Below are positions 1 through 64,000 of a DNA stretch of 64,000 bases, one piece after another. The notes under the pieces were generated by a model. It had not been told where the DNA came from. It worked only from the letters and a program-made list of their open reading frames with translations, and did not search any database. A program made the translations under genes and the position numbers. Numbering within the stretch: the stretch's first letter is position 1; the number at the start of each line of letters is the position of its first letter. This DNA comes from an uncultured virus (IMG/VR IMGVR_UViG_3300028591_000116) (taxonomy: Duplodnaviria; Heunggongvirae; Uroviricota; Caudoviricetes), in IMG/VR virus record IMGVR_UViG_3300028591_000116; one strand, 5' to 3'.

Positions 1-13
1 TAAAAATATAATA

Positions 14-56
14 TTTTCGCCCCCCCCCCCCGATAATGAGGAGAGACGAAAGTTAT
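14..56 (-). repeat. G-run/pyrimidine hairpin repeat, copy 1 (inverted copy at 42456-42496); likely terminator
   Basis: ttttcg-C run-gataatgaggagagacgaaagttat is nearly the exact reverse complement of 42456-42496; lies right after the stop of the minus-strand ORF 59..229. Confidence 0.75.
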
Positions 57-58
57 TT

Positions 59-229
59 TTAATTGTTTCTTATAGTTAATGCTTTTATAGCACCAGCTGA
101 AGGATTCTTATTGGTTGATCTTGGTAATACTTGCATCTTAGTAACTTCGATTTTGCTAATTTTATTAGTTTTTTCAGAAGTCTTATTTTCTGTAGTATTA
201 CAATGACAAATTCGTTTTTTATTGTCCAT
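59..229 (-). CDS. small basic hypothetical protein (56 aa, MDNKKRICHCN...)
   Basis: Read by hand; ATG overlaps the end of 219..1679 (possible translational coupling); ends just before the hairpin. Confidence 0.45.
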   Translation of the reverse strand: MDNKKRICHCNTTENKTSEKTNKISKIEVTKMQVLPRSTNKNPSAGAIKALTIRNN

Positions 230-1679
230 TTATATATTCCTCGAAGAATCTAATGGTTACAACTTCATTATTGTCAGGATCATTCTTATCAGTTAAAATG
301 ATCTGACGCGGATTGTTTTTCACATCATCAAGTTTCAACCATAAAGTGAGAGTGTTCTCACCTTCATCAGCATCAAGTACTTCTGGTGTAAGTTCTGTAT
401 CGACTCCCCAAATAAGTCCACGACTAAGAGATTCGGGAGTAAATACGAAATCAAGAGCAAACCATTCATGAACACCGTCCTGCTGATTAGGATTAGTTGA
501 CAGCCAGCTATCAAGCTCATCATAACCTGCATAAAGATCAATGTATTTTTTACCATTTTCGATTTTTGTTTGGATATATACTTTACTCTGGTTAGCAGTT
601 TGATCTTTAGGTTCAGCATCGGCACTATTACCGTAAGCGCCTGTTCCAGCATGTACAGAATCAATAAACTTCGTTTCCCATACTTCAGGTTCTTTTATAA
701 CCTTAAATACAGGATAAAGAGTAATATCTCCACCAGTAAGCAATACATCATCTAATTCAATAGGATTACTTACAATTTCATCCTCTTTATTAGGCATAGA
801 AGTTATCCATCCAAGAAGTTTGGTCTTTTTATCATGATACATTCGCTCATTGTTGTCATCGATATCAAGTTCTCTTCTCGAAATCAAAGAATCAGCAGTA
901 TGAGCATCATTGTTTGTTAAAGGATAACAATAGGAAACATTTCTACCGTACTCGTCTATTTTAACAACGTCTGCGTCTTCTCCATCTTCATACAAATAAG
1001 CAGTTTTGCTGAAACGTACTGTTCCGCAAATGCTATTGCTTAATCGAGTTACATCAACTGGTTCATAAGGACTGCTAGCTGAAATAACATGGGGATTACA
1101 GATTACATCGACTACTTTCAACAGTCTGCTAGTATCAGGTTCATAATCATGTACTACCTGAGGGAGACCCTTCCAGAAATAGAATTTGTATTTTCCGATT
1201 TCATTAAGTGCTTTCTCGAAATCACATTTGCAATCTTCTCCATAGTTCTTAGGAGAATCTGAAATAAGAACACTGTATGAAGAAGCAAAAGGTGTTTCAC
1301 TTATAGTGATGTATGGAGCACGAAGCATCTTTTTCTTAGTAGTAAGATTAAATACCTCAAGAATGTCATAAATAGAATAAATGCAGAATACTGAAGATTG
1401 ATCTTTTGTTTCAGAATATCCGTTTTTATTGTAAATATGAGCAATATATAATGGTCCATAATTGCTGAAATTAATGAGACGTTTTACTCCGTCTTCATCA
1501 TAAATAAGATCAGCAAACATGTATAAAGCCGGAGTCATTTCAAACTCTGGTGTGAGCTTTACAGGAGCAGATTTGATAGCATCATTAACTGTTTTGAGGA
1601 TAGCATCTATTACTGACTCGCCAAAAACTCGCTTCATTATATGTATTTCTTGGGTAATAATTGTTGTATTTGTATCCAT
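219..1679 (-). CDS. hypothetical protein, probably virion-associated, with an InlB-B/Listeria-Bacteroides-repeat-like segment
   Basis: 486-aa ORF; GAGG RBS; late-type motif upstream; 'LLGW...DITLYPVFK' resembles that repeat. Confidence 0.6.
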   Translation of the reverse strand: MDTNTTIITQEIHIMKRVFGESVIDAILKTVNDAIKSAPVKLTPEFEMTPALYMFADLIYDEDGVKRLINFSNYGPLYIAHIYNKNGYSETKDQSSVFCIYSIYDILEVFNLTTKKKMLRAPYITISETPFASSYSVLISDSPKNYGEDCKCDFEKALNEIGKYKFYFWKGLPQVVHDYEPDTSRLLKVVDVICNPHVISASSPYEPVDVTRLSNSICGTVRFSKTAYLYEDGEDADVVKIDEYGRNVSYCYPLTNNDAHTADSLISRRELDIDDNNERMYHDKKTKLLGWITSMPNKEDEIVSNPIELDDVLLTGGDITLYPVFKVIKEPEVWETKFIDSVHAGTGAYGNSADAEPKDQTANQSKVYIQTKIENGKKYIDLYAGYDELDSWLSTNPNQQDGVHEWFALDFVFTPESLSRGLIWGVDTELTPEVLDADEGENTLTLWLKLDDVKNNPRQIILTDKNDPDNNEVVTIRFFEEYINGQ

Positions 1680-1752
1680 GATTTACCTCTTTTAATTTAA
1701 TAAGGGATTTCATTTTAATGTCATGGAAAACATTTTATTGAAGGAGTTTTAT

Positions 1753-2112
1753 ATGGGAAAGATAACTGAAACTATTAAAGAAACTGGTAAAACTTGGATT
1801 AAGAAGTTTGGAAGCATCCTGTTGACTATAGGAGTTGCTATTTTAACTGTGTTTACTTTAGGTAGAATTAATGATATTATCAAGAAGCACGACACAAAGA
1901 AAAAAGAAAAACTCGAAGATAATGTCGATGACGTTAAAGACGCAGTAAATAAAATCAATGAAGAATCAAAAGAAACAATAACAAAAGTAAAAGAAATTAA
2001 AGAATCTGTTAAAACTAATGCTAAAAAAGCTAAATCTGAAAATAACGATTATGTTTCTAAACAGACTGAAATTGTTGAAAAAGCCGGGTTTGTGAAGAAA
2101 CAGAAGAAATAA
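1753..2112 (+). CDS. membrane-anchored coiled-coil protein
   Basis: AAGGAG before ATG 1753; hydrophobic ILLTIGVAILTVFTL followed by K/E-rich helix. Confidence 0.7.
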   Translation: MGKITETIKETGKTWIKKFGSILLTIGVAILTVFTLGRINDIIKKHDTKKKEKLEDNVDDVKDAVNKINEESKETITKVKEIKESVKTNAKKAKSENNDYVSKQTEIVEKAGFVKKQKK

Positions 2113-2127
2113 AATAGGAGATCTTAA

Positions 2128-3024
2128 ATGAATTTCTTATCTATACTAGAATATCTTAAGACTCTTGATAATTTCAATAAATATCATCCTATTATTTGTG
2201 TAGGATGTCATGAAATATTTGAAGAGTATTACGATTATTATATAATCGACGGAATAGTATATATTGTAGCAATCACTTCTTCTGATATAGGAAGCGGAGG
2301 TTACAAAACTATTTCGATGATCGATCCGTCTAATATAACTAACGTTTATATTGACGACGCTATGAATGCAGATCTTAGTGCTATAGAATCTGCTAAGAAA
2401 GATGCTAGCAATGGAGACTTCAAGTCTAAAGTTGCAACGTTCTTGAATGGATGTATTAGTAACCCTAATAATTTCAATCTCCCTTATTCTAAAGCAAGAT
2501 TCCTGGTTGGTGACGAATCTATTAGAGTTCATGAAGACGGAATAGCCGTTAATGGAGATCTTGTGTCTTTTGATATTAGTGAAGTAAGTCTTGGTGCTAT
2601 TGTAGGTAAACCCGGTAATCCTATGTATAGTGATTATCGTCTGTTTACTAACTTAGATAAATTTCAGGTTATTACTATTCCGTTTGAAGATTTGATTTAT
2701 TCTCCTATGGCAGGTTTTGTTACAGAAGAACTTAAGACTCTTTGTAACACCTTCAGAGAAACTCACTTTGGAAAATGGGGTAACGGAGTGCCACCTTATA
2801 ATAGAGGTGAATATGCTAAAGGTGATCGTGTTTGGCTTGATGTTCAGGTTGTAAGTAAATCTGGAAATGCTGCTAATGAAAAACCAGAAAAAAGAATGTG
2901 GTTTGTATCTTTAGCTAACAAAAACCCAGATATTCCTTTAAGCAAAAGTGCTAAAGCTAATGGAAGTTGGGCAGAATATGATCCTGAAACAAATACGTTA
3001 ATCGTTGAAAAACCTGGAGAATAA
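2128..3024 (+). CDS. hypothetical protein with a possible C-terminal CBM5/12-like module
   Basis: AGGAG RBS; C-terminal 'Y..GEYAKGDRVW...WFVSL..N...P...W' pattern. Confidence 0.6.
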   Translation: MNFLSILEYLKTLDNFNKYHPIICVGCHEIFEEYYDYYIIDGIVYIVAITSSDIGSGGYKTISMIDPSNITNVYIDDAMNADLSAIESAKKDASNGDFKSKVATFLNGCISNPNNFNLPYSKARFLVGDESIRVHEDGIAVNGDLVSFDISEVSLGAIVGKPGNPMYSDYRLFTNLDKFQVITIPFEDLIYSPMAGFVTEELKTLCNTFRETHFGKWGNGVPPYNRGEYAKGDRVWLDVQVVSKSGNAANEKPEKRMWFVSLANKNPDIPLSKSAKANGSWAEYDPETNTLIVEKPGE

Positions 3025-3034
3025 GGAGTTTATT

Positions 3035-3328
3035 ATGGCTGTACAAACACATATAACTCTTAGTGATGATTTATTACGAAACGTTCAGACAGGTTCAGTA
3101 AAGATAAACGGAGATGTATTATCGTTCAATGAAGTTATAGCTAGGCATATTGCTCCTTTTCAAATGGGAAATAATAATTTTCGAAGAGGAATGTGTTTAG
3201 TTGTAGCTGCTAAAGAAGAATTATCTGCTGTAAGAATTCCATTAAATTCTGAAACAAAAAACAAATATACTGTTGATAAATACAGTAGTTTGGAAGAAGT
3301 GTTAACAGAAGTTACTAAAAGTGAATAA
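3035..3328 (+). CDS. hypothetical protein
   Basis: AAGGAG before ATG 3035; followed by a terminator. Confidence 0.7.
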   Translation: MAVQTHITLSDDLLRNVQTGSVKINGDVLSFNEVIARHIAPFQMGNNNFRRGMCLVVAAKEELSAVRIPLNSETKNKYTVDKYSSLEEVLTEVTKSE

Positions 3329-3334
3329 AAAAAG

Positions 3335-3358
3335 AACTGGCGGTTAATACCGCCAGTT
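3335..3358. terminator. bidirectional intrinsic terminator
   Basis: aactggcggt-taat-accgccagtt between convergent genes, flanked by A and T runs. Confidence 0.8.
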
Positions 3359-3377
3359 TCTTAGTTTTGTCTAGCTA

Positions 3378-4274
3378 TTAGCCAAGACATTTTTCAACAG
3401 CTTTAATAGCAGATTCTTTTGAATTGAATACTGCCAAGAACTTAGCTGCGTGGATGAACGAGCATCCTTTAACTTCTTCCTGTTTTATAGAGATAGGATA
3501 AAGTTTAGAATCTACTGAATTGAGGTTCCAGCATCCTTTATCTCGGTTGCTTTCATTAATGGTATACTTGATATGTGTACCAATAAAGTTAGCAGCAGGA
3601 ATGAACTGATCAAGGATTACATAATCTGTAGAAGTTGCGTCGGCGATGAGTTTAGCCCTTTGTATATCATTGCCGTGTTTAACAGCAAATTCAATGATAG
3701 GTTTAAACTCAATCATTTTGCAAAGCTCTTCATATGTGTTATCCAGAAGATCAGAGTTGTTTGTGCTAGGCACATAACACTTTATTAAGAACGACAGTGT
3801 ATTTGGGAATTCCTGCTGACCAAAGTTGTCAGTTCTATCCATGTTCTGGATAAATGATTCATCCAAATACTTTGCAGCAATAGCCGCTGCTGCTTCATCG
3901 ATTGCTCCAAACATAAGACAAACTTCTTCACCAATGTATGCCCACAATCTTCCGAGAGCTGCATATTTTGATGTAGGTTTGTCTTCGTTTCTTAATGGAC
4001 AATCTGGCTGGTGATGATCAAATCTTCCTTTATTGATGTCGAATACCAGAGCATTTTCATCAGTGATACCGTGATCGCGAAGATACTGGTCTGTTACTCT
4101 GCGTATAGTCAAAGATTTATTTTCAAGTTTGTAATACTCTGTTTCTTTGAAAACGCATCTTAGTAAAGATCCACTCAATAATTCATCAGGATGAATTGTC
4201 CCAGCGTGTGTGTAAGCAGTGAAGCTATTCTCAGCAATGAGATCCATAATTTCTTTAATTCTTTTGTTAGCCAT
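3378..4274 (-). CDS. MYG1-family (DHH-like) metal-dependent hydrolase/exonuclease
   Basis: THAGTIHPDE, FD..GRFDHHQ, Y..LG.LW, D.TDN and FIHAAKF motifs typical of MYG1/UPF0160; GGAGG RBS. Confidence 0.8.
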   Translation of the reverse strand: MANKRIKEIMDLIAENSFTAYTHAGTIHPDELLSGSLLRCVFKETEYYKLENKSLTIRRVTDQYLRDHGITDENALVFDINKGRFDHHQPDCPLRNEDKPTSKYAALGRLWAYIGEEVCLMFGAIDEAAAAIAAKYLDESFIQNMDRTDNFGQQEFPNTLSFLIKCYVPSTNNSDLLDNTYEELCKMIEFKPIIEFAVKHGNDIQRAKLIADATSTDYVILDQFIPAANFIGTHIKYTINESNRDKGCWNLNSVDSKLYPISIKQEEVKGCSFIHAAKFLAVFNSKESAIKAVEKCLG

Positions 4275-4293
4275 AGTTCTAACCTCCAAAATA

Positions 4294-4307
4294 GTAATAT
4301 ATACGTC
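4294..4307 (-). promoter_or_regulatory. early-type phage promoter motif GACGTATATATTAC
   Basis: Contains TATATTAC (the phiKZ early consensus); related copies at 8246-8260(-), 9674-9687(-), 52839-52853(-), 54869-54884(+), 63719-63733(-). Confidence 0.65.
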
Positions 4308-4344
4308 ACAAGATATAGAAAATAAAATTACTTAAAACTACTTT

Positions 4345-5259
4345 ATGAGGTTTAATATGACAATATTTGGTGAAATAATAGGTGTTATTATAATCAGTTT
4401 AACTATATTCTTTTGTGTATTAGGAATAAAAAAACTGCATAATAAACACGTCAGTAAATTGATAGAACAGTCTAAAAGGAAAGATCCAATAACTTTTGAT
4501 CCTGAAAGGCTACATAATGCTTTAGACAATATTATTAAAAACCAGTTTACTAAAAATGAATTCTATGAGTATGAGAAATATGTAGAAGATCGTCAAGATG
4601 AATATGCTAAAAGATTCATAGCAGTTTTTTTATATAATATTCAGAAGGCTTTAGAAAACAAAGACATCGTATATTGTGACGGTATATATAAAATTTTCTT
4701 AAAACCTTTTTATTGCTCAAATGGGTTTGATTTAAGCAAGTCATTTGAAGAAATAATACATGAAAACGAAAAACACAATTTAAGGAGTGTTTATCGACAG
4801 GAATATTTTAATGTAACGACTTGGAGAGATCGATATATTAATTATAACAACTGGAACTCTGAAACTATAAAATATGTATCTGATGAATTGTGGAATAAAT
4901 ATAATATTCATATCTTAAATGTGAATGATTTTGAAATTGATTTTGTTAGAAGATCTGAATACAATAATTTGTGTCCAGATCTTCAAGAAACGTTACACTA
5001 TAATGATCCAGAACGATTCCCTGAAGTTGTTAAAGGATTTTTGGTAACAATATGGAAACAAACCGAATCGGATGGAAATGTGTTAGCTAAAGTTAAACGT
5101 GTTTTTTATGATAATAAAGAGTTTGCTGAAGCTTATCCTAATGGCATTTATCCTGAATACTCAATAGTTGAAAAGGTGTATGGAAATCAACGTGTGTTAA
5201 TACACCATTATAAAGATCTTAGCCCTAAAGGAGAATATAGAGAAAATGATGGAAATTAG
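4345..5259 (+). CDS. hypothetical protein with N-terminal transmembrane helix
   Basis: 304-aa ORF; hydrophobic N-terminus IIGVIIISLTIFFCVLGI. Confidence 0.7.
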   Translation: MRFNMTIFGEIIGVIIISLTIFFCVLGIKKLHNKHVSKLIEQSKRKDPITFDPERLHNALDNIIKNQFTKNEFYEYEKYVEDRQDEYAKRFIAVFLYNIQKALENKDIVYCDGIYKIFLKPFYCSNGFDLSKSFEEIIHENEKHNLRSVYRQEYFNVTTWRDRYINYNNWNSETIKYVSDELWNKYNIHILNVNDFEIDFVRRSEYNNLCPDLQETLHYNDPERFPEVVKGFLVTIWKQTESDGNVLAKVKRVFYDNKEFAEAYPNGIYPEYSIVEKVYGNQRVLIHHYKDLSPKGEYRENDGN

Positions 5260-5632
5260 ATGCGAAGTAACAGAATATATGGATAAGTTTAGAGATCCTA
5301 AACAAATTCCTAAATCAAAGTTTGACTGGTGTAAAACTTATATCATGTCGAAAAAATACGACGGCGAAATTAAACCTGAAAAAGGAGAATACACTAGCGA
5401 AAAAGATTTTGAAAAATTTTATTTCTGGTGGGTGAGAATTCCTGGATACACGTGCGCGAACATCGTATTCAATAAGAGCGACGATACAGTTGCTGAAATT
5501 CTTCTTACTAGACGCGGTGGAGCCTTTGCTGATAGTGGGGATGAAACTATGTATTTAAACCCAGACAAGTTACAGAAAGAGCTTAATGAAAAGTTCGTCG
5601 GTAAGAAACTTGATTGGTGGTTAGCAGAATAA
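5246..5632 (+). CDS. hypothetical protein
   Basis: 128-aa ORF overlapping the end of the upstream gene. Confidence 0.7.
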   Translation: MMEIRCEVTEYMDKFRDPKQIPKSKFDWCKTYIMSKKYDGEIKPEKGEYTSEKDFEKFYFWWVRIPGYTCANIVFNKSDDTVAEILLTRRGGAFADSGDETMYLNPDKLQKELNEKFVGKKLDWWLAE

Positions 5633-5649
5633 AAGAAAGGAGTTATTAA

Positions 5650-6435
5650 ATGATTGAAATCATTAATACAGAAGTATTTGGCTTGGAAAGAGCAATTAAT
5701 GCTATTTCAAATTCATTCACAGTAGGTGAGATCGATACAACAGGTCCTATTAGTGCTAGGAAAGAAAGTATAGCGGCTTCTCTTGGAAACAATTTGGATC
5801 CACATCAGTCTCATGACGCATATCTTAAAGGAATCATCGTTCAGTTTGATATCAAATATCCACAGTATTGGACACCTGAATTCCAGCGATATCATTTTGC
5901 TGATATTATCATGAGTCAGAGTACAATGCATGCCTTGACTAAAATGCTCAAGAGCAATTATGATCCTTTTAACAAATATACTTCAGAAGAAAGTAAAGAA
6001 ATCGTTGAACGATTAGCCGCAAAGTATGAAAATGATCCTACGTATGAAAACTTTGTAGAACTCAGATCTAATCTTCCTGCCGGATTCGAAATGTATGAAA
6101 CTGTTACAACTAATTATCTTCAGCTTAAAACTATTTGGATCCAGAGACATAATCATAAACTTAAGGAAGATTGGGGAACATTCTGTACCTGGATCGAGAA
6201 TCTTCCTAGATTCAAAGAACTGTGTCTTACTAAGCTTCTTGCAGAAGAAGAACTGAAGGCTAATACAGCAAAGTATGATCCTAGAGATATCAAAGGGTAT
6301 AAAGAATATGATCATGCTCCAACAAAGCTTGCAGTTATGGAAGCTTATGCAGATTATATTAAAGGTAAAATGAAGTTCGACTACTATATGAACAATCATT
6401 ATAAACCTTTAGAAGATCTTCTGTCTGGTAAATAA
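5650..6435 (+). CDS. ThyX-fold-like phage protein (possible flavin-dependent thymidylate synthase relative)
   Basis: H..YLKGI.VQFDI..P.YW..EFQRYHF...SQSTMH and NYLQLKTI..QRHNHKL..W..FC.WI..LP resemble a phage ThyX-like family; canonical RHRx7S is absent. Confidence 0.45.
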   Translation: MIEIINTEVFGLERAINAISNSFTVGEIDTTGPISARKESIAASLGNNLDPHQSHDAYLKGIIVQFDIKYPQYWTPEFQRYHFADIIMSQSTMHALTKMLKSNYDPFNKYTSEESKEIVERLAAKYENDPTYENFVELRSNLPAGFEMYETVTTNYLQLKTIWIQRHNHKLKEDWGTFCTWIENLPRFKELCLTKLLAEEELKANTAKYDPRDIKGYKEYDHAPTKLAVMEAYADYIKGKMKFDYYMNNHYKPLEDLLSGK

Positions 6436-6440
6436 GCTTA

Positions 6441-6467
6441 AATCTCTCCCTATAAAAGGGAGAGATT
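6441..6467 (+). terminator. intrinsic terminator
   Basis: aatctctccct-ataaa-agggagagatt directly after the stop of 5650..6435. Confidence 0.8.
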
Positions 6468-6471
6468 GTTT

Positions 6472-6673
6472 TCAACCACTACAACCACCAACTAAGCAAG
6501 TTCCTAAACATGTTCCAATACAGCGTATAACAAAACAACCAGAATTAGAACATGTTGCACCATCGATACATGTAGTCCCGCAATAGGAATGACATCCACT
6601 ACAAAATACTAAACATAAACTAGTGCAACTGTTAAGACATACATCATTCCCACAATTAGAAACACAACTTCCT
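6472..6673 (-). other. Cys-rich cassette 1 (66 aa GSCVSNCGNDVC...LVGGCSG*, 15 Cys), no start codon
   Basis: Translated by hand; starts AGGAAGTTGT, ends GTGGTTGTAGTGG-TTGA; in-frame TAA 8 codons upstream with no ATG/GTG/TTG in between. Confidence 0.85.
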
Positions 6674-6719
6674 TTATGGTTTAAAACAAACTTTTAAACT
6701 TTATTATGAGGTGTGTATT

Positions 6720-7418
6720 ATGATTATTTCAATTGAGTCTTCTGGCTTACAAATACAAATAGAAGATGATAAAAATATAACTCTTCCAGCAGCTGGTATG
6801 CAAGCCAAGCACGGTAGTATCTTTGAAATAGCCGAAGCTTCGGATGCTTGGGTATCTGCTGATTATCATTTTGGTAAATGGCTTCGTAAAGAAGGTGAAG
6901 AAGCAGATAAACTGAAAGCTGAAGAAGAAAAAATAATAGAACTTCATAACGCTAAAGTAGGAAAAGATGATATCTTCTTATTCCTCGGAGATATAGCAGA
7001 ATCTGAATTTGGTGACGAATTCAGACCAGACGCTATGGATTATGTTGTAAAACAAGTACAACGTCTCAACGGTAGAAAGATATTGCTTACTGGTAATAAC
7101 GATACTTGTGATAATGCTTTCTATAAGAAATGTGGATTCGAAGATATATTCCGTAGAGATAGAATTGTTACAGACAAACATGTATTCTCACATTTCCCTG
7201 TAAATATGAGAGATGGTACTAGAATTAACCAGCACGGACATTTGCATGGTTCTTTCGTGTATTACGAATGTGACCCAGAGAATCACATAGATGCTTATTG
7301 GAAGCTTTGGAATGGTCCTATGAGAATAAGTGAACTGGATAATCTTTATAAAGAAGGTAAATATAAAGGTCACTTGGAAGTAAGTACTAAGTCTGAAGGA
7401 AATGATGTCACTTTGTAA
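6720..7418 (+). CDS. calcineurin-like metallophosphoesterase
   Basis: ADYHFG, LGD, GNND, SHFP and HGHLH motifs. Confidence 0.85.
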   Translation: MIISIESSGLQIQIEDDKNITLPAAGMQAKHGSIFEIAEASDAWVSADYHFGKWLRKEGEEADKLKAEEEKIIELHNAKVGKDDIFLFLGDIAESEFGDEFRPDAMDYVVKQVQRLNGRKILLTGNNDTCDNAFYKKCGFEDIFRRDRIVTDKHVFSHFPVNMRDGTRINQHGHLHGSFVYYECDPENHIDAYWKLWNGPMRISELDNLYKEGKYKGHLEVSTKSEGNDVTL

Positions 7419-7490
7419 AAAAGAAAGCCGTTATCCAATTTATACTATATGAGACTTTCTTGTTAAAATATTAAACTATGTGTAACATTT

Positions 7491-7643
7491 TTATGCTACA
7501 GGATAAGAGTTTAATAATTTCTTAGTTTCTATTATTCGAGAAACTTTTTCCTTTTCAGGAATTTTGTTAGAGTTAGAAATAGCTCTGACATATGATCTTA
7601 GAAGCAGATCATTTAAAGATAATTTTATTAAATCATCTTTCAT
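7491..7643 (-). CDS. small protein (50 aa, MKDDLIKLS...) of hairpin-sORF module A
   Basis: Strong AAGGAGGTGA RBS; preceded by hairpin 7673-7698. Confidence 0.6.
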   Translation of the reverse strand: MKDDLIKLSLNDLLLRSYVRAISNSNKIPEKEKVSRIIETKKLLNSYPVA

Positions 7644-7732
7644 AGACTCACCTCCTTGTAGCGTAAAACTTTGAGAGGACCGCAGCAACGGTCCTCTCTT
7701 TTTGTTTATTACTACTTAGATTTGGTTTCATA

Positions 7733-7906
7733 CTAAGCTACTCTACCCATTGATTTAAGACAACGCTCCATTTCGCGTTTAAGACTATCTCTTTCCGAAT
7801 CAGATAAGTTGTCTTTGGCAACCATTTCGCGACAGCGTTTAACTTTTGCCATCTCAGCGATAGATTTTCTGTAGCTATTGTATAAATAAATTTTTTCGTT
7901 TTCCAT
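7733..7906 (-). CDS. small helical hypothetical protein (57 aa, MENEKIYLY...)
   Basis: Read by hand; AGGAG RBS upstream. Confidence 0.6.
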   Translation of the reverse strand: MENEKIYLYNSYRKSIAEMAKVKRCREMVAKDNLSDSERDSLKREMERCLKSMGRVA

Positions 7907-7950
7907 AATTCTTTTCTCCTATTTTATGGTATAAACTTTTTGGGATGAAT

Positions 7951-8178
7951 TTAAGCAGCCAGTTCAGTGAAGACTGGTACAGATCTTAAATATTTAGTAA
8001 TACTAGTAACTGAATATGAGTAGTAATTTGTACAATTATTAACGTCATAAACATTTACGTCTCGTACAATAATGTGATATTTGCTTATTGGTACAACGAC
8101 CATTCCAGCATAGTATTTTATCATATTATTGATCTCTTTTTCAGAGATAGTGTTCTTTGTGATTATAGATATGATCAT
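7951..8178 (-). CDS. small hypothetical protein, probably early
   Basis: GAGGAGG RBS; early-type motif upstream. Confidence 0.6.
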   Translation of the reverse strand: MIISIITKNTISEKEINNMIKYYAGMVVVPISKYHIIVRDVNVYDVNNCTNYYSYSVTSITKYLRSVPVFTELAA

Positions 8179-8242
8179 TTTTAAACCTCCTCAAGTTATA
8201 ATTTGATTTATCTATTTGGGTTATATCTTCGTCTATATTCAC

Positions 8243-8281
8243 TATTATAATATGAACGTGAAAGACTATGTTGCTTGAAAA
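8243..8281. repeat. 39-bp promoter-containing direct repeat (second copy 63716-63754)
   Basis: tattataatatgaacgtgaaag(a/t)ctatgttgcttgaaaa, one mismatch between copies. Confidence 0.85.
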
Positions 8282-8334
8282 AATTAAGATTAAAACAATA
8301 ATATGATCTAAATATAATAAAATTGGAGGCTTTT

Positions 8335-9015
8335 ATGGCTAATAAAAATACCGAATTGACGTCTATGATCATCCAAAGACGCGTTTTGGGCACTCTTTGC
8401 GCACTTTTAGCACCATGTTCTTTACTGTTTGGTTTGATTGGTTGGAAACACAATCTTCCTGGATGGTACATGTCTATCAGTTCTACATACTATGCTAATT
8501 CGAAAATGTTCATGATAGGATTACTGTGTGCTACATCTATTTTCTTCTTCGCTTACAAAGGTTACGATTGGAAAGACAGAGTTTGCTCTTTAATTCAAGC
8601 CATTGCTGCTATCGGAATTGTTATTTTTCCTTGTGCAACTCCTGGTATTCCTGAACATGTGGGTTTATTCTGTTTAACAGTTCATACAAGTAATATCATT
8701 CATTGTATTATGGCTGCTATACTGTTTTTGGCATTTGATTTTAACATTTTATTCTTGTTTACTTTAGGAAATGGTGAACCTACTGAACGAAAGAAGTTAA
8801 GAAATAAGATTTATTATATTTGCGGCGGAATTATATTTGTATTTATGGTATTACAAGGATTTCATTCACAGGTATCTAAAATCCTTCCTGCTTGGTTCCC
8901 GTTAACTTGGTTTAACGAGTTCATGATGCTTGAGCCTTTTGCGTTTGCATATATTGTTAAATCGGCTGCTATAGGTAGATTTAATGATATTACAATTTCA
9001 AGTACAAAGATTTAA
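8335..9015 (+). CDS. polytopic membrane protein, DUF998-like
   Basis: About 6 hydrophobic helices; SIS..YY and IH...A..LF motifs; GGAGG RBS. Confidence 0.65.
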   Translation: MANKNTELTSMIIQRRVLGTLCALLAPCSLLFGLIGWKHNLPGWYMSISSTYYANSKMFMIGLLCATSIFFFAYKGYDWKDRVCSLIQAIAAIGIVIFPCATPGIPEHVGLFCLTVHTSNIIHCIMAAILFLAFDFNILFLFTLGNGEPTERKKLRNKIYYICGGIIFVFMVLQGFHSQVSKILPAWFPLTWFNEFMMLEPFAFAYIVKSAAIGRFNDITISSTKI

Positions 9016-9023
9016 AAGAAAAA

Positions 9024-9049
9024 AGAACCGTCCTTAATTGGACGGTTCT
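9024..9049. terminator. bidirectional intrinsic terminator
   Basis: agaaccgtcc-ttaatt-ggacggttct between convergent genes. Confidence 0.8.
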
Positions 9050-9070
9050 AATTTATACATTCCCTATCAA

Positions 9071-9592
9071 TTAGAGAACTATAGCAGCGGCTGAAGCAGT
9101 TTGTTTAACTCTAACTACTATTTTCTTTTTAGGTGTAATTATTGGTTTCTTTCTAACAATTACAACCTTTTTGACCAGTTTTGGTTGTTCAGCAAGTTTA
9201 ACCTTCTGTTCTTCTTTGAGCTGTCTGATTTTATCATTATACAACTCAATATCAAGAGCATCAGCCTCAACTACTTTTACAGAATCTTTGTTAGTGAAAA
9301 CTTTTCTACCAGCAGCCATAAATACTATTTGCTTAGTAACATTTTCACTAGTTTCGTAAACACGCTTAAGATAGCGACATTCAATAGGACCGTAATAAAT
9401 ACAAGGTGTGTGATAATGATTGTCAGCTACGATAATCCATTCATCTCCCCAACCAGCTTTAAGATCAGTTTTGTTTCTAATCTTATCGATCCATTGAACT
9501 TTTACTACGATAATTCCTGATTCTGTGTTGAATCTGCGAATAACCTTTCCGATCAAGATATGATCAGCCATTTCAGTGTACATTTCCATCAT
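9071..9592 (-). CDS. hypothetical protein with basic C-terminal tail, probably early
   Basis: GGAGGG RBS; early-type motif at 9674-9687. Confidence 0.7.
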   Translation of the reverse strand: MMEMYTEMADHILIGKVIRRFNTESGIIVVKVQWIDKIRNKTDLKAGWGDEWIIVADNHYHTPCIYYGPIECRYLKRVYETSENVTKQIVFMAAGRKVFTNKDSVKVVEADALDIELYNDKIRQLKEEQKVKLAEQPKLVKKVVIVRKKPIITPKKKIVVRVKQTASAAAIVL

Positions 9593-9761
9593 ATGTACCC
9601 CTCCTAAATATTTTTTATTTAGGTCCCACCCTTATGCTTAGCACTGTAGAATAGTAACCCTTTCTCTATTAATAGAATATGTACGTCGAGACACTTGTTG
9701 TGTAAAAAACACATTTTTTGACATCATAATGATTTCGAACAAATGTATTGTGGAGGCTATT

Positions 9762-12700
9762 ATGTCCGAAACAAAGAAATATATATCAATTCCTACTATA
9801 GACGACTGTAAATTGCCTAATTCACTTATTCGTAAGTGTAGAGAGGTATATAGCCAATATGGTAAGTGGAAATTGTATGATCTTCTTAACGCGGATCTTA
9901 ATAATCATACTCTTTATAATAAAGAACAACGAGATAGATTTAAGAATATCGAATTAACTAGAAGATATCTTTATCTTTACAGAAAAGCCATGGCTGAAAC
10001 ACTCAGCTTTGCTTATAATGTAGATCAGACAGATCTTTTAGACGAAGAAGCTCTAGAATTTGATAATACAAACGTTTGTCCTTATTGTGGGAAACCTTTA
10101 ACTCTTTTAACACAGATAGGTTCTAAGAAAGGATTTCCTAAATCACACTTCAATGACGTTGTTAAAAAATACGATAAGCATGTGCTCTTTAATAAGGTAC
10201 CTGTTAGATCAGGCATTAATATTACTCTTTCTGAGTTTTTGGATAGCATAAATCCTGGTATTCAAGTAGGATATTCTTTTGCTTTCTGGTCATTCTATAA
10301 TTCTAATAAAACCAATCTTAGTGAATTATTAGTTAATCCAGATGATCCTACTATTAAAATTGATGAAGAAGATATTGCTGCTATGGATCCTGATTCAGTA
10401 TCAGCTTTACAACCTCAAGGTGATATCAATCTTTTTAAATTCTTGGATCGCAACAAGTATATTACAAACGAAGAAGGCGTTCAAGAATTAAATGAGAATT
10501 ATGGTAAGTTGACTGTTTATGCGGTATTTAAAAGCGATACCGACGTTGTGTATACTATAAACAGAATGGATCTTACAGTTTACGTAAATGATATTATCGA
10601 TATATATTCTTCATCACTGAAAGTCAACGATTCAAATGCATATAAACCTGCTTTTGAATTTTTAGGTGGAAACGACAAAGATATTCTGTATGATTTCAAT
10701 TATATGGTTATTGATACAGATTCTACATCGGATGTTCCATCTTATGTACCTGAAAACAATTATTCAGAAAATAGCGATAAGTTAGCAGTGGATTATGTCA
10801 ATGGTTCAAATATAGACGTTATTGTAGTTTATTCTGCTAAGAGCATGGACAAGAACGAATACACTTATGCTAACTGGGATATGACTATTAGGCAATTGGT
10901 TGTTCAGAACTTCAAAGAACCTGTTTTAAAAGACGTTGTATATCGTTCTAAGTTTGCAGAAGACGGAAAGACTATTATTCCTGAAGAAGGATCTGAAGAG
11001 GTTGTAGGTGTATATAACTTCTTCCATTGGTCTCTGTATGAAGAAGGAGATGTTTATATCCTTGATGATGATAACTCTAAGTCGTTATTAAGAAACATCA
11101 CTTCTATTCTTGATAATAACTCTATCACGGTATATGCTTTGTTTAAGTATGATATCAAAATCGGTACTTATGCTTATGATGACGATTGTTACAGTTCATT
11201 ATATCACCTTTATAAAGGCATAGATAAAGCGTATGCGGGATATACTGATCCCGATAACAGTTTTGTTTATGAATATAGAGTTAACGAATTATTTACTAGT
11301 TTAGTTACTGGTGAAGACGAACTTATCACTAAGAAAGATCATAAACGACTTCCATTAACTAGTAAGATAATGTATACAGCATCTGGTGATGCATATGAAT
11401 TACTTGATGTGAATTATGTCTACAAAGAAACTATTAATGGAAAAGAAACTGTTATTGATATTCCGTATAGAATAACTGCTGAAGAATACGAAGCCTTACC
11501 AGATGGATTATGTAGAGGTATTTATGATGAGCAACGAAGTAACGTTTCTTATCGTGGATATCCTGTTACTGCTGGAGCTGGTGGCGGCGGAATGCGTTAT
11601 GTTAAGAATAACAAAATCAGAGTTATTCGATATAATGCTATTAGTAATAACGGTGTATTAAGTGTAGAAAACGGTAGAAGAACTCAGCATTTCTCTAATA
11701 TGGGAGATACTGAGGTTGAACTCACATACACTACACCTGGTAATTTCGAAATTTGGTATTACTTACCTAGACATCTTTGGTACATCTATGATCCAGAGAT
11801 TGATGCTGATAGACTTAATGCTCTTCAGACAACTTGGGTATTTAACTCGGATCCTTTAAATGAAAGTAAATATAGAACTACTGAACCTGATTCTTCAGAA
11901 ATCGATCTTTATACTAGATTCGTTAGTGCTAAGATGATTACTCGAACTGAATATCTTACACTTACTTCTGAAAACAAACGTAATTGTGTTATTGATCGAA
12001 TTTATTACGAACATCAGTGGGAAAATGAAACTTGGAATGAAACCGATCAATCAGGTAGAGTAATCGCTACGCATAATTACGAAATACAGGAAATCTTTAA
12101 CTGTAAGAGTATTTCTGAATATAACACGCAGGTTGGTACTTCTGACCTATCATTCGGTGTAGATACTAAATCTTATGCCGATATGACTAGAGAAACATTC
12201 AGAGTGTACCAATATCATGTATCTCTTGATAAGAACGTTGATACTTCTTCCGATTACAATCAAGATAATGAGATATCTTACGTAGAAAATGCTTGTGGAT
12301 TAGAGTTCAATGGTGATACTTGGCTGTTCCCTATAACTCGATCTAATCGAGAAAATTTCTTGAAACTTATTCTCGGAGCAGATACACAAGTAGTTAGAAA
12401 TGATTCTAGATTCTTAAGAAACGGAAAAACAATTTTTCTTACTCCTGATATATCGGATATTATAAATATTCCTGAAAACGAAACTTCTGCTGAAAAAGAA
12501 GCAAGAGAAGCATTATTAGATTATACTAGACTTAAACCAACTGATAATACTGGCGTTAACCAGTTGTATTACATATTGACTGGATTATGGAAATGTGTAA
12601 TGTTCACTAACGGTTATAGATTGGTTTATAGAGCCGGTGATAGAAATTGGCCTACTACTGGTGTAGAATCTGATTATGTAGCTAATGCTTGTAATGGAGA

Positions 12701-15700
12701 AATTCAGTTAAAAGATTTGGTTTACAAATACAATGCATCATTGCGTTTGGATATAGAACACTCTATAGATGAAACTAATAATCTGTATTACGTTCTTTTC
12801 AAGAATATCACTTTAATTTCTCCTGGTGCTTCTAATTACACATTCTATAACTCTAGTGAAGAAAATGTCGTTCTTGAAGATACAGTTGCTAGTATTGCTT
12901 ATACAACTAAGACAGATATTATTCCATTTGATGATTCAGTTCAATATGTGAAGTATTCTGATAAAGCAACTACTACATACGGTTACGGTTTGTCTTACAT
13001 GACACATCTTACAAAAGATACACTTAGATCTTACTTCACTGAAGATGCAGATAATAAAGCAAGACAATTCTTTGAAGAATTGAAAGCTAAACTTATAGAT
13101 CCCGAACAACCTGATTATTATGAAGAAAAGGTTGACGGAAACGGAAATACTTATTACGAGAAGACTGATAGAAACTTGAGGTATTATGATCTTAAAGATG
13201 TATCATACGATGATCTCGATGATTATCATTTGATTTCTCCTATCGTATTTACTAAAGATATTGATGGAGAGAATTTCGATGCTAAGAAAGAATACTTTAA
13301 GTTAGTAGACGATCGTTATGTTCCATTGGGATTAACTGGATACACTGTTGATAACAAAAACTATAAGATAACTGGTACATCGACACAATCATACATCAAA
13401 GGAGTTTATATAAAGCTTTGGTGGGAAGATATTTATGATCTTGTTACTGAAACTACTTTGATTAACGGAATTCAGATTGAAAAACTTAAAGCTCCTGAAT
13501 ACAATCAGATGTTGTATAGACCTGAAACAGATGTTGAACTTCAACTTAGACGCAATGAGTATTATGATACTTATGGTGTAAATCCTGTAACTGAAGAGAC
13601 TAAAAATACCAAGGTTATCGTTGAATTCAGCGGTAAACAAATACCATTTAGTCCAGAAGACGGATCTGATAGGATATACGAAAATAGTGTATATTCTAAA
13701 TGGGGTTCTTCGGCTGTAACTCTCGATAATGAATATCTTATATCTGGTGGATATCCAAATCCTTCTAGTAATATACGTACTGATGATCCTAGTGATAATC
13801 AGTTTATCGAAGAGAAAACAGAATTCTATGCAAACACTAGATCAATGAGAAGCTTATCTAAATCTTCAGTTTCTTATTCTGGCGATACACAATCTGTTAT
13901 TGAAAATAAAGAAGATGATTCTAATAGTACAATAAAAGATACTGATGTAAAAGAATTGGATGACCGTATTTGGTGGAACCAATTCAGTAAACGTCTTTCT
14001 GGTGAAGCTAAGAATATATTCATAACCGACTATGGTGTAAACTTTAGTGGCTGGATATGGACTGGTTGGAAAGAAGGTTATATTATAGACGGAGACAATA
14101 TTTTAGTTGGTGGAAACACTAAGAAAGTAGAAGGCGGTCTCATTGAAGCTTATCCGTTTGAATCTTCTAATAAAGCAAACTATGTAACTCAAGGATTCCA
14201 GCGTATTCTTTTCCCTAAGGATGTAAACTCTACATTTGAAACAGAACAATATGACACGACTGATGATGGTGTAATTAATACACACAACAGAGTTGAAGGT
14301 GACGGTTTAAGTTCAGAATTAGTTAATAGAATTGATTCTGAAACAGGTGAACCTTTAAGACTGCTAAGATACTGTAGTAATCAGTCTTGTGAAATGTATC
14401 TTAAACGTCTGGATAAACGCAAGTGGTCTTTCAGAAACAGAGATGTTGGTGTTCAGACTACAAACAGTTTGAATTCACTATACAACATTATGGCTCTTGA
14501 CGAGTATCTGCTTCCTATTGGAAAAGACGGATCTTTCAAGAATTATAAAGCTACTAAATTTGCTGCTACTGAACCTGATAAAACAGCTAAATTTGGTATA
14601 TCAGATGTACCTAAGTTAGTAACTGTTGAACCAGTAGACGAAAACAGTGTTGAATTCGGTGGTTGGACGCTTGACAAATATCCGTGGCATTACGGTGAAG
14701 ATGAAGCTACTAAACAGAAATATAATGAATACGTTCGTTATTATCTCCATCGTGGTGGTAATGCCCTTCCTGACCCATTCAGATTCGAATTTGAATGGAA
14801 GTATGCTACGAATGAATTCTCTAATACAAAAATGAGTGGTTACGGTAACGGTTCTAATTTAGACGATACCACAACTCAGCTTGATACAATAAAGCAAATA
14901 AGTCATAGAACTAAGAATAGAATAGTTCCTATGGAAACTAGATCTATTCCTGAATATCAGCAAAAATATCTGGATGTATTGTTCAATACTTTTGAAAACG
15001 TATTCATACAACTTAACACTAATTCTTCTCCTTATTCTTTATTCAGCCAAGAAGAGATTTATGTTATGAATGAGATTTTAATAGATCTATTCACATTCAA
15101 CAAAAACTCTGATTCAGAACACATGATGGACTTCGTTAAGTTTAAACTTGATATAGTTACTCTCATGAATGACATGACTGAATACGAATTTAATCTTGCT
15201 AATTATTGGCACGATGGAGATTACGAATATAACAAACAGTTACTTGAAGATTTCTATTCTAGAACACACGGATCTAGTTCAGTTGAGGGATTAAAAGATC
15301 TGTCAGATGTTGAATTTGAAAAAGCAATACTTGGTACTGATTTGAATGAAGACAATCCACAGACTATATTCCCATTCTATTCTTGTAAACTCACTAATGA
15401 TACTTGGGATAGATATGAAAATCATCCTGTTAGACGTATCATCATTAAACGAGAATACACGCCAACAAATAATATGACTGAACGTGAGATCATAAATACT
15501 GTGTGGGGTGGAGATCCTAGTTATACAGGATATAAGTTTATGGGTTGGTATAAAGATCAGCTTACATTTAATAAATATTATCCTGATACTAGTGAAGGAA
15601 CCACAGTAATTGCGGCAGGTCATAAATTCGTTGCTTATCTTAGATTTGATGCTGGAACTTATGTAAATGAAGAATTCGTTGCAGGAACTAACAATATTCT

Positions 15701-18080
15701 TGGAACGTTTGAAAAAGCATTAATCACTTTCGAAGAAGGAAACGACATTTATCTTTTGTTTGACGTAGAAGATATTCCTTCTAGAATATGGTATATTGGC
15801 GAAGATACAATTAAAGATAGTTTAAAACTTAGACTTTCTGAACTTCATGAAAAACTCATGTTGCCTACAGAGTTCATGTGTAGCTTGTTTAATTTTATTA
15901 TTGCTCCAAAGCGATACAATATAGTTGAATCTGAACGTGGCGAAATCACTAGTTTACTGGTTGATTCTGGTGTTATTACTACACCTTCTAGCAAAAATGT
16001 ATTGAGTATAACACGACCAGCAGATTATATTAGTTACAAAGATGCCGTAATTTCTAAATCTTGGAATATGGCTACTAATGAGGAAACTGGTAAGAGCGTT
16101 AAGGAACAGTATTATATTATCTACAATGATAATAAATTTGATGCTTATTCTTTCTTTAATGAGGGATGGATCAAAGACGTATATGGTGAAGAAAATGCCT
16201 CTGCTAAATTCCCACTGTTACGTGATACTGAAAACCCTATTACTCACAACTCTTCAGGTAACAATACTCTGTTGAATATCATACCGTTCTCTACTAAGAA
16301 ATACGAATCTGCGTTAGCTTTAGTTTACGATAAAGGTATATTACTTGTAAATCTTACAGGCATTCATACTAAGACTGAAGATACACAGTGGATTAAACTC
16401 GAAGATGGAAGTAAGATCTTATCTCCTGAAAAATTGTTTAGTTCTGCTTCTCTTTCTATAGTAGATTGTAAACTAGATGAGTATAACGGAAGCAATAACC
16501 TTATAATCATTTCAGACAACTCACAAATAGCTTCTTTTGATCTTGATGAAGAAAAGATTTATAATCCTAACGTTAATTATTTAGCGGGAGTAGGTTATGA
16601 AAAACTTAATTCTACTAGAGATAAACTTCCTATAACGTTTAAGAAAACTGATGGTGTTAATGGAAGATCTACTACTTCTTTAAGAAAAGGTAGAGCTATA
16701 ACTGTTGTTGGAGAATCAGCTGCTACACTTATAGGCGAAAATGAAGAAAGATATGTTGAAAAACGTGTAGGTTTAACTATATTAGCAGGAACTCTTAGTC
16801 CTAATCCTTCTGGTTACGACGGAGATCCTTGGATTCTTATGTCTAAATATGCTAATTCTGGTTTACCTGCTTCTCTTTCTGATATCAATTACGAAAAGTT
16901 GTTAGATGCTGATAAAGACAAATACAAAATACATCCTAAACTCACAGTACAGTATGCTTGGGATAATAGTCCATTAAAGAATTATTCTCCTGATCCTACT
17001 ATCGATTACGAGTATATAGATGTGTATACAGATGAGTTTGATCAGTATACTGAAGGTACTTTCAAGATTTATCATAATGGTAATCTTATTAGTAAGAACG
17101 TTTATTTTAGTTATACTGACGAATTAAGAAAAGAATGTAAGATCTACAAGATAATTTCTATCAATTATTCATTTGTACGATTGTCGTTCTCTAATACTGG
17201 TACTGGATTCTACGATGAAGAATTCGAAGCTAGACTTACTAAAGAAAAACCATTGTACGCTTTCTATTATAAAACTGGTGTTGAAGTAGATGAGCACTAT
17301 GGTTACAAAATACAAACCACAGAAAATATAGTTGATGGCAGAGATACAATTATGTCTGATGCTTTCGACGAATATTTAAAAACTGATGGTAACAATTCAA
17401 GTTCTACGGACTTCAATAAAGTAAAAGAAATACCCGGTTGGAAAATAGTAAATTCTTTCACAGATTATACCAAGAATGTTGTAGATAAACTCGATATTAT
17501 TGAAAATATCAAAAAAATATTCCCTATTGAAGGATACGTTAACAGTTCCACAGGAAAATACGTTTATCAATACATCATTTCCGACGGATATATTTCACAG
17601 TTGATTCAGTGGGTTGATGGAGAAATTCAAATACTCAGTGAATATAATTTTGACGATAATAATGAACTCTTATACGTTAAAAATATAGACAGTGACTTGT
17701 CTACATATATGATCTTTAAAAATCAAAGAATAGTTAAACTTGAGACATACGAGTATGTTCCAAACGAAATTTCTATTCCTAGAATGGATAAGATTAGTTT
17801 CTTTGTTAAGACTGATAATCCTAATGATGAAACAAGTATATCTTACGTAACAGAAGATAAACGATTAGTCAATGTCTTATTGAATAGTTCTATTGTTGAA
17901 GCTGACAACCCAACAATTTATAATGAGAAGTCGTTAAAAGACGCATTTGAGAATATCACGTCGTTAATTAACTGTGAGATTCAACAGACTGAACCTTTTA
18001 AATATGTGTCTAACTATAGACGTTGGCATGTGTTACCTGGAAATGATAAGTCTAAACTTATTGAAGCTCAAATAAACTAA
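9762..18080 (+). CDS. giant (~2770 aa) probable virion/tail-associated protein
   Basis: Uninterrupted ORF; GGAGG before ATG 9762; late-type motif 9720-9732; several 'F.xW...TVYA.FK' repeat-like segments; no catalytic motif recognised. Confidence 0.65.
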   Translation: MSETKKYISIPTIDDCKLPNSLIRKCREVYSQYGKWKLYDLLNADLNNHTLYNKEQRDRFKNIELTRRYLYLYRKAMAETLSFAYNVDQTDLLDEEALEFDNTNVCPYCGKPLTLLTQIGSKKGFPKSHFNDVVKKYDKHVLFNKVPVRSGINITLSEFLDSINPGIQVGYSFAFWSFYNSNKTNLSELLVNPDDPTIKIDEEDIAAMDPDSVSALQPQGDINLFKFLDRNKYITNEEGVQELNENYGKLTVYAVFKSDTDVVYTINRMDLTVYVNDIIDIYSSSLKVNDSNAYKPAFEFLGGNDKDILYDFNYMVIDTDSTSDVPSYVPENNYSENSDKLAVDYVNGSNIDVIVVYSAKSMDKNEYTYANWDMTIRQLVVQNFKEPVLKDVVYRSKFAEDGKTIIPEEGSEEVVGVYNFFHWSLYEEGDVYILDDDNSKSLLRNITSILDNNSITVYALFKYDIKIGTYAYDDDCYSSLYHLYKGIDKAYAGYTDPDNSFVYEYRVNELFTSLVTGEDELITKKDHKRLPLTSKIMYTASGDAYELLDVNYVYKETINGKETVIDIPYRITAEEYEALPDGLCRGIYDEQRSNVSYRGYPVTAGAGGGGMRYVKNNKIRVIRYNAISNNGVLSVENGRRTQHFSNMGDTEVELTYTTPGNFEIWYYLPRHLWYIYDPEIDADRLNALQTTWVFNSDPLNESKYRTTEPDSSEIDLYTRFVSAKMITRTEYLTLTSENKRNCVIDRIYYEHQWENETWNETDQSGRVIATHNYEIQEIFNCKSISEYNTQVGTSDLSFGVDTKSYADMTRETFRVYQYHVSLDKNVDTSSDYNQDNEISYVENACGLEFNGDTWLFPITRSNRENFLKLILGADTQVVRNDSRFLRNGKTIFLTPDISDIINIPENETSAEKEAREALLDYTRLKPTDNTGVNQLYYILTGLWKCVMFTNGYRLVYRAGDRNWPTTGVESDYVANACNGEIQLKDLVYKYNASLRLDIEHSIDETNNLYYVLFKNITLISPGASNYTFYNSSEENVVLEDTVASIAYTTKTDIIPFDDSVQYVKYSDKATTTYGYGLSYMTHLTKDTLRSYFTEDADNKARQFFEELKAKLIDPEQPDYYEEKVDGNGNTYYEKTDRNLRYYDLKDVSYDDLDDYHLISPIVFTKDIDGENFDAKKEYFKLVDDRYVPLGLTGYTVDNKNYKITGTSTQSYIKGVYIKLWWEDIYDLVTETTLINGIQIEKLKAPEYNQMLYRPETDVELQLRRNEYYDTYGVNPVTEETKNTKVIVEFSGKQIPFSPEDGSDRIYENSVYSKWGSSAVTLDNEYLISGGYPNPSSNIRTDDPSDNQFIEEKTEFYANTRSMRSLSKSSVSYSGDTQSVIENKEDDSNSTIKDTDVKELDDRIWWNQFSKRLSGEAKNIFITDYGVNFSGWIWTGWKEGYIIDGDNILVGGNTKKVEGGLIEAYPFESSNKANYVTQGFQRILFPKDVNSTFETEQYDTTDDGVINTHNRVEGDGLSSELVNRIDSETGEPLRLLRYCSNQSCEMYLKRLDKRKWSFRNRDVGVQTTNSLNSLYNIMALDEYLLPIGKDGSFKNYKATKFAATEPDKTAKFGISDVPKLVTVEPVDENSVEFGGWTLDKYPWHYGEDEATKQKYNEYVRYYLHRGGNALPDPFRFEFEWKYATNEFSNTKMSGYGNGSNLDDTTTQLDTIKQISHRTKNRIVPMETRSIPEYQQKYLDVLFNTFENVFIQLNTNSSPYSLFSQEEIYVMNEILIDLFTFNKNSDSEHMMDFVKFKLDIVTLMNDMTEYEFNLANYWHDGDYEYNKQLLEDFYSRTHGSSSVEGLKDLSDVEFEKAILGTDLNEDNPQTIFPFYSCKLTNDTWDRYENHPVRRIIIKREYTPTNNMTEREIINTVWGGDPSYTGYKFMGWYKDQLTFNKYYPDTSEGTTVIAAGHKFVAYLRFDAGTYVNEEFVAGTNNILGTFEKALITFEEGNDIYLLFDVEDIPSRIWYIGEDTIKDSLKLRLSELHEKLMLPTEFMCSLFNFIIAPKRYNIVESERGEITSLLVDSGVITTPSSKNVLSITRPADYISYKDAVISKSWNMATNEETGKSVKEQYYIIYNDNKFDAYSFFNEGWIKDVYGEENASAKFPLLRDTENPITHNSSGNNTLLNIIPFSTKKYESALALVYDKGILLVNLTGIHTKTEDTQWIKLEDGSKILSPEKLFSSASLSIVDCKLDEYNGSNNLIIISDNSQIASFDLDEEKIYNPNVNYLAGVGYEKLNSTRDKLPITFKKTDGVNGRSTTSLRKGRAITVVGESAATLIGENEERYVEKRVGLTILAGTLSPNPSGYDGDPWILMSKYANSGLPASLSDINYEKLLDADKDKYKIHPKLTVQYAWDNSPLKNYSPDPTIDYEYIDVYTDEFDQYTEGTFKIYHNGNLISKNVYFSYTDELRKECKIYKIISINYSFVRLSFSNTGTGFYDEEFEARLTKEKPLYAFYYKTGVEVDEHYGYKIQTTENIVDGRDTIMSDAFDEYLKTDGNNSSSTDFNKVKEIPGWKIVNSFTDYTKNVVDKLDIIENIKKIFPIEGYVNSSTGKYVYQYIISDGYISQLIQWVDGEIQILSEYNFDDNNELLYVKNIDSDLSTYMIFKNQRIVKLETYEYVPNEISIPRMDKISFFVKTDNPNDETSISYVTEDKRLVNVLLNSSIVEADNPTIYNEKSLKDAFENITSLINCEIQQTEPFKYVSNYRRWHVLPGNDKSKLIEAQIN

Positions 18081-18087
18081 CAATATT

Positions 18088-18116
18088 CTCTCCCTCATTA
18101 AGAGGGAGAGTTTTTT
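18088..18116 (+). terminator. intrinsic terminator
   Basis: ctctccctc-attaa-gagggagag followed by T6. Confidence 0.85.
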
Positions 18117-18154
18117 AATCTATTAAAAACTATATTTGTATATACTTTATATTG

Positions 18155-18904
18155 AGTGGAGTATACTTTATGTGTGGTAGGTATATTTCTGCATGGTAGG
18201 AAATTGTTATCTTACACCAAGATAGCTGTTAGATACCAGTGATGAGTATAATTTGGTCAGGTGAATTGATGACTGGGTTATATGTGGATTTTCACAAAAT
18301 CGTGCGAGTTATAGACTTCTCGTAAATTCCAGAAATAAAAGAAGGGCACGTCATGTTAGGTCGATTCCGTCACTTCCAACAGTGGGTAAGACCGAGTATT
18401 GATTAGTGTACAGTGAAAGTTCGAAACTGAGAGTGGACAAAGTGCGTAGCAATTGGATGAAACTCTCTAGCGGTCAACGGATTTCGGTCTAGTTTGGGTG
18501 CAGTACAACATATATAGCTTACATATAATTTTAACGTGGGATAGCAAAATGGAAGAAGGTACTGATTGACTTTGGTAGATACATGTGGTGTTATGTATTT
18601 ATTGAGGAACATGTATACACAATATTATTGATAGACTTCAACACTATTGAGAAGAAAAAAGGAAAATCTCAATGCTAGATATAGCCGAACGGTTGTGGTT
18701 ATAACGTACCGCAATAGTGGTTGAGCAACCCACACTCACCTTATCAGCAACCAAAACCCTGTCGTCAGCCATCAGTGTCTTAGCTCAGACAAAAATAAGA
18801 GGAGGCTGAGGTCACCATTAGGAGGATTGATAAAGATTCCTATCGTGGTGTAACAATACCAGAACTTTGGGAGGGTCTTAGACCCTCCTGTCATTTTTTT
18901 TTTT
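18155..18904 (+). ncRNA. candidate large structured non-coding RNA (~750 nt), family unassigned
   Basis: No credible ORF, higher G content than flanks, many local helices, terminal hairpin 18870-18888 then a long T run; 5' end approximate. Confidence 0.5.
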
Positions 18905-19016
18905 GAATTCTTTAATCCTAATTTATTTATATATTTCTAAAAATAACTGGACACGATTATGAAAAACATATAGTATTTTTCACTCGTAGAAAGTAACTAT
19001 ATTTAAGGAGATTTCA

Positions 19017-21032
19017 ATGCAGATTAAACCTAGTAAAGTTAAATCTACATCTAATGACAAAATTGCCATTTTAAAAGATGGAAGAAAAATCGTAATGGAA
19101 ATCGACACTAAAGATTTGTTGAAAGATAAAGGTGCTAATTATTACGCTTTATTCACTGGTGCTAACGCATATTTTTTCGATAACCCAATCAATACAATTC
19201 ACAACTGTGTGTTAGTTAAGTGTGGTAAGAATTATTACATTCTTACAATTCCAATGCTGATATTGGATCTTATCTTCTGGAGAGCAAACGTGGTGTTCAA
19301 CATTCCTATAACTGCAAACGAAATGTACAGTTATGCCAAGGAACACTTAAATAAAAATACATTCAACAATATCACAGAACACGTTACTAAAATGCTCGTA
19401 GATTCACAGCAGAAAGTAACACCAGAAATCAGTAGATGTTTGGCTGATATCAAGAATAACTTATCTCGTTTCTCACAGAACTTCTCTTCTGTAAAATGTA
19501 ACACTCTGTCTATCTGGAGTATATTACAGTTTAAGAATAGAAATAAAGAGTTTAATACTTTATTTAATACAACTCTTGATCCTTCTAAAACTATTAAAGA
19601 GACAGAAATTATTGTAAAAGATTGTGAAAAGAGATTGACTAAGGTTATTGCAGAAGATGATCTTAACTGTTTTAAACCATACGTAATGTCTGGACGTCTT
19701 AAGAACGCACAGCTTGCAAAGGTTGTATGTACTGTAGGTACACGTCCTGATATCGATAAGACAATTATTCCTAGACCTATTACAAAAGGTTATATCCATG
19801 GTCTTCAGAATGTATCTGAATACTTTATGGAAACAATTACCGCACGCGACGCTATGATGACTAAAAATGATAACTTGCCACGTTCAGGATTCTTGTCTAG
19901 AAAGATCAATCGTCTTACTTCAGATATCGATATTAATTATAACGTAAAGGATTGTGGAAATACAAAATATCTCAATTACTTTATTGAAAACGCAGATTAT
20001 CTTGATATGATTGATGGAAAGTATATGCTGGATGAAAAGACTGGTAAACTTCGTGTAGTAAGTTACGAAAAAGATAAAGATTTGATAGGAACAACTATTA
20101 AACTTCGTACATTTATTACATGTAACTGTAAAGACGGCGTTTGTACTACATGTGTTGGTACAGTATCTACACGTCTTAAAGGAACTCGTCTTGGTACACT
20201 TCCACCAATCAAATGTATTAACCCTATGTCACAGAAAGCATTGTCTGCTAAACATGACTTGGGTACAAAGTCAATTGATATCACAAACGAAGCTTTGAGC
20301 AAATACTTCCATTCTGACGGTATGGATTTCTTCCTTAAGCCAGAATACTCATCTCAAAGAGATTTGTATTTAGTAATACAGTCAGATTCAGTTGAAGATT
20401 TGATTAACTCAAATGTTGATACTTCAGACGATGAAGTTGACACTGTTATCGCATTGGATTACATAGCGGTTAGAGATCATGGCATTGACTATGAAATCGA
20501 AAATGAAGGTATGCGTATTGCGTTGTCCGATGAACTGCTTGCAAATAAGAAGTTGTTCACTGAAGATGAAGAAAACTCTGATAATATTTTGATTCCATTG
20601 AACAAACTTGAATCTTCTGAAGATCCATTGTTCTATGCAATACTTGATACTGAAGAGATTTCAAAATATCTTAATCAGTTGATTGGAACTATTGATAGAA
20701 ATACAGTTAACAGATATCAGACATATGAAGAATTGATGTCTGCTATGATAAGAATTATCTATGAATCCGGATTTGTTGATAATATTATTCACTTTGAATC
20801 TATTGCTAAAAGTATGATTCGTTCAAAGAAAAATAAGACACTAAAACCAGATTGGTCACAGGATAAAGTCGAATATCAGATTCTTAAGATATCAGATGCT
20901 ATTATGAATAAAGATTTATATACAGCAATTGAATATCAGAATCTGCGTAACTTGTTCAAAACAGCTTCAATTGCTAAGCGAGCAGGAGTTTCGCTTTACG
21001 ATCCATTCTTTAGAGTGTCTAAAGATAGATAA
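19017..21032 (+). CDS. phage multisubunit RNA polymerase beta' C-terminal subunit (phiKZ gp74-like, probably non-virion RNAP)
   Basis: Bridge-helix region GL..SEYF...AR...SG.LSRK..RL, DCG, Zn site R..ITC...GVC..C.G, trigger-loop-like NPMSQKALSAKH; followed by a helicase as in phiKZ gp74-gp75. Confidence 0.9.
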   Translation: MQIKPSKVKSTSNDKIAILKDGRKIVMEIDTKDLLKDKGANYYALFTGANAYFFDNPINTIHNCVLVKCGKNYYILTIPMLILDLIFWRANVVFNIPITANEMYSYAKEHLNKNTFNNITEHVTKMLVDSQQKVTPEISRCLADIKNNLSRFSQNFSSVKCNTLSIWSILQFKNRNKEFNTLFNTTLDPSKTIKETEIIVKDCEKRLTKVIAEDDLNCFKPYVMSGRLKNAQLAKVVCTVGTRPDIDKTIIPRPITKGYIHGLQNVSEYFMETITARDAMMTKNDNLPRSGFLSRKINRLTSDIDINYNVKDCGNTKYLNYFIENADYLDMIDGKYMLDEKTGKLRVVSYEKDKDLIGTTIKLRTFITCNCKDGVCTTCVGTVSTRLKGTRLGTLPPIKCINPMSQKALSAKHDLGTKSIDITNEALSKYFHSDGMDFFLKPEYSSQRDLYLVIQSDSVEDLINSNVDTSDDEVDTVIALDYIAVRDHGIDYEIENEGMRIALSDELLANKKLFTEDEENSDNILIPLNKLESSEDPLFYAILDTEEISKYLNQLIGTIDRNTVNRYQTYEELMSAMIRIIYESGFVDNIIHFESIAKSMIRSKKNKTLKPDWSQDKVEYQILKISDAIMNKDLYTAIEYQNLRNLFKTASIAKRAGVSLYDPFFRVSKDR

Positions 21033-21049
21033 TTTTGAGGTAGTCTACT

Positions 21050-22558
21050 ATGAATGATTTTGGAAAAATGAAAGTTCTAGTTAGACCATCAGCAATTATA
21101 TTAACACCATACAGAAAGAAGCAGTGTTATGCTATTGAAAAAATGTTGGCTGTATGGGATATGAATCAGAATAGATACACATCGTTCTTGTATGAATTTG
21201 AAGCAGAAGATGAAAAGATTGATCCTAATTATGGAGTTCTTAGAATTCCTAAAGGTTTAGGAATAGATACTGTAAAATCTGCTTTGGAAGGTGCAAGTAT
21301 TGATTTCATAGTAATTGATCAGACTGAAGATTACAAACAGTTTAGAAAGATTAATATTGAAATGAAACTCCCGCCAAGAAATCAGATTCAGGAAGACAGT
21401 GTTAAATTCTTAAGAGATTCGTTGTATCATCAGCATCAAGCATTCTTAGCTCTTGATGTTGGTATGGGTAAAACATATTGTACAACTTATCATATTGCTG
21501 ATTCTAGAAAGGCTACTTTAATTGTATCATATAACCTGGCTTATCAGTGGGAAGATCGTATGCAGGAATATAGCGATCTTGTCAGTGGTAATGAAAATGG
21601 CGGTTTGGTTAATATAGTAGGAACCCAGTATTTTGAAAACTGTGTTTCTGGTAAGATAAAACCTAAAGCCGGTGTGTATTTGACTACTATAGGCACATTG
21701 CATTCGTATCAAAGACTTCATGGTAAAGGAAGCTTACAAGATATTGTAAATGCTCTTGGTATAGGAATCAAAGTTTTTGATGAAGCGCATAACAGATATC
21801 TGTTGTTTAATTCAATAGACTTGAATATGCAAACTGACGAAACAATATATTTGAGTGCAACTCCTGGTCGAAGTATAAAAACTGAAGACAGGATGTTTAC
21901 TAAGATATATAGAAATGTACCAGCCTATGGTTCATACACAGCACAATATAACGATTTCTATGTAATAAAATACATCACATTTGACAGTCATTCCAACGTA
22001 GAAGACAGAGCATCATTTAAGACTCCTAGAGGATTAAGCTCTTTGAAATATATGAGATACATGTTTGACAAGTGGGGCGAAAACTTGCTTAAACTCGTAA
22101 TGCTTTATTCTGAGCCTATTCTTAGTAAAAACCCAAAAGGAAAACTTTTAATAGTAACAGATTGGGTTAGAGATATTGAATGGACTAAACAATGGTTAAA
22201 CAAACATTATCCCCAGTATTCAGTTGGAACGTATTGTCAATTGGTAAAGAATAAAGAATTGAAAGAAAAGGAATTGGATAATCGTATCATCATTGGTACA
22301 ATAGGGAGTATGCAAAACGGAAAAGACATTACTGATCTTCAAATTATCTTTCCTTTAACTACTTTCAGTTCATCAATTGTTACAAGACAGCTGCTTGGAC
22401 GTCTTAGACCTTTAAAAGATAAAAACGTGTATTATTTCGATATCGCCGATTTAAGTGTATCTTCTATCATGCAACAGCGTAGAGAACGTGATTCAGTATT
22501 ACGAGCCAGAGCTGCTGGAGAAATAGAAAATGACAGAATTGATTTGGATCGTATATAA
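21050..22558 (+). CDS. superfamily 2 (DExH) helicase
   Basis: GMGKT (Walker A), FDEAH, SAT and QLLGRLR motifs. Confidence 0.9.
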   Translation: MNDFGKMKVLVRPSAIILTPYRKKQCYAIEKMLAVWDMNQNRYTSFLYEFEAEDEKIDPNYGVLRIPKGLGIDTVKSALEGASIDFIVIDQTEDYKQFRKINIEMKLPPRNQIQEDSVKFLRDSLYHQHQAFLALDVGMGKTYCTTYHIADSRKATLIVSYNLAYQWEDRMQEYSDLVSGNENGGLVNIVGTQYFENCVSGKIKPKAGVYLTTIGTLHSYQRLHGKGSLQDIVNALGIGIKVFDEAHNRYLLFNSIDLNMQTDETIYLSATPGRSIKTEDRMFTKIYRNVPAYGSYTAQYNDFYVIKYITFDSHSNVEDRASFKTPRGLSSLKYMRYMFDKWGENLLKLVMLYSEPILSKNPKGKLLIVTDWVRDIEWTKQWLNKHYPQYSVGTYCQLVKNKELKEKELDNRIIIGTIGSMQNGKDITDLQIIFPLTTFSSSIVTRQLLGRLRPLKDKNVYYFDIADLSVSSIMQQRRERDSVLRARAAGEIENDRIDLDRI

Positions 22559-22581
22559 TATTTTGTTTAGGGAGAAAGAAC

Positions 22582-23298
22582 ATGCTTGATTTTGAAAATC
22601 TGGACAAAGTATCAAATATAGTTTGTCGAATCAATTCTACATTGGTTATAAAACACGTAGTTGAATTAAAGAATAATCGTCCTAGTAAGAAAAACGATAA
22701 ATTTTCTGTTTACGGTTTCTATTATGAGAACAAAAATCCTATCAGTAAATATAAACCAGTTGGAGATGCTGGTGGTAATCTTATGTTTACTAGTAATGGT
22801 TATATCTCTATTGAGAATAAGAAAAATGTTGTCAGAAATGAAACTGTGTTGAGTGAAACCTTAAAAGTAAAAGTAGTTTTAATGGACACACCTCAGTTGT
22901 TAGCCGTATTAGACACGGTTACAAACTGGCTTACAGCACAATGTGAAGATGTGTTCATGAATGACGAAATAGGTCACCCAATAAAAATTATCAATCCGAT
23001 GTTGAAGATAACTTGCCCGTTAATGTTAGAACCTCTAGGAATCACATTCAAACCGTGTATCGTAGAGGATAACGTCGGAACGAAATACCAAGGTGTTGCG
23101 ATGGGCAACAGTTCTAAAGGAGAGATCTGTAATTTCACAGCTACTGAGTTTATAGTGTTTAAGAATATGTTGACTTACGCATTAAACAACCTTTACACTA
23201 ACAATATGCAGTTGGCTGCTCATGCTATGCAATACTGTACATACAAAAACTTAATGGAGGTTTTAAACAGAAATGCTCAAAGAAACAAACCTCAATGA
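22582..23298 (+). CDS. hypothetical protein
   Basis: 238-aa ORF with RBS in the RNAP/helicase operon. Confidence 0.75.
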   Translation: MLDFENLDKVSNIVCRINSTLVIKHVVELKNNRPSKKNDKFSVYGFYYENKNPISKYKPVGDAGGNLMFTSNGYISIENKKNVVRNETVLSETLKVKVVLMDTPQLLAVLDTVTNWLTAQCEDVFMNDEIGHPIKIINPMLKITCPLMLEPLGITFKPCIVEDNVGTKYQGVAMGNSSKGEICNFTATEFIVFKNMLTYALNNLYTNNMQLAAHAMQYCTYKNLMEVLNRNAQRNKPQ

Positions 23299-23842
23299 TG
23301 ATGGGACTATCTGGATTAAAACTACACCTGATGGCAAACCTTTAATTGTCGGACAGAATTACTGTTTTGTTGGACAGTGGTGGGTTTATGCAGGAGATTT
23401 TGAAAGTTCCGATCAAGTTCCTAACATCAATTGTTGTTATACTATAGGCAATCAAATAAAAATACGCAGAGGAATACCTATGGGAACACCACAAGTTAGA
23501 GAAAAGATTAAACGTGTCCGAAAGGACGATAGTAGACCAATCAATACAGATATTTCTGATCAGGATGGTCCGCTTTTGATTATGATGAAAGAAGCATTAG
23601 CTAAAGAAGGAGTTACTAAAAAGAGATTCAAAGATTTCTACGAAAGTGATTCTGACTTTAACAACTGTCTTCGTCACATCGAAACACAAAATACTCTTAG
23701 CTGGAGTAGGTTTGATGACTTAAGAGATAGAATGGGATTGGAATGTGAAGTAACTCTTAAACATAAAGACGGTTCTATTGTAAGTCATTTTGATTCAGCA
23801 AATCCAGTTGTACCAGAACCTATTACAAAGAAAAAGAAATAG
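23273..23842 (+). CDS. hypothetical protein
   Basis: 189-aa ORF; GGAGG RBS. Confidence 0.75.
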   Translation: MLKETNLNDDGTIWIKTTPDGKPLIVGQNYCFVGQWWVYAGDFESSDQVPNINCCYTIGNQIKIRRGIPMGTPQVREKIKRVRKDDSRPINTDISDQDGPLLIMMKEALAKEGVTKKRFKDFYESDSDFNNCLRHIETQNTLSWSRFDDLRDRMGLECEVTLKHKDGSIVSHFDSANPVVPEPITKKKK

Positions 23843-23868
23843 AAATACATTAAGGAGGTAATTCTATT

Positions 23869-24399
23869 ATGGGAAACGAAAGCAAAGCAAAAGTCACTAT
23901 CAATCCAGAAATTACACCGACAGAAGAACATGCTGTTGGTTATACTGCTCCTGTAACAACTTCAGCAGAATTGGATACTGTTGAGAAACAGCAGGTAATG
24001 ATAGCTATACGTGAGTTTCAGAAAACAATAGATCCTATTGTTGAAATCATTAAAGCTCAAGTATACGCATGTAGCAACGCTGAAGCTAGTTACAAATCTG
24101 CATTAAATGATCTTGAAAACACAATTCAGTGTCATGGAGATGCAGCAAGAGCATTGGTTTCTAAATACGTTGATCTTGAAAACGCACATACTTTTGACAT
24201 GATGTCTCAGACAGTCGTTAAGACTTTAGTTGAACTTGGATATTACCATGGAGACAAACCTTGTCAGTTCAACACAGATACTCACGAATTGGTAGCTAAA
24301 CCGTTAACTGAAAAAGACAAAGTCATCAGCACTAAGAAAGTGGATATCAAGATTACTGAAAAGATTATTCCTAAGTTCACTACTTTGGAATACAACTAA
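23869..24399 (+). CDS. hypothetical protein
   Basis: AAGGAGG RBS; hairpin after the stop. Confidence 0.75.
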   Translation: MGNESKAKVTINPEITPTEEHAVGYTAPVTTSAELDTVEKQQVMIAIREFQKTIDPIVEIIKAQVYACSNAEASYKSALNDLENTIQCHGDAARALVSKYVDLENAHTFDMMSQTVVKTLVELGYYHGDKPCQFNTDTHELVAKPLTEKDKVISTKKVDIKITEKIIPKFTTLEYN

Positions 24400-24448
24400 T
24401 TAGTTGAGGTGAGAGGGAATCGTTAGATTCCCTTTCTTTTTTATAATT

Positions 24449-25390
24449 ATGGCTAAAAATAAAAAGAAGAAATCCAAAGACAAAGAAGAGAAAAAAGAAC
24501 GATCTTTATCTACTGTATTTGCTGAAAGATTACGATTTTCAGGTTTTTATTTTCCTAAGAGAATAGATAAAGATTTGTATAAAGTACCAGAGTCTATACT
24601 TATAACGTTTAAGCAGTTAATTAGTGAAGAATTAGAAGAGAAAGATATTGAGATAGTGTATACTGTAAACGGAGAATTATCAGGATATTACAGTATAGTT
24701 GATAACGAAATCTTTTTTGTATTTTTTGATCTTTCTCCTGATTATATAGACAACATCATCTTTAAGATAGGAAGTGTATCTTCCGATATAGGAAACGAAT
24801 TGTCTTATATAGTTACAATAAAAGCGTATTTCATACCGTGTAAGACGTTTTATGATAAAGAATTTATACCACAAAGTGGTTTGAAATGTAACGTATGCTA
24901 TTATTCTAAGATAATACCTTATAATACAGATATGCTTTATAAAGGAAAGTTAGTTCGAAGTTTTGATAAAAGAGCTATATTGAAATTTGATAACGATCCT
25001 TGTCCACAACCAGATGTAGTGTACGATCTTAGAAAGTATAATGAAAATATAATAGATCCCGCAGTATTGTCAACCGTTAAACAAATAACTGATATTATAA
25101 AGATTAAAAGCTTTAATATTGATAAATTAGCTGATAGTGAGTTATATGCTTCTTGTGTATGTAATAAATCATTATCATATATCGGATACAGTAAATTGTA
25201 TTTTATTTTACCAGAAATAGATGATGATACGTTAAGTGAATTCGTTACAAAAGCATTTGATGGTACTGAAAATGTTTTTTATAGAGAAAATGCGTTCTTT
25301 AATAGGATAGGTTTCTTTATAAATGATAAACAATTAACTTCAAAGGAAGTATACGATATTTATTATAAAAAACATCATAATGAAATCTAA
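24449..25390 (+). CDS. hypothetical protein
   Basis: 313-aa ORF. Confidence 0.65.
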   Translation: MAKNKKKKSKDKEEKKERSLSTVFAERLRFSGFYFPKRIDKDLYKVPESILITFKQLISEELEEKDIEIVYTVNGELSGYYSIVDNEIFFVFFDLSPDYIDNIIFKIGSVSSDIGNELSYIVTIKAYFIPCKTFYDKEFIPQSGLKCNVCYYSKIIPYNTDMLYKGKLVRSFDKRAILKFDNDPCPQPDVVYDLRKYNENIIDPAVLSTVKQITDIIKIKSFNIDKLADSELYASCVCNKSLSYIGYSKLYFILPEIDDDTLSEFVTKAFDGTENVFYRENAFFNRIGFFINDKQLTSKEVYDIYYKKHHNEI

Positions 25391-25422
25391 TTTCGTCTAA
25401 ACTACATTTATTGGAATAAATT

Positions 25423-26319
25423 ATGGAACCAATAATTCAAAATACATCGTCGGTGGAACAAGTTCCTTGGTACAATAATACTATAGGAGACGTTCCAATA
25501 ATTGCTATATTATTGATCTTACTAGCAGTTATAATTATCTTAATATTATCTATATTTCTTATTTCAAATGTGTCTAAGAACAAAAAACATCTCACGTTTA
25601 ATCTATTTAATAAAAGGCATAATAAAAAAGATAGTACTGCTGCTCCTTCTAGATCTTTAAAGAAGAAAGAAGATGTTAAGAAACAAATTCTACTAAGTAT
25701 TCAAAACCACAAATTCTTTTCTTATACCAAATTTAAATACGTTGGTGTAGATTATAATTTGTCTTTTGAGACTTATGAAATGCTTATAGCACATGGTATT
25801 AAGGTAGAGAGTGAAGAACTCCAAGAATTTAAAAAGTTAATAGCATCTAGATTTCTTTCAGATTGTATTTTCAAATATCTTTTTGAGTCTGTTAAAAAAT
25901 GGATAGACGATATTGTTAGAGAATACGAGGCTTCGACAGATGAAAAGAACTTTGTTCCAGTTACTCTTTGTGATATTATAGAAGATTTAGTTCATTTCAC
26001 AAAAGAAACGACTCGAATGAGTTCTCAAGTTAGACTGACATTCGACAATCATTTGATTGATGGTATACCTCCCGATTTTGTAAAGTATTTCTGTAAAATT
26101 GTAAACAGAGATATGAAAACTATTCAAGAAGTAATGTCTAGTATAATTTATGTGACTGACGTGTCTTGGTACAATAAAGTCATAGAAATCCTTGATATTC
26201 TTGAACTAGTGTTGGTGTATATTAAGGATAGTGTTGATGCTACACTTGTAGTATTAAACGGTCAACTTGAAAAATATTTAGAAGAGCTAAATAAGGAAAC
26301 AGAAAATGGAAGTATTTAA
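25423..26319 (+). CDS. membrane-anchored hypothetical protein
   Basis: Long hydrophobic segment IIAILLILLAVIIILILSIFLI, then a helical soluble domain. Confidence 0.7.
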   Translation: MEPIIQNTSSVEQVPWYNNTIGDVPIIAILLILLAVIIILILSIFLISNVSKNKKHLTFNLFNKRHNKKDSTAAPSRSLKKKEDVKKQILLSIQNHKFFSYTKFKYVGVDYNLSFETYEMLIAHGIKVESEELQEFKKLIASRFLSDCIFKYLFESVKKWIDDIVREYEASTDEKNFVPVTLCDIIEDLVHFTKETTRMSSQVRLTFDNHLIDGIPPDFVKYFCKIVNRDMKTIQEVMSSIIYVTDVSWYNKVIEILDILELVLVYIKDSVDATLVVLNGQLEKYLEELNKETENGSI

Positions 26320-27196
26320 CGAATCTTTATTATCAGACGTTAAACATGTGTCTCCTTTAATCGTGAATGATCTGAAGAAGACAGATGCTCAGCTTGAAAA
26401 AATCAAAGAAAGCATGACGCCTTCTAGAATTGTTGCTCAAGGTTATTTTAAGAACCTTATAGCCAACAATATGACTGAAGCTGGAATGAACAAAGCTTAC
26501 GATTCTATGACTCGTAAAGTAATCAACAATATTGTTCCTAGAGTACACGAAGATGTGGACGAAGTAATTAAAATCTTCCAGACATCTGGTATTGTCAAAC
26601 GAAATGAAACTGTTCCTAAGGATTATTATACTGTAGCCTTCTTAGGAAGTAAAGACAATGCTATCCCCGAATACGTTGGTATCGGAATTCCAGTATCATT
26701 TGAACTTGATCTCAAGAAGATGATGCAGTTTGAAGGATTCTCTGAAAGTGATGTAAAAGATCATTTTGATGATATTAAGAGGTATTGGAACCTTTTGGAA
26801 AACTCTTCAAACACTGAAGGATTGGTTCAGCTTCTAAAGAAAATTAACGACAAAGAAGACTCTTTCTATGCTAAAGCTAAAGATTATGCTACAACTATTG
26901 CTGGTAAAACACTTACTAGATTATTCGGCGTAACAGCTTTAATGTGTACATCGAAAGGATGTAAAAATATAAAGTATTGTCCAGATCCATGGATTTCTTT
27001 CTGTCTCAACATGAGCTTGCTCAGAATTAAAGACAATGCTCCTAACTGGGAAGTAGAATTTAAACTTACTTCTTGGGAATCAGCAAAAGCGTTTGATAGT
27101 TGTAATGCAAAATATTACATGAAAATAACTATCTATTACAAGACAGTTAAGAAAATGTTTGGATGTGATTTTGTACGAAACGGAATAACTTATTAA
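26306..27196 (+). CDS. hypothetical protein
   Basis: 296-aa ORF overlapping the upstream gene. Confidence 0.7.
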   Translation: MEVFNESLLSDVKHVSPLIVNDLKKTDAQLEKIKESMTPSRIVAQGYFKNLIANNMTEAGMNKAYDSMTRKVINNIVPRVHEDVDEVIKIFQTSGIVKRNETVPKDYYTVAFLGSKDNAIPEYVGIGIPVSFELDLKKMMQFEGFSESDVKDHFDDIKRYWNLLENSSNTEGLVQLLKKINDKEDSFYAKAKDYATTIAGKTLTRLFGVTALMCTSKGCKNIKYCPDPWISFCLNMSLLRIKDNAPNWEVEFKLTSWESAKAFDSCNAKYYMKITIYYKTVKKMFGCDFVRNGITY

Positions 27197-27277
27197 TGAA
27201 TGTGCTTCTGATTTAATAACACGGCTTGGAATTCTTTCTAAGTAGTCAGAACTATCATTTTTGCTCCTTTTGTTTTT

Positions 27278-27304
27278 CCTCCTCTCATAATGAGAGGAGG
27301 TTTT
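27278..27304 (+). terminator. intrinsic terminator immediately 5' of cassette 2
   Basis: cctcctctca-taa-tgagaggagg followed by a T-rich run. Confidence 0.8.
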
Positions 27305-27312
27305 CTTTTATT

Positions 27313-27544
27313 AGGAAGTTGTAGAGATCATTGTCAGACTTGTGGCGGCACATGTGCTAGTAATTGTGCTAGTCAAATATCGTGCACTCGTGCTTGTTGG
27401 GGAGCGACATGTGATACTACTTGTGGGTCTTGTGATGTTGGTTGTTATGCTAACTGTAAAGGGGGATGTCAAAACGGTTGTGCTGATAATTGTAACCGAT
27501 TTTGTGGATTATTTGCTGCTTATGGAGACGGTGGTTGTAGTGGT
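27313..27544 (+). other. Cys-rich cassette 2 (77 aa GSCRDHCQTC...GDGGCSG, 17 Cys)
   Basis: AGGAAGTTGT at 27313-27322; ends GTGGTTGTAGTGG; the only ATG (27290) is inside the terminator hairpin, with no RBS. Confidence 0.85.
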
Positions 27545-27592
27545 ATAATTTATAATAGATGAAACTTTTATATGATATAAAAGGAGTTTATT

Positions 27593-28816
27593 ATGTATGT
27601 AAAGAATTTGCTTAATCCAATATCTGAACAGAGTTTACTCTACGGTGATAAGATGTTAGGGTTAGTTGTTAAAAACCCAGAAGATATGGAAAAAGATAAT
27701 GTAATTGGGGCTTATATTCCTAAACTCTTTTTCGGTATCCCTGTTGATAAAGGTGCTTTTGAAAAGAAAATATCAATAGATTCTTCTAAATTATTGAATT
27801 CAGTAAATAAAAACATAGGTGCTAAGAAATGTACTTTTAAAAACTGGGTAACTGTACAGGTTTCACAGTGTTGCAACACTTTAACTCCTAAATATGCTAG
27901 GGGTGAAAACGTCTTTATAGATTGTTGTGATCATGATTTGAAAAACTTGTATGTATTACCTTGGACGTTAGGAGAAGTACAGAAGCGTAAAGACGATATT
28001 TGGAAAGTATTGTGTCCTAATTTATCTGAATATTCAAACGCTAAACTCAATCTTGATAATACGTTTGGTATAGAGATAAACACTAAGAGCAAAATTCTTT
28101 CTCTTTGGACTGGTAAAACTGATGGTAAGGAATCATCTAAAGAAAAAGGTACTTATTATATCGGTATAAATGCGAAAGAAGGCAATATCTTAATATCTGA
28201 TTCTGGCAAACGCACCATAACGATAAATTCAGATAAAGATCAGATAATAATGCTTAATGAAGCAGAAACTCAGATAGATCTCACAAAAGATACAATCAAT
28301 ATGAAAGCAAAACACTTAAATATTGATATTAAAGATGATATCAAAGTGACATCTAAAAAGATGAAACGTGATATCAAAGAGATCAATACTAAATGTAATA
28401 AAGATACTGAGGAAACTGATGAGCTTAAGATAAAAGGAAACAACCTCGCTTCTAATTATAACGATACCAAGGTTGAATCTTCTAGTTATACTAATAAGAC
28501 TTCTAAATGGAAGACTGATTCTCCTATTTCTGGGTTTACTAAGGTTTTAACTTCTGATTCGTTCTCTATTTGGTCAAACGCTGGTGTTAATCCTATGCCT
28601 ATGTGTGCAAATATATCTAACTCTGGTATATTTACATCTGCTTATCCTTGTACTCCTAGTATGGCATTAGCTAAAGCTCAACCTTTGACAAATTTATTAA
28701 TGCAGATATGTAGTAAGCTTGATGCGGTCGGCGCAATAGTTTATTGTCCACCTACAGCAGTTGCAGCTGCTTCCGCAGCAATGCCCCTAATACCATCTAA
28801 GTCCAACATGGGTTAA
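27593..28816 (+). CDS. putative baseplate central spike/hub protein (gp5/VgrG-like layout)
   Basis: N-terminal OB-like 'P...RGENVFI' segment followed by beta-helix-like alternating repeats; AAGGAG RBS. Confidence 0.5.
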   Translation: MYVKNLLNPISEQSLLYGDKMLGLVVKNPEDMEKDNVIGAYIPKLFFGIPVDKGAFEKKISIDSSKLLNSVNKNIGAKKCTFKNWVTVQVSQCCNTLTPKYARGENVFIDCCDHDLKNLYVLPWTLGEVQKRKDDIWKVLCPNLSEYSNAKLNLDNTFGIEINTKSKILSLWTGKTDGKESSKEKGTYYIGINAKEGNILISDSGKRTITINSDKDQIIMLNEAETQIDLTKDTINMKAKHLNIDIKDDIKVTSKKMKRDIKEINTKCNKDTEETDELKIKGNNLASNYNDTKVESSSYTNKTSKWKTDSPISGFTKVLTSDSFSIWSNAGVNPMPMCANISNSGIFTSAYPCTPSMALAKAQPLTNLLMQICSKLDAVGAIVYCPPTAVAAASAAMPLIPSKSNMG

Positions 28817-28822
28817 AATAAG

Positions 28823-28846
28823 CTCCTCCCTATTATAGGGAGGAGT
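28823..28846. terminator. bidirectional intrinsic terminator
   Basis: ctcctccct-attat-agggaggag between convergent genes. Confidence 0.8.
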
Positions 28847-28853
28847 ATTTCTT

Positions 28854-31085
28854 TTATTTATAAGTAAAGAAGTTTTCTTTGTATCTTGCACCATTATTGG
28901 TTTGGTTAACCTTGTTAAGTCTAGCATTAGATGCATTTCGAAGTTTATTATCGATACCTGTATTCATACGAGTATCTCCATGTTTAACTTCGGCTGCATG
29001 TAAAGACGCTACACATAACTTAGCTAGTTTCTGCACGCGAGTCAACATATCGTACATCGCGCCAGATGTTTGAATACATCTAGCTTTCTGATCGATAGCA
29101 AGATCAAGTCCATCAACAATACCGTTTTCAATAGCTTTAGCTAACTTTTTATTCAAGCTAGCTTCATCTGCATCTCCGCCTTCAATATCTTCACTCTTAC
29201 GTTTCAAAGAGTTAGCATAGTTCTTATAGTTTAATTCCAAGCTATTATTAACGTCCGCTACAATCTTGTGATTGAAATTCTGAGTGATAGAATTTGAAAC
29301 CTTTTTAAACAGTTCATCAAAAGATTCCAATTTCTGAGGGTGAGCAAATACAGTTATGCTATCTGGTGTACTGAAGATATCGCTTACTGATTGTTCAGTA
29401 GGCTCTTCTTGAGAATTATCCAAGAACAGAGAAGTGACAATATGATTAGCAGTAGGGAATTCTCCATTTTCAACAATACCTTCAGGAGTAAAACCATAAA
29501 TATCATTATCCTGGAAAATACATCTAGCAATTCTAACTATTGCTTCATTCTTTATAGCAAGTTGAACACTCTTAGGATCTCTAGGATCTTCTATTTTATA
29601 ATCCTTACAGAATCCTTTAACAACGTTCATTTTAGCATTAATATCAGAAGCAGCCGCTACTCGTCTAGAAAGATCAATCATTCCCTGGAACATTTTGTTT
29701 GTTTCAGTCACAAGCTTACTAAGATATTTAGGTGCTGAATTGGCAAGGATAAGTGTAGGATCTCCTTTCATTTTATTTTCAGTTACAGTAGCTTCACTAC
29801 CGTATCTGGAGTACATAGAAGGAATACGTCCGTACCATTTTTTGAAATAAGCAGAGTTGATTTTAGCCTTCATCTTAGCAGGTTTAACTCGTCTAACCTC
29901 ATTCCATATATTATTGAGTTTAGAGAACTTTGCCTTGTATTTATCGTCGATCTTATTTACAGCAAAGCTGTTTGAATTAATAACGTTACTCTTAAGTTGC
30001 GACTTACCAAAATCGTAAGCAGAGTCTATAGCTTCAAGACTTCGTTTTCCTTTGATATCAACAAGCATAAGGCGATAAACGTCGTGTGCTGAAGAAGGAT
30101 AGAAATCGCGATGACAAATATTCAAATGTGTATCAAGTTTCAAATCTTCATCAATAGGAGGTTCTTTTCCTGTTATTGCGTCTGTTATGACGTCAACTAT
30201 AAAACTAACTGCCTGGAGATTATTAACTCTTGTGAGATTGATAATCTTATAATAAAGATAAATCAGTTTACTCAATCTATCATATAAATCTGTTTCCATC
30301 ATGAAAGCTCTAGTGTTTTCATCGTTATGAATAGCTGACAGGATAGTAGAAGCATCTTTCAATACACTGATATTACCGCTATTATTTATTTCTCTATCAA
30401 GATGCTCTATCTGTTTATAAAAAAGATTATCCAATTCAGATGTCAGACAATTCCTGTCATACAACGGGAATGTTGGCATTTTATTATCCTTTGAATAATA
30501 GAAATTTGTAGTCAAAATGTTTAATATACTATTGACACTTTCGTTATCAATAGTCAATCCAGCATTCTTATATTTATCAATTTCAGTATTTGAATAGATG
30601 TAGTTAATAAGATCTGTGAATCGTTTTTCTGAGTTTTCGCTTAAAATATTTACATTTCTATCAATGTTGTCGCCGCTATTGATGGCCTTTTCAAAATATT
30701 TATAATAATCCAGGCAAACGTATGATATAGCATCTATGATATGATCAAGAATACATAAATCTTCAGCAGCATTAAGTGATAGCATTGCTATAGGATATCT
30801 GATTTCATTTTTAATACTGTATTCGTTAATCTTATCTGCTAAGAATGCATAGAAATCGTCAACTGTTCCGTCTGTTCCTTCAGGCATATTTCTGTCTTCT
30901 GTCCAGAACTCGTTTAGAGTATTTATTTCGGCGTCAACTTCTTTTTTGATTTCGTCTCCATTAGTTGCTATACCTGATTTAAACATGTACAAAATGAAGT
31001 TAATTTTATTATAAGAAAGATTCAGTAAATCCTCTTTAGTAATTGTATTTAGTTCTAATTCTTTGAAAATCATGTTTTTCTCCAA
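28854..31085 (-). CDS. probable virion head protein
   Basis: 743 aa; late-type motif 31106-31118; internal RSLEA candidate processing site. Confidence 0.55.
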   Translation of the reverse strand: MEKNMIFKELELNTITKEDLLNLSYNKINFILYMFKSGIATNGDEIKKEVDAEINTLNEFWTEDRNMPEGTDGTVDDFYAFLADKINEYSIKNEIRYPIAMLSLNAAEDLCILDHIIDAISYVCLDYYKYFEKAINSGDNIDRNVNILSENSEKRFTDLINYIYSNTEIDKYKNAGLTIDNESVNSILNILTTNFYYSKDNKMPTFPLYDRNCLTSELDNLFYKQIEHLDREINNSGNISVLKDASTILSAIHNDENTRAFMMETDLYDRLSKLIYLYYKIINLTRVNNLQAVSFIVDVITDAITGKEPPIDEDLKLDTHLNICHRDFYPSSAHDVYRLMLVDIKGKRSLEAIDSAYDFGKSQLKSNVINSNSFAVNKIDDKYKAKFSKLNNIWNEVRRVKPAKMKAKINSAYFKKWYGRIPSMYSRYGSEATVTENKMKGDPTLILANSAPKYLSKLVTETNKMFQGMIDLSRRVAAASDINAKMNVVKGFCKDYKIEDPRDPKSVQLAIKNEAIVRIARCIFQDNDIYGFTPEGIVENGEFPTANHIVTSLFLDNSQEEPTEQSVSDIFSTPDSITVFAHPQKLESFDELFKKVSNSITQNFNHKIVADVNNSLELNYKNYANSLKRKSEDIEGGDADEASLNKKLAKAIENGIVDGLDLAIDQKARCIQTSGAMYDMLTRVQKLAKLCVASLHAAEVKHGDTRMNTGIDNKLRNASNARLNKVNQTNNGARYKENFFTYK

Positions 31086-31105
31086 ATTATTATATTAAAA
31101 TTGAT

Positions 31106-31118
31106 TCATTTAAATGTC
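31106..31118 (-). promoter_or_regulatory. late-type promoter motif GACATTTAAATGA (ACA-N6-TG)
   Basis: Identical 13-mer at 40509-40521(+) and 52462-52474(-); variants precede several other genes. Confidence 0.65.
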
Positions 31119-31175
31119 AAATTTTCTTTAAAATATATGACAAAAAGACTGGGTATAGCACCCAGTCTTTAAGTT

Positions 31176-34100
31176 TTATAAGATTGAAATTGTTATATTT
31201 GGAGCAAATACTACATCATTATTTGAGATGTTAGAATTAGCTTCATCTACTACATTCTGAATACACAGATACTCGTTATTCAACTCGTCATCCGATTCCT
31301 GATCATGGTAAATAGTCTGACATTCAGTGCTGTCATAATTATTAAGACCATAATATTCGAAGTATTTGATACTAGGAATTTCATTCTTAATTTCATCAAA
31401 CATCTTGATAATGTTGAACTCAACGTCTGTAGAGTCCGATTTGTTCTGAATATTTTTGATATACAGAATAATCTTTTCTTTGATGTTAGAAATCAAGAAC
31501 TGAGAGTTTTCAGAAGTAATGTTTGAATCAAATTTAACACCTAAATTCAAACTAATAGCAAGAGAATCTAGGAATTCTTTTTCACCAGATTTCTTATTAT
31601 AGAAATAATATGTTGAACTTACACCAGATGTAGTTTTAACACCTAAATACAAGTTACCTTCATCAACGAAGATGTTATCCATAGACGCGATTTTATCAAT
31701 GAGTCTAGTATAAGCATCGATGATATCGTTGAAGTTATCAGGAATACTGTATACTCGTGAATAAGCAGGTATTCCGTAAAGATAACAAACTTGAGTTGAA
31801 TCTTCTTTTATCTTAGGAGTTCCATCATCATTATAGATAATATCACCTTTTCGGTATTTGTAGGTAATATTACCCGCTTTACTACCGAAGTAAATGACGT
31901 TGTTACCGTTTTCAGTATCAAAGATTACACATGAAATAGAACTTCCAATGAATGAACCTGTATTAGTCAAACCGCCAGCCTGGCTATCATAAGATTCCCA
32001 AACGTTAGTAAGTGTTTCGTAGTTACAAATACGTCCATACTCACCGCAGAACAAAATGTTTGTACCATAAAGTAATGTGGCAAAAATATCAACGTTTCCA
32101 TTATATGCACCATTAGAAGACAAACCAGAATTAGCATCATAGTTAGTCCACTGGTTTTTAACGAAGTTGTAACTAGCAATGTAACCGTCTTTACCTGCTT
32201 CAACAAATGAAGAACCTGAAATAATAGCGGTGTACATAGTTTTATTATCGACTACATCACCAGAGTTCAGTTCATAAACTGCACCAGTTGTCAAGTCGAC
32301 ATAGCTAGATACACCGTTAATACCAGTGAAGTAAATAGAAGATTCAAGGTTCTTAGCACTAGCCAAAATAGAATTGTAATTTCTGATAGAACCGTCTGAG
32401 AAGATGTTTTCACGAGAACGTGTACCTTCATCAGAGTCGAAGTTATGCCAACCAGAGTTACCATAACCAAGTGTCAATGAACATATACGTCCAGAACCAC
32501 CAGCAAATACCAATCCTTTTCGTTCAGAAGTAGTATTATCAGTGTTAACTACTGTATAAGTATATTCCTCACAACAATAGAGAGCGTTGGTTTCATTAAG
32601 ACCGTTAATACAAGATCCATTGTTACTATAAACGGCGGTTCCTGATGGGTCCTGAGTTGAATTATCTACAGTAGTCCAGAAGTTATTAGAAAGCTTACAA
32701 GAAACAACACGTCCAAGATCACCATAGGCAATCAAGCAGTCTCCTTTTTCAGCATCCTTAATAAGCTTCAAACCTCGAATAGCAGCAACTTTAGTCTGAC
32801 CGTTTACTTTATATGTACCAAGAAGGTTTTGACCCTTGATTACGTAACCTGTGTTAGAAGCATCAATAGAATCTACCGCGCCATCATAACTACGATACAT
32901 ACCAGAATTAGCAGTATTTACTTCATTATAATCGTGCCATTTGTTGTATCTGATATCGTAACAACCGATACGTCCTTCTTCACCAGCGAAGATAACCATA
33001 TCATTCCACTCAATCAATGCGTATATAGGCAGACCACCTAATACAGAACCTCCGTTATAAATACCGGTTTCAGTAGTTTCATCAGACCATTTCCAGTTAT
33101 CACCAGAAACTGCATTAAATGATCCTACACGACCATCAAGGTTCTGCTTAACGTCACCAGCAGAATGCAACAATACATATTTACTGTCAGATGAAACTGT
33201 TCCATCTGGTAAAGTGTTTGAAGACGATTCTATTTCGTATTCGTTTTCACTGTTTGTTTTATAAACGTTTTCGCTATATGTATCAGGAATATCTTCTTCG
33301 GCACGTTCATATACAGGCTGGGTAAATTTCAAATCTGAGACGATATTGATTTCTTTAGAAATATCTTTTACAAGTTCGATATTTTCACACTCGTAAATAA
33401 TACCGATAAAGTAATTATCAGCAATTTCCTGTGAAGTCAAATATTCGTTATAATAATGACCAGAATCAGATATATCTTCATTAGATTTAAAGATAACTGC
33501 AACATCGATATTTACCTTAGGATCAATATAATAGAACGAGTACTGCGTCTGTGAATACGGAACACTCTTAAGAGAAGTCTCATCAATATTGATTTTACCA
33601 TCAGCTAAAACAGAACTGTTAGTGTGAAGTTTAGTTGTGCAATGTAAAATGTTGTTGTCTTCAAGATCAAAGCTAATATCTTCAATACCAATATCTCTAG
33701 AGTAAATACTTCCATCAGATGTATTCTTAACCATCAAACGGAATTTGATATACTGGTCTTCTACTGAAGTTCCTTTAGCTATAGCCTTAAGATGGTTATA
33801 GATGTAATCACTGATATATACGTCGAATGAAATATAGTAATAATCTTTTACAGCTTTACCATTTTCAAGCGTATCAACTGATATAGGATTACGGTTAATG
33901 TCAATAGAAGTTATACTAGCTTTATCGTAAATGCTATTATCAATATAAATTGATTGAGTTATAGCAGATTTTTCAATACTTTCATCAAATACACTTACTT
34001 CAAGAGTATCACCGTTCTGGATTCTTATGAAGTATGGGAATTTGTATTGCTCTTTAGTAAGATCGCGTTTATATTCAGTATAAAATGTGTTATAAACTGA

Positions 34101-35489
34101 AAGTTGAGAATTAGGAATCCATTTGTATGCTTGAAGATCAGGATCATAATCAAATCCGTCTGCTGGAGTAATAATACGTGAGTTACTTCCAGATTCAACT
34201 GCTAAATCACTATAAGAGAAATAAGCATTAATCATCTTAGACGGAATAACAACGTCATTCTTTGTGTTTAAGAAAGAAGAAAGAGTGTATTCTAGAGAAT
34301 ACATATCGTGACGTTTCTTATGTGATGAGAATCCGTTCTTTTTAGCTGCAATAGAAAGTGAAGTAGGAGTAATAACTTCTCCACGTTCGGACTGAATTAC
34401 TAATTCACGAATACCTTCAAGATCAAGGTCATCTTTACCACCAGCAGCTTCAGAAGATATAATAGAACATGTAGGAATCATATTCACTAAAGCATATTGT
34501 GGTTCGTCTGATATATCCTGATTGAAGATAACGTTTGTGTCTTCAATAGTGTTTGTATCGACTTGGCCTAAAGAGAAGTTTCCTGCTGATCCTTTAGTGG
34601 TATAAACGATTACTTTAAGTACACCGTTTGTAGGATTGAAAGCGTCAGGCAATTTAGAGAACTTGAGTTTTATAGTCTGAACACCACCATTGTTAGACAA
34701 TGTATACCCTAATCCATCAGAATAAGTTTCTCCTTCAAGATAACACTTTACACTTTGATATTTTGTAGAACTCTGCGCCTTATACAGAACGACAAATCCT
34801 ATAAGTTTATCAGCATATTCTACGTTGATATTCTTAGGTTCACCTGTCATTTCGTATTCGTTAGTAATGCGTTCATACTGTTTTACGTCAACGTACATAG
34901 AGAACATTTGTCTATTCTCAATAACAACATCATTTCGAGTATTCAAGTATGGATTATTAATAGAAATGACCGATCCTGTTTCAAGATCATCTGTGTTATA
35001 CATTGCGTATATAGAATAACTTTTACTTCCATCCCTATTGGTATAAGGAGTAGTATAGATATCTATATTATAATCCAGAGTCATCGGCGGATTATCACCG
35101 ATAATAAACTGTGTGTTTTTGTTTAATGTAAGTTTATACTTACCATCAGGTTGCAACACAGATTGATTAATGATATCCTGTTGAGGATAAGAAATAACCA
35201 ATTGCATAGAACTTGGTGATCCGTATATTCCTTTTATGTCGTCAGATTTTAGTTGTCTCAACAGAGATTTTGCTTGTACTGCTGTAGATGGTGTGATTTC
35301 ACGTTTAGCCATAAGCATAGAAAAATTTGAATAAGCAGAAATTTTTCCTAAAGTACTAGCATATAAATTAGTGAAGCTTGTTGGAGCTTCGTTTATTTTT
35401 TCATCAGGTCTAAGAACCCAATCTTCAAGATTGTCTAAAAACTCATTGATAGCAGATTGAGCACTAGTTTTATTTATATCTTGCCACAT
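31176..35489 (-). CDS. baseplate wedge-like protein with internal beta-propeller-like repeats
   Basis: VYTTKGSAGNF and AAGGKD.LDL..IRE motifs typical of baseplate wedge/gpJ-like proteins; repeated F.G..GRI..Y....W blades. Confidence 0.7.
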   Translation of the reverse strand: MWQDINKTSAQSAINEFLDNLEDWVLRPDEKINEAPTSFTNLYASTLGKISAYSNFSMLMAKREITPSTAVQAKSLLRQLKSDDIKGIYGSPSSMQLVISYPQQDIINQSVLQPDGKYKLTLNKNTQFIIGDNPPMTLDYNIDIYTTPYTNRDGSKSYSIYAMYNTDDLETGSVISINNPYLNTRNDVVIENRQMFSMYVDVKQYERITNEYEMTGEPKNINVEYADKLIGFVVLYKAQSSTKYQSVKCYLEGETYSDGLGYTLSNNGGVQTIKLKFSKLPDAFNPTNGVLKVIVYTTKGSAGNFSLGQVDTNTIEDTNVIFNQDISDEPQYALVNMIPTCSIISSEAAGGKDDLDLEGIRELVIQSERGEVITPTSLSIAAKKNGFSSHKKRHDMYSLEYTLSSFLNTKNDVVIPSKMINAYFSYSDLAVESGSNSRIITPADGFDYDPDLQAYKWIPNSQLSVYNTFYTEYKRDLTKEQYKFPYFIRIQNGDTLEVSVFDESIEKSAITQSIYIDNSIYDKASITSIDINRNPISVDTLENGKAVKDYYYISFDVYISDYIYNHLKAIAKGTSVEDQYIKFRLMVKNTSDGSIYSRDIGIEDISFDLEDNNILHCTTKLHTNSSVLADGKINIDETSLKSVPYSQTQYSFYYIDPKVNIDVAVIFKSNEDISDSGHYYNEYLTSQEIADNYFIGIIYECENIELVKDISKEINIVSDLKFTQPVYERAEEDIPDTYSENVYKTNSENEYEIESSSNTLPDGTVSSDSKYVLLHSAGDVKQNLDGRVGSFNAVSGDNWKWSDETTETGIYNGGSVLGGLPIYALIEWNDMVIFAGEEGRIGCYDIRYNKWHDYNEVNTANSGMYRSYDGAVDSIDASNTGYVIKGQNLLGTYKVNGQTKVAAIRGLKLIKDAEKGDCLIAYGDLGRVVSCKLSNNFWTTVDNSTQDPSGTAVYSNNGSCINGLNETNALYCCEEYTYTVVNTDNTTSERKGLVFAGGSGRICSLTLGYGNSGWHNFDSDEGTRSRENIFSDGSIRNYNSILASAKNLESSIYFTGINGVSSYVDLTTGAVYELNSGDVVDNKTMYTAIISGSSFVEAGKDGYIASYNFVKNQWTNYDANSGLSSNGAYNGNVDIFATLLYGTNILFCGEYGRICNYETLTNVWESYDSQAGGLTNTGSFIGSSISCVIFDTENGNNVIYFGSKAGNITYKYRKGDIIYNDDGTPKIKEDSTQVCYLYGIPAYSRVYSIPDNFNDIIDAYTRLIDKIASMDNIFVDEGNLYLGVKTTSGVSSTYYFYNKKSGEKEFLDSLAISLNLGVKFDSNITSENSQFLISNIKEKIILYIKNIQNKSDSTDVEFNIIKMFDEIKNEIPSIKYFEYYGLNNYDSTECQTIYHDQESDDELNNEYLCIQNVVDEANSNISNNDVVFAPNITISIL

Positions 35490-35499
35490 TTTCTATACC

Positions 35500-36942
35500 T
35501 TACAAATACATGAGTTTGTTTCCATCTACAATATATGGAGAACGATAATTATAAATATCGCCAACATTACCAAAATATTCACCAACACGCGATTGTTCAA
35601 ACGATTTTAAACCTTTAAGATCAGTAGGCTTATTGAAGTCTATATCACTTGTGTCACCAAACAACTTGTCAGCGTCTAATCCTGTTACTGAAGAGTATCG
35701 GTCAATACCGTTAGCTCTATCTAGTTCAAATTTAGGATTGAGTAATTTGTTAGGAACCATACGAGGGTTGTATGAATTTCTAAAGAATAGCGCTTCTTTT
35801 TCAGTGATCATATGATTCATTGCATAGAACAATGCGTCTGCTGTGTTTTCTCTTCCGTTTCCAACTCCATAAGGATTAAGAGGATCACCATTACCTGTTC
35901 TACAAGTAAGAGCGCACTCAGCAATCATGTTAAATTCTCTAAAGAGAATAGGATCCATAGGACAAGCATGGTTGTATTGGAATGGAATAGACAGTTTCGA
36001 TAATGCTTGTATATCTATATCTTTTGTATGCATGATATTTGCAAATGGAATCATCTTAGGGAAAGCACCAGTATATCGTGTTGCTCTAATTATAGTCTTT
36101 TGATCTGTATCAAGAGTAAAAATGTAAATAGAACATGTATAATCGATAATACGATTTACTATATAATTTCTCTCAGGATGACAAACTCCTTTTGCTACAT
36201 AATGGATATAGTATACCCACATTAAAATAAGATAGAATACTGGAGATCCATAAATGTCTTCGAAAGTGAGAGTAATTTCACCAGGACCTCTTGATTCATT
36301 AATACCTGAACCGTAAACAAGATGATTACCAGAGAAGTTTGCATCAGTTTGTTCAGTTTCAAGAATTACATCTTTACCACCTGAAGATTCTGTACAAAGA
36401 TTAGATAAAACTGGTATAAATGGTGTTTGTTCGATTGGATAACTTAAACCGATTTCTTCGATATAAGATTCTTTTTCACCAGGACCAGGAATACTTCCTC
36501 GTCCACCAACCAAACCATCCCACGCAGTACCTTTAAGGATACCAAGTTCTCCCCAACTTAATTTCTCTAAATCGTTTTTCGATTCTCGTTTATATAATCC
36601 GCCAATAGCAATATTTTCTACTATTTTTGGATACATTAAAAATCTAGCTAAAGTAGTTCCTAATTTACTGCTACTAGCATAACTAAGAACTCGGCTTCGT
36701 TCAATGTTACCGACTGTTCTTAAATTTAAATTAGGTCTAGTTATGTATATTCTAGTACGTCCTTGTTTTTGAGGATCAACGAATATTTTTCCACTATTAT
36801 TAAAGAAACTTACAGCAGAAGATACTGGGTCTGCTTGGTTCAATCCTATATTATCAAGAACGTATGAGTAATACGTTTCTAATTCATCTAATAATTTTGA
36901 ATCTTTAACGTAATCGTATGAAGTAGGTGTTTCTACACTCAT
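35500..36942 (-). CDS. tail tube-like / baseplate hub protein
   Basis: ITRPNLNL, ITLTFED, W..YI..V..G, IDYTCSIYIF.LD and TGAFP..IP motifs of jumbo-phage tube-fold proteins; adjacent to the baseplate gene. Confidence 0.65.
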   Translation of the reverse strand: MSVETPTSYDYVKDSKLLDELETYYSYVLDNIGLNQADPVSSAVSFFNNSGKIFVDPQKQGRTRIYITRPNLNLRTVGNIERSRVLSYASSSKLGTTLARFLMYPKIVENIAIGGLYKRESKNDLEKLSWGELGILKGTAWDGLVGGRGSIPGPGEKESYIEEIGLSYPIEQTPFIPVLSNLCTESSGGKDVILETEQTDANFSGNHLVYGSGINESRGPGEITLTFEDIYGSPVFYLILMWVYYIHYVAKGVCHPERNYIVNRIIDYTCSIYIFTLDTDQKTIIRATRYTGAFPKMIPFANIMHTKDIDIQALSKLSIPFQYNHACPMDPILFREFNMIAECALTCRTGNGDPLNPYGVGNGRENTADALFYAMNHMITEKEALFFRNSYNPRMVPNKLLNPKFELDRANGIDRYSSVTGLDADKLFGDTSDIDFNKPTDLKGLKSFEQSRVGEYFGNVGDIYNYRSPYIVDGNKLMYL

Positions 36943-37103
36943 AAAGTAACCTCTTCAAATAAATTTTAAACATTATTGAGTTCATAAAAATGTCGAAAAA
37001 TTAAAACATTATTCAATTATATATTGCTTTTTCGAATTGGATATAATGATAAAATAATATATCCATAAAAACATCTTTTTGGTTAATATATAGGAGGCAT
37101 CCA

Positions 37104-37505
37104 ATGCCAGATTTAATGGAAACAAAGGTAGAAGGAGACATTGCTAACTTCGAAGTAGCAACTTCTGAACCTGTTGAGGTGGTAAAAATAAACGCTATTG
37201 CTAAACCAAAAACCAAATTAAAAACCACTGGTGGAGCAAGCGATTTATTTGAGATAGCTGAAACAGGAAAACCGAAATCTAAAAAGGTTCATCAGATCTA
37301 TAGAAAGTCAGATTCAGTTGAAGATATGGCTAAATCAACAGTAGACCTTATGGCCGATTCAACTAGGGTTGTATTAAAAGAATTTAATGATCATGAAAAC
37401 GATAAGCTTAGTAACTTGGTCAATAAAAATTACAGTCCTAGAAAACCTAAAACAGACGACGAATCTGATCTTAATAATGTATTAGATTCATTGCACTTGT
37501 TTTAA
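37104..37505 (+). CDS. hypothetical protein
   Basis: AGGAGG RBS; late-type motif upstream. Confidence 0.7.
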   Translation: MPDLMETKVEGDIANFEVATSEPVEVVKINAIAKPKTKLKTTGGASDLFEIAETGKPKSKKVHQIYRKSDSVEDMAKSTVDLMADSTRVVLKEFNDHENDKLSNLVNKNYSPRKPKTDDESDLNNVLDSLHLF

Positions 37506-37624
37506 TAAGAATTGGGCTGAGGTTTACTCAGCTCTTTTCTTTTTTATAAGAAAATGACAAATTAATGATTACAGTTTAAAGAAGGAAATTTCTTTATAAA
37601 TATATATCAAATTGGAGTCAATAT

Positions 37625-38917
37625 ATGATCAGTGACGTTATTGATATAGCTAAAGCTGTTGGTACTTTAACAGATACTGGCGGAAAAGTAATAGATGCTG
37701 GTTCTAAAGTAGCATCTTCAGTAGCTGATAGTAAAGCAGCTATAATGTCTATTGCTGAAAAATCAAGAAAATCAGTAATGATGTATAAGGTCTGGATGTC
37801 TGCTAGCATTCGAGAAACTGAACTTGCTAAGGATATCAACAAATGGCTTGAGAATATGTATAGTATTTTCACTATGCTTATTTTGGGTTACAACCCAATG
37901 GCTAAAGATAATACCGAATTGCACGGAATTATTGGTGGAATTTCAGCAGAATCATTTAAACCTGACTATAACACCAGAACTCAAGAAGCCGCTTATCAGA
38001 AAGCTATGGTAATTCTTGACGATGAAAGAAAACCATCTTCACCTAGAATTGGTAGAGGATATAAATCGGAAGAAGCTAAGAAACCCATCGCTTCTATTCC
38101 TGATGGAAACACAATTAAAGGATACTATGGAAACATCGGCGATCTTAGAAACGCCGCTGTTAAAGACGCAAACGTTGGAAGCGGCGAAGCTCACTTCATC
38201 AGTTACCTTAAAGATCTTGATACTAAATCTTATCCTACAATCGTTAAAATGAATGTAAATGTTCGTGGAACCACAATCAGTATTCCTTTAGCAATAAAGT
38301 GTAACGTTTATCCAATGGGATCTGAGGAAACTCGTCTCTTGATCGAATCTGGTATTTCTGGTAAGATGTTTGATTATCTCCGCAAGATCAAATGGCGTTC
38401 AGGAGAAATCTCTACTCTTGCATGGATCTTTAACACAGATGTTGCTGAAAAGAGTAAGACTTTATATGCTAAACTTGGAAGAAACCCTATGTTCGTAGAA
38501 CTTCAGCAGAGAAAAGCTGCTGCTAAACGTTCTTTCTGGGGTAAATTCCTTTCTCGCTTTGGAGCAGAATACTCAACAGATGATGATCAGAAAGGCGCAT
38601 ATAATACTATTAACGCTGCGATAGCAAACGTTCCTCCTACATCTTCTCTTATTGTTTCAAAAGACGATCTTGTAGCTGCTACACGTTTGAATATTGAACA
38701 CTTCACAAAAAATGAAGGTTTTGTTAATAGATTCATGAGAGACAACTTCCTGCTTTGTCTTGGTATTGTTGATCATGCAACCCAGGAATTTACTTGCTTT
38801 ATGATGGGTTATAAACAACCATTCAAGTTATCTTTTGACGAATTAACTAAATCAAATAACCAGGGACAGGATAAGACAATGTCCGATATCATTAAGATTC
38901 TTGCTACGAAGGTATAA
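37625..38917 (+). CDS. probable virion structural protein
   Basis: Late-type motif 37556-37568; SAES site; 'L...KWRSGEIS' segment recalls conserved jumbo-phage virion proteins. Confidence 0.6.
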   Translation: MISDVIDIAKAVGTLTDTGGKVIDAGSKVASSVADSKAAIMSIAEKSRKSVMMYKVWMSASIRETELAKDINKWLENMYSIFTMLILGYNPMAKDNTELHGIIGGISAESFKPDYNTRTQEAAYQKAMVILDDERKPSSPRIGRGYKSEEAKKPIASIPDGNTIKGYYGNIGDLRNAAVKDANVGSGEAHFISYLKDLDTKSYPTIVKMNVNVRGTTISIPLAIKCNVYPMGSEETRLLIESGISGKMFDYLRKIKWRSGEISTLAWIFNTDVAEKSKTLYAKLGRNPMFVELQQRKAAAKRSFWGKFLSRFGAEYSTDDDQKGAYNTINAAIANVPPTSSLIVSKDDLVAATRLNIEHFTKNEGFVNRFMRDNFLLCLGIVDHATQEFTCFMMGYKQPFKLSFDELTKSNNQGQDKTMSDIIKILATKV

Positions 38918-38922
38918 CAGAT

Positions 38923-40245
38923 ATGAAAAACTTTGATTTTAAAACCATAAAAGAAATCTATGATAAAGCGGATAAAAACTTCAATCCTAAGAATCATAAA
39001 GTAGATTCTAAAGATCCTAATCCGCAGATATTCACATCAAAAATATACTTTAAATTCTTGTCTATGAATAATAAGACAATGAATAAAGCTCTCAAACAGG
39101 GAAATCCAGAATATTATAAACTCCTTGAAGATACAAATGGCGATTACTCTCGTCGTAAAGGCGGACATATTCCAGAACAGATTAGAGATCATGCTTCATG
39201 GGCTAAAGAAATGATTCGCTTGAATCCTAATCTTAAATACAGTCTTCTTGGAACATTTGTCGATACATATTCTTTACTCAATGATCTTCGATGGAGAGCT
39301 GCATTTAAATTAGCTTTTGATTACTGTAGGAAAAATGGTGACAATCAGACAATTGCTGCTGCAATAAAGAGTTTGTATTTCGGTATGGTTATCGCTTGCG
39401 AAACTATGCTTCTTAAAGTACTTGAAGTTGAATACATGATTTCTTTGAATCGTGATGTTCAACAGGCTACTCTTGAAGTACAGACAAAGTATTATGTATT
39501 CATGAAGAAAACTGTCGTACCAGCGATCAATTTGTTTGTATTGATGTCTAACCTCAAAGATCCTACAACATATGTAAAATCTGTAATCAATGGTGAATCA
39601 AAAGCTAAACGTGCAACAGAAAACTTTACAGTACCAATGTACAAAGATGAAGCAGTGAAATCTACTGAAGGTGCAATCTTTGATACAATGAAAGCTGCTG
39701 GTGGAGCAATAGTTAATATTGCTGCTTCTGGTGTTACTGCTGTTACAGGTCTTGTTACAGGATCTGCTTCTACTGCTGGTACACTTATTACTGGCGGAAC
39801 TGTTGCTGCTGGAACTTCTGTTGCTGCGGGTGTAGCATTTATCGTTGGTGTTATTGGTACACTGTGGTTTATTTTCACTATCATTCCTAGTATAAGAATT
39901 ATTCTTTACTATTCTGCTATCGCTAAGATTAACGTTCAGAAAGAGTTAGCTCTTCATGAAGAAATGCTCAGTAATAATATCGCTACTCTCAAACAGAAAT
40001 ACAATGAAATGAGAGATGGTCCAGAAAAAGAAAAACTGGGTGAAGTTATTGCTAAACAACAGCAGATGTATGAAGACCTTCTCGCTAAGATCAAGAATAT
40101 GAGCAGTGACAATTATAACGATGATACTGCTACTGATAATGCTCTTAGTACTGATGAATCTGAAGCAGATAAAGAAGCTGAAGATAAGGGTAAAGACACT
40201 AATACTGACGGTGACGATACTGATACTTTTGATGTTTTGATCTAA
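38923..40245 (+). CDS. probable virion protein with Ala/Gly-rich hydrophobic segment
   Basis: ATE and STE sites, long A/G/T-rich hydrophobic region, acidic tail. Confidence 0.6.
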   Translation: MKNFDFKTIKEIYDKADKNFNPKNHKVDSKDPNPQIFTSKIYFKFLSMNNKTMNKALKQGNPEYYKLLEDTNGDYSRRKGGHIPEQIRDHASWAKEMIRLNPNLKYSLLGTFVDTYSLLNDLRWRAAFKLAFDYCRKNGDNQTIAAAIKSLYFGMVIACETMLLKVLEVEYMISLNRDVQQATLEVQTKYYVFMKKTVVPAINLFVLMSNLKDPTTYVKSVINGESKAKRATENFTVPMYKDEAVKSTEGAIFDTMKAAGGAIVNIAASGVTAVTGLVTGSASTAGTLITGGTVAAGTSVAAGVAFIVGVIGTLWFIFTIIPSIRIILYYSAIAKINVQKELALHEEMLSNNIATLKQKYNEMRDGPEKEKLGEVIAKQQQMYEDLLAKIKNMSSDNYNDDTATDNALSTDESEADKEAEDKGKDTNTDGDDTDTFDVLI

Positions 40246-40252
40246 CATAAAC

Positions 40253-40280
40253 GGAGAGGCCAATGAAGCCTCTCCTTTTT
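40253..40280 (+). terminator. intrinsic terminator adjacent to cassette 3
   Basis: ggagaggc-caatgaa-gcctctcc followed by a T run. Confidence 0.8.
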
Positions 40281-40284
40281 CTTT

Positions 40285-40492
40285 TTAACCACTACAACCA
40301 CTATCAATAGACAATGTCCCACATCTATTATAGCATCCATTTCCACAATTTTGAGTACACACACCCATGGCACATATTCCTCTACAATCTCCAGTAAGAC
40401 AGTGATCTGAACATGAACTTCCATAATGATCATAATATTCCATACATTTATAAGCGCAATTGTGCGCACACCTTGTATTTTCACAACTTCCT
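40285..40492 (-). other. Cys-rich cassette 3 (68 aa GSCENTRCAHNC...DSGCSG*, 13 Cys)
   Basis: AGGAAGTTGT at 40492-40483; ends GTGGTTGTAGTGG-TTAA; the only upstream start is a TTG antisense inside the next gene. Confidence 0.85.
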
Positions 40493-40552
40493 AATTTAGT
40501 ACTTTTTCGACATTTAAATGATCGAAAAATAATATAATAAGAGGATAAAACT

Positions 40553-42037
40553 ATGGCATATTTCAAAACTGGAAATAGCAATGTAAATAGTTCTACTTCT
40601 CGTAATAATACAACTATTAGACACGGAGAAGGAACAAGCGTTGTCCGTCCTCACGAAATAGAACAAAGGATTGGTAATGCTGTTATTCAGGATAAGTTAG
40701 ATGTTAAAAACACTCCTATATCTCGATTAACTTCTATTACTACACAAGTCATTTATTATGCACATGATGTATCTGATAGAAACGATTACATCACTAATAC
40801 AGGTAATGTATCTTCCGTCACAGTAAATAAAGAGGCTTATAACAAGATTAAAGATTTTGTTATTCTTTGTCAGGAAGCATTAAATGTTACTCTTGAGAAA
40901 GATGAAAATAAGAGTTCTTTAATGGGCGAAGGTACTGCTAAGGTTCTTCCTAAGACAATCAAACCTATAGTCGGTGATCATTTCTTAATGATGACTCTTA
41001 ATAAGAGAAATCTTTACAGAGTTACAGACGTTACTAAGACGTCTATCGAGACAGACAGTGCATATGAAATTTCTTATCAATTAATTGAGGAAAATTCTAA
41101 CAACACTACTTTAATAAACGAAATTGAAAAGAATGTAATTGCTACATATCAATTTGTTTATGCACACGTAGGAACAGAGTTCAGAACTCTCTTTAAAGAA
41201 GACGAATATGTTGCTTTAGAGACTCTTGAAAATATGTATGCTAATATTGCTAGCATTTACAACGAATATTTCTACAACAAAGACAAAAACACATATATTC
41301 TCACATACGATTGCGCTACTATTAAAGATGAATCGGGTGCTACTCTTCTCGAATCAAGAGCTCCATATAAACCATACGTTAGCAATTCTGACGGTATTGT
41401 TGATCCTCCTAAGCTCAATAATACTGACGTTTGGTATGGTTCGTTGATGTATGACAGAATGCTTGTTGAATTCATCACAAGAACTGAACTGTTCAGAAAT
41501 GTAGATCGTAAAACATATTATGTTTCTAAACTCATGGAAGATATAGAACGCTGGTATTCCAAAACGATATGGTACGCTATTGAACACCAAAATACTGGCA
41601 GATTAAGTTTCAAATATCTTAACCCTAGTCCTATTACTAGAGTTACAGTTGCTAGTGCTTATAATCTTTATGGATTGGTAAGTTTGGAACCTATGCCTCA
41701 ACATCTTGATAGTTGCTTGGACCTATATCCTAAGAAATTACTCAAATATATTTATTGGGAAGGATGTAGTAACAGAAGTGTTTCTGATATTACTGTTAAT
41801 GAATATTCTTCCATAGTAGATCTTATTTGTGAAACAATAGGTTTGTATGTAAATAGAAAGGAGGATGCTATATTAAGCAGATTGTTATTGCTTAACGAGC
41901 ATTTTGATCATTTTACTGATATTGGTATAAGAGATCAAAACGAATTCTATTTATTCCCAATGTTGGCATTCGTTATTCGTAAGTGTATGGATAGATTAAG
42001 TGATACTAATTTTGGGCTAGCTATGTATGCTAAATAA
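40553..42037 (+). CDS. probable jumbo-phage virion structural (neck-like) protein
   Basis: Late-type motif 40509-40521; G.A.VLP.TIKP.VGD.F...YRVT.V...Y.I.Y.L beta-barrel pattern. Confidence 0.55.
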   Translation: MAYFKTGNSNVNSSTSRNNTTIRHGEGTSVVRPHEIEQRIGNAVIQDKLDVKNTPISRLTSITTQVIYYAHDVSDRNDYITNTGNVSSVTVNKEAYNKIKDFVILCQEALNVTLEKDENKSSLMGEGTAKVLPKTIKPIVGDHFLMMTLNKRNLYRVTDVTKTSIETDSAYEISYQLIEENSNNTTLINEIEKNVIATYQFVYAHVGTEFRTLFKEDEYVALETLENMYANIASIYNEYFYNKDKNTYILTYDCATIKDESGATLLESRAPYKPYVSNSDGIVDPPKLNNTDVWYGSLMYDRMLVEFITRTELFRNVDRKTYYVSKLMEDIERWYSKTIWYAIEHQNTGRLSFKYLNPSPITRVTVASAYNLYGLVSLEPMPQHLDSCLDLYPKKLLKYIYWEGCSNRSVSDITVNEYSSIVDLICETIGLYVNRKEDAILSRLLLLNEHFDHFTDIGIRDQNEFYLFPMLAFVIRKCMDRLSDTNFGLAMYAK

Positions 42038-42455
42038 AAAATGGAGTATTTTAAAAATGTTTCAACCAAATTATAGATATCACCCGTTTTATCCATGGCC
42101 TTGTTCTGAAGCAATACAATTTATTGATAAAGATGAATGTTATGTATATGCTCCAACAGAACCTACTGAAAAAATAGCAGAGATGTTGAAAATAAATAAT
42201 CGAAATACATATATCTTTAGAACACGAGATCCTGTAACTAGACGTCCTTTTTTCTTGAAAGAAATAAAAGAAGAAGTAAAGAAGTTTATAGATTTTGCTA
42301 AAGCTAATCCTAACATTTCTTTCTTGGTTACTAAGATCGGTTATGATGTAGCAGGGTATAATGAAATAGACATAGCTCCATTATTTAGAGAATGTCTTAC
42401 TATAAGGAATATTCATTTGCCTTACTTGTATTTTGATTATTTAGTCAACAAATAA
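42027..42455 (+). CDS. divergent macro-like (A1S_2505-type) phage protein
   Basis: FI.FAK.NP...FLVT.IG..VAGY....IAPLF......NI.LP motif. Confidence 0.55.
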   Translation: MLNKKWSILKMFQPNYRYHPFYPWPCSEAIQFIDKDECYVYAPTEPTEKIAEMLKINNRNTYIFRTRDPVTRRPFFLKEIKEEVKKFIDFAKANPNISFLVTKIGYDVAGYNEIDIAPLFRECLTIRNIHLPYLYFDYLVNK

Positions 42456-42496
42456 TAACTTTCGTCTCTCCTCGTTATCGGGGGGGGGGCGAAAAC
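42456..42496 (+). repeat. G-run/pyrimidine hairpin repeat, copy 2; likely terminator
   Basis: tttcgtctctcctcg-ttat-cg-G run-cgaaa; reverse complement of 14-56. Confidence 0.75.
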
Positions 42497-42527
42497 TTTA
42501 TGTTATTACCCGATAAAGGATATAAAG

Positions 42528-44456
42528 ATGAATAATCTTAAGATTAAAATTAACGGTAGAGATATACAATCTACTGAAAATATAAATGCTTATAATCTAG
42601 ACGGTGGTTTAGATTTAGGTAGAAGTATAGAAAGCTGTGGTATTATATCAGAAGAAGCTTTCGAAAAATCTTGTGAAGGATTCAGTGACGATGTAAGACA
42701 AGACGGTCTTATAATTGCTATCATCAAGAAATTCAAAGAACTCAAAGATTGGATTGTTGCTAAATTTAAAGCTCTCGTAGGTTTTATTAAAAACCTTATA
42801 AACAGAATTTTCCACCGATCAAAAATCAAAGACATTGAACTTTCAAAAGACGTCACTAACGAAGATATACAACAGAAAAATAAAAGAATAGATGAGTATA
42901 ATAAACATCACGAAAACAAAATGGAATATTTAGTTCCTTCATCTAATCTTTTGAAAATTGTTTATGAAGATTTTGCACATAGAACTACTGTTGCTGTTAT
43001 AGATATATCTGAATATAAACAATATGCTGTTCTTCAGAATATAAAATGTGTTCCTATCTTTATGGAACCGTCTAAATTCAGAGCACTTACAGATAGATTA
43101 CAGACAACATTAGAACTAGCTATGAAGCCTGGTAATGCTGTTAATTCGAATGTAATATCTGATATTCAAAAACTCAAAAAAGAAATATTTGATAATAACA
43201 TTTCAGACGATAATATCAAGATCAGATTTATGGAATTCGGTAGAGCATTCAAAGATCTTAAATCGCTTGAAGACATAACAGATGTTGGAACAAAATTAGG
43301 AAAACGCATAGATGAATTTATAAATGCATTCCAATCAGGCAGCGGGCCAGAAAGATTAAATAAAAGCGAATCTGCTCAAAGATCATATAAAGTAATGAAT
43401 CTGTTCGCTTCTCTCGTTACAAGTTACACGAGCGCATATGTAAGAATATTGATGGAAATAACTCGATTAGTTGAAACTGAATCTAGGTTGTACATAAATA
43501 TGCAACCTTTAGCATTTAGAAACATGACTGATGCATTCAAAGTACAACGTATGTCAAATGACAGTTACACTATCAATATTAAAAAGAGCACATTAAGTAA
43601 AAATCAATTCTCTCCTGAAGAGTTAAAAGCACTTATTGAAAGTGTAGATTTGATCAACGATTACACTAACTCTTATAAAACCGAAACTTGGAAATATCCT
43701 GAATTGAGTAAAGCATATACCACTGCTATACAAATCTTTAGTTCAAAGAGCAATCAAGTTAAGAGTATAGTTGGAAAGATTACTAAAGATACCGCATTCA
43801 CAGCATACGATTTTAATATCGAGCATGATTCTGATGAAATCACAATGCAAGGTCGAATAGTTATTGATAATAGAAAACGTATCGATATCGGATACAGTAA
43901 ATTATATCATTCTTCTGATGCAAATTTAACTGAAATCAGTGCAACTTCCGCAGCCGCGGATGGAATGAAAGGAAGTGGTAGATATAGTCAAGCTATAGCT
44001 ACTTTCGGTAATAAATTTAGAATCTATGCTTCTAAATACCCAGTTATTAAAAACGGTATTCCATTAACAAATGAAGCTATGGCTAAATTTATTAAAATGG
44101 TATCACCTAATTTGAATAATTCCTCTATGAAAACGGTTTCACCTAATGATATCAAATCATTTTTTGATAATTCTGGTTTAACTAGAATGTATGTTTATGA
44201 AATTGATCCCTATGATCTATTAGGTACAGCAATATACGCTGACCCAGAACACAATGGTGCTATGCAAAGAATTACAAATAAACTTGTTACTGGTGGTGAA
44301 ATCATAAAAGACAATTGTGTATACGTTGAAAGTGATAAACCTATTAAAGTTTCTTCTAAACACAAATTTGAAGAGTTTGTTGATTATAAAGAAGTATACA
44401 ATCTTCTTAGAAAAGATTTAAACAAATATTCTACTGATAAGATAAATTTTGTTTAA
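42528..44456 (+). CDS. probable internal head protein
   Basis: Clustered STE/SIE/AFE/SCE sites followed by an amphipathic helix 'IKKFKELKDWIVAKFKALVGFIKNL', as in phiKZ-like internal head proteins. Confidence 0.6.
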   Translation: MNNLKIKINGRDIQSTENINAYNLDGGLDLGRSIESCGIISEEAFEKSCEGFSDDVRQDGLIIAIIKKFKELKDWIVAKFKALVGFIKNLINRIFHRSKIKDIELSKDVTNEDIQQKNKRIDEYNKHHENKMEYLVPSSNLLKIVYEDFAHRTTVAVIDISEYKQYAVLQNIKCVPIFMEPSKFRALTDRLQTTLELAMKPGNAVNSNVISDIQKLKKEIFDNNISDDNIKIRFMEFGRAFKDLKSLEDITDVGTKLGKRIDEFINAFQSGSGPERLNKSESAQRSYKVMNLFASLVTSYTSAYVRILMEITRLVETESRLYINMQPLAFRNMTDAFKVQRMSNDSYTINIKKSTLSKNQFSPEELKALIESVDLINDYTNSYKTETWKYPELSKAYTTAIQIFSSKSNQVKSIVGKITKDTAFTAYDFNIEHDSDEITMQGRIVIDNRKRIDIGYSKLYHSSDANLTEISATSAAADGMKGSGRYSQAIATFGNKFRIYASKYPVIKNGIPLTNEAMAKFIKMVSPNLNNSSMKTVSPNDIKSFFDNSGLTRMYVYEIDPYDLLGTAIYADPEHNGAMQRITNKLVTGGEIIKDNCVYVESDKPIKVSSKHKFEEFVDYKEVYNLLRKDLNKYSTDKINFV

Positions 44457-44510
44457 ATAATACACTCACTTTTATATTATATTTGTGGAATGGGAGAAAG
44501 GAGGTTTATT

Positions 44511-44714
44511 ATGAATAACAGATTCACTTTCGAAGATCTCGGATTACACAAAGTCAAAGATGTTGATGAAAACAAATTGCGTAATGTATATAAAGATTTT
44601 GAAGCTCATCCTTTAAAGTATATTACTCCGCAAGTGAACATTGACACTTTACCAATGGTTGATCTGAAACAGCTTTACAGAAACAAAATTATCGAAACAG
44701 CTAAAGCTATGTAA
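44511..44714 (+). CDS. small hypothetical protein
   Basis: AAGGAGG RBS; TATATTAT upstream. Confidence 0.7.
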   Translation: MNNRFTFEDLGLHKVKDVDENKLRNVYKDFEAHPLKYITPQVNIDTLPMVDLKQLYRNKIIETAKAM

Positions 44715-44722
44715 TCCAAGAC

Positions 44723-44752
44723 AAGACCAGCCATAATGGCTGGTCTTTTTTT
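44723..44752 (+). terminator. intrinsic terminator immediately 5' of cassette 4
   Basis: aagaccagcca-taa-tggctggtctt followed by a T run. Confidence 0.85.
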
Positions 44753-44755
44753 ATT

Positions 44756-44978
44756 AGGAAGTTGTATATTGAATACGTGTTCTAAAAACGCATGTGTAAC
44801 ATATCCCTGTTCTATGTGGTGTGCAGGTAACTGTAATGGAGGTTTTGCAGCTTGTTCGTTTTGTGCTGGTGCAACACGTTGTGCTTGTAATAATAACTGT
44901 GAGTCTGCTTGTTCAAAAGGTTGCGGAAACGGGTGTACCAATTGTTGTTTCGGTCTTAATTCTAGTGGTTGTAGTGGA
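44756..44978 (+). other. Cys-rich cassette 4 (74 aa GSCILNTCSKNAC...NSSGCSG, 17 Cys)
   Basis: AGGAAGTTGT at 44756-44765; ends GTGGTTGTAGTGG; the only ATG (44736) is inside the terminator hairpin. Confidence 0.85.
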
Positions 44979-45072
44979 TTTAATCAACCTCTATATACGA
45001 TTGTATATTTAATTATTGGTATTAGGGAAAGGATAAACTAATAAACTCTAATAACCAAGGAGAACTAAAAAT

Positions 45073-45813
45073 ATGGCTAATGAAGTTAAGGGGAACCTTC
45101 AGTTCAACGAAATGTTGTACTCAGAAATTGGAGAAGACATCAATGTCGCAAACAGCAAAAACGTTTCTATCGCAGCTTTGGAAAGTTGTGGTAATATAAG
45201 ACGCATGGTAAACCACGCTGTCCGCATTATTACCAAGCTTACACCATGGCATCTAGCGAAGGTACAAAAATACGTTGGAAGCCTTGAAGGTAGATCTAAT
45301 AATCAGATCTACACAAAATTTGTTACTATTAATCTTAGTGACATCTATGAGGTGGGAAATGAAGAATTGACTAATTGTTTCAATTGGATTTGTGGAATGC
45401 TCATAAATCCTGTTGACGATTATACATATAGCCTCTGGTGTGATGCGATGAGCGAAAAGAGATATTCTATCGAACGCTACAATCGCAATGAAAAGTCAGG
45501 AACAGTCAACAGTATCACTTTCAGATTTATTGTTATGAAATATAACGGGGTTTGGAAGCGGCTTGACACTGAGGTCAACGTTAAACGCACTAGACCAGCT
45601 GAAACTCTTGAAGAACAGCAGGAAGAATTTGCTGCATCTGAAGAGAATAAACCGGTTAAAAAACCTGCAAAGAAACCTGCTAACAAAAAGAAAGCGCCAG
45701 CAGCTAAGAAATCTGTAAAAGTAGAAGATGCTAAAGAAGCTGAAGCAGACACAAATGAATATACTGAAGATGATACTTATTCGTATAAGATAGGCGACGC
45801 TCTTAAGAAATAA
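45073..45813 (+). CDS. hypothetical protein with KKPA-rich tail
   Basis: AAGGAG RBS; low-complexity basic C-terminus. Confidence 0.75.
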   Translation: MANEVKGNLQFNEMLYSEIGEDINVANSKNVSIAALESCGNIRRMVNHAVRIITKLTPWHLAKVQKYVGSLEGRSNNQIYTKFVTINLSDIYEVGNEELTNCFNWICGMLINPVDDYTYSLWCDAMSEKRYSIERYNRNEKSGTVNSITFRFIVMKYNGVWKRLDTEVNVKRTRPAETLEEQQEEFAASEENKPVKKPAKKPANKKKAPAAKKSVKVEDAKEAEADTNEYTEDDTYSYKIGDALKK

Positions 45814-45932
45814 GTTCATCATCGTTCATATATTTCTCTACTCTCTCTAGGGACACCCAAAAGGTGTCCCTTTTTCTTTTTCTTTTACAAAGGAAAAACA
45901 TCAATATGACTTACTATAAATGGAGTAATTTT

Positions 45933-47429
45933 ATGGATATTGCTCACAATAAAATAACACAAGAGCTGCCTTTTGATGCAGTTTCCAATAATATAAATTC
46001 ATCTATTACTCAATACAAAGATGGTAAAGACCAGCATTTAGTTAATGGAACAACAGATATTGCTGCTAAAAACAGTGTTATCGAAGCATTCTATAACAGA
46101 CTTAAAGACCCATTAATCGTAACCGATGATGCTACTAAAGAAATTTACTCTAATGGTACTTCTTTAGGTAGATTCTTAGTTAATAACGATAACGATATGG
46201 TTGAAAAATCAACTGAATCTTTGGCTTCAGAAACAGGTAAAGCTATATTCCCTGTAATGAAATTAATGCTTAGAAAACAAGTTATTCCTGTTTGTGCTAT
46301 GTCCGTTCAGTTAAGTAAGAATGTAAAAGATGTAGCTAAAAAAGGTTTTGTTAAATCTTTACCTAAAATCAGTATACCAACTAGTATGGATTCATATAAA
46401 GACAATTTTGTTAAATCCATTATAGAGCAAACTGTTGGTGAGAAAGTAGTTGATATAAGTTTCAGCTCTCTATCAGAATATCTTAGAGACGCAATCAATG
46501 TGTTCTCAAAGAACAGAGACAATACAAAAGAATTCTTTGAACGTTATACAAAACGTTACAAATACATTTCTGATATTAGTAGCAAATTGGCTATAAGCGT
46601 AAGTGATATGCTTAAGGAATTTATGAAATTGTCTGATAATAAAGACGGTATTTCTAGTTCTGAAGCTAATTCTGCTATAAACAAAATGACTTCGTCAGCT
46701 TATGAAATCAATGCTATGTATAATGAATTGATAACTAAATATACTGATGACGACGATTTGTTTACTCTAGTTAATCAGAAATATAAGTTTGATGTTATGA
46801 ACTTTTCTGTAAAGAAAGCTACTAATTATCAGAACGATTATTCAGGTATAACTAAACAATCATTGCTTGAATATGTAAAACAAGAAGAATCTAAAGCTGT
46901 TGATTCTGATAAAGAAAAGATGGTATTTAGCACTATCTTCAGTCCTAAAGGAGTTAATAAAATTATTGAAGGAGTTCAAGGTACTTATCCTGATTCTATC
47001 AGTATGGAACTCCTTATGAACAAACAGAAACGTTCTTTGTTCTCTGTAATTGACGAAATGACAGTTGAAGAGTTCTATAATCAGATAGAATTATTTAACA
47101 AATATACTAAAGATTTTAGATCAGATGTTGATAAAATTTTAGTTGATCTGATTGATTCTACAACTAGAGTAGCTAATATCACAGGTACATTGTCAACTTA
47201 CGTATTAGACGCAATAGAAAAGATAGGTAAAATACAACAACCTTCTGATTATAATTTGGCTATGCTAGTTATTAGTATTGCTACTTGGTCTTGTTTAGAC
47301 CTTATGACTGTTGTTAATGCTATGCATTATATTAACGCAAATGACCTGGTTATGAAGACATATCTTTATGAAAACACAGTGAACTTTGCTAAATATATAG
47401 ATGATTGTATTCAATCTTGGAGAAAATAA
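45933..47429 (+). CDS. probable internal head protein
   Basis: Late-type motif 45897-45909; GGAG RBS; STES/ASE sites. Confidence 0.6.
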   Translation: MDIAHNKITQELPFDAVSNNINSSITQYKDGKDQHLVNGTTDIAAKNSVIEAFYNRLKDPLIVTDDATKEIYSNGTSLGRFLVNNDNDMVEKSTESLASETGKAIFPVMKLMLRKQVIPVCAMSVQLSKNVKDVAKKGFVKSLPKISIPTSMDSYKDNFVKSIIEQTVGEKVVDISFSSLSEYLRDAINVFSKNRDNTKEFFERYTKRYKYISDISSKLAISVSDMLKEFMKLSDNKDGISSSEANSAINKMTSSAYEINAMYNELITKYTDDDDLFTLVNQKYKFDVMNFSVKKATNYQNDYSGITKQSLLEYVKQEESKAVDSDKEKMVFSTIFSPKGVNKIIEGVQGTYPDSISMELLMNKQKRSLFSVIDEMTVEEFYNQIELFNKYTKDFRSDVDKILVDLIDSTTRVANITGTLSTYVLDAIEKIGKIQQPSDYNLAMLVISIATWSCLDLMTVVNAMHYINANDLVMKTYLYENTVNFAKYIDDCIQSWRK

Positions 47430-49919
47430 ATGATTAATAAAAATCAATATGAAAAATCAGTTATTATGCTCAAAGAGCATGTTCCGATTTTTGTAAGAAA
47501 CGCTTATAATTCCTTTGTCACATGCTTGGATGAACTCTCGTCTGAATATATGGCAGAAGCACAAAAAGATTCTCCATATTCTATCGATAAGGTATGTAAG
47601 AATCTTTTTATCAACCGCGATTTCATGAAGGTATACAACAATGCTTTGCCTGATGATGTTCTCAAGCTCAAGCTGTATAAAATTGTATCTTCTATCGCTA
47701 CATTCGATTCGCCTAAATCGGGATATGATAACAAGAACGAAGAGTTCTATACTGTAAATGGTCCAGACATTTACGCACCAGTAAAGGCAATTAAACCTGC
47801 CCTTACAGTATTCAGTGCAGACTATACTTGGCTCAAAGACTGTGAAAAGAAAGTAATTCCTTTGTCGTTTGAGATCGAAAGATGTTGTAATATGTCAGAA
47901 ACTGAATTGCAAGTAAGTAAAGGAGACACACTTTCTGATCTTGTTAACGAAGATATTGAAGGATTCAATGGAGTAAAAACTATTCTCGATGATCTTTCTA
48001 CAACAATGGTTGTTGACTTAGCAGCGTTGTTTGATTTATTCTTCGCTTCACTTGCTAAAGACTACGCCGTTGATTTTACTGAAGGAAATCAGGTAGATTC
48101 TATTCCTACTCGCTTTATCGAACATTTGGTAAAATTAAGCGAAGCCGCTAAACAGGCAGACAAATCTACTGCTATTGTAGAACTTGTTACAGACAAATTG
48201 TTTGGTTCTGCTATTTCTACATACTTCGTGTATGCTTCTAAACTTGTTGGATCAAAGAACGATATCTATCAGTGGATGTACACATCTTTCGTAAAAGACA
48301 GTGTTACTTCGTTTGATGAAATTTATTATCCTACTAAAGCTCCTGTTACACTTGACAGTGGTCATGCTGTAATTGGTGAAATGAACGGTGATAATATCTC
48401 TGACCAGAGAAACATCGCAGGAAATCCACAGATTCAGTCTCATCCTACAAATAATGACGATGAACTGACTCTCAAGAAGATCATGATCTACAGAAATATT
48501 CGTATGCAGTATTCTGTATGGGCTTCAATTATTAATGCTGTTCTCAGCTCAAAGATCGGATGGGGTTGTTCCTTCGAGAAGTATGCTAACTCTAAAGAGA
48601 AAGATGTAGGATTGCCTAGAAACAGACTTTGTTACAATACACTCGGCTTAGCACGCGATTCTCTTTATGCTTATATTAAAGCACGATATCGAACATACAA
48701 TCTTACACAGCAAGTTGATCCTATTACAGGTATTCCATATCAGAGTGTAAAGAATATCAATATTGCCGTAGATAGAGTTAAAGACGAAGAAGCTATCGCT
48801 ATAATTAAATCTGCTATTGCCGGTAAGACTATTGAAAAGACGCTCATTGCAACAGAAAACATTTCTTACAATGTATCTGGAATCAATAACTTAGCCGTAA
48901 ATACCCTTTCTAAGTTTGTATTAAGAGCTTCTTATCTTGTTCTGATGTCTAAGATGGTTGAATCTTTAGGTAAAGCTAAAGATGTGATCGAACCTCAGAC
49001 AGGTCGTCCTAAGAAAGACGTATTTGCTGAAGTATTCTATGGTATTCTAAATAAGCTCAAAAATGATTTTGATTATTATTCAAGAAACTCAACAGATTAC
49101 CGATTGGAAGACATCACTGATTCTGTATACAAACTGCTTACAGAAATTTCCATTTTCTATTCTCCATTAACAGGTTTCAAACCTTGTGAAGATAGGAACT
49201 TTGAGGTATATCATCTCAGTAAGAAACATTTCGTAACTGAAACCCTCAACACAATTGTATCAGAGCTTGAAGAAACTGCATACAATCTTGATAGATGTAC
49301 TATCTATTATTTCAACGAAATCTGTTCTATTCCTTTATTCAGTGATATCCGCGTTTTGGAATTCAGCATCAATGACCAATTCACAGTATTTGATACTGTT
49401 CCTAGATACAACGTTCTGAATATGAACAACAAGAACGATCAGGTAATATTCCCTAAAAATAGATTGATCCTTGAGGGAATCGAAAAAATGAATTTTGATT
49501 CTCATCGTTCTTTTGCTTCATTGGAATCTGTTAACAATGCTATTGATAGTCTCCAGACTCTTTCTGAAATGGGATTTGAAGGTGCGGATGCTATGGCAAG
49601 CAATTCTGTTTACTCATCACTTGCTGGTGTATGTAGCGGAATTACTTCTCTTGAAATCACTAATGAAGAAACTGCTGCTAAAGATCATTTAATTGTAAAC
49701 GATGATAGTGGAATTATCACTGAAGGTGTTAATACTGATGCTGATGGAAATCTTAATCCTGAAGGACCTAAAGATCCATATGATCAGGCAAGTTTGACAC
49801 AGCACAGTGTTGAATCTGCTCATCAGATGATTGAAGCTACATTGGAACATGATCTGTATGCTAATGCTTCTGAGAGGTTTAATAAGATCTTTAATTCAGT
49901 TGTATTAGGAATGAAATAA
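47430..49919 (+). CDS. probable virion head protein
   Basis: 829 aa; ATE, SLE, GFE, SVE and ASE sites concentrated in the C-terminal part. Confidence 0.6.
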   Translation: MINKNQYEKSVIMLKEHVPIFVRNAYNSFVTCLDELSSEYMAEAQKDSPYSIDKVCKNLFINRDFMKVYNNALPDDVLKLKLYKIVSSIATFDSPKSGYDNKNEEFYTVNGPDIYAPVKAIKPALTVFSADYTWLKDCEKKVIPLSFEIERCCNMSETELQVSKGDTLSDLVNEDIEGFNGVKTILDDLSTTMVVDLAALFDLFFASLAKDYAVDFTEGNQVDSIPTRFIEHLVKLSEAAKQADKSTAIVELVTDKLFGSAISTYFVYASKLVGSKNDIYQWMYTSFVKDSVTSFDEIYYPTKAPVTLDSGHAVIGEMNGDNISDQRNIAGNPQIQSHPTNNDDELTLKKIMIYRNIRMQYSVWASIINAVLSSKIGWGCSFEKYANSKEKDVGLPRNRLCYNTLGLARDSLYAYIKARYRTYNLTQQVDPITGIPYQSVKNINIAVDRVKDEEAIAIIKSAIAGKTIEKTLIATENISYNVSGINNLAVNTLSKFVLRASYLVLMSKMVESLGKAKDVIEPQTGRPKKDVFAEVFYGILNKLKNDFDYYSRNSTDYRLEDITDSVYKLLTEISIFYSPLTGFKPCEDRNFEVYHLSKKHFVTETLNTIVSELEETAYNLDRCTIYYFNEICSIPLFSDIRVLEFSINDQFTVFDTVPRYNVLNMNNKNDQVIFPKNRLILEGIEKMNFDSHRSFASLESVNNAIDSLQTLSEMGFEGADAMASNSVYSSLAGVCSGITSLEITNEETAAKDHLIVNDDSGIITEGVNTDADGNLNPEGPKDPYDQASLTQHSVESAHQMIEATLEHDLYANASERFNKIFNSVVLGMK

Positions 49920-50054
49920 TTTATATATTCTATAAATAGTGTAGTACCAGGGCTTATGCTCTGGTACTATTTTATATAAATAAAAAAAGAGGATTTAAAG
50001 TACATTTGTATGACCTCAAATAAAAAGTTCTTAATTTAAGGGAGGAATAGCGAT

Positions 50055-50990
50055 ATGAAACGCTATATTCTAATGGCAATCGTATTATTGTTTGGCTCAA
50101 CAATGATATTTTCTAGTAATGCGATTGATAATCAACCTGTGTTCGATTCTTTCGATTTTTCTATTAAAGGAAGTCACGAACATGTAGAAAACGATTTGCA
50201 GAGTATTGTAGAGACAATGGTTCCAAGAAAGTATGTCAATACTTTCAATCATTACACAACTATGCCTACATTGGAAGACACAATTAATCTGCGCATACAC
50301 ATTCTTGCAATAGGTCAAATAGAATCCGAATGGACGCCTGCTGTAAGTGACATTAATGAAAATGGTAGTTACGATATTGGCTACCTGCAACTCAACAGTT
50401 ATAATCTTAAAGATGACTTATTCTTGTGGAAATTCTCACCTAAAAAGTCTGACGGATTTAATTACGATGTATCTGATGACATGGAAAGATACATGATCAT
50501 GTGCATCAAACTTTACAAGGCTTTGTATAAGTCTTACGGGAACGACGCATGTTATTGTTACAACGGAGGAGAAGGAAGATATTTAAACGATAGAATTCCT
50601 GCTTCCACTTATGGTTATCAGAAACGAATGTCAAAAGAAATCACTACAATAGTAGATCAGCTTGAAGAAAAAGCAAACAATCACATTAAGCTTGAACTAG
50701 CAGAAAATTTAAAGAAAATCAGCACCTTCAATCTAGATTACTTAGCAGAACTTGTACTTAATAAATGCAGTAAAACTAGACTAGATTTAGGTCTTCAATA
50801 TCAGAGTTTTAATAAACCTCAAGATATGCTGTTCGATAAAAAACGTGTATTTGCTATTCAGAGTGCAATCTACTTAACCAGATTACAAATCAATAAGAAC
50901 TATGTGTTCATTGGCGATTATGTGAAAAACACAGGAGCCGTAGCCCCTGTATTCTTACATAGACCATCTGGTAAAATACTGTATTGTTAA
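50055..50990 (+). CDS. lytic transglycosylase (SLT/lysozyme-like) with signal peptide
   Basis: AI.QIES, N.NGS.DIG.LQLN and YNGG motifs; hydrophobic N-terminus. Confidence 0.8.
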   Translation: MKRYILMAIVLLFGSTMIFSSNAIDNQPVFDSFDFSIKGSHEHVENDLQSIVETMVPRKYVNTFNHYTTMPTLEDTINLRIHILAIGQIESEWTPAVSDINENGSYDIGYLQLNSYNLKDDLFLWKFSPKKSDGFNYDVSDDMERYMIMCIKLYKALYKSYGNDACYCYNGGEGRYLNDRIPASTYGYQKRMSKEITTIVDQLEEKANNHIKLELAENLKKISTFNLDYLAELVLNKCSKTRLDLGLQYQSFNKPQDMLFDKKRVFAIQSAIYLTRLQINKNYVFIGDYVKNTGAVAPVFLHRPSGKILYC

Positions 50991-51658
50991 ATCTCCAAAT
51001 CTCTCTCTTTGTTGAGAGTTATTTCAGATTCATTCCTAGAGATCATTAAAGCATATGAGGTTAGTAGTACTAACCCAGTAATATTATCTTTGTATGCTTT
51101 GTGACCTAGGGTTTCTTTTTCTATCTCACGTCTTGTGATATGAGATCTACATATAACATCTTTAGGTTTAACCTCATGATTCTTTATGTAGTAAGAAATA
51201 AGATTTTTTAATACGTACTCTTGGTTATCATTTATCGGAGCATCGTTTTCAAAATCAGAGAGTTCAGTACATATACTGATGATTTTCTTATCTGGGGTAT
51301 TTGATAAATCTGTTACATCCACTTTATGTTGCGGACAAATAGTTGGAAGACTCATACTCATTCTACTTGAGTACAAAGCAAAAACACTAGAGTGTCCTGC
51401 CTTATTATCTGGGGTCAGATGATACAGCTTTCCATCTTTAGAAATAAACCAGTTATAATATGTACCTAATTGTTTTGAGTCAAATTCTCTTAACAAGAAA
51501 TCTTTGATTGCGTCGTCTTCTGAATCATAATGCTTACCATGAGTACCATTAATTCTTCTTGAATCTAACGATATGAATGCAGGATTCCCTTCCAATTCGG
51601 AAGGGAAGTTTTCTTTTTGTTCATCAGAATAGACTATTTGAGTATAATCGATATTCAT
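50987..51658 (-). CDS. N-acetylmuramoyl-L-alanine amidase (Amidase_2/PGRP)-like protein, possibly non-catalytic
   Basis: YNWFISKDGKLY.L.P....GH, ISIC.E, Q...L..LI and V..R..I pattern; expected Zn-ligand histidines not evident. Confidence 0.55.
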   Translation of the reverse strand: MNIDYTQIVYSDEQKENFPSELEGNPAFISLDSRRINGTHGKHYDSEDDAIKDFLLREFDSKQLGTYYNWFISKDGKLYHLTPDNKAGHSSVFALYSSRMSMSLPTICPQHKVDVTDLSNTPDKKIISICTELSDFENDAPINDNQEYVLKNLISYYIKNHEVKPKDVICRSHITRREIEKETLGHKAYKDNITGLVLLTSYALMISRNESEITLNKERDLEI

Positions 51659-51675
51659 TCTTCCCTCACAAATAT

Positions 51676-52443
51676 TTATAAAATAGCATCTTCTACTGGA
51701 GAATCAATCTGTTGACTTCCATTTCTTAATCGTGACACTATTGAAATAAGGTTATTTCTAGCATCACCAGAAGTAATAGAAGAGAAAACAGAACTGTATC
51801 TAGGTAGAAGTTTGATATTGATCATTTTCCATCTCATTTTATCGGTATGAGGATCTTCAGCTATCTTGTGTCTGAATGAACGAGACAAATTTTTAGGATC
51901 TCTACACAACTCAGATACAATAAGTTCAATAGAAGATTGAGACATTGCTGAAAGACCAACGCCGTTATATGCAGAAGCATCAGACCAATACTGTGCTATT
52001 TCATCATAAGGTATAACATTAGGGAAATATCCAGAAGTCATAAGATCAAGAACAATACTTGCTACTTTTGAATCCTGTGTGATGTTAACGTTTTGAATAA
52101 AAGCATCGCCTTGTTTATAAGTAAGATTGATATATTTATCGTCTTCTCCCTTATGTCTAACATCTGTTATAGAAGAAGGACAAGTAATAATCATACCAAT
52201 ATGCTTAAAGAATACATTTCTAGCATGATTCTTCTCAACATCTTCTTCAGTGTCATAGACTTTTATCTCAATTAGACCAAGTATTTTAACATCTTTACCG
52301 ACGATTTCGGCAATTTTATGATCTATAAATTTTTCAGGAAATTCAATTTCCGCTTTGGCACAAGTAAAAACTACACTTCCGTCTTTTTGTTGCTGAAGGA
52401 AGTCTATTTTATCAGGTGCGAATTTAGTTAATTTATGGGACAT
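51676..52443 (-). CDS. putative small beta' C-terminal subunit of the virion RNA polymerase
   Basis: IELIVSELCRDP...R...INI..LP..SS.FS.I...D...L...SP.E parallels the C-terminus of 19017..21032 and of beta'; late-type motif upstream. Confidence 0.5.
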   Translation of the reverse strand: MSHKLTKFAPDKIDFLQQQKDGSVVFTCAKAEIEFPEKFIDHKIAEIVGKDVKILGLIEIKVYDTEEDVEKNHARNVFFKHIGMIITCPSSITDVRHKGEDDKYINLTYKQGDAFIQNVNITQDSKVASIVLDLMTSGYFPNVIPYDEIAQYWSDASAYNGVGLSAMSQSSIELIVSELCRDPKNLSRSFRHKIAEDPHTDKMRWKMINIKLLPRYSSVFSSITSGDARNNLISIVSRLRNGSQQIDSPVEDAIL

Positions 52444-52541
52444 TTTAAACTCCTTTATGATTCATTTAAATGTCGAGACGTATATTTTGAAGAAAAAAGA
52501 ACAGACTTCTGGGCCTGTTCTTTCTTAAAGTTGGTTAACGG

Positions 52542-52802
52542 TTAGTTAGCAGATTGCTTTTTAAGCTGATGCTTGTGATATAACAAGAATGCTCCCCACC
52601 ATACAACACTTACTGCTGTGGAAATGATAACTAGAAGCATACATGCTTTGAAGCTTACAAAAATCCACAGTAAAATACATGCTATAGTTTCAAGCATTCC
52701 AAGAACCCAACCAGCAATGCCGATCCATTTTGCTCCATACATCATCTCAGATGCAGTCATGAATCCGTCCCACCAAGCTTTTACAAATTCTTTAAAAGTC
52801 AT
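52542..52802 (-). CDS. small membrane protein, probably early
   Basis: Two hydrophobic helices; AAGGAG RBS; early-type motif upstream. Confidence 0.7.
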   Translation of the reverse strand: MTFKEFVKAWWDGFMTASEMMYGAKWIGIAGWVLGMLETIACILLWIFVSFKACMLLVIISTAVSVVWWGAFLLYHKHQLKKQSAN

Positions 52803-52904
52803 ATATTTCTCCTTGGTATTTCTCTACTATACCAAGAATATAATATAAACGTCAAAAGATATAATAAATAAAAAAACTAGGGACACTAAGGTCCCTAGTA
52901 TAAT

Positions 52905-54878
<1,974 letters not shown>

Positions 54879-54957
54879 TTATAATAATGTAGTAAAGAAG
54901 GAGGGGACCGAGCCACGGTCCCCTCCAAATTTGTTTTACTGCAAGGAGGTGAATCCT

Positions 54958-55086
54958 ATGCATGAGTTTCATATGCAATTATCCAACCTTGTTAAACAAG
55001 GAAAAATAACAGCAGAACAGAAACATCAGTTGCTTAAACAAGCAGCTAAAGATTTCTATTCTAATGTTAAGTGCAGTATTAAATAA
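54958..55086 (+). CDS. small protein (42 aa, MHEFHMQLS...) of hairpin-sORF module B
   Basis: Read by hand; AAGGAGGTGA RBS; early-type motif 54869-54884 and hairpin 54900-54926 upstream. Confidence 0.6.
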   Translation: MHEFHMQLSNLVKQGKITAEQKHQLLKQAAKDFYSNVKCSIK

Positions 55087-55152
55087 TAAATAATTCTGCA
55101 AAAAAGAAAGCCTAATAATATATTCGATAACGGCTTTCTTTCTTTTTTCTTT

Positions 55153-56268
55153 TTAATTAGAATGTATATTGTGTATTTCACATATTTTGTTTACATAATC
55201 ATTCATATCAATTCTGAATTCTTTTGTAGTATCAAAAGCACTCTGTATTGATATTGTACTAAGCAAATGGTCTGGTGAAAACTCTAATACATTCTTGTCT
55301 TCAGGAATTACAGGTTCAGCTACAACCATAACTGATTTAACTCTGTTGTTTTCGATTAATGAATTGTTATCATTAATCCAATTTACAAAGTCTTTTGCAG
55401 CTTTATATCCTTCAATTTGTTCCTTTGCAGATACCTTCATAAACGTACTAAGGTTATGAATAGGACGCACATTGATTATATGCATAAATTCATAATCAGA
55501 ATCCATAATGAAAATCACATAGTCGGTTTTGCTAGTAATATTTGGATTCTTAAATACTGATCTAGAATATCTATCAAGGATATATCCTAAAGCGTGCCTC
55601 CAGAACGTTGGAAGATGCGAGTTAATATTGGATTTGTTGTTGAACTTTAAAAAGATAACTCCTGGAGCACCCATGTAATCACATCTAATTTTTATTTTGT
55701 TAAGACTAGCATCATCTATTTCTGCTCTTAAAGCAGTGAGAAGTTTACCGTCTTTATCAAAATATTTACTTAAATCAATGTAATCAGCGTTTGGCGAGAA
55801 GTCATAAATAATCTGTTCTTCTTTTATTTCCCAAACAGGTTCCTGATGTATTTCTTCTTTGAAGATTTTAGGTTTAGGTATTTTGATACCCTCATCTTCA
55901 ACAGCTTCAACATCGTGTACTTCATATTCTGCTTCTTCAGCATCTTCTTTTTCTTCTAACGATAATGTATCCATAGGAGCATTATTGGCTAATTTTAAAT
56001 TATCGTTAGGAGTTTGACTAGGAAGAGCTTGTGCACTAGCAATTCTGTCAAACATGTCTATCTTTTTAGCTTCAAGCATCAATTTTTGTTGTTCAATAGC
56101 CAATGCTTGTTGCTGCATAGCCTGATTCTGCAAACGCATCATAGCTGACATCTGCTCCATCATTGGATTTCTAGGTCCAAACTGTTGAGTGTGAATGATT
56201 GTCATGTTACCAAACAAGTTCACTGTTCCACCTGGATCATTAGTCATCATAGGCATCATTTCGTTCAT
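55153..56268 (-). CDS. hypothetical protein with M/Q-rich N-terminus
   Basis: GGAGG before ATG 56268. Confidence 0.75.
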   Translation of the reverse strand: MNEMMPMMTNDPGGTVNLFGNMTIIHTQQFGPRNPMMEQMSAMMRLQNQAMQQQALAIEQQKLMLEAKKIDMFDRIASAQALPSQTPNDNLKLANNAPMDTLSLEEKEDAEEAEYEVHDVEAVEDEGIKIPKPKIFKEEIHQEPVWEIKEEQIIYDFSPNADYIDLSKYFDKDGKLLTALRAEIDDASLNKIKIRCDYMGAPGVIFLKFNNKSNINSHLPTFWRHALGYILDRYSRSVFKNPNITSKTDYVIFIMDSDYEFMHIINVRPIHNLSTFMKVSAKEQIEGYKAAKDFVNWINDNNSLIENNRVKSVMVVAEPVIPEDKNVLEFSPDHLLSTISIQSAFDTTKEFRIDMNDYVNKICEIHNIHSN

Positions 56269-56386
56269 AAATTTATAGTCCTCCACAAATAAATACATCT
56301 TTTTGTTAACATTGAAATAATATATTATTGATTTTTATTTTATACCAAACATAAAAGTGTTTATAAATCACTAACGAGGTGTTTTT

Positions 56387-57127
56387 ATGCATAACGATTT
56401 AATAGAAAACGATGCTAGAGATGATGCGATGTCAACTGATCTCTACGATTGTTTGAGTGAAATAGAGGCTTTATTACAAGCTGGCGACACATCTAATGTA
56501 CGTACAGATATGTTTGAAGCATGTCTTGAAAAAGTATTTGGTGTTACTATAGAAGAGATTGATGATATTGAAACTCTCATTAGTGACAAGGCTCAAGAAG
56601 TTAGAGAAGTGTATGAAGAATTATATAATGAATTTCGAGACGGAGTTCGTACTTTCTTCGACAGATATCTTGGTGTTAAGTTTACATACGACGATATTAA
56701 TAGAAAACCTGATTTCAACGAATTGTATTCTGTGTATAATACTCTTTTCTTACATGAATACGATACACTTGGAAAGATCATGGCTTATATTATCGTTAAG
56801 AATCCAGGTGTATATGATCTTAGAAAAGATACTTGTTTCACAGATATCATAAATGATGACGGCGTGTTTAATTTAGATTCGATACCTGAAATACTCTCTA
56901 AGATGGATCCTGGTAATAATGATCTACTTTACGTATTCGGAGATGTGCCAGAATCAGACGATGATGATGGAAGTTACAGTAATCCTGACGTTTCAATTGA
57001 ATTTGACGTGTGGAAATCGCATCTTGAAAAAGGATTAGCGTTAGGAGCAGGTATTCTTAACAAAGAAAATTTAAGAAATAAAATTCTTGAATACATTGAT
57101 ATAGCTAATAAAAATAAAACAATATAG
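56387..57127 (+). CDS. acidic hypothetical protein
   Basis: GAGGTG RBS; late-type motif 56348-56359. Confidence 0.75.
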   Translation: MHNDLIENDARDDAMSTDLYDCLSEIEALLQAGDTSNVRTDMFEACLEKVFGVTIEEIDDIETLISDKAQEVREVYEELYNEFRDGVRTFFDRYLGVKFTYDDINRKPDFNELYSVYNTLFLHEYDTLGKIMAYIIVKNPGVYDLRKDTCFTDIINDDGVFNLDSIPEILSKMDPGNNDLLYVFGDVPESDDDDGSYSNPDVSIEFDVWKSHLEKGLALGAGILNKENLRNKILEYIDIANKNKTI

Positions 57128-57139
57128 GAGTTATTCTAA

Positions 57140-59836
57140 ATGAGTGAACAGAAGATCACTAAAGAACAGTTAAACTCGATTATGAAAAATAATCCTGAGT
57201 TTGCAAAACGTGTAGTTAGTGGAAGTGCTATTAAGGATTCTACTAATCCTACTCGTATTTTTACTACTCTTGATGACGCTAAGGTGTCTTTGGGATTAGC
57301 CGAATTCGAGTTTAAACCTGAAGATTTGGCTGAGGGAGACGACAAGATTGAAGTAGTAGACGGATGTTTTGAATTTGGTTCTGGTGTTATTCAACCAAAC
57401 AATAAAGACATCAAGGCTTTCTTTGAGAGTATTCTTGGCAAGAGCATGATTTCTATCGGATTGATAAGTAAGAATTATTCTATCTATAGAGATATCATTA
57501 ATCTCGGAATCCACAGTGAAATTAAAGTTAATTACAAGAAAGCTATTGTACCTATTCGCTTCTGTATTGTTAAGAAAAACGACGACGGTAAGCTAAGTAC
57601 AATTTCTCATATTGATCCTGAAGCTATGCCGCTTGTTGGTAAATGGAATGTTGCTAAGTTCAAAGTAGTCAATGATGAAAAGAAAGATGATGAAAAAACA
57701 AATTTCACCATTTATATTCAGGCAAATTACGAAACTGGCGAATTATATTTTGCAACAGATCATAACATCGACAATATCTTCATCGTGCCTATCGTTATTT
57801 CTAAAGAAGCACTCGAACAGAACAAGAAACATATCGAATCTGTTTGGAACGATAGAAAAGACGAATTCAAAAACAAGCTTGTCGATGGATATTCAGAAGA
57901 AGAAGCTCTTGAAATCGTTAAATACATTAACGAATCTAAGTATCTTGAAAACGATACATTCTCTAAAGCATTGGCAGTGTATGCTCTCGAAAACGACAAT
58001 GTTCATCGAATCGAAGACGCTATCGAATCTAACACAAAGAAGATCGACGCTCTTAGCATTGCTGCTGCTTTGTTCCCAAGATATGGTGACGAATACATTA
58101 ACTTTGAAGAAAAGAAGATCCTTTGCGATGAAAAATCAGGAATTCCTGTAATCACAGAACAAGATATCAATAACCTTAAGATTATCGGATTCAGACGAGA
58201 TTTCATTATTCAGATTATCAGCGCAGGAACAGAATCTTACAAAATGGCTAAGAATGTTCTTGATACTGATACAGAAGATAAACGCAAAGAAATCACTGCT
58301 GCTTCATACGATGCAGAATGTCGTCTTATCGTAGATCTCGGTACAGACAGATGGGTTGACAGTCTCGACAAAGACTTCGATGCCATCGCTGAACTTCACA
58401 ATTACGAAGCGACAATCAAGGGTTCTAAAGAACACATTGAAGATATCAAACAACAAATAGCTTCTCTCCAGGTTACTTCAAGACGCATCTCTACCAAAAT
58501 TGAAGGTGGTGAATTCGTAAATATGTATATGCAGTTGTGCAATAATTACATGACACAGTTTGCTGCTAACTATTTTGCCGTTAAGATTGATACATGGAAC
58601 GAAAAGAATTTCACTCCATTCGTAGATTTCTTAAACGTAACAAACGACAGAAACTGTAAAGAAAGGGAATATGTTACTAACAGAATTAAAGAATCTATTA
58701 CTAACACTATTGCCCTTAACTTCAAACGTAATAAGTTTGGAACAGTTCCTGTAAGTTTGTTTGACCAGGCAGAAAGAATTGCAGATGCATTGTTTGATAC
58801 AGAAGCTATTGCTGAAAATACTCCTGAAAACGAAATTGATAAGAAGATTATGGATTTGGTATTTACCAGATTCAACTTCATAGATAGTCTCAGCCGCACA
58901 CCTTATAAATTTGCCGCTAGAATCTATCCTAAAGTATTCAATCTTGATTCTAAAGTTGATATCGAAAAAGCAGAAAAGACTTCTGAGGAATACATCGAAA
59001 AAGGATTCGGATATAATCCTTCTGAATTCTGCGCTGAATCAGTTGACGAAGCACTTGCTATTGGTGAAAAACTCAAGAAGATCAAAGAGTATCTTATTAA
59101 CTCGACTGAATCTGACGACTACTGGCAGAAACTTAGAGACAGTCTCAATAAGTATTCTAACACTCTGAGTACTACAAAGTGTAAAGGAAATTTTGATAAA
59201 GCAAAATTGTTTTCAAAATATTTTGTTCTTCTCAATTTTTACGAATACGTTGATACTCTCGCTACTGGTTTTGCTAAGTGGAATGGATCTATTGATGAAG
59301 CTAAGGCTACAGCAGATTACAATGACAACTTCAGAATTGAATTCAATGAGAAGATGTTTACAATTGATGAATTCCTTAAATTCACAAACGGTAAACCTGC
59401 CGCTTATGTAATTCTCAAGAAAGTAACTGAAGAAGAAAAAACAAATATCAAACTTGATTGGTATTTGCGCGCTTCTCTGTTCTCTCTGTTCCTCCAGTCA
59501 TTTGTTTGGGGATCAGGAAAATATACAGATTACTGCGAGAACGCTCTTAAAGATTCTAGATCTAAACTTCAGGAAGAATACGGCAAGATGTTTGTATCTG
59601 AGCTTGGTTTGTTTGTTCCAGCTATTTCTGTATTGGAAAGTGAAAATAAACCTATCGCCGAAGTAGTTCCTAATGATATGAAGATTAAACTTGGAACTAA
59701 TGCAGTAGACGATGTACTTAAAGGACTTGATGATGTAGCTAAACTTAATGAAGCTCGTCGCACATATCTTTTCCAGAGTATTACTTATGTTTCTATTGCA
59801 GTAGACGGTCTTCTTAAATACTTTAATGTAGAATAA
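57140..59836 (+). CDS. large helical hypothetical protein
   Basis: 898-aa ORF; AGGAG RBS; terminator after the stop. Confidence 0.8.
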   Translation: MSEQKITKEQLNSIMKNNPEFAKRVVSGSAIKDSTNPTRIFTTLDDAKVSLGLAEFEFKPEDLAEGDDKIEVVDGCFEFGSGVIQPNNKDIKAFFESILGKSMISIGLISKNYSIYRDIINLGIHSEIKVNYKKAIVPIRFCIVKKNDDGKLSTISHIDPEAMPLVGKWNVAKFKVVNDEKKDDEKTNFTIYIQANYETGELYFATDHNIDNIFIVPIVISKEALEQNKKHIESVWNDRKDEFKNKLVDGYSEEEALEIVKYINESKYLENDTFSKALAVYALENDNVHRIEDAIESNTKKIDALSIAAALFPRYGDEYINFEEKKILCDEKSGIPVITEQDINNLKIIGFRRDFIIQIISAGTESYKMAKNVLDTDTEDKRKEITAASYDAECRLIVDLGTDRWVDSLDKDFDAIAELHNYEATIKGSKEHIEDIKQQIASLQVTSRRISTKIEGGEFVNMYMQLCNNYMTQFAANYFAVKIDTWNEKNFTPFVDFLNVTNDRNCKEREYVTNRIKESITNTIALNFKRNKFGTVPVSLFDQAERIADALFDTEAIAENTPENEIDKKIMDLVFTRFNFIDSLSRTPYKFAARIYPKVFNLDSKVDIEKAEKTSEEYIEKGFGYNPSEFCAESVDEALAIGEKLKKIKEYLINSTESDDYWQKLRDSLNKYSNTLSTTKCKGNFDKAKLFSKYFVLLNFYEYVDTLATGFAKWNGSIDEAKATADYNDNFRIEFNEKMFTIDEFLKFTNGKPAAYVILKKVTEEEKTNIKLDWYLRASLFSLFLQSFVWGSGKYTDYCENALKDSRSKLQEEYGKMFVSELGLFVPAISVLESENKPIAEVVPNDMKIKLGTNAVDDVLKGLDDVAKLNEARRTYLFQSITYVSIAVDGLLKYFNVE

Positions 59837-59946
59837 AAAACAACCTGGCCTTTCATGGCCAGGTGTTATTTTTTACGAACAATTTTGACTTTAAGTCTAG
59901 AGAAATCTGGCTCTAAACTTTTCCATCTTATTTGTTCTTCTGACCT

Positions 59947-60390
59947 TCACGTTTTAGAACTACGTTCGTAGCTTTTGTCTTTCAAGTTCATTATTTCAAA
60001 TTCCAGAGTTTGAATCTGCAATTCTTTACAGAATATACTCATCTTATTCTGCGGACTTATTACACCTAATTGGTTTGAACGATCCTGAATAAACTCAAAA
60101 TCAATACCTTCGTATCCTGGCCTATTTCTATAGGAATTAGTTGAAGCATCCCAGCATGCCTGACAGATTTCACTTACTTTTTCAACGTGTTTATCTATCA
60201 ATTTCTGTTGATCAACTAAAGTATCAAGTTCATCTTCAAGCTCTTTCTTTTTCTTTTCAAGCTCTCTGATCTTTGAAGCATTAGTATGCTTGTATAACTC
60301 TTTTCCAACTTTATAAGAAGCAAATAATGTTGCTACAGTTCCTAAAGTTGCTCCTACAATAAATAATCCGGTTTTAAGCTTACCATCCAT
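59947..60390 (-). CDS. membrane-anchored coiled-coil protein
   Basis: GGGAG RBS; hydrophobic N-terminus then coiled coil. Confidence 0.7.
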   Translation of the reverse strand: MDGKLKTGLFIVGATLGTVATLFASYKVGKELYKHTNASKIRELEKKKKELEDELDTLVDQQKLIDKHVEKVSEICQACWDASTNSYRNRPGYEGIDFEFIQDRSNQLGVISPQNKMSIFCKELQIQTLEFEIMNLKDKSYERSSKT

Positions 60391-60587
60391 AGTAGTATCT
60401 CCCTAACCTTTATATTTTATATTTATATTTAAACCTGTTTAATCAAAAACAGAACAACCACGGCGTATTTATGACTCATTGTGGTGCTAAAACTAAATAA
60501 CCCTAGAGATCAACAATGGCTCATACGTCCAAGTATCCTAGGATTTTATATAATCAATTTAGATTATATGCAAATCAAATAGAAACT

Positions 60588-60755
60588 CTAAACAGTTTCT
60601 GAAGAATCGGCTGAAGAATCATCTGACTGATTATCATCATTAGAGTCAGTACTTTCCATTCCAAACATCGTTTCAATATCTTCAGTTCCAGCTGCTATCG
60701 GAACACTGTCTAAAAACAAATCCAACAGTGTTCCGCCACCAAAGTCACAAAACAT
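60588..60755 (-). CDS. small acidic protein
   Basis: ATG 60755 with purine-rich RBS-like sequence. Confidence 0.5.
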   Translation of the reverse strand: MFCDFGGGTLLDLFLDSVPIAAGTEDIETMFGMESTDSNDDNQSDDSSADSSETV

Positions 60756-60804
60756 TTTACTTCCACCACTAATTTTTTCTTTTTCTGAATTTAATGATGG
60801 CCTT

Positions 60805-61038
60805 TTAACTTCCAGTACCATAAATTGTCTTGAATATTGATGTAGCTGTAAAACACAAAATGCCGAGAACACCGATTGCTACAAATCCTGTAACAACTCC
60901 TTTGGCTTCCTCGCCAACCTCAAACCTATAAGTCTTCTTAAGACCTTTTGACTGAACGTTGGTGTATTCCTTCATTACCTGAAGTGTATCGTCGTCAACT
61001 CCAATCTTACCAAAATCAACTTTTATATCTGCTTTCAT
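60805..61038 (-). CDS. small protein with C-terminal transmembrane helix
   Basis: GGGAGG RBS. Confidence 0.65.
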   Translation of the reverse strand: MKADIKVDFGKIGVDDDTLQVMKEYTNVQSKGLKKTYRFEVGEEAKGVVTGFVAIGVLGILCFTATSIFKTIYGTGS

Positions 61039-61144
61039 AATTTTTAACCTCCCTTACTAAATAGAGAATATATAAAGAATACTTTCAGTAGAATAAAATA
61101 TAATCAGTTTAACTTCATAGTGAACGACAAAAGGAAGTGCTTTA

Positions 61145-63394
61145 ATGATACATGCTAATACTAAAAATTTCAGTTTTCTTAAAGTACATTTATTTTTGAA
61201 GAATAAAGGGATTAAAAATAATGCCTTCTTTCTAGAATTAATAGACGAATCTCTAGATGGAGTAGACGTTTTCGATGAAGAGAATTTAACTACTGAACAA
61301 AAACAAAGAATCATAGTTGAATGTTGTAGAAACCCTTGGTATTTTTTCAGAGAAGTATTACGTATACCTGCTGCTGGTCTTATAAGATTCGAATTGAACT
61401 TAGGAAACTTAGCAAGCTTATGGTGTAGTTTAAATAGCATTAACCATTATTTAATATTGCCACGACAGATTGGTAAAACACAGTGTGAAATGGCAATGTT
61501 CTTGTGGATAACATATTTTGGTGGAAATAACTGTAGTATCAAGTTATTCGCTCAGAACGATACAAAGGTAGAAGATAACATGTCTCGTATTAAAACTATG
61601 CGAGATAACCTACCTCAATATCTTCAGTTAAAACAACCGTTGGATAAAAACGGAGAAGTTATAACTTATACCACATTGGGAAACAAAGTTTCTGGTATGG
61701 CTCCAGCGAGAAGTGAAGCAATCGCTAACCAAAAGTTCCGTGGAGAATCATATAACTTGTGTAACTACGACGAACATGCATTCATCCCTTATATTGAACA
61801 GCAATACCGTTCTTCAGTACTTGCTTATATGGAAAATGCGCGTAAAGCAGAACTTAACGGTCAGTTACATTACATTTCCATCACTACAACTGCTGGATTT
61901 TTAAATACTAAAGAAGGACAATTCTCTTTTAATTTTAAAAATAATTGTTTCGACTTTACAGAAAAATTATACGATTTAACTATAGAAGAAGTAAGAGAGT
62001 TAATTCGTAATAACGCTAAAAATAACTTCATATTTATTGAATATCAATATTGGGATCTCGGTAAAGGCGATACTTATTTCAAAGAACAGTGTGAAGCTCT
62101 TGAATATAATCAAGATGCTATTGACCGAGAAGTTCTTTGTAAATGGAAAGCGGTATCTACCGTTCATCCTCTTGGTCAGCAGGTTCTAACTTTACTTGAA
62201 AAGAATAAACGAATGCCTATACATACTGTCATTTTGAATAAATTGTTTAGAATGAAGATGTATAAAGATCCTGAAACACTTGATTGGTCTATTCCATATA
62301 TTATTGGTGGAGACTGTGCTAACAATGTAGGATCAGACTATTCTGCTTTAGTAATAATCAATCCTTATACGTATGAAGTAGTTGCTACTATACGAACAAA
62401 TATGTTCAGTACCATGCTGTTTGCAGCTATGCTTGCTGATCTTATGAAAAAATACTTCTATAGATCAATCCTTGTTCTTGAAAGAAACTTGAATGGTGCT
62501 ACTATTATAGATAGACTTATAGAAATTGATTTCTCATTGGCTAGTAGAATTTACGGACCAATGGATGAAAAGACTAAACAGATAAAAGAATTCGGTATTA
62601 ATACTAATGAAAAGAGCCGTAAGATGGTTTATGGTCAGGTATTAAAGATAGCAGTAGATGACAGTTATGATCGTATTTACGATCGAGTTATTATAGATGA
62701 AATTTCTTCTCTTATAACTACTAGAACAGGCAGAATCGACCACCCTGTTGGTGGACACGATGACTTGTTAATCAGTTATCTCTTTGCTAGATGGTTCTTA
62801 TTGTTTGGTAATAACAAAGACAGATATATTAATCCGTTAACTATAGGTTGTATGGTTCAAGAATTTGAAAAGAATAAAGGAGATGAAGATCAAATGAGAA
62901 GCATAATGAATGAAAAACTAAGTGATATCTCTGAAGAAAGCAAAAGAAAGAAAAAAGAAAACAATAACTCTGTTGTTGATACAGAAGTTAATATCAGTAG
63001 TACTGATCGTATCAAGAAACAGAGAGAAATGCTTAAACGCGGAGACGTAACTGAGTTAAACCTGAATAGAGTTAAATCTACAGCTAATGACGTCTTTAAC
63101 AGTATGTATGGAATGTTAAACGATAGATATGATGTAGATGTCAAAGATCAGCTAGAAAGACAAAATGATGACGGTAAACTGTATACTCTTGATCCTGAAG
63201 AAATGAAGAAAGACGAGGATAATCTGTACGACGAAAAGATTCAGATGAATGAATATAATAGAAATATGCACGACGATCTAGATACTAAAGTACAGGTTAT
63301 GCAAACCACTCCTCAGTTTATCCGAACTCAGCAAAGTCACGCAGACAACACAGTTAATGACGAGATGAGATATTTCTTTAGTCATTTACGATAA
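61145..63394 (+). CDS. terL: terminase large subunit
   Basis: PRQIGKT (Walker A), YDEHAF (Walker B), TTTAG, nuclease motifs GGDCA..G.DYS, LERN and HDDL; N-terminus NPWYFFREVLRIP as in phiKZ-like terminases. Confidence 0.9.
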   Translation: MIHANTKNFSFLKVHLFLKNKGIKNNAFFLELIDESLDGVDVFDEENLTTEQKQRIIVECCRNPWYFFREVLRIPAAGLIRFELNLGNLASLWCSLNSINHYLILPRQIGKTQCEMAMFLWITYFGGNNCSIKLFAQNDTKVEDNMSRIKTMRDNLPQYLQLKQPLDKNGEVITYTTLGNKVSGMAPARSEAIANQKFRGESYNLCNYDEHAFIPYIEQQYRSSVLAYMENARKAELNGQLHYISITTTAGFLNTKEGQFSFNFKNNCFDFTEKLYDLTIEEVRELIRNNAKNNFIFIEYQYWDLGKGDTYFKEQCEALEYNQDAIDREVLCKWKAVSTVHPLGQQVLTLLEKNKRMPIHTVILNKLFRMKMYKDPETLDWSIPYIIGGDCANNVGSDYSALVIINPYTYEVVATIRTNMFSTMLFAAMLADLMKKYFYRSILVLERNLNGATIIDRLIEIDFSLASRIYGPMDEKTKQIKEFGINTNEKSRKMVYGQVLKIAVDDSYDRIYDRVIIDEISSLITTRTGRIDHPVGGHDDLLISYLFARWFLLFGNNKDRYINPLTIGCMVQEFEKNKGDEDQMRSIMNEKLSDISEESKRKKKENNNSVVDTEVNISSTDRIKKQREMLKRGDVTELNLNRVKSTANDVFNSMYGMLNDRYDVDVKDQLERQNDDGKLYTLDPEEMKKDEDNLYDEKIQMNEYNRNMHDDLDTKVQVMQTTPQFIRTQQSHADNTVNDEMRYFFSHLR

Positions 63395-63479
63395 AAGAAA
63401 AAGACTCCCTGACAATTCACATGACAGGGAGAATGAGAAACATGATAAATTTTTAAACAATGTATTACATTATAATGAA

Positions 63480-63671
63480 TTATTTAGATGTGGTATTTCT
63501 AAAATAACTCATGTCCGAATCTAAGTCTTGCTTAGAATAATTCGGACTGTAACACAAGTTTGAGTGGAGGGGTTCGTGTGCCCCTCCACTTTTTCTCGTG
63601 TACAAATAATATAATAATTCATCAATAGGAATTGTGTCTAGTATAGTTTTTAACTCATTAGTTATAACCAT
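63480..63671 (-). CDS. small hypothetical protein, probably early
   Basis: GGAGG RBS; downstream of the 39-bp promoter repeat; contains two hairpins, so coding status is uncertain. Confidence 0.4.
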   Translation of the reverse strand: MVITNELKTILDTIPIDELLYYLYTRKSGGAHEPLHSNLCYSPNYSKQDLDSDMSYFRNTTSK

Positions 63672-63754
63672 ACAACCTCCAAAGTTTAAAATAATTTACT
63701 CCTTTTATTTCTCATTATTATAATATGAACGTGAAAGTCTATGTTGCTTGAAAA

Positions 63755-63940
63755 TCCACTACAACACTTCCACAAACATTTCGGCATTTATTAGTACACG
63801 GAGATGATCCGCAGTCATTATTAGCACCACCCACGCCACATAATGCTCCACACCATAATTGGTGGCCGCAAAACGCTTGACAACTTCTAGCATCACCATA
63901 ATACGGATCTGTATTCATGCAGAAACCTACACAACTTCCT
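63755..63940 (-). other. Cys-rich cassette 5 (GSCVGFCMNTDPYY...CRNVCGS), 1-nt deletion in the 3' anchor
   Basis: AGGAAGTTGT at 63940-63931; 3' end reads AGTG-TTGTAGTGG, which shifts the terminal CSG out of frame. Confidence 0.8.
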
Positions 63941-64000
63941 GAAAATAACATCTTAATGACTTGGTTACCGATAATTTAAAGCATTAAATATATCGTTTAA

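Follow-up and report, generated by a model that had tools for sequence, protein, structure and literature searches.

Introduction

Bacterial loci for polymorphic toxins contain orphan modules, cdiA-CT and rhs-CT, that carry no translation initiation signals and begin at the VENN motif, which demarcates the variable C-terminus; past this motif full-length homologues diverge abruptly, and an orphan can become joined to the main gene by rearrangement (Poole et al. 2011, PMC3150448). Judged by analogy, these modules appear to be the closest described counterpart of the organisation that we report here for a family of Cys-rich cassettes in a phage, found in a 64,000-nucleotide stretch of DNA from an uncultured virus of the Caudoviricetes (IMG/VR record IMGVR_UViG_3300028591_000116), the whole of which is called the window. 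Like the orphan modules, the phage cassettes are start-less fragments that begin at a junction motif, with S-G-S-C (AGGAAGTTGT) in the place of VENN, and the phage homologues P0006 and P0008 diverge abruptly after CSGSC. The bacterial modules follow the main gene as a tandem array, each accompanied by an immunity gene, whereas the phage cassettes are dispersed over both strands with no immunity-like ORF and carry a conserved 3′ motif as well; they also differ in residing in a phage genome and in being Cys-rich CxxxC modules instead of recognised toxins. Neither the cassettes nor P0006 had a Pfam or NCBIfam match, so they show no CdiA or Rhs membership and no toxin domain.

Silent stored segments are also a feature of Neisseria pilE/pilS and Borrelia vlsE, in which one expressed gene contains a copy of a promoter-less, start-less donor and such donors have short conserved flanking repeats. 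The phage locus resembles these systems in its promoter-less, start-less stored segments, in their short conserved ends and in a gene that holds a copy of one segment (in contig L021, from another assembly), and it differs from them in the phage genome that harbours it and in the dispersal of its cassettes. In phage Mu (Gin and the G segment), phage P1 (Cin), the R64 shufflon and vsa of Mycoplasma pulmonis, C-terminal segments are switched by site-specific inversion. Start-less alternative 3′ segments in both orientations, one constant 5′ part and a short site within the coding sequence are shared with these switches; in contrast, the phage segments are far apart and not clustered, their core is 10 to 12 nt, and no invertase or tyrosine recombinase was detected in 84 ORFs. 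A diversity-generating retroelement (DGR), which would have a reverse transcriptase (RT) and a TR/VR pair differing at adenines, was considered and rejected, as no RT was found in these ORFs, the copy of one cassette (E2) is 100% identical, and the cassettes are ~43% identical to each other.

With their long C-x3-C runs, the cassettes further recall the CXXX-repeat targets of radical-SAM enzymes (TIGR04114, TIGR04117, and PF27846, tSAM_targ_Cxxx_rpt). However, these three models gave no match for E1 to E4 or for P0006 at E values up to 1, no radical SAM maturase was found nearby (84 ORFs), and bacterial CXXX-repeat members possess their own start and a signal peptide, as exemplified by the L025 protein (TIGR04117, 4e-10). 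Our literature searches found no description of such phage cassettes.

Results

The window is part of a rumen jumbo phage

An uncultured jumbo phage of the ruminant gut (rumen) is the source of the window. It has a GC content of 33% and encodes a terminase, a tail tube protein, a head-tail joining protein, a baseplate protein, an NAD-dependent ligase and a piece of RNA polymerase beta/beta′, whose best relatives, at 28% identity, are those of Bacillus phages PBS1 and AR9. Among the matches listed, 20 runs from 13 studies contained parts of a 10-kb stretch, the samples being labelled sheep, goat or bovine gut or plain metagenome. Neither the E1 locus nor positions 19017-27000 had a DNA match in INPHARED, the E2 peptide had no tblastn match there, and Rfam and tRNA scans of the window found nothing. 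Pfam searches of 84 ORFs from the window and from the metagenome contigs L003, L006, L011 and L021 revealed no recombinase, integrase, resolvase, invertase, RT or radical SAM gene. An RNA ligase gene is present in L003.

E1 is an open Cys-rich frame with no start codon

An earlier note on this DNA had drawn attention to a minus-strand frame with 15 Cys and no ATG, GTG or TTG, and direct reading of the frame confirmed it. On the minus strand, the frame starts behind an in-frame TAA (6694..6696) located seven codons 5′ of GSC, reads K F V L N H K, proceeds with GSCVSNCGNDVC...LVGGCSG and terminates at TGA (6474-6472). The length of 66 codons given in the note applies to the module from GSC to GCSG (6475..6672, minus strand), referred to as cassette E1, whereas the frame from stop to stop has 73 sense codons (6475-6693, minus strand). 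Its 15 Cys are encoded by 12 TGT and 3 TGC codons, T occupies 64% of the third codon positions, and no in-frame ATG, GTG or TTG occurs either 5′ of GSC or within the frame; the combination of start codon and ribosome-binding site that marks an ordinary small gene is absent from E1. Upon mononucleotide shuffling of the 198-nt core, 1.1% of 20000 shuffles had an open frame and none reached 15 Cys codons. The cassette is delimited by the 5′ junction motif AGGAAGTTGT (GGA AGT TGT, encoding G S C; 6664..6673, minus strand) and the 3′ junction motif GGTGGTTGTAGTGG (G G C S G; 6476..6488, minus strand), the latter followed by the TGA at 6472-6474.

Both neighbours of E1, 5650-6435 and 6711/6725-7418 (phosphoesterase, phrog_547), are on the plus strand, so that E1 lies antisense within an intergenic gap. 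An 11-bp hairpin (6441..6467; -17.5 kcal/mol on either strand) is common to the ends of the plus-strand gene 5650-6435 and of E1; on the plus strand it is followed by TTGTTTTC, and it was not called by a simple consensus terminator scan. Just 5′ of E1 is an AT-only hairpin, GTTTAAAA-GTTTG-TTTTAAAC (6679..6699, minus strand). The 46-nt 5′ flank of E1, together with the motif, has an 89% identical copy that precedes a different cassette in the IMG/VR record G002. Also 5′ of E1, on its own strand, there is a sigma-70-like site, TTGAAA-18-CATAAT, a type of match that is no commoner than in shuffles.

E1 belongs to a family of dispersed cassettes

A six-frame scan identified five start-less Cys-rich frames in the window. 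In addition to E1, these are E2 (27313..27544, plus strand) and E4 (44756..44978, plus strand), each placed directly behind a terminator hairpin and T-tract; E3 (40288..40492, minus strand), which like E1 is antisense between two plus-strand genes and has its stop followed by a shared hairpin; and E5 (63742..63940, minus strand), whose last codons are shifted by the loss of 1 nt at the 3′ motif. As frames, E2 to E5 span 27314-27544, 40288-40491, 44757-44978 and 63742-63939. From E1 to E5 the orientation alternates (- + - + -), and the cassettes, spaced 4-21 kb apart, are spread over 64 kb on both strands between unrelated genes; no paired small ORF was found beside them in the window. By alignment, the interiors of the other window cassettes are 29-35% identical to that of E1, and upon shuffling the frame stays open with a probability of 0.2-0.9% in each of these four, against 1.1% in E1. 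The +1 frame is likewise open in E2 and E3, which we discounted as a by-product of composition, since it contains two to three stops in E1, E4 and E5.

Beyond the window, 13 free-standing cassettes were found in L003, L006, L011, L020, L021 and G002, giving a total of 18. Searching metagenomes with a two-motif DNA pattern returned 26 loci, five of which were true (L003, L006, L011, L020 and L021; GC 0.31-0.35); L022 and L025 proved to encode a bacterial CXXX-repeat protein and were rejected, as were the other 19 of the 26, which were chance matches in unrelated DNA. The IMG/VR record G002 (27 kb) contains four cassettes with the same 5′ motif as the window. Scans of IMG/VR gave no match to the two-motif pattern, at least 118 loci with a loose 5′ pattern, among which L079 was the sole real one, and eight loci with the 3′ motif plus an A-run, none of them real. 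Scans of GTDB genomes detected no relative of the Cys-rich main gene, and the nine pattern loci detected there included no phage cassette. Across 15 cassettes, the median interior identity was 43%, and there was no in-frame stop within any cassette.

At the protein level, a HMMER search against 1.84 billion representatives produced five hits, consisting of three cassette fragments of relatives, E5 of the window itself, and P0004, an unrelated repeat protein that was discarded; a search with the cassette profile for longer fused proteins found none, and the Atlas held no usable match for E1. P0002 is identical to E4 at 64 of 73 residues with every Cys kept, P0003 to E3 at 42 of 52 with one Cys lost (C to Y), and P0005 to E5 at 34 of 50 with all Cys kept and GGGCSG intact. 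These three proteins are gene calls from internal start codons, and their other changes are at non-Cys residues. Because the databases hold merely fragments called from internal starts, the cassette family is invisible in annotated phage genomes.

The cassette ends are conserved as DNA and the frames are constrained

The 5′ motif AGGAAGTTGT was identical in all 19 cassettes examined. In the window it occurs six times versus 0.21 expected, five times at cassettes and once within a gene (38742-38751), while GTTGTAGTGG (C S G) occurs five times versus 0.06 expected, every time at a cassette. The window and four metagenome loci share the 3′ motif GGTTGTAGTGG (G-C-S-G); three of the four G002 cassettes have GGGTGTAGTT instead, and the G002 cassette at 6201 has a different end. 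The probability of GGA AGT TGT from interior codon usage was 0.087 per cassette, yet this choice was invariant (14/14), and GGT TGT AGT, with a probability of 0.092 per cassette, was present in 13/14, the exception being E5 with its 1-nt deletion; the set used here comprised 14 free-standing cassettes, which are paralogues and hence not fully independent. TGC serves as a synonym of TGT in the cassettes. The ends are therefore conserved as DNA, beyond the need of the protein.

The cassettes of L006 and L020, the one pair close enough for a dN/dS estimate, are 73% identical at the amino acid level and have unrelated flanks. Over 67 codons, dS was 0.50 and dN 0.14, yielding a dN/dS of 0.29, and simple pseudogenisation is thus unlikely. 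The earlier note had proposed frame preservation and dN/dS at the orthologous locus of related phages as a check; dN/dS is 0.29 for this pair, and all 18 free cassettes are open. These results indicated that the cassettes are real, non-random and selected and are not decaying pseudogenes.

Cassettes occupy intergenic gaps and lack translation signals

All 18 cassettes are intergenic. Folding placed a terminator hairpin beside each of E1 to E4, and the flanks of the remaining cassettes, as judged by eye, have a terminator on one side and the next promoter-like repeat on the other, in either orientation. Cassettes lying on the same strand, for example E2 and E4, begin 10-12 nt past the hairpin, right behind its T-tract, and are followed 3′ by a phage promoter-like repeat of the TTTGACGTTTATATTATAATAATGGAG type; in antisense cassettes, such as E1 and E3, the stop leads into an A-run and then into the hairpin of the neighbour. 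We also considered the upstream hairpins as a conserved RNA element and rejected this, because, although they are present at 5/5 window cassettes, 3/5 fold no better than shuffles.

An in-frame ATG, GTG or TTG preceded by an SD-like word was found for 0/18 free cassettes versus 34/36 window ORFs of at least 150 aa, a lenient control. Eight of the 18 have no in-frame start whatever upstream, three have a stop directly before the cassette, and the in-frame ATGs of E2 and E4 are within the loops of the upstream terminator hairpins. As a refuting outcome, the earlier note had named orthologues that carry a normal start (simple pseudogenisation); no cassette with both a start and an SD word exists among the 18. 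Two other readings were dismissed. Reading LLGSC as a lipobox would make the cassettes lipoproteins, but the residues of the ‘signal’ are the T-tract of the upstream terminator, and they are absent in E1, L003, L006 and others. Read-through from the upstream gene was dismissed because the neighbours of E1 and E3 are on the opposite strand and because, at E2, several stops lie in between.

A copy of E2 is joined in frame to a Cys-rich gene

At the end of L021, a gene at 16559-17560, encoding protein P0006, has GGAGG 7 nt before its ATG and a promoter-like TTGACA-17-TATAAG upstream. P0006 comprises an N-domain of ~155 aa ending in SKPLAALYNEVRQVVVD, then ~145 aa of CxxxC repeats, and then a cassette. 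The junction reads ...GGC TCT TGT TCA|GGA AGT TGT AGA GAT..., and the last 104 nt of the gene are 100% identical to window positions 27313-27416, i.e., to E2, in frame, with the identity beginning at A, the first base of AGGAAGTTGT. This fused form is from a DNA metagenome contig, and L003, L006, L011 and L021 showed no other match to the window except short regulatory repeats (DNA; ORFs of at least 80 aa). The earlier note had argued that segments of this kind work only after joining to another gene. A joined form does exist, that of E2 in L021, which supports this argument in kind; the ‘only’ and the mechanism of joining are our inference.

The full-length homologue P0008 (394 aa) is ~86% identical to P0006 up to CSGSC and then continues with an unrelated 64-aa cassette ending in GGGCSG; beyond CSGSC, the residues that can be aligned between the two proteins are the Cys and a few others, with long gaps. 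Compared with the 18 stored cassettes, that of P0008 had no close match, the best being 28 of 67 residues. More distant homologues of the N-domain, P0009-P0011, have 38-44% identity, and a G001 gene, at 47% identity, has tandem Cys-rich repeats of more than 440 aa. No dispersed cassettes were found in G001, and none adjoins its homologue of the baseplate gene that follows E2. Together, these proteins make up a family in phages whose N-domain is conserved while the Cys-rich tail varies.

Contigs of the candidate source run branch at the 5′ edge of E2

Contigs of the sequencing runs X1, X2, X4 and X17 were compared over positions 26000-45999, a region that covers E2-E4 and lies outside E1. Among the Logan contigs of the candidate source run, one has its end at 27342, and its successor, unbroken to 28843, has its first base at 27313. 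Since these 31-mer contigs overlap over 27313-27342, the first base of E2 is the exact position of an additional incoming branch. Neither E3 nor E4 nor the 3′ end of E2 showed a branch in the contigs of this run. A simple copy of E2, pasted at a distant site, should give a further branch at the 3′ end and is not what the sample shows, and a reciprocal rearrangement, or co-existing strains or arrangements, would fit this run better than gene conversion. Non-reciprocal copying of the pilS and vls type would likewise be expected to give a branch at both edges of E2, and the contigs of this run have the 5′ one. The free and the fused copies of E2 are from different assemblies. The X4 strain (~95% identical) has each of E2, E3 and E4 at its place, joined without a break to the flanks on either side.

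Contigs from an RNA run, of a strain 93-95% alike, gave a weak hint: one contig, 26002-27303, extends only as far as the 5′ edge of E2, and E2, E3 and E4 are covered by none of the RNA pieces listed. The joints 27322/27531 and 40301/40480 (sides of 22-27 nt) and the parts of 26000-45999 devoid of RNA cover were examined as deletions and rejected; they reflect other cassettes with similar flanks.

Discussion

We consider that E1 is probably a silent donor module for replacing the C-terminus of a Cys-rich gene, by recombination at in-frame junction motifs. In this scheme, the expressed gene would supply a promoter, SD sequence, ATG, N-domain of ~155 aa and a constant CxxxC-repeat region ending in ...C-S-G-S-C, and its last ~66 codons would be a cassette bounded by T.AGGAAGTTGT and GGTTGTAGTGG. 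Alternative cassettes would be parked in intergenic gaps genome-wide, on either strand and without translation signals, and recombination at the conserved junctions would bring one of them behind the constant part and thereby change the C-terminus of the protein. Either short-homology recombination or a site-specific enzyme could perform this step, by copy-in or by reciprocal exchange. The fused form concerns the sister cassette E2, and by extension from it E1 itself would be used in the same manner, through exchange within one genome.

Several observations count against this donor interpretation. The junction motifs are only 10-14 nt long, the candidate source run gave no second branch for E2, no recombinase, integrase or RT was found by Pfam in 84 ORFs, the cassette of P0008 is without a close match among the 18 stored ones, the more distant relative G001 has the main gene with a tandem Cys-rich region but no dispersed cassettes, and a sigma-70-like site, of a kind no commoner than in shuffles, is located 5′ of E1 on its own strand. 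A bolder version would be programmed variation, in which recombination at a 10-14-nt in-frame junction brings at least 15 silent C-terminal modules behind a single expressed Cys-rich gene. Such an exchange might be reciprocal and might invert or relocate entire transcription blocks, and the position of the cassettes at transcription-unit borders and their alternating orientation would then be accounted for. This would be an ‘antigenic variation’ or shufflon-like device acting genome-wide in a virus that infects bacteria; we regard it as conceivable but doubtful.

The unrelated contexts of the cassettes across contigs, including the unrelated flanks of L006 and L020, could also be those of relics or selfish duplicates, namely pieces from the 3′ part of the Cys-rich gene that have spread through the genome as copies, perhaps with homing-endonuclease traffic, and are functionless now, the free and fused E2 being the record of an old rearrangement. 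Consistent with such an origin, G002 has a start-less, 5′-truncated, homing-endonuclease-like ORF behind the same junction, CTTTTTGTTCAGGAAGTTGTG, E5 has suffered its 1-nt deletion at the 3′ motif, and no dedicated enzyme is found among the 84 ORFs. Nevertheless, 18/18 free cassettes are open despite ~43% interior identity, at a chance of 0.2-1.1% each for the five in the window, the dN/dS of the L006/L020 pair is 0.29, the Cys positions are kept in relatives save for the one Cys-to-Tyr change in P0003, and both end motifs are invariant at synonymous sites (the 3′ deletion of E5 apart), so we hold relics to be unlikely. Coding constraint would be equally expected if the cassettes were independent genes for small Cys-rich peptides, with the AGGA-containing motif directing initiation at a codon other than ATG, GTG or TTG and the long gene being a fused paralogue. 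The invariant AGGAAG does resemble an SD word; however, 8/18 cassettes are without an in-frame start, 3/18 are directly behind a stop, and the TTG or GTG that overlaps the motif is out of frame and runs into a stop within 0-12 codons in 4/5 window cassettes. Each cassette has an intergenic slot of its own, many end in a stop and a hairpin, and a promoter-like site lies 5′ of E1. The repeat type, too, resembles that of CXXX-repeat peptides, which are radical-SAM targets, but no radical SAM gene is present among the 84 ORFs, E1-E4 have no HMM match to CXXX families at E values up to 1, and, as a weak indication, the RNA contig ends before E2. On balance, independent peptide genes seem to us quite improbable.

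Joining at the RNA level, by ligating or trans-splicing cassette transcripts behind the mRNA of the constant part, was entertained because the 5′ junctions look like a Y-rich tract plus AG|G and because L003 encodes an RNA ligase. We view it as highly improbable, given that a DNA metagenome contig carries the fused form, that the window has no Rfam intron or ribozyme, and that no RNA contig over E2-E4 was seen among the RNA pieces listed.

Gene callers are blind to start-less cassettes such as these. If the cassettes are indeed silent donors, they would provide a phage with a route to diversify one protein that is distinct from DGRs and from invertible tail-fibre segments, and the Cys-rich-repeat protein would be the target of a diversifying pressure, arising from the host surface, host defence or phage-phage conflict. 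The locus offers a concrete, PCR-testable case of in-frame module exchange at a short motif in an uncultured rumen jumbo phage. The Cys-rich-repeat protein family occurs in other phages too. For P0008, AlphaFold2 with a 7-row alignment reached a mean pLDDT of 39. PF27846 is assigned to the homologue P0010 in a precomputed annotation and also to the Atlas clusters nearest to P0008 (score 0.88), the latter being a lead only.

Cassette-type junctions and endonuclease genes

A cassette-type junction, consisting of a terminator, a T-tract and CTTTTTGTTCAGGAAGTTGTG, was found in front of a start-less 269-aa ORF at 13738-14544 (+) of G002 (L173), a 27-kb IMG/VR record that holds four of the start-less Cys-rich cassettes. 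Truncated at its 5' end, this ORF has full-length, homing-endonuclease-like paralogues carrying a PD-(D/E)xK-type motif, located at 3648-4841 and 10939-12531 of the same record and at 1-1269 of a more distant phage relative (G001, L032); endonuclease traffic may thereby be tied to cassette junctions. At 10002-11024 of the metagenome locus L006, a cassette stays open, in frame and free of any intervening stop, into the following gene, which codes for a secreted DNA/RNA non-specific endonuclease (PF01223, 1.5e-45) and possesses its own ATG as well as its own signal peptide.

Further copies of the cassettes and their motifs

In the metagenome locus L021, the expressed Cys-rich gene has a cassette of double length (395 nt, 28 Cys; 15951-16433, +) immediately 5' of its promoter. 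The window has a sixth copy of AGGAAGTTGT at 38742-38751 (-), antisense within the gene at 37625-38917, and no Cys-rich frame was found behind this copy. Loci L022, L025 and L033, the last of which comes from a record labelled as a Segatella MAG, encode a 181-aa bacterial protein whose leader is twin-arginine-like and which carries CXXX repeats (TIGR04117, 4e-10); this protein was rejected as a cassette, and its match to the two-motif DNA pattern is a chance product of its G-S-C and G-C-S-G codons.

Repeated elements and large ORFs of the window

Upstream of genes, a promoter-like repeat containing TATTATAATATGAACGTGAAAG occurs at 8239-8281, 52832-52874 and 63712-63754 and, inverted, at 54849-54903. 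Near-identical copies are present in L021 and in L011, another cassette-bearing metagenome locus, and same-strand cassettes have this repeat as their 3' flank. The element probably serves as a promoter specific to the phage.

A 44-nt inverted repeat containing ten consecutive C or ten consecutive G (CCCCCCCCCCGATAATGAGGAGAGACGAAAGTT...) is located at 1-65 and 42446-42508, with 42.4 kb between the two copies, and similar copies were found at 13950-14050 of L006 and at 7911-7965 and 10868-10919 of L011. Since both the window start and the L011 contig end fall inside this element, it seems to break assemblies.

The 2783-aa ORF at 9729-18080 (+) yielded no PHROG match and only sub-threshold Pfam matches. 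The PHROG matches of the 749-aa terminase large subunit (61145-63394, +) are divided between residues 1-195 and residues 427-548, and this split suggests that an insertion separates the ATPase part from the nuclease part.

Follow-up and report, generated by a model that had tools for sequence, protein, structure and literature searches.

Start-less Cys-rich cassettes dispersed in a rumen jumbo phage look like the repeat region of radical-SAM targets with CXXX repeats and may be silent C-terminal pieces

The silent donor cassettes of antigenic variation are known from pilS of Neisseria, from vls of Borrelia, where the boundary repeats are 17 bp long, and from the tprK donors of Treponema. C-terminal ends are swapped by inversion in the R64 shufflon, with Rci and 19-bp sfx sites, and in the tail-fibre segments of Mu (Gin) and P1 (Cin), and CdiA/Rhs loci carry orphan C-terminal toxin modules which have no start. 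Radical-SAM target proteins with CXXX repeats are represented by the entries Pfam PF27846 (tSAM_targ_Cxxx_rpt) and PHROG phrog_6085, and their maturase by NCBIfam TIGR04115; in the literature searched, no paper on such targets in phages was found. In T4-type phages, according to the accessible text of one study (PMC2839356), PeSL cassettes are small variable units situated at boundaries between terminator and promoter, the flanking motifs of which promote modular shuffling between phages.

The window described here is the whole stretch of DNA that was analysed, 64,000 nucleotides of an uncultured virus (IMGVR_UViG_3300028591_000116) with a GC content of about 29-36%. It belongs to a distant jumbo phage of the AR9/phiKZ type and originates from the ruminant gut (rumen). 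No close relative was found among the IMG/VR or GTDB genomes searched, and the relative used for comparison, L018, has 79% protein identity in one flanking gene and flanking genes about 80% identical in DNA. The original prediction of five Cys-rich open frames, all of them between called genes, was confirmed, and at least five start-less Cys-rich cassettes are counted in this phage:

6475..6673, minus strand: cassette 1, with AGGAAGTTGT at 6664-6673, a Cys frame of 66 codons with 15 Cys, GCSG, and TGA at 6472-6474
27313..27544, plus strand: cassette 2, with AGGAAGTTGT, a Cys frame of 77 codons with 17 Cys, and GCSG
40288..40492, minus strand: cassette 3, antisense, with AGGAAGTTGT, a Cys frame of 68 codons with 13 Cys, GCSG, and TAA at 40285-40287
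44756..44978, plus strand: cassette 4, with AGGAAGTTGT, a Cys frame of 74 codons with 17 Cys, and GCSG, the frame continuing to a stop at 45039-45041
63742..63940, minus strand: cassette 5, with AGGAAGTTGT, a frame of 66 codons with 10 Cys, and the 3' anchor minus one G

The four intact copies have the codon and Cys numbers that had been given for them and run from GSC to GCSG, beyond which, as had also been claimed, two of the five cassettes stop at once and the rest continue, the stops being TGA and TAA and the extensions 5-20 codons long; the frame of cassette 2 extends by five codons, to TGA at 27560-27562. Cassette 1 lies antisense between two plus-strand genes and is preceded by seven open codons without ATG, GTG or TTG. 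In cassette 5 the 3' anchor is AGTGTTGTAGTGG at 63756-63768, and the loss of one G changes the last codons to GSVVVDFQAT and a stop; this cassette has an in-frame ATG four codons upstream (ORF 63739-63951, P0001 of the public protein set). The copies are spaced at 4-21 kb and, over a total of 57 kb, are interspersed with essential genes.

The Cys frame is the sole frame free of stops in all seven cassettes studied (five in the window and two in L018), each of the other five frames having stops in most copies, and a stop-free frame of such length appears in 0.08-1% of base shuffles (0.0008-0.01) per cassette. Its residues comprise 19.5% C, 17% G and 13% S, with K and E each below 2%; the Cys fraction per cassette is 15-23% of residues, and the Cys codons TGT and TGC stand at 74/20. 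The predicted CxxxC spacing is borne out by 54 of 99 Cys-to-Cys gaps being exactly three residues (seven cassettes, L018 included), and the interiors are indeed dissimilar: the longest strings common to cassettes are 7-10 nt, and the copies, unequal in length, are 57-70% alike in gapped alignment.

Common features are found at the cassette ends. All five cassettes are headed by AGGAAGTTGT (6673-, 27313+, 40492-, 44756+, 63940-), a 10-bp 5' anchor which encodes Gly-Ser-Cys, and four are closed by the 13-bp GTGGTTGTAGTGG, the fifth having the same word minus one G, just as was predicted. In the window AGGAAGTTGT occurs six times against 0.21 expected from shuffles, and GTGGTTGTAGTGG four times against 0.00; the sixth AGGAAGTTGT, at 38742 on the minus strand, lies within a gene, has no Cys-rich frame behind it and is regarded as chance. 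The proposed DNA-level constraint on the anchors stands for the 5' boundary, identical in seven of seven cassettes across two phages. The 3' anchor is not fixed in L018, being GGTGGGTGTAGTGAG in one of its cassettes, while the other continues past GCSG. As for the identity at synonymous positions, three sites are a real signal (GGA-AGT-TGT is expected at about 0.10 per copy from codon use inside the cassettes), whereas little weight attaches to the base preceding the Gly codon, because a third-position A is, by estimate, common in this genome.

What is new is that the cassettes look like the repeat region of radical-SAM targets of the CXXX-repeat family, possessing the tandem Cys-x-x-x repeats of these proteins. 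In three other phage-like contigs such a repeat region stands behind an N-terminal domain or a TAT signal, with a maturase gene nearby (called by the TIGR04115 profile in one contig and as tblastn homologues in the other two). In one of them, G001, a 500-aa protein encoded amid tail genes has CXXX repeats over 385 aa, preceded by an N-domain of 115 aa; its gene lies 2.5 kb from the TIGR04115 maturase, which scored 496 bits (E 8e-149), the cutoff being 350. The L042 target has an N-domain homologous to that of G001 (E 4e-7) and then about 75 aa of repeats, which is the length of a cassette. In tblastn the G001 protein matched cassettes 4, 2 and 1 (E 1.6e-5, 5e-5 and 3.6e-4 respectively), in the Cys-rich part only. 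The phrog_6085 profile matched the three full-length targets (E 2.8e-8, 1.7e-5 and 1.2e-9) and, weakly, cassette 2 (E 0.029), the latter over positions 60-127 of the 129 in the profile; none of the other six of seven cassettes matched at E<=1; Pfam (in a copy without PF27846) and NCBIfam gave no match to the cassettes. The cassettes showed no conserved start of their own and no N-terminal domain or signal ahead of the repeats, a homologue of the N-domain was absent from six frames of the window and of L018, and a TIGR04115-type maturase was absent from the window, where 50 ORFs gave no radical-SAM match and tblastn with the G001 maturase was negative. A leader-dependent RiPP precursor (ranthipeptide / SCIFF type) was rejected, there being no leader peptide with a start before the Cys-rich core.

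It is tentatively proposed, as the best of the readings considered, that the cassettes are silent C-terminal pieces which, elsewhere, are attached to an N-terminal part that is expressed. The five segments would be copies, lacking start and promoter, of the Cys-rich region found at the C-terminal end of a CXXX-repeat protein, a region which in other phages stands behind an N-terminal domain, in a tail-fibre gene block and near a radical-SAM/SPASM peptide maturase. They would be silent in place and expressed only once joined, at the AGGAAGTTGT boundary, to a gene outside the window that would supply the promoter, the start codon and the N-terminal part, and a virion-associated protein would thereby acquire an altered Cys-rich end. 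The route may be gene conversion between stretches of microhomology, or an inversion that is site-specific for the anchor; the recipient, the joining and its route are all presumed. A recipient of the proposed kind exists in other phages, as a tail-region protein with an N-terminal part and then a Cys-rich region, near a radical-SAM gene, and the cassettes are, as donor cassettes are, partial ORFs without promoter or start which are kept open. Against the silent-cassette reading it must be said that the anchors are merely 10 and 13 bp long, that the 3' anchor differs in L018, and that the 57-kb dispersal fits neither known cassette arrays nor shufflons.

The surroundings of the cassettes bear on how they could be expressed. 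The cassette sites are operon boundaries, between a terminator and the promoter that follows it; cassettes of both orientations occur there, and the following elements were found:

6443..6465, no strand assigned: hairpin of 8 pairs, seen by eye but missed by the scan, which separates the stop of cassette 1 from the end of gene 5650-6435
27278..27300, plus strand: terminator-like hairpin of the upstream gene, 10 pairs and a T run, ending 12 nt before cassette 2
40253..40275, both directions: two-way terminator-like hairpin, the T run of which abuts the stop codon of cassette 3
40509..40521, plus strand: late-promoter-like motif GACATTTAAATGA, belonging to gene 40553-42037 and facing away from cassette 3
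44723..44747, plus strand: terminator-like hairpin, 11 pairs and a T run, ending 8 nt before cassette 4

Late-promoter-like motifs were compared with the AR9 late consensus as it stands in the accessible part of PMC7598289, and no such site faces any cassette. The claim that no cassette has an RBS plus start holds for the former, no Shine-Dalgarno sequence being present at any candidate start, yet an ATG is in frame upstream of copies 2, 4 and 5, at about 8, 7 and 4 codons (4-9). The ATGs of cassette 2 (27290) and cassette 4 (44736) each form part of the loop of the terminator hairpin upstream. The terminator-loop ATG is lost in L018, which keeps the hairpin at 44723..44747 with its loop changed from ATAAT to ATCGT, the in-frame ATG being thereby removed; at this loop position L018 has a GTG, shifted by one base relative to the frame on the other side of a T8 run. 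Upstream of the seven cassettes checked there is no conserved ATG, GTG or TTG in any frame, and the start position is occupied by the codons GTT/AGA/GAA/ATA/GTA/GAA/AGT. A contig of an RNA run ends at 40286, by the stop of cassette 3.

The main rival, judged somewhat unlikely, holds that each cassette is a stand-alone gene for a CXXX-repeat peptide, translated in place by unconventional initiation with the 10-nt anchor as the signal, the peptide serving as substrate for a radical-SAM maturase of phage or host; in a variant, sense copies would start at the terminator-loop ATG/GTG on read-through transcripts. Three sense copies in the window do have the in-frame ATG, but copies 1 and 3 and the L018 equivalent of copy 3 are among those without a conserved start codon in any frame, and the missing Shine-Dalgarno sequence and facing promoter, as well as the N-terminal domain or signal which the three full-length targets have and the cassettes do not, argue against translation in place. 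On the other hand, copies 1 and 3 end as genes do, with a stop and then a terminator, the anchor resembles a real initiation region of the phage itself (GGAGGTTGT-ATG at gene 63480-63671 as compared with GGAAGTTGT-RNN), and direct selection would explain why, in two diverged phages, the frames at fixed sites are still open. A 10-mer conserved so strictly would also suit a signal read in every infection, being more typical of such a site than of a rare recombination substrate.

It is distinctly unlikely that joining takes place at the level of RNA or the ribosome, by template switching, trans-splicing to a leader RNA at the anchor, translational bypass or frameshift. A short conserved word before each body is what leader-to-body joining would need, and the frames of copies 2 and 4 agree with those of upstream genes, at distances of 117 and 42 nt that include the hairpin; however, this relation is absent in L018 (38 nt), the antisense copies have no upstream gene, and the 74-aa upstream protein is unrelated to the N-domain. 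In the AGG-AAG-TTG frame a stop directly follows TTG in four of seven cassettes, but three of the eight purine-started dinucleotides (R first, any second) after TTGT make a stop anyway. Matching take-off and landing codons are absent, and neither an Rfam family match nor a consistent fold (z -0.34 and -2.23) was obtained.

Least probable of all is a non-coding element, with the TGT periodicity serving a DNA- or RNA-binding factor or the anchor being part of a promoter or terminator. Every cassette abuts a regulatory hairpin or promoter, and the 5' end of cassette 3, with its anchor, lies 17 nt from the late-promoter-like core of the divergent gene, as it does at the L018 equivalent; the other four sites of this motif have no such word upstream, and a binding array needs no stop-free frame, no TGT/TGC alternation and no Gly/Ser-rich codon make-up.

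At both shared sites L018 retains cassettes with the same orientation, the same 5' anchor and unrelated interiors, and it is therefore concluded that selection maintains the start-less frames. Same-site cassettes of the two phages are no closer than different-site cassettes; other stretches compared with L018 are equally diverged, e.g. 45100-45800 at 39-58% identity, and plain fast divergence may account for the unlike interiors. Such retention, with the 5' boundary identical in all copies and all seven frames stop-free and Cys-periodic despite same-site interiors diverged to saturation, makes it unlikely that the cassettes are inert debris, that is, functionless fragments of a CXXX-repeat gene, scattered into gaps by illegitimate recombination at GTTGT-type microhomology and now decaying or being turned over. 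Debris would nevertheless suit the absent expression signals, the neutral insertion points between terminator and promoter, the frameshifted 3' anchor of copy 5, the two 1-nt deletions (40373 and 40375) within copy 3 of the X3 strain, and the natural recurrence of GGAAGTTGT and GGTTGTAGTGG inside full-length CXXX genes.

As regards the presumed exchange between silent pieces and a recipient, contigs of the source run cross copies 3 and 4 unbroken, a minor strain that differs by a single base at 27312 explains the contig break at 27313-27342, and two anchor joints (one contig each, with sides of 22 and 27 letters) are explicable as cross-matches between copies; strand-changing joints were absent among the joints listed. 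In run X3, a strain about 95% identical, copies 3 and 4 align as their flanks do, while two contigs stop at the edges of copy 2 (the match is lost at 27309, where 21 unlike letters follow, and is regained at 27530), which may be a weak hint of cassette-level replacement or polymorphism. Mosaic exchange among the copies was not seen, there being no shared blocks and no informative read joints. That the window has no recipient gene or recombinase, as originally stated, was confirmed, the domain search covering 50 ORFs, and the proposed expression site sharing the anchor words was not found within it. Recombinase families, reverse transcriptase and radical-SAM genes were sought in the window ORFs, with no match; L018, examined for Cys-rich frames, anchors and the N-domain, gave no recipient either.

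When set beside the known systems, the cassettes are like the pilS, vls and tprK donors in being partial, open, without promoter or start, with short conserved boundary words and variable interiors, and like the pilS copies of Neisseria they are dispersed. Those systems have a known expression site and mosaic products, whereas neither recipient nor mosaicism was found for the cassettes, the bearer of which is, unlike theirs, a lytic-type jumbo phage. With the shufflon, Gin and Cin segments they share the form of start-less alternative C-terminal segments in both orientations; there, too, a conserved word is placed within coding sequence, where constant and variable parts join, and the proteins are of adhesin or tail-fibre type. 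Shufflon, Gin and Cin segments form a cluster of a few kb next to their recombinase, and a switch of this type was rejected for the cassettes, which are unclustered, 4-21 kb apart, with no recombinase among the window ORFs. A diversity-generating retroelement was likewise rejected, on account of no RT domain in the 50 ORFs and of copies unequal in length and only 57-70% alike. Orphan modules of CdiA/Rhs keep a short conserved junction stretch through which they recombine into the main gene, in which they resemble the cassettes as proposed here, but they lie directly downstream of that gene, with an immunity gene and longer junction homology. PeSL elements, as far as the accessible text describes them (PMC2839356), are a promoter and stem-loop around ordinary ORFs with starts, whereas the conserved words of the cassettes lie within the coding frame. 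The full-length CXXX-repeat targets (n=3) have a start codon, an N-terminal domain or TAT signal and an adjoining maturase, all of which the cassettes lack; the latter are present in at least five dispersed copies. Nevertheless, both have Cys at every fourth residue in a setting rich in Gly, Ser, Thr and Asn, the short members have repeat regions of about 68-75 aa like those of the cassettes (L042; phrog_6085 positions 60-127), the C-terminal style is common to the cassettes and the L043 target (GCSGG...), and CXXX-repeat targets occur in jumbo and gut phages.

Five Cys-rich segments are found between called genes of the window, each headed by the same 10-nt word, AGGAAGTTGT (the 5' anchor, encoding Gly-Ser-Cys). 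Read from the second base of this word, the frames take the form GSC...GCSG, the last residues lying in a 13-nt 3' anchor, GTGGTTGTAGTGG. The five cassettes are as follows:

6475..6673, - strand: cassette 1, 66 codons with 15 Cys
27313..27544, + strand: cassette 2, 77 codons with 17 Cys
40288..40492, - strand: cassette 3, 68 codons with 13 Cys
44756..44978, + strand: cassette 4, 74 codons with 17 Cys
63742..63940, - strand: cassette 5, 66 codons with 10 Cys, 3' anchor not intact

The 64-kb window has six copies of the 5' anchor (0.21 expected), and five of the six stand at the head of these segments; the remaining one (38742, - strand) is internal to a gene, with no Cys-rich frame behind it, and was rejected as a cassette. 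The 3' anchor occurs four times where none is expected, and copy 5 reads AGTGTTGTAGTGG at its 3' end, one G being lost, so that its last codons are shifted. The original prediction of five anchored Cys-rich intergenic segments is therefore borne out in anchor counts, frames, Cys counts and the lost G, and its claim that no recipient lies in the window also held, since no other long ORF with such a region emerged when all six frames were scanned for Cys-dense stretches. When two cassettes of a relative (metagenome contig L018) are included, successive Cys are separated by exactly three residues in 54 of 99 cases. The strands alternate strictly (-, +, -, +, - at 6.6, 27.3, 40.4, 44.8 and 63.9 kb), an order with a chance of 1 in 16 which is not significant alone and would suit inversion between neighbours.

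The make-up of the segments argues that they are coding sequence. Of the six frames the Cys frame alone has no stop in any of the seven cassettes, the remaining five being interrupted in most copies, and a stop-free frame of such length appears in 0.08-1% of base shuffles per cassette. Inside the cassettes 74 Cys codons are TGT and 20 are TGC, and the residue composition (C 19.5%, G 17.1%, S 13.4%, N 8.1%; K, E and I each below 2.5%) is unlike that expected for an ordinary protein in such AT-rich DNA (29-36% GC per 2-kb bin). An RNA or DNA element would need no open frame, no TGT/TGC mix and no such composition; folding of two cassettes gave no consistent excess structure, and no Rfam family, tRNA or tmRNA was found. 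The 5' word is constrained at the nucleotide level, because GSC is written GGA-AGT-TGT in 7/7 cassettes, while cassette codon use (GGA in 30 of 74 Gly, AGT in 18 of 57 Ser, TGT in 74 of 94 Cys) predicts this for about one copy in ten; the A preceding it is weaker evidence of the same kind. A non-coding role fits less well and is very improbable. The AlphaFold2 model of cassette 2 (seven sequences) was unusable, with a mean pLDDT of 38.

By its PHROG and Pfam hits the window is part of a jumbo phage that encodes a multisubunit RNA polymerase of its own:

19017-21032: split RNA polymerase beta-like subunit
61145-63394: large terminase, 749 aa
elsewhere in the window: tail tube, head-tail joining and baseplate-like proteins
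elsewhere in the window: NAD-dependent DNA ligase

Identity of the terminase to its counterparts in phiKZ-like phages is only about 30%, and its best E-values are to Bacillus jumbo phages. Its profile matches cover residues 1-195 and 427-548 only and its relatives align to about residue 595; an insertion, or a diverged middle part with a C-terminal extension, is possible. Megablast of 3 kb against GenBank phages gave no DNA match. Of the words sampled from a 5.2-kb stretch, 99% are present in a run labelled sheep gut metagenome (the likely source); part of the stretch is also present in 23 further runs from 17 other studies, labelled, where a habitat is given, mostly as bovine, sheep or goat gut. 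The 2783-aa ORF at 9729-18080 has no PHROG or Pfam match. It is followed by about 0.9 kb (18081-19016) of mostly non-coding DNA, which contains a 69-aa ORF as well as a strong hairpin followed by T11 and directly precedes the RNA polymerase beta-like gene; Rfam gave only sub-threshold hits in 18000-19100.

A motif, GACATTTAAATGA (0-2 mismatches), stands 18-40 nt ahead of five gene starts, each time facing the gene:

1710-1722, - strand: GACATTTAAATGA site
31106-31118, - strand: GACATTTAAATGA site
36982-36994, - strand: GACATTTAAATGA site
40509-40521, + strand: GACATTTAAATGA site
52462-52474, - strand: GACATTTAAATGA site

It is probably the late promoter of this phage, with transcription starting at the G of ATGA, because it fits the late-promoter consensus given for AR9, AACA-N6-T[A/G] (PMC7598289). 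A repeat of about 40 nt, CAAGCAACATAG.CTTTCACGTTCATATTATAATA, lies at about 8240-8282 (-) and 63711-63753 (-), upstream of the - strand genes 7951-8178 and 63480-63671, and a shorter third copy, CGTTCATATTATAATAATG, is at 54867-54892 (+); read by eye, it looks like a second promoter class.

The late-promoter-like motif faces none of the cassettes and at copy 3 points away, 17 nt from the anchor. On the + strand the layout runs from a gene through its terminator to the cassette, in either orientation, then to a promoter and the next gene; the sense copies 2 and 4 start 8-12 nt past the terminator stem, that is 3 nt past the T run, and the stop codons of the antisense copies 1 and 3 adjoin the T run. 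Start codons were sought by listing the codons back to the nearest stop in the three forward frames of every cassette. Copy 1 has no ATG, GTG or TTG among its seven open upstream codons, copy 3 has only TTGs, all within the start region of a divergent gene, and its equivalent on L018 has not even TTG upstream. An in-frame ATG is found 8, 7 and 4 codons upstream of copies 2, 4 and 5 respectively, with no Shine-Dalgarno sequence, so that of the predicted absence of a ribosome-binding site plus start the first part stands and the second does not hold for these three. In copies 2 and 4 this ATG lies in the loop of the upstream gene's terminator hairpin; the corresponding loop on L018 reads ATCGT, with its GTG one base out of frame. 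Ordinary genes of the phage have clear GGAGG-type sites. Translation of the cassettes in place by an unconventional route is the main rival explanation, and the anchor does resemble a real initiation region (GGAGGTTGT-ATG at 63672-63683), but none of the cassettes has a start codon at the position concerned, and this route is considered unlikely. If it were true, the invariant 10-mer would stand for a way of initiating translation that is not yet known.

Several other accounts of the local sequence were rejected. Read-through fusion to the upstream genes fails in that the in-frame relation is lost in L018, and a +1 frameshift at the TTG-stop in that copies 1 and 3 have no upstream start in that frame. 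A lipoprotein signal (LLGSC) would be too short, at 6-10 residues, and its hydrophobic residues are the translated T run. The anchor is no general promoter part, being missing from the other four late-promoter-like sites. Sigma-70-like matches upstream of copies 1 and 3 are not enriched in a scan of 26500-45500 (73 against 94 expected), although near copy 1 they are somewhat more frequent than in shuffles (7 against 2.9).

The 13-kb contig L018 carries a homologue of gene 42528-44456 at 79% identity, and both sites that it has in common with the window hold cassettes in the same orientation with an identical 5' anchor. The cassette interiors are unrelated, gapped DNA identity being 64-65% at the same site and 57-70% over all pairs, and the longest strings common to cassettes are 7-10 nt; the flanking genes are 75-90% identical, though some other stretches, few in number, are as diverged as the cassettes. 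Of the L018 cassettes one has GGTGGGTGTAGTGAG at its end, with a stop after another two codons, and the other passes GGCSG and continues, rich in Gly, Ser and Cys, to the contig end over at least 115 codons; the 3' anchor is thus not fixed. Apart from the cassettes, the 86-aa gene 52542-52802 and its surroundings (52500-52900) form an alignment gap, being missing from L018. The gene directly after cassette 4 (45073-45813; L018 4965-5633) is among the most diverged, with 39-58% DNA identity over 45100-45800 and 24-42% gaps from 45600, beside neighbours at 75-90%.

Only Logan contigs served as evidence from reads. Two contigs of the likely source run, one covering 28817-42501 and the other 42472-45200 and beyond, match with zero differences, and therefore copies 3 and 4 have a single context there. 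The contigs of this run break at a hairpin (42460-42494) containing a ten-G run, and one of them has a 1-nt length variant at 42502. A further break at 27313-27342, with the segment to its right at depth 14.8 against 12.3, would be expected if a minor strain differed by one base at 27312. Of two joints, one runs from 27322 to 27531 and the other from 40301 to 40480; they are seen in one contig each, with shorter sides of 22 and 27 matching letters, and both can be explained by other copies matching at the anchors and similar flanks. In a run with a strain of about 95% identity, copies 3 and 4 align as their flanks do; at copy 2 one contig ceases to align at 27309, its 21 further letters being unlike, and another starts at 27530, a weak hint that the interior is replaced or polymorphic in that strain. 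A contig from an RNA library stops at 40286, where the terminator T run beside copy 3 is completed, and among the pieces listed for the RNA run eight lie on flanking genes and none on cassettes, a cover too thin to call the cassettes silent.

The pattern of both anchors matches 17 loci in IMG/VR, of which two have an open frame and the rest are due to chance. One of the two was rejected as a cassette, its frame being open but not CxxxC; the other is a canonical gene, present once in G001, a jumbo phage distantly related to that of the window, with a complete genome of 254 kb (28.7% GC, direct terminal repeats). The 500-aa product of this gene consists of a 115-aa N-terminal part and 385 aa of CxxxC-type repeats, and tail and tail-fibre genes surround the gene. 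At a distance of 2.5 kb downstream a 444-aa radical-SAM/SPASM protein is encoded, which scores E 8e-149 and 496 bits (cutoff 350) against NCBIfam TIGR04115, "radical SAM peptide maturase, CXXX-repeat target family":

188570-196190, G001 tail-fibre block: 760-aa tail protein, 500-aa CXXX-repeat protein, two proteins of ~100 aa
188570-196190, remainder of the block: 497-aa tail fibre with S74 chaperone domain, 111-aa protein, TIGR04115 radical-SAM maturase

In a language-model atlas the neighbours of the 500-aa protein include viral clusters with Pfam PF27846 (tSAM_targ_Cxxx_rpt) in 13-47% of their members. A homologous maturase is encoded in two unannotated gut phage-like records, each with a target just upstream: in one, an N-domain homologous to that of G001 (E 4e-7) precedes about 75 aa of repeats, and in the other a twin-arginine signal is followed by repeats and a C-terminal ...GCSGGAIFVSY. 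All three full-length targets match phrog_6085 (E 2.8e-8, 1.7e-5 and 1.2e-9), and so, weakly, does cassette 2 over positions 60-127 of the 129 in the profile (E 0.029), with no match among the other six cassettes, and cassettes 4, 2 and 1 align to the G001 protein through its Cys-rich part only (E 1.6e-5 to 3.6e-4). On the strength of these comparisons the cassettes look like the repeat region of the CXXX-repeat family without the N-terminal part, starting at the first Cys and running to the natural C-terminus.

No radical-SAM gene was found in the window and no N-domain homologue in the window or L018; a 74-aa protein upstream of copy 4 was rejected as the missing N-domain by BLASTP, hhalign and PHROGs, and a protein search with the G001 N-domain gave no homologue. 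With cassette 2, tblastn against GenBank phages and a word-based protein search returned no match, and the ESM atlas none that was usable. A profile of the seven cassettes had one match among 1.84 billion representatives, the window's own copy 5, and none among PDB sequences. In IMG/VR a 17-mer of T run and anchor hit five loci, all by chance, and the flanking 642-aa protein and the terminase gave no usable locus, as did a two-sequence alignment searched in IMG/VR and GTDB genomes.

Any explanation has to account for open Cys-periodic frames at fixed sites in two diverged phages without start, ribosome site or promoter, for the identical 5' word and for the N-terminal part of the full-length relatives. 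Inert debris fits these facts less well and is improbable, and RNA- or ribosome-level joining, which also fits less well, is more improbable still. The reading tentatively preferred here is that the cassettes are silent C-terminal modules, which would be expressed on being joined at the GSC word to a gene elsewhere that supplies the N-terminal part. By analogy with G001 the recipient would probably lie in a tail-fibre/maturase block, and the position at operon boundaries means that even a reciprocal event would leave neighbouring operons intact. Against such joining count the very short anchors, the variable 3' anchor, the lack of mosaicism and of any recipient in view, and the strict conservation of the 10-mer, which suggests a signal used in every infection. 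Stated more broadly, it is possible, if somewhat doubtful, that dispersed start-less CXXX-repeat cassettes are expressed via a programmed event at the 10-nt word, being either switched in at the C-terminus of a tail-associated protein modified by a radical-SAM enzyme or translated free of a start codon. Swapping into an expressed gene would, if true, give a lytic phage a new way to diversify a virion protein, and such switching would amount to host-range or surface diversification without a retroelement.

The tail-associated recipient with a radical-SAM neighbour that had been predicted has a counterpart in other phages, which places CXXX-repeat targets in phage tail-gene blocks; beside them stands a lineage with the repeat part only, multiplied, devoid of any expression signals and still under selection. 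A literature search found no paper on the CXXX-repeat radical-SAM target system; these targets are a known kind so far represented by database families only. What is new among them are the start-less, multiplied and dispersed repeat-only cassettes with a fixed 10-nt head.

Follow-up and report, generated by a model that had tools for sequence, protein, structure and literature searches.

Positions 18171/18181 to approximately 18863 of the virus DNA analysed here, a stretch of 64,000 nucleotides hereafter called the window, are best explained as an RNA gene, the product of which would be non-coding, trans-acting, stable and highly expressed and would belong to a family outside Rfam, a reading given a probability of roughly three in four. 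The RNA would be about 0.68 kb long, and at most about 0.72 kb should it include the terminator hairpin. The family is probably new and of the same kind as GOLLD and ROOL, being set apart from both by their Rfam models, and its carriers are, with similar confidence, AT-rich jumbo phages of the ruminant gut with a split RNA polymerase of the AR9/phiKZ type. A large non-coding RNA had been proposed at this place in an earlier note on the window; the proposal is supported mainly by expression, and also by the distribution of indels, by a distant homolog and by two covarying stems.

The gap, its neighbours and the RNA contigs

The window is AT-rich (approximately 30-35 % GC), with tightly packed genes, most of which are on the plus strand. 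When open reading frames of at least 100 amino acids were considered, the longest gap was 18081-19016 (936 nt), and the region is thus indeed the longest non-coding gap in the window, as claimed earlier. The runner-up, 7419-8322 (904 nt), contains minus-strand ORFs of 57-87 amino acids; the longest ORF within 18155-18904 has 69 amino acids and is also on the minus strand (18403-18612). The GC content was 0.39-0.445 across 18200-18899, compared with 0.24-0.335 in the flanks, and the GC skew was +0.20 to +0.45 across 18000-18699 (G > C), in agreement with the description of the region as G-richer than its flanks.

The upstream gene (9729-18080) encodes 2783 amino acids, for which no PHROG family was found and the sole Pfam match was the repeat Flg_new, below threshold (17.5 bits, cut-off 27). 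The gene on the other side (19017-21032) encodes a beta-type subunit of a phage multisubunit RNA polymerase (PHROG 3015, E 1e-64), the closest GenBank relatives of which are from the Bacillus jumbo phages PBS1 and AR9 and their kin (28 % identity). Genes for virion, baseplate and terminase proteins are found downstream of it. ARAGORN identified no tRNA or tmRNA gene in the 64-kb window.

A word search of public sequencing runs with 16500-20500 returned nine runs from sheep and bovine gut, eight of them recorded as RNA, each containing just 5-15 % of the words of this region. Contigs were aligned from four of the nine, all of them RNA and each from a different study (four studies), the runs having been chosen through the stretch itself. 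Contigs confined to approximately 18171-18865 were present in all four (Table 1). In run X3 the flanks were assembled on separate contigs (16500-18051, depth 12.9, and 18978-20500, depth 12.0), and the flanking-gene contigs of X3 and X7 were approximately 93 % identical to the window. The contrast in depth between the RNA and its flanks comes from X3 and X7, the two runs with assembled flanks, and is strong but rough; no strand, true end or level can be read from the contigs, and their ends are a hint from four studies. X2 and X8 had no contigs over most of the flanks, which is not counted as evidence. An RNA of about 680 bases appears to be discrete and very abundant in the RNA libraries. The earlier note had named a discrete transcript as a check on its reading and, as far as contigs can show, such a transcript was found in four of four runs.

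Table 1 Features in and around the probable RNA gene, with the contigs aligned to it (positions in the window unless otherwise given)
Feature	Position	Strand	Details
Intrinsic terminator of the 2783-amino-acid gene	18088-18116	+	9-bp stem 18088-18110, then T run
Presumed promoter region	18120-18180	+	Duplicated TATACTTTAT at 18141-18150 and 18162-18171; placed by position upstream of the contig starts
RNA as covered by contigs	18171-18865	+ (presumed)	Left ends 18171, 18184, 18185, 18202; right ends 18862, 18863, 18865
Run X2, one 661-nt contig	18202-18862		Depth 11.2; 0 differences from the window
Run X3, one 715-nt contig	18184-18863		Depth 1621.7; flank contigs 12.9 and 12.0
Run X7, one 418-nt contig	18171-18595		Depth 200.4; flank contigs 6-7.64
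Run X8, three contigs	18185-18865		Depth 4.41-7.8
5' hairpin GTTATCTT/AAGATAGC	18206-18226	+	5' arm conserved: 18206-18217 vs L002 1394-1405, 11/12
Conserved block AGTTAT..ACTTCT	18307-18320	+	12/14 identical to L002 1473-1486
Conserved core block 1	18347-18403	+	87 % identical to G001; 3-nt and 1-nt indel
Variable insert	18404-18527	+	124 nt (G001 42 nt); predicted long hairpin including GAGAGT/ACTCTC
Conserved core block 2	18528-18558	+	25/31 identical
Hairpin TTGTGGT/ACCGCAA	18692-18715	+	Loop region with conserved palindromic octamer GTTATAAC, 18698-18705
Helix TCAGCC 18765-18770/GGCTGA 18804-18809	18763-18811	+	G001 TAATCC/GGATTA, two double compensatory changes
Purine-rich AGAGGAGG, Shine-Dalgarno-like	18798-18805	+	Identical in both homologs
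3' hairpin CACCA/TGGTG	18813-18850	+	G001 CACTT.../...AAGTG in 10-bp stem; two double compensatory changes
Conserved single-stranded tail	18854-18865	+	10/12 identical; RNA contigs end here
Intrinsic terminator	18868-18904	+	10-bp stem (18868-18890) with 6 G-C pairs, then 11-T run; beyond the contigs examined
Genes with GACATTTAAATGA-like motif upstream	28854-31085 (-), 35500-36942 (-), 40553-42037 (+), 51676-52443 (-), 219-1679 (-)

The X3 contig carries 28 and 12 loose letters at its two ends which match nothing in the window and are presumably sequencing-adapter letters; if so, many library fragments would end exactly at about 18181 and 18863, the former position being reached from the left end at 18184 by three extra unaligned letters. 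The right ends of the contigs are 3-6 nt short of the terminator hairpin; either the RNA is cut before the hairpin, or random-primed cDNA cannot start in a stable hairpin followed by a U run. Both the terminator upstream of the region and its own terminal hairpin with a long T run, which had been described before, were found on the plus strand, and 17500-19500 contains three terminator-like sites, compared with 0.7 ± 0.8 in shuffled sequences. Transcription would begin at a phage promoter within 18120-18180 and proceed rightward, and the RNA would stop at, or be cut just before, the terminator at 18868-18904.

The TATATT-like motifs reported near 18130-18153 are present, but a sigma-70-type promoter was not called there. 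As a promoter motif, AACTATATTT (18128 and 18995) was not enriched in the window (19 matches, 22.6 expected), and TATACTTTAT was weakly enriched (30 compared with 19.7; 30 was reached in 3 of 100 shuffles). A GACATTTAAATGA-like motif recurs 20-45 nt ahead of the start codons of several virion-type genes and is a candidate phage promoter, possibly a late one; it is absent ahead of the RNA. Another promoter-like motif, the 15-mer TTATAATATGAACGT, is found ahead of two genes (8323 and 52905-54866, minus strand). A run of ten Gs at about 42470-42490, within the leader of the 42528 gene, may have arisen as an artefact of assembly or may be prone to slippage.

Since the contigs are blind to strand, the RNA could have been made from the minus strand, and the longer of the two adapter pieces in X3 is at the 18184 end. 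In dUTP-type libraries this would mark the 3' side of the RNA; the argument depends on library chemistry, and the minus strand could be indicated under one common chemistry. Both terminators, all neighbouring genes and the tRNA genes which flank the homolog described below are, however, on the plus strand, no minus-strand terminator was found near 18171-18184, and in both homologs the fold of the plus strand is favoured over that of the minus strand by 28-31 kcal/mol. Transcription from the minus strand is therefore considered quite unlikely.

Over 680 nt, the variant of the RNA in X3 shows 39 substitutions and 13 gaps relative to the window, whereas its coding flanks show 105 substitutions in 1552 nt and 100 in 1523 nt, without a single gap. 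With 13 gaps in 680 nt compared with none in 3075 nt of coding flanks, the stretch is evidently non-coding. The indels listed for the variants are of 1-2 nt, and single-base deletions at 18493 and 18538 (X3 and X7 variants) break the 69-amino-acid minus-strand ORF. An indel of 3 nt and another of 1 nt are found within the block which is best conserved in the distant homolog. No conserved ORF follows the Shine-Dalgarno-like AGAGGAGG: the reading frames after it are unlike in the two homologs, with an ATG and 8 codons in the relative but no ATG in the window.

A homolog in the tRNA island of a related jumbo phage

The only distant homolog of the RNA was found in an IMG/VR jumbo phage genome, hereafter G001, in which the RNA polymerase subunit is 75 % identical to that of the window. 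G001:145204-145264 matches 18347-18403 with 87 % identity (E 1.5e-13) and is followed by the second core block; the homolog extends over approximately 1385-2001 of the G001 locus L002. Seven collinear blocks can be aligned between the two RNAs (18206-18217, 18307-18320, 18347-18403, 18528-18558, 18698-18705, 18798-18815/7 and 18846/54-18865), and the spacers between them are unequal, as with the 124 nt (window) and 42 nt (G001) that separate the two core blocks. There is one copy of the RNA in each phage, and a model of core block 1 (R1) gave 90.2 bits and a single copy.

The G001 homolog is approximately 120 kb from the gap syntenic to that of the window. It is located in an ORF-free tRNA island of 2.2 kb, between tRNA-Asp/Gln and a second tRNA-Asp, and shares the orientation of the tRNAs; the conserved tail is 6 nt ahead of the second tRNA-Asp gene. 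The members of the island are tRNA-Asp, tRNA-Gln, a tRNA-like element, the second tRNA-Asp and an intron-containing (group I) tRNA-like gene, and the strand of all of them is that of the surrounding genes. The two tRNA-Asp genes (L002:947-1022 and 2007-2082) are identical, as are approximately 10 bases of their leaders, and between them is a cassette made up of tRNA-Gln, the tRNA-like element and the large RNA, an arrangement that would be expected had the tRNA gene served for the insertion or duplication of the cassette. The tRNA-like element (L002:1216-1301), directly upstream of the homolog, combines a T arm with a long extra arm; it has a weak tmRNA score (19.1 bits, E 5e-5) and was not called by ARAGORN. 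The tRNA-like gene just downstream of the RNA island (L002:2275-2530) is interrupted by the group I intron, which scores 41.2 bits with the Rfam model Intron_gpI (gathering score 50, E 2e-8).

The syntenic gap of G001, between the same two flanking genes, shows no similarity to the RNA; it contains a short-repeat array and two small ORFs. In the array (L001:2000-2600) at least a dozen units, spaced by approximately 37-38 nt, alternate between GATACATT and GGATTTAAT; the array may serve as an origin or for the binding of a protein. The combined GATACATT/GGATTTAAT motif is absent from the window.

Because G001 keeps the RNA among tRNAs, the RNA is not tied to its neighbours. This bears on the proposal that it is a stable processed piece of a longer transcript, namely a trailer at the 3' end of the giant gene, or else a long structured leader controlling the polymerase gene at 19017. 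The RNA is on the same strand as both genes, no promoter was called for it, and the contigs break off at 18862-18865, immediately ahead of the hairpin, where a processing site could be marked. Terminators nevertheless separate it from the giant gene (18088-18110) and from the polymerase gene (18868-18904), and in G001 the RNA is 120 kb away from a syntenic gap which has no homolog. An origin as a processed piece is thus improbable, and a free-standing gene is preferred.

What is left of a mobile element, or of a protein gene in decay, if transcribed by chance, would account for the different genome sites of the RNA in the two phages and for the cassette-like position of the G001 copy between identical tRNA-Asp genes, and a 14-nt inverted repeat (18212-18225/18840-18853) frames the RNA in the window. 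The repeat is, however, absent from G001, and its pair probability in the fold was 0.0. No reading frame is conserved, the ORFs have at most 69 amino acids and that longest one is broken in the X3 and X7 variants, and RNA libraries cover the stretch at very high depth. Identity of 87-100 % is retained in short blocks between spacers that vary, and since decay does not yield such a pattern, this source is very improbable.

A role at the DNA level, as a replication origin, packaging site or regulatory site with incidental RNA, would fit the shift in GC skew in an ORF-free region and the origin-like repeat array in the syntenic gap of G001. The region itself has no iterons or repeat families, only two-copy matches of 10-18 nt; the repeat motif of G001 is not found in the window, the conserved blocks in G001 are instead among tRNA genes, and all four RNA runs gave discrete contigs. 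The probability of such an element is extremely small, and neither an origin nor a decayed gene, the alternatives which the earlier note had itself raised, is supported.

Exact-pattern scans of IMG/VR with core blocks 1 and 2, of JGI metagenomes with core block 1 and of GTDB genomes (no matches) recovered only G001. The polymerase subunit has 67 relatives (36-100 % identity) in a large protein collection; an alignment search found only three IMG/VR records encoding a related subunit, with G001 as the closest, and GTDB gave none. In two polymerase-bearing records, G002 and G003, no homolog of the RNA was detected by BLAST or with model R1, a result of little weight, these genomes being just 38 % and 23 % complete. 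A blastn search of GenBank phages (50,697 records) gave no matches with the window, and the G001 homolog was likewise unmatched. Two further candidates, L009 and L010, were both within a protein-coding frame and were rejected as chance matches.

Predicted fold and covariation

The region had been described as helix-rich, but its folding energy was within chance. For 18181-18863 the z-score was -0.95, 17 of 100 dinucleotide shuffles folding as well (minus strand z -0.92), and for 18155-18904 it was -1.05, with three of 20 shuffles as good. The five stems named in the earlier note are all in the sequence at the positions given for them, and four of the five are in the minimum-energy fold; the fold of the window prefers a shifted register for TCAGCC/GGCTGA, using a second TCAG at 18772. 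Because the window folds no better than shuffled sequence, the stems alone are no evidence of structure. The folding energy of the G001 homolog gave a z-score of -4.27, and none of 100 shuffles was as good.

In two of the named stems, TCAGCC/GGCTGA and CACCA/TGGTG, pairing is kept in G001 through two double changes each. One double change each was found in GGTC/GACC (18359/18390) and CTTCCA/TGGAAG (18373/18550). As a control, the 26 substitutions between the two sequences were relocated at random over 171 aligned columns in 2000 trials. At least two helices with two double changes were obtained in one of 2000 trials for stems of at least 5 bp and in three of 2000 for stems of at least 4 bp, and at least six double changes in one of 2000; in the set of blocks for which this covariation was significant, one block was introduced, and two were lengthened, once the helices had been seen. 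In the nine blocks defined a priori the covariation was not significant (at least three double-change helices in 338 of 2000 trials, at least two in 165 and at least one in 297). Co-located helices, counted in a test independent of the alignment, were no more numerous than in shuffles (289 compared with 292 ± 16), nor were they with other settings (19 compared with 18.8 ± 3.5, 37 with 38.9, 6 with 5.9 and 71 with 72.1), although in its five settings this test has little power in AT-rich sequence. Overall, only two to four helices are supported by the two homologs, and one loop-strand pseudoknot is a candidate.

The predicted fold would consist of a conserved core (18347-18403 and 18528-18558) split by a variable hairpin, and of a 3' domain in which two covarying helices surround the conserved AGAGGAGG. 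Core block 1 contains a nested hairpin, GGTC/GACC around CC..CACT-loop-AGTG..GG, with pair probabilities of 0.76-0.92. Its loop may pair with core block 2 (CTTCCA 18373-18378/TGGAAG 18550-18555), a contact with one compensatory change and an alternative partner at 18537, which alone is not significant. Further downstream, G001 has another stem (AAAG/CTTT) around the identical octamer GTTATAAC. The probability that AGAGGAGG is unpaired was high in G001 and low at four of eight positions in the window. For the 3' hairpin the pair probability was 0.94-0.96 in the window and 0.99-1.0 in G001. Two other candidate helices were rejected: the 14-nt inverted repeat mentioned above, which also competes with the covarying 3' hairpin, and a closing helix from RNAalifold (18351-18358/18532-18539), which had a probability of 0.0 in the window and 0.13-0.15 in G001.

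Relation to known large RNAs and possible role

The earlier note could assign no family by eye, and Rfam cmscan, the check it proposed, likewise gives none. All 4227 Rfam families were compared with the whole window without a match at gathering score; on 17900-19100, with E up to 10 and permissive filters, 16 scattered sub-threshold matches were obtained, none of them to a large RNA family and none credible. The RNA matches no Rfam model or ARAGORN call for tRNA, tmRNA, RNase P, 6S, group I/II introns or hammerhead, and the ROOL and GOLLD models were unmatched both in the window and at the G001 locus. A literature search of listings and selected passages returned no published description of the RNA.

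ROOL (Rumen-Originating, Ornate, Large) was first seen in rumen data and averages 581 nt, and both ROOL and GOLLD are often found near tRNAs and in prophages (Weinberg et al. 2017, PMC5737381). In a later preprint, ROOL is stated to match 16S rRNA in abundance in some cases and GOLLD to rise during lysis; both form RNA-only cages of unknown use, and in GOLLD the 3' region is conserved universally and the 5' region less well (bioRxiv 10.1101/2024.12.08.627333). As far as these accounts go, the present RNA is like ROOL in being large, phage-borne, abundant and from the rumen, with tRNA neighbours in G001 only and none in the 64-kb window. It differs from ROOL in leaving the Rfam model unmatched and in being carried by a jumbo phage of the AR9/phiKZ type. 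With GOLLD, as described there, it shares the combination of a better-conserved and a variable part in a large phage RNA, and the G001 copy is between tRNA genes. The GOLLD model of Rfam is unmatched, however, and the length of about 0.68 kb contrasts with the at least 800 nt of many GOLLD RNAs; the strongest conservation is 5'-central (18347-18403 and 18528-18558) and the 3' blocks are short, unlike the GOLLD pattern given there. Abundantly transcribed long RNAs beside tRNA genes, likened to GOLLD and ROOL, are reported for the staphylococcal phage K (PMC9241854). Compared by description only, they differ from the RNA of the window in belonging to another phage family, and the window has no DNA similarity to GenBank phages.

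The RNA could still be a strongly diverged member of ROOL or GOLLD, beyond the detection of the Rfam models. Its size class, its carriage by a phage, its abundance, the tRNA island of G001 and its source in the ruminant gut, where ROOL was first seen according to the account cited above, would agree with this. Rfam was, however, negative at gathering score in the window and with E up to 10 on 17900-19100, and at the G001 locus it gave only a tRNA, a group I intron and a weak tmRNA-like match. Such a relationship thus has little probability, and a new family of the GOLLD/ROOL kind is preferred.

As to what an RNA of this new family does, it is suggested only tentatively, by analogy and with the odds against it, that the RNA acts in lytic growth as a scaffold or decoy engaging the translation or tRNA machinery, and not as a regulator of a single neighbour. 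The hints from sequence toward a role in translation or tRNA metabolism are the conserved AGAGGAGG and the location in a tRNA island, and only these. A more elaborate version, which is considered unlikely, is that the RNA represents a third lineage of this kind, unrelated to GOLLD and ROOL, protein-free and multimeric through self-complementary loops, for which GTTATAAC would be a candidate contact, and that AGAGGAGG, conserved and exposed, holds small ribosomal subunits of the host or tRNA-processing factors during infection by a jumbo phage equipped with an RNA polymerase of its own. If this third lineage were true, convergent giant RNA assemblies would be a general strategy of phages, and an RNA abundant in the rumen would be a convenient one to solve.

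Few large structured RNAs have come from bacteria and phages, and what they do is an open question even after cryo-EM of GOLLD, ROOL and OLE. The RNA described here adds a family without detectable relation to these three, with the same hallmarks and in a different type of phage. Since it is conspicuous in public RNA data on the rumen across several studies, its ends, strand, fold and oligomeric state are testable on an in-vitro transcript, and no culture of the phage is required. The annotation of jumbo phage genomes, moreover, misses highly expressed genes.
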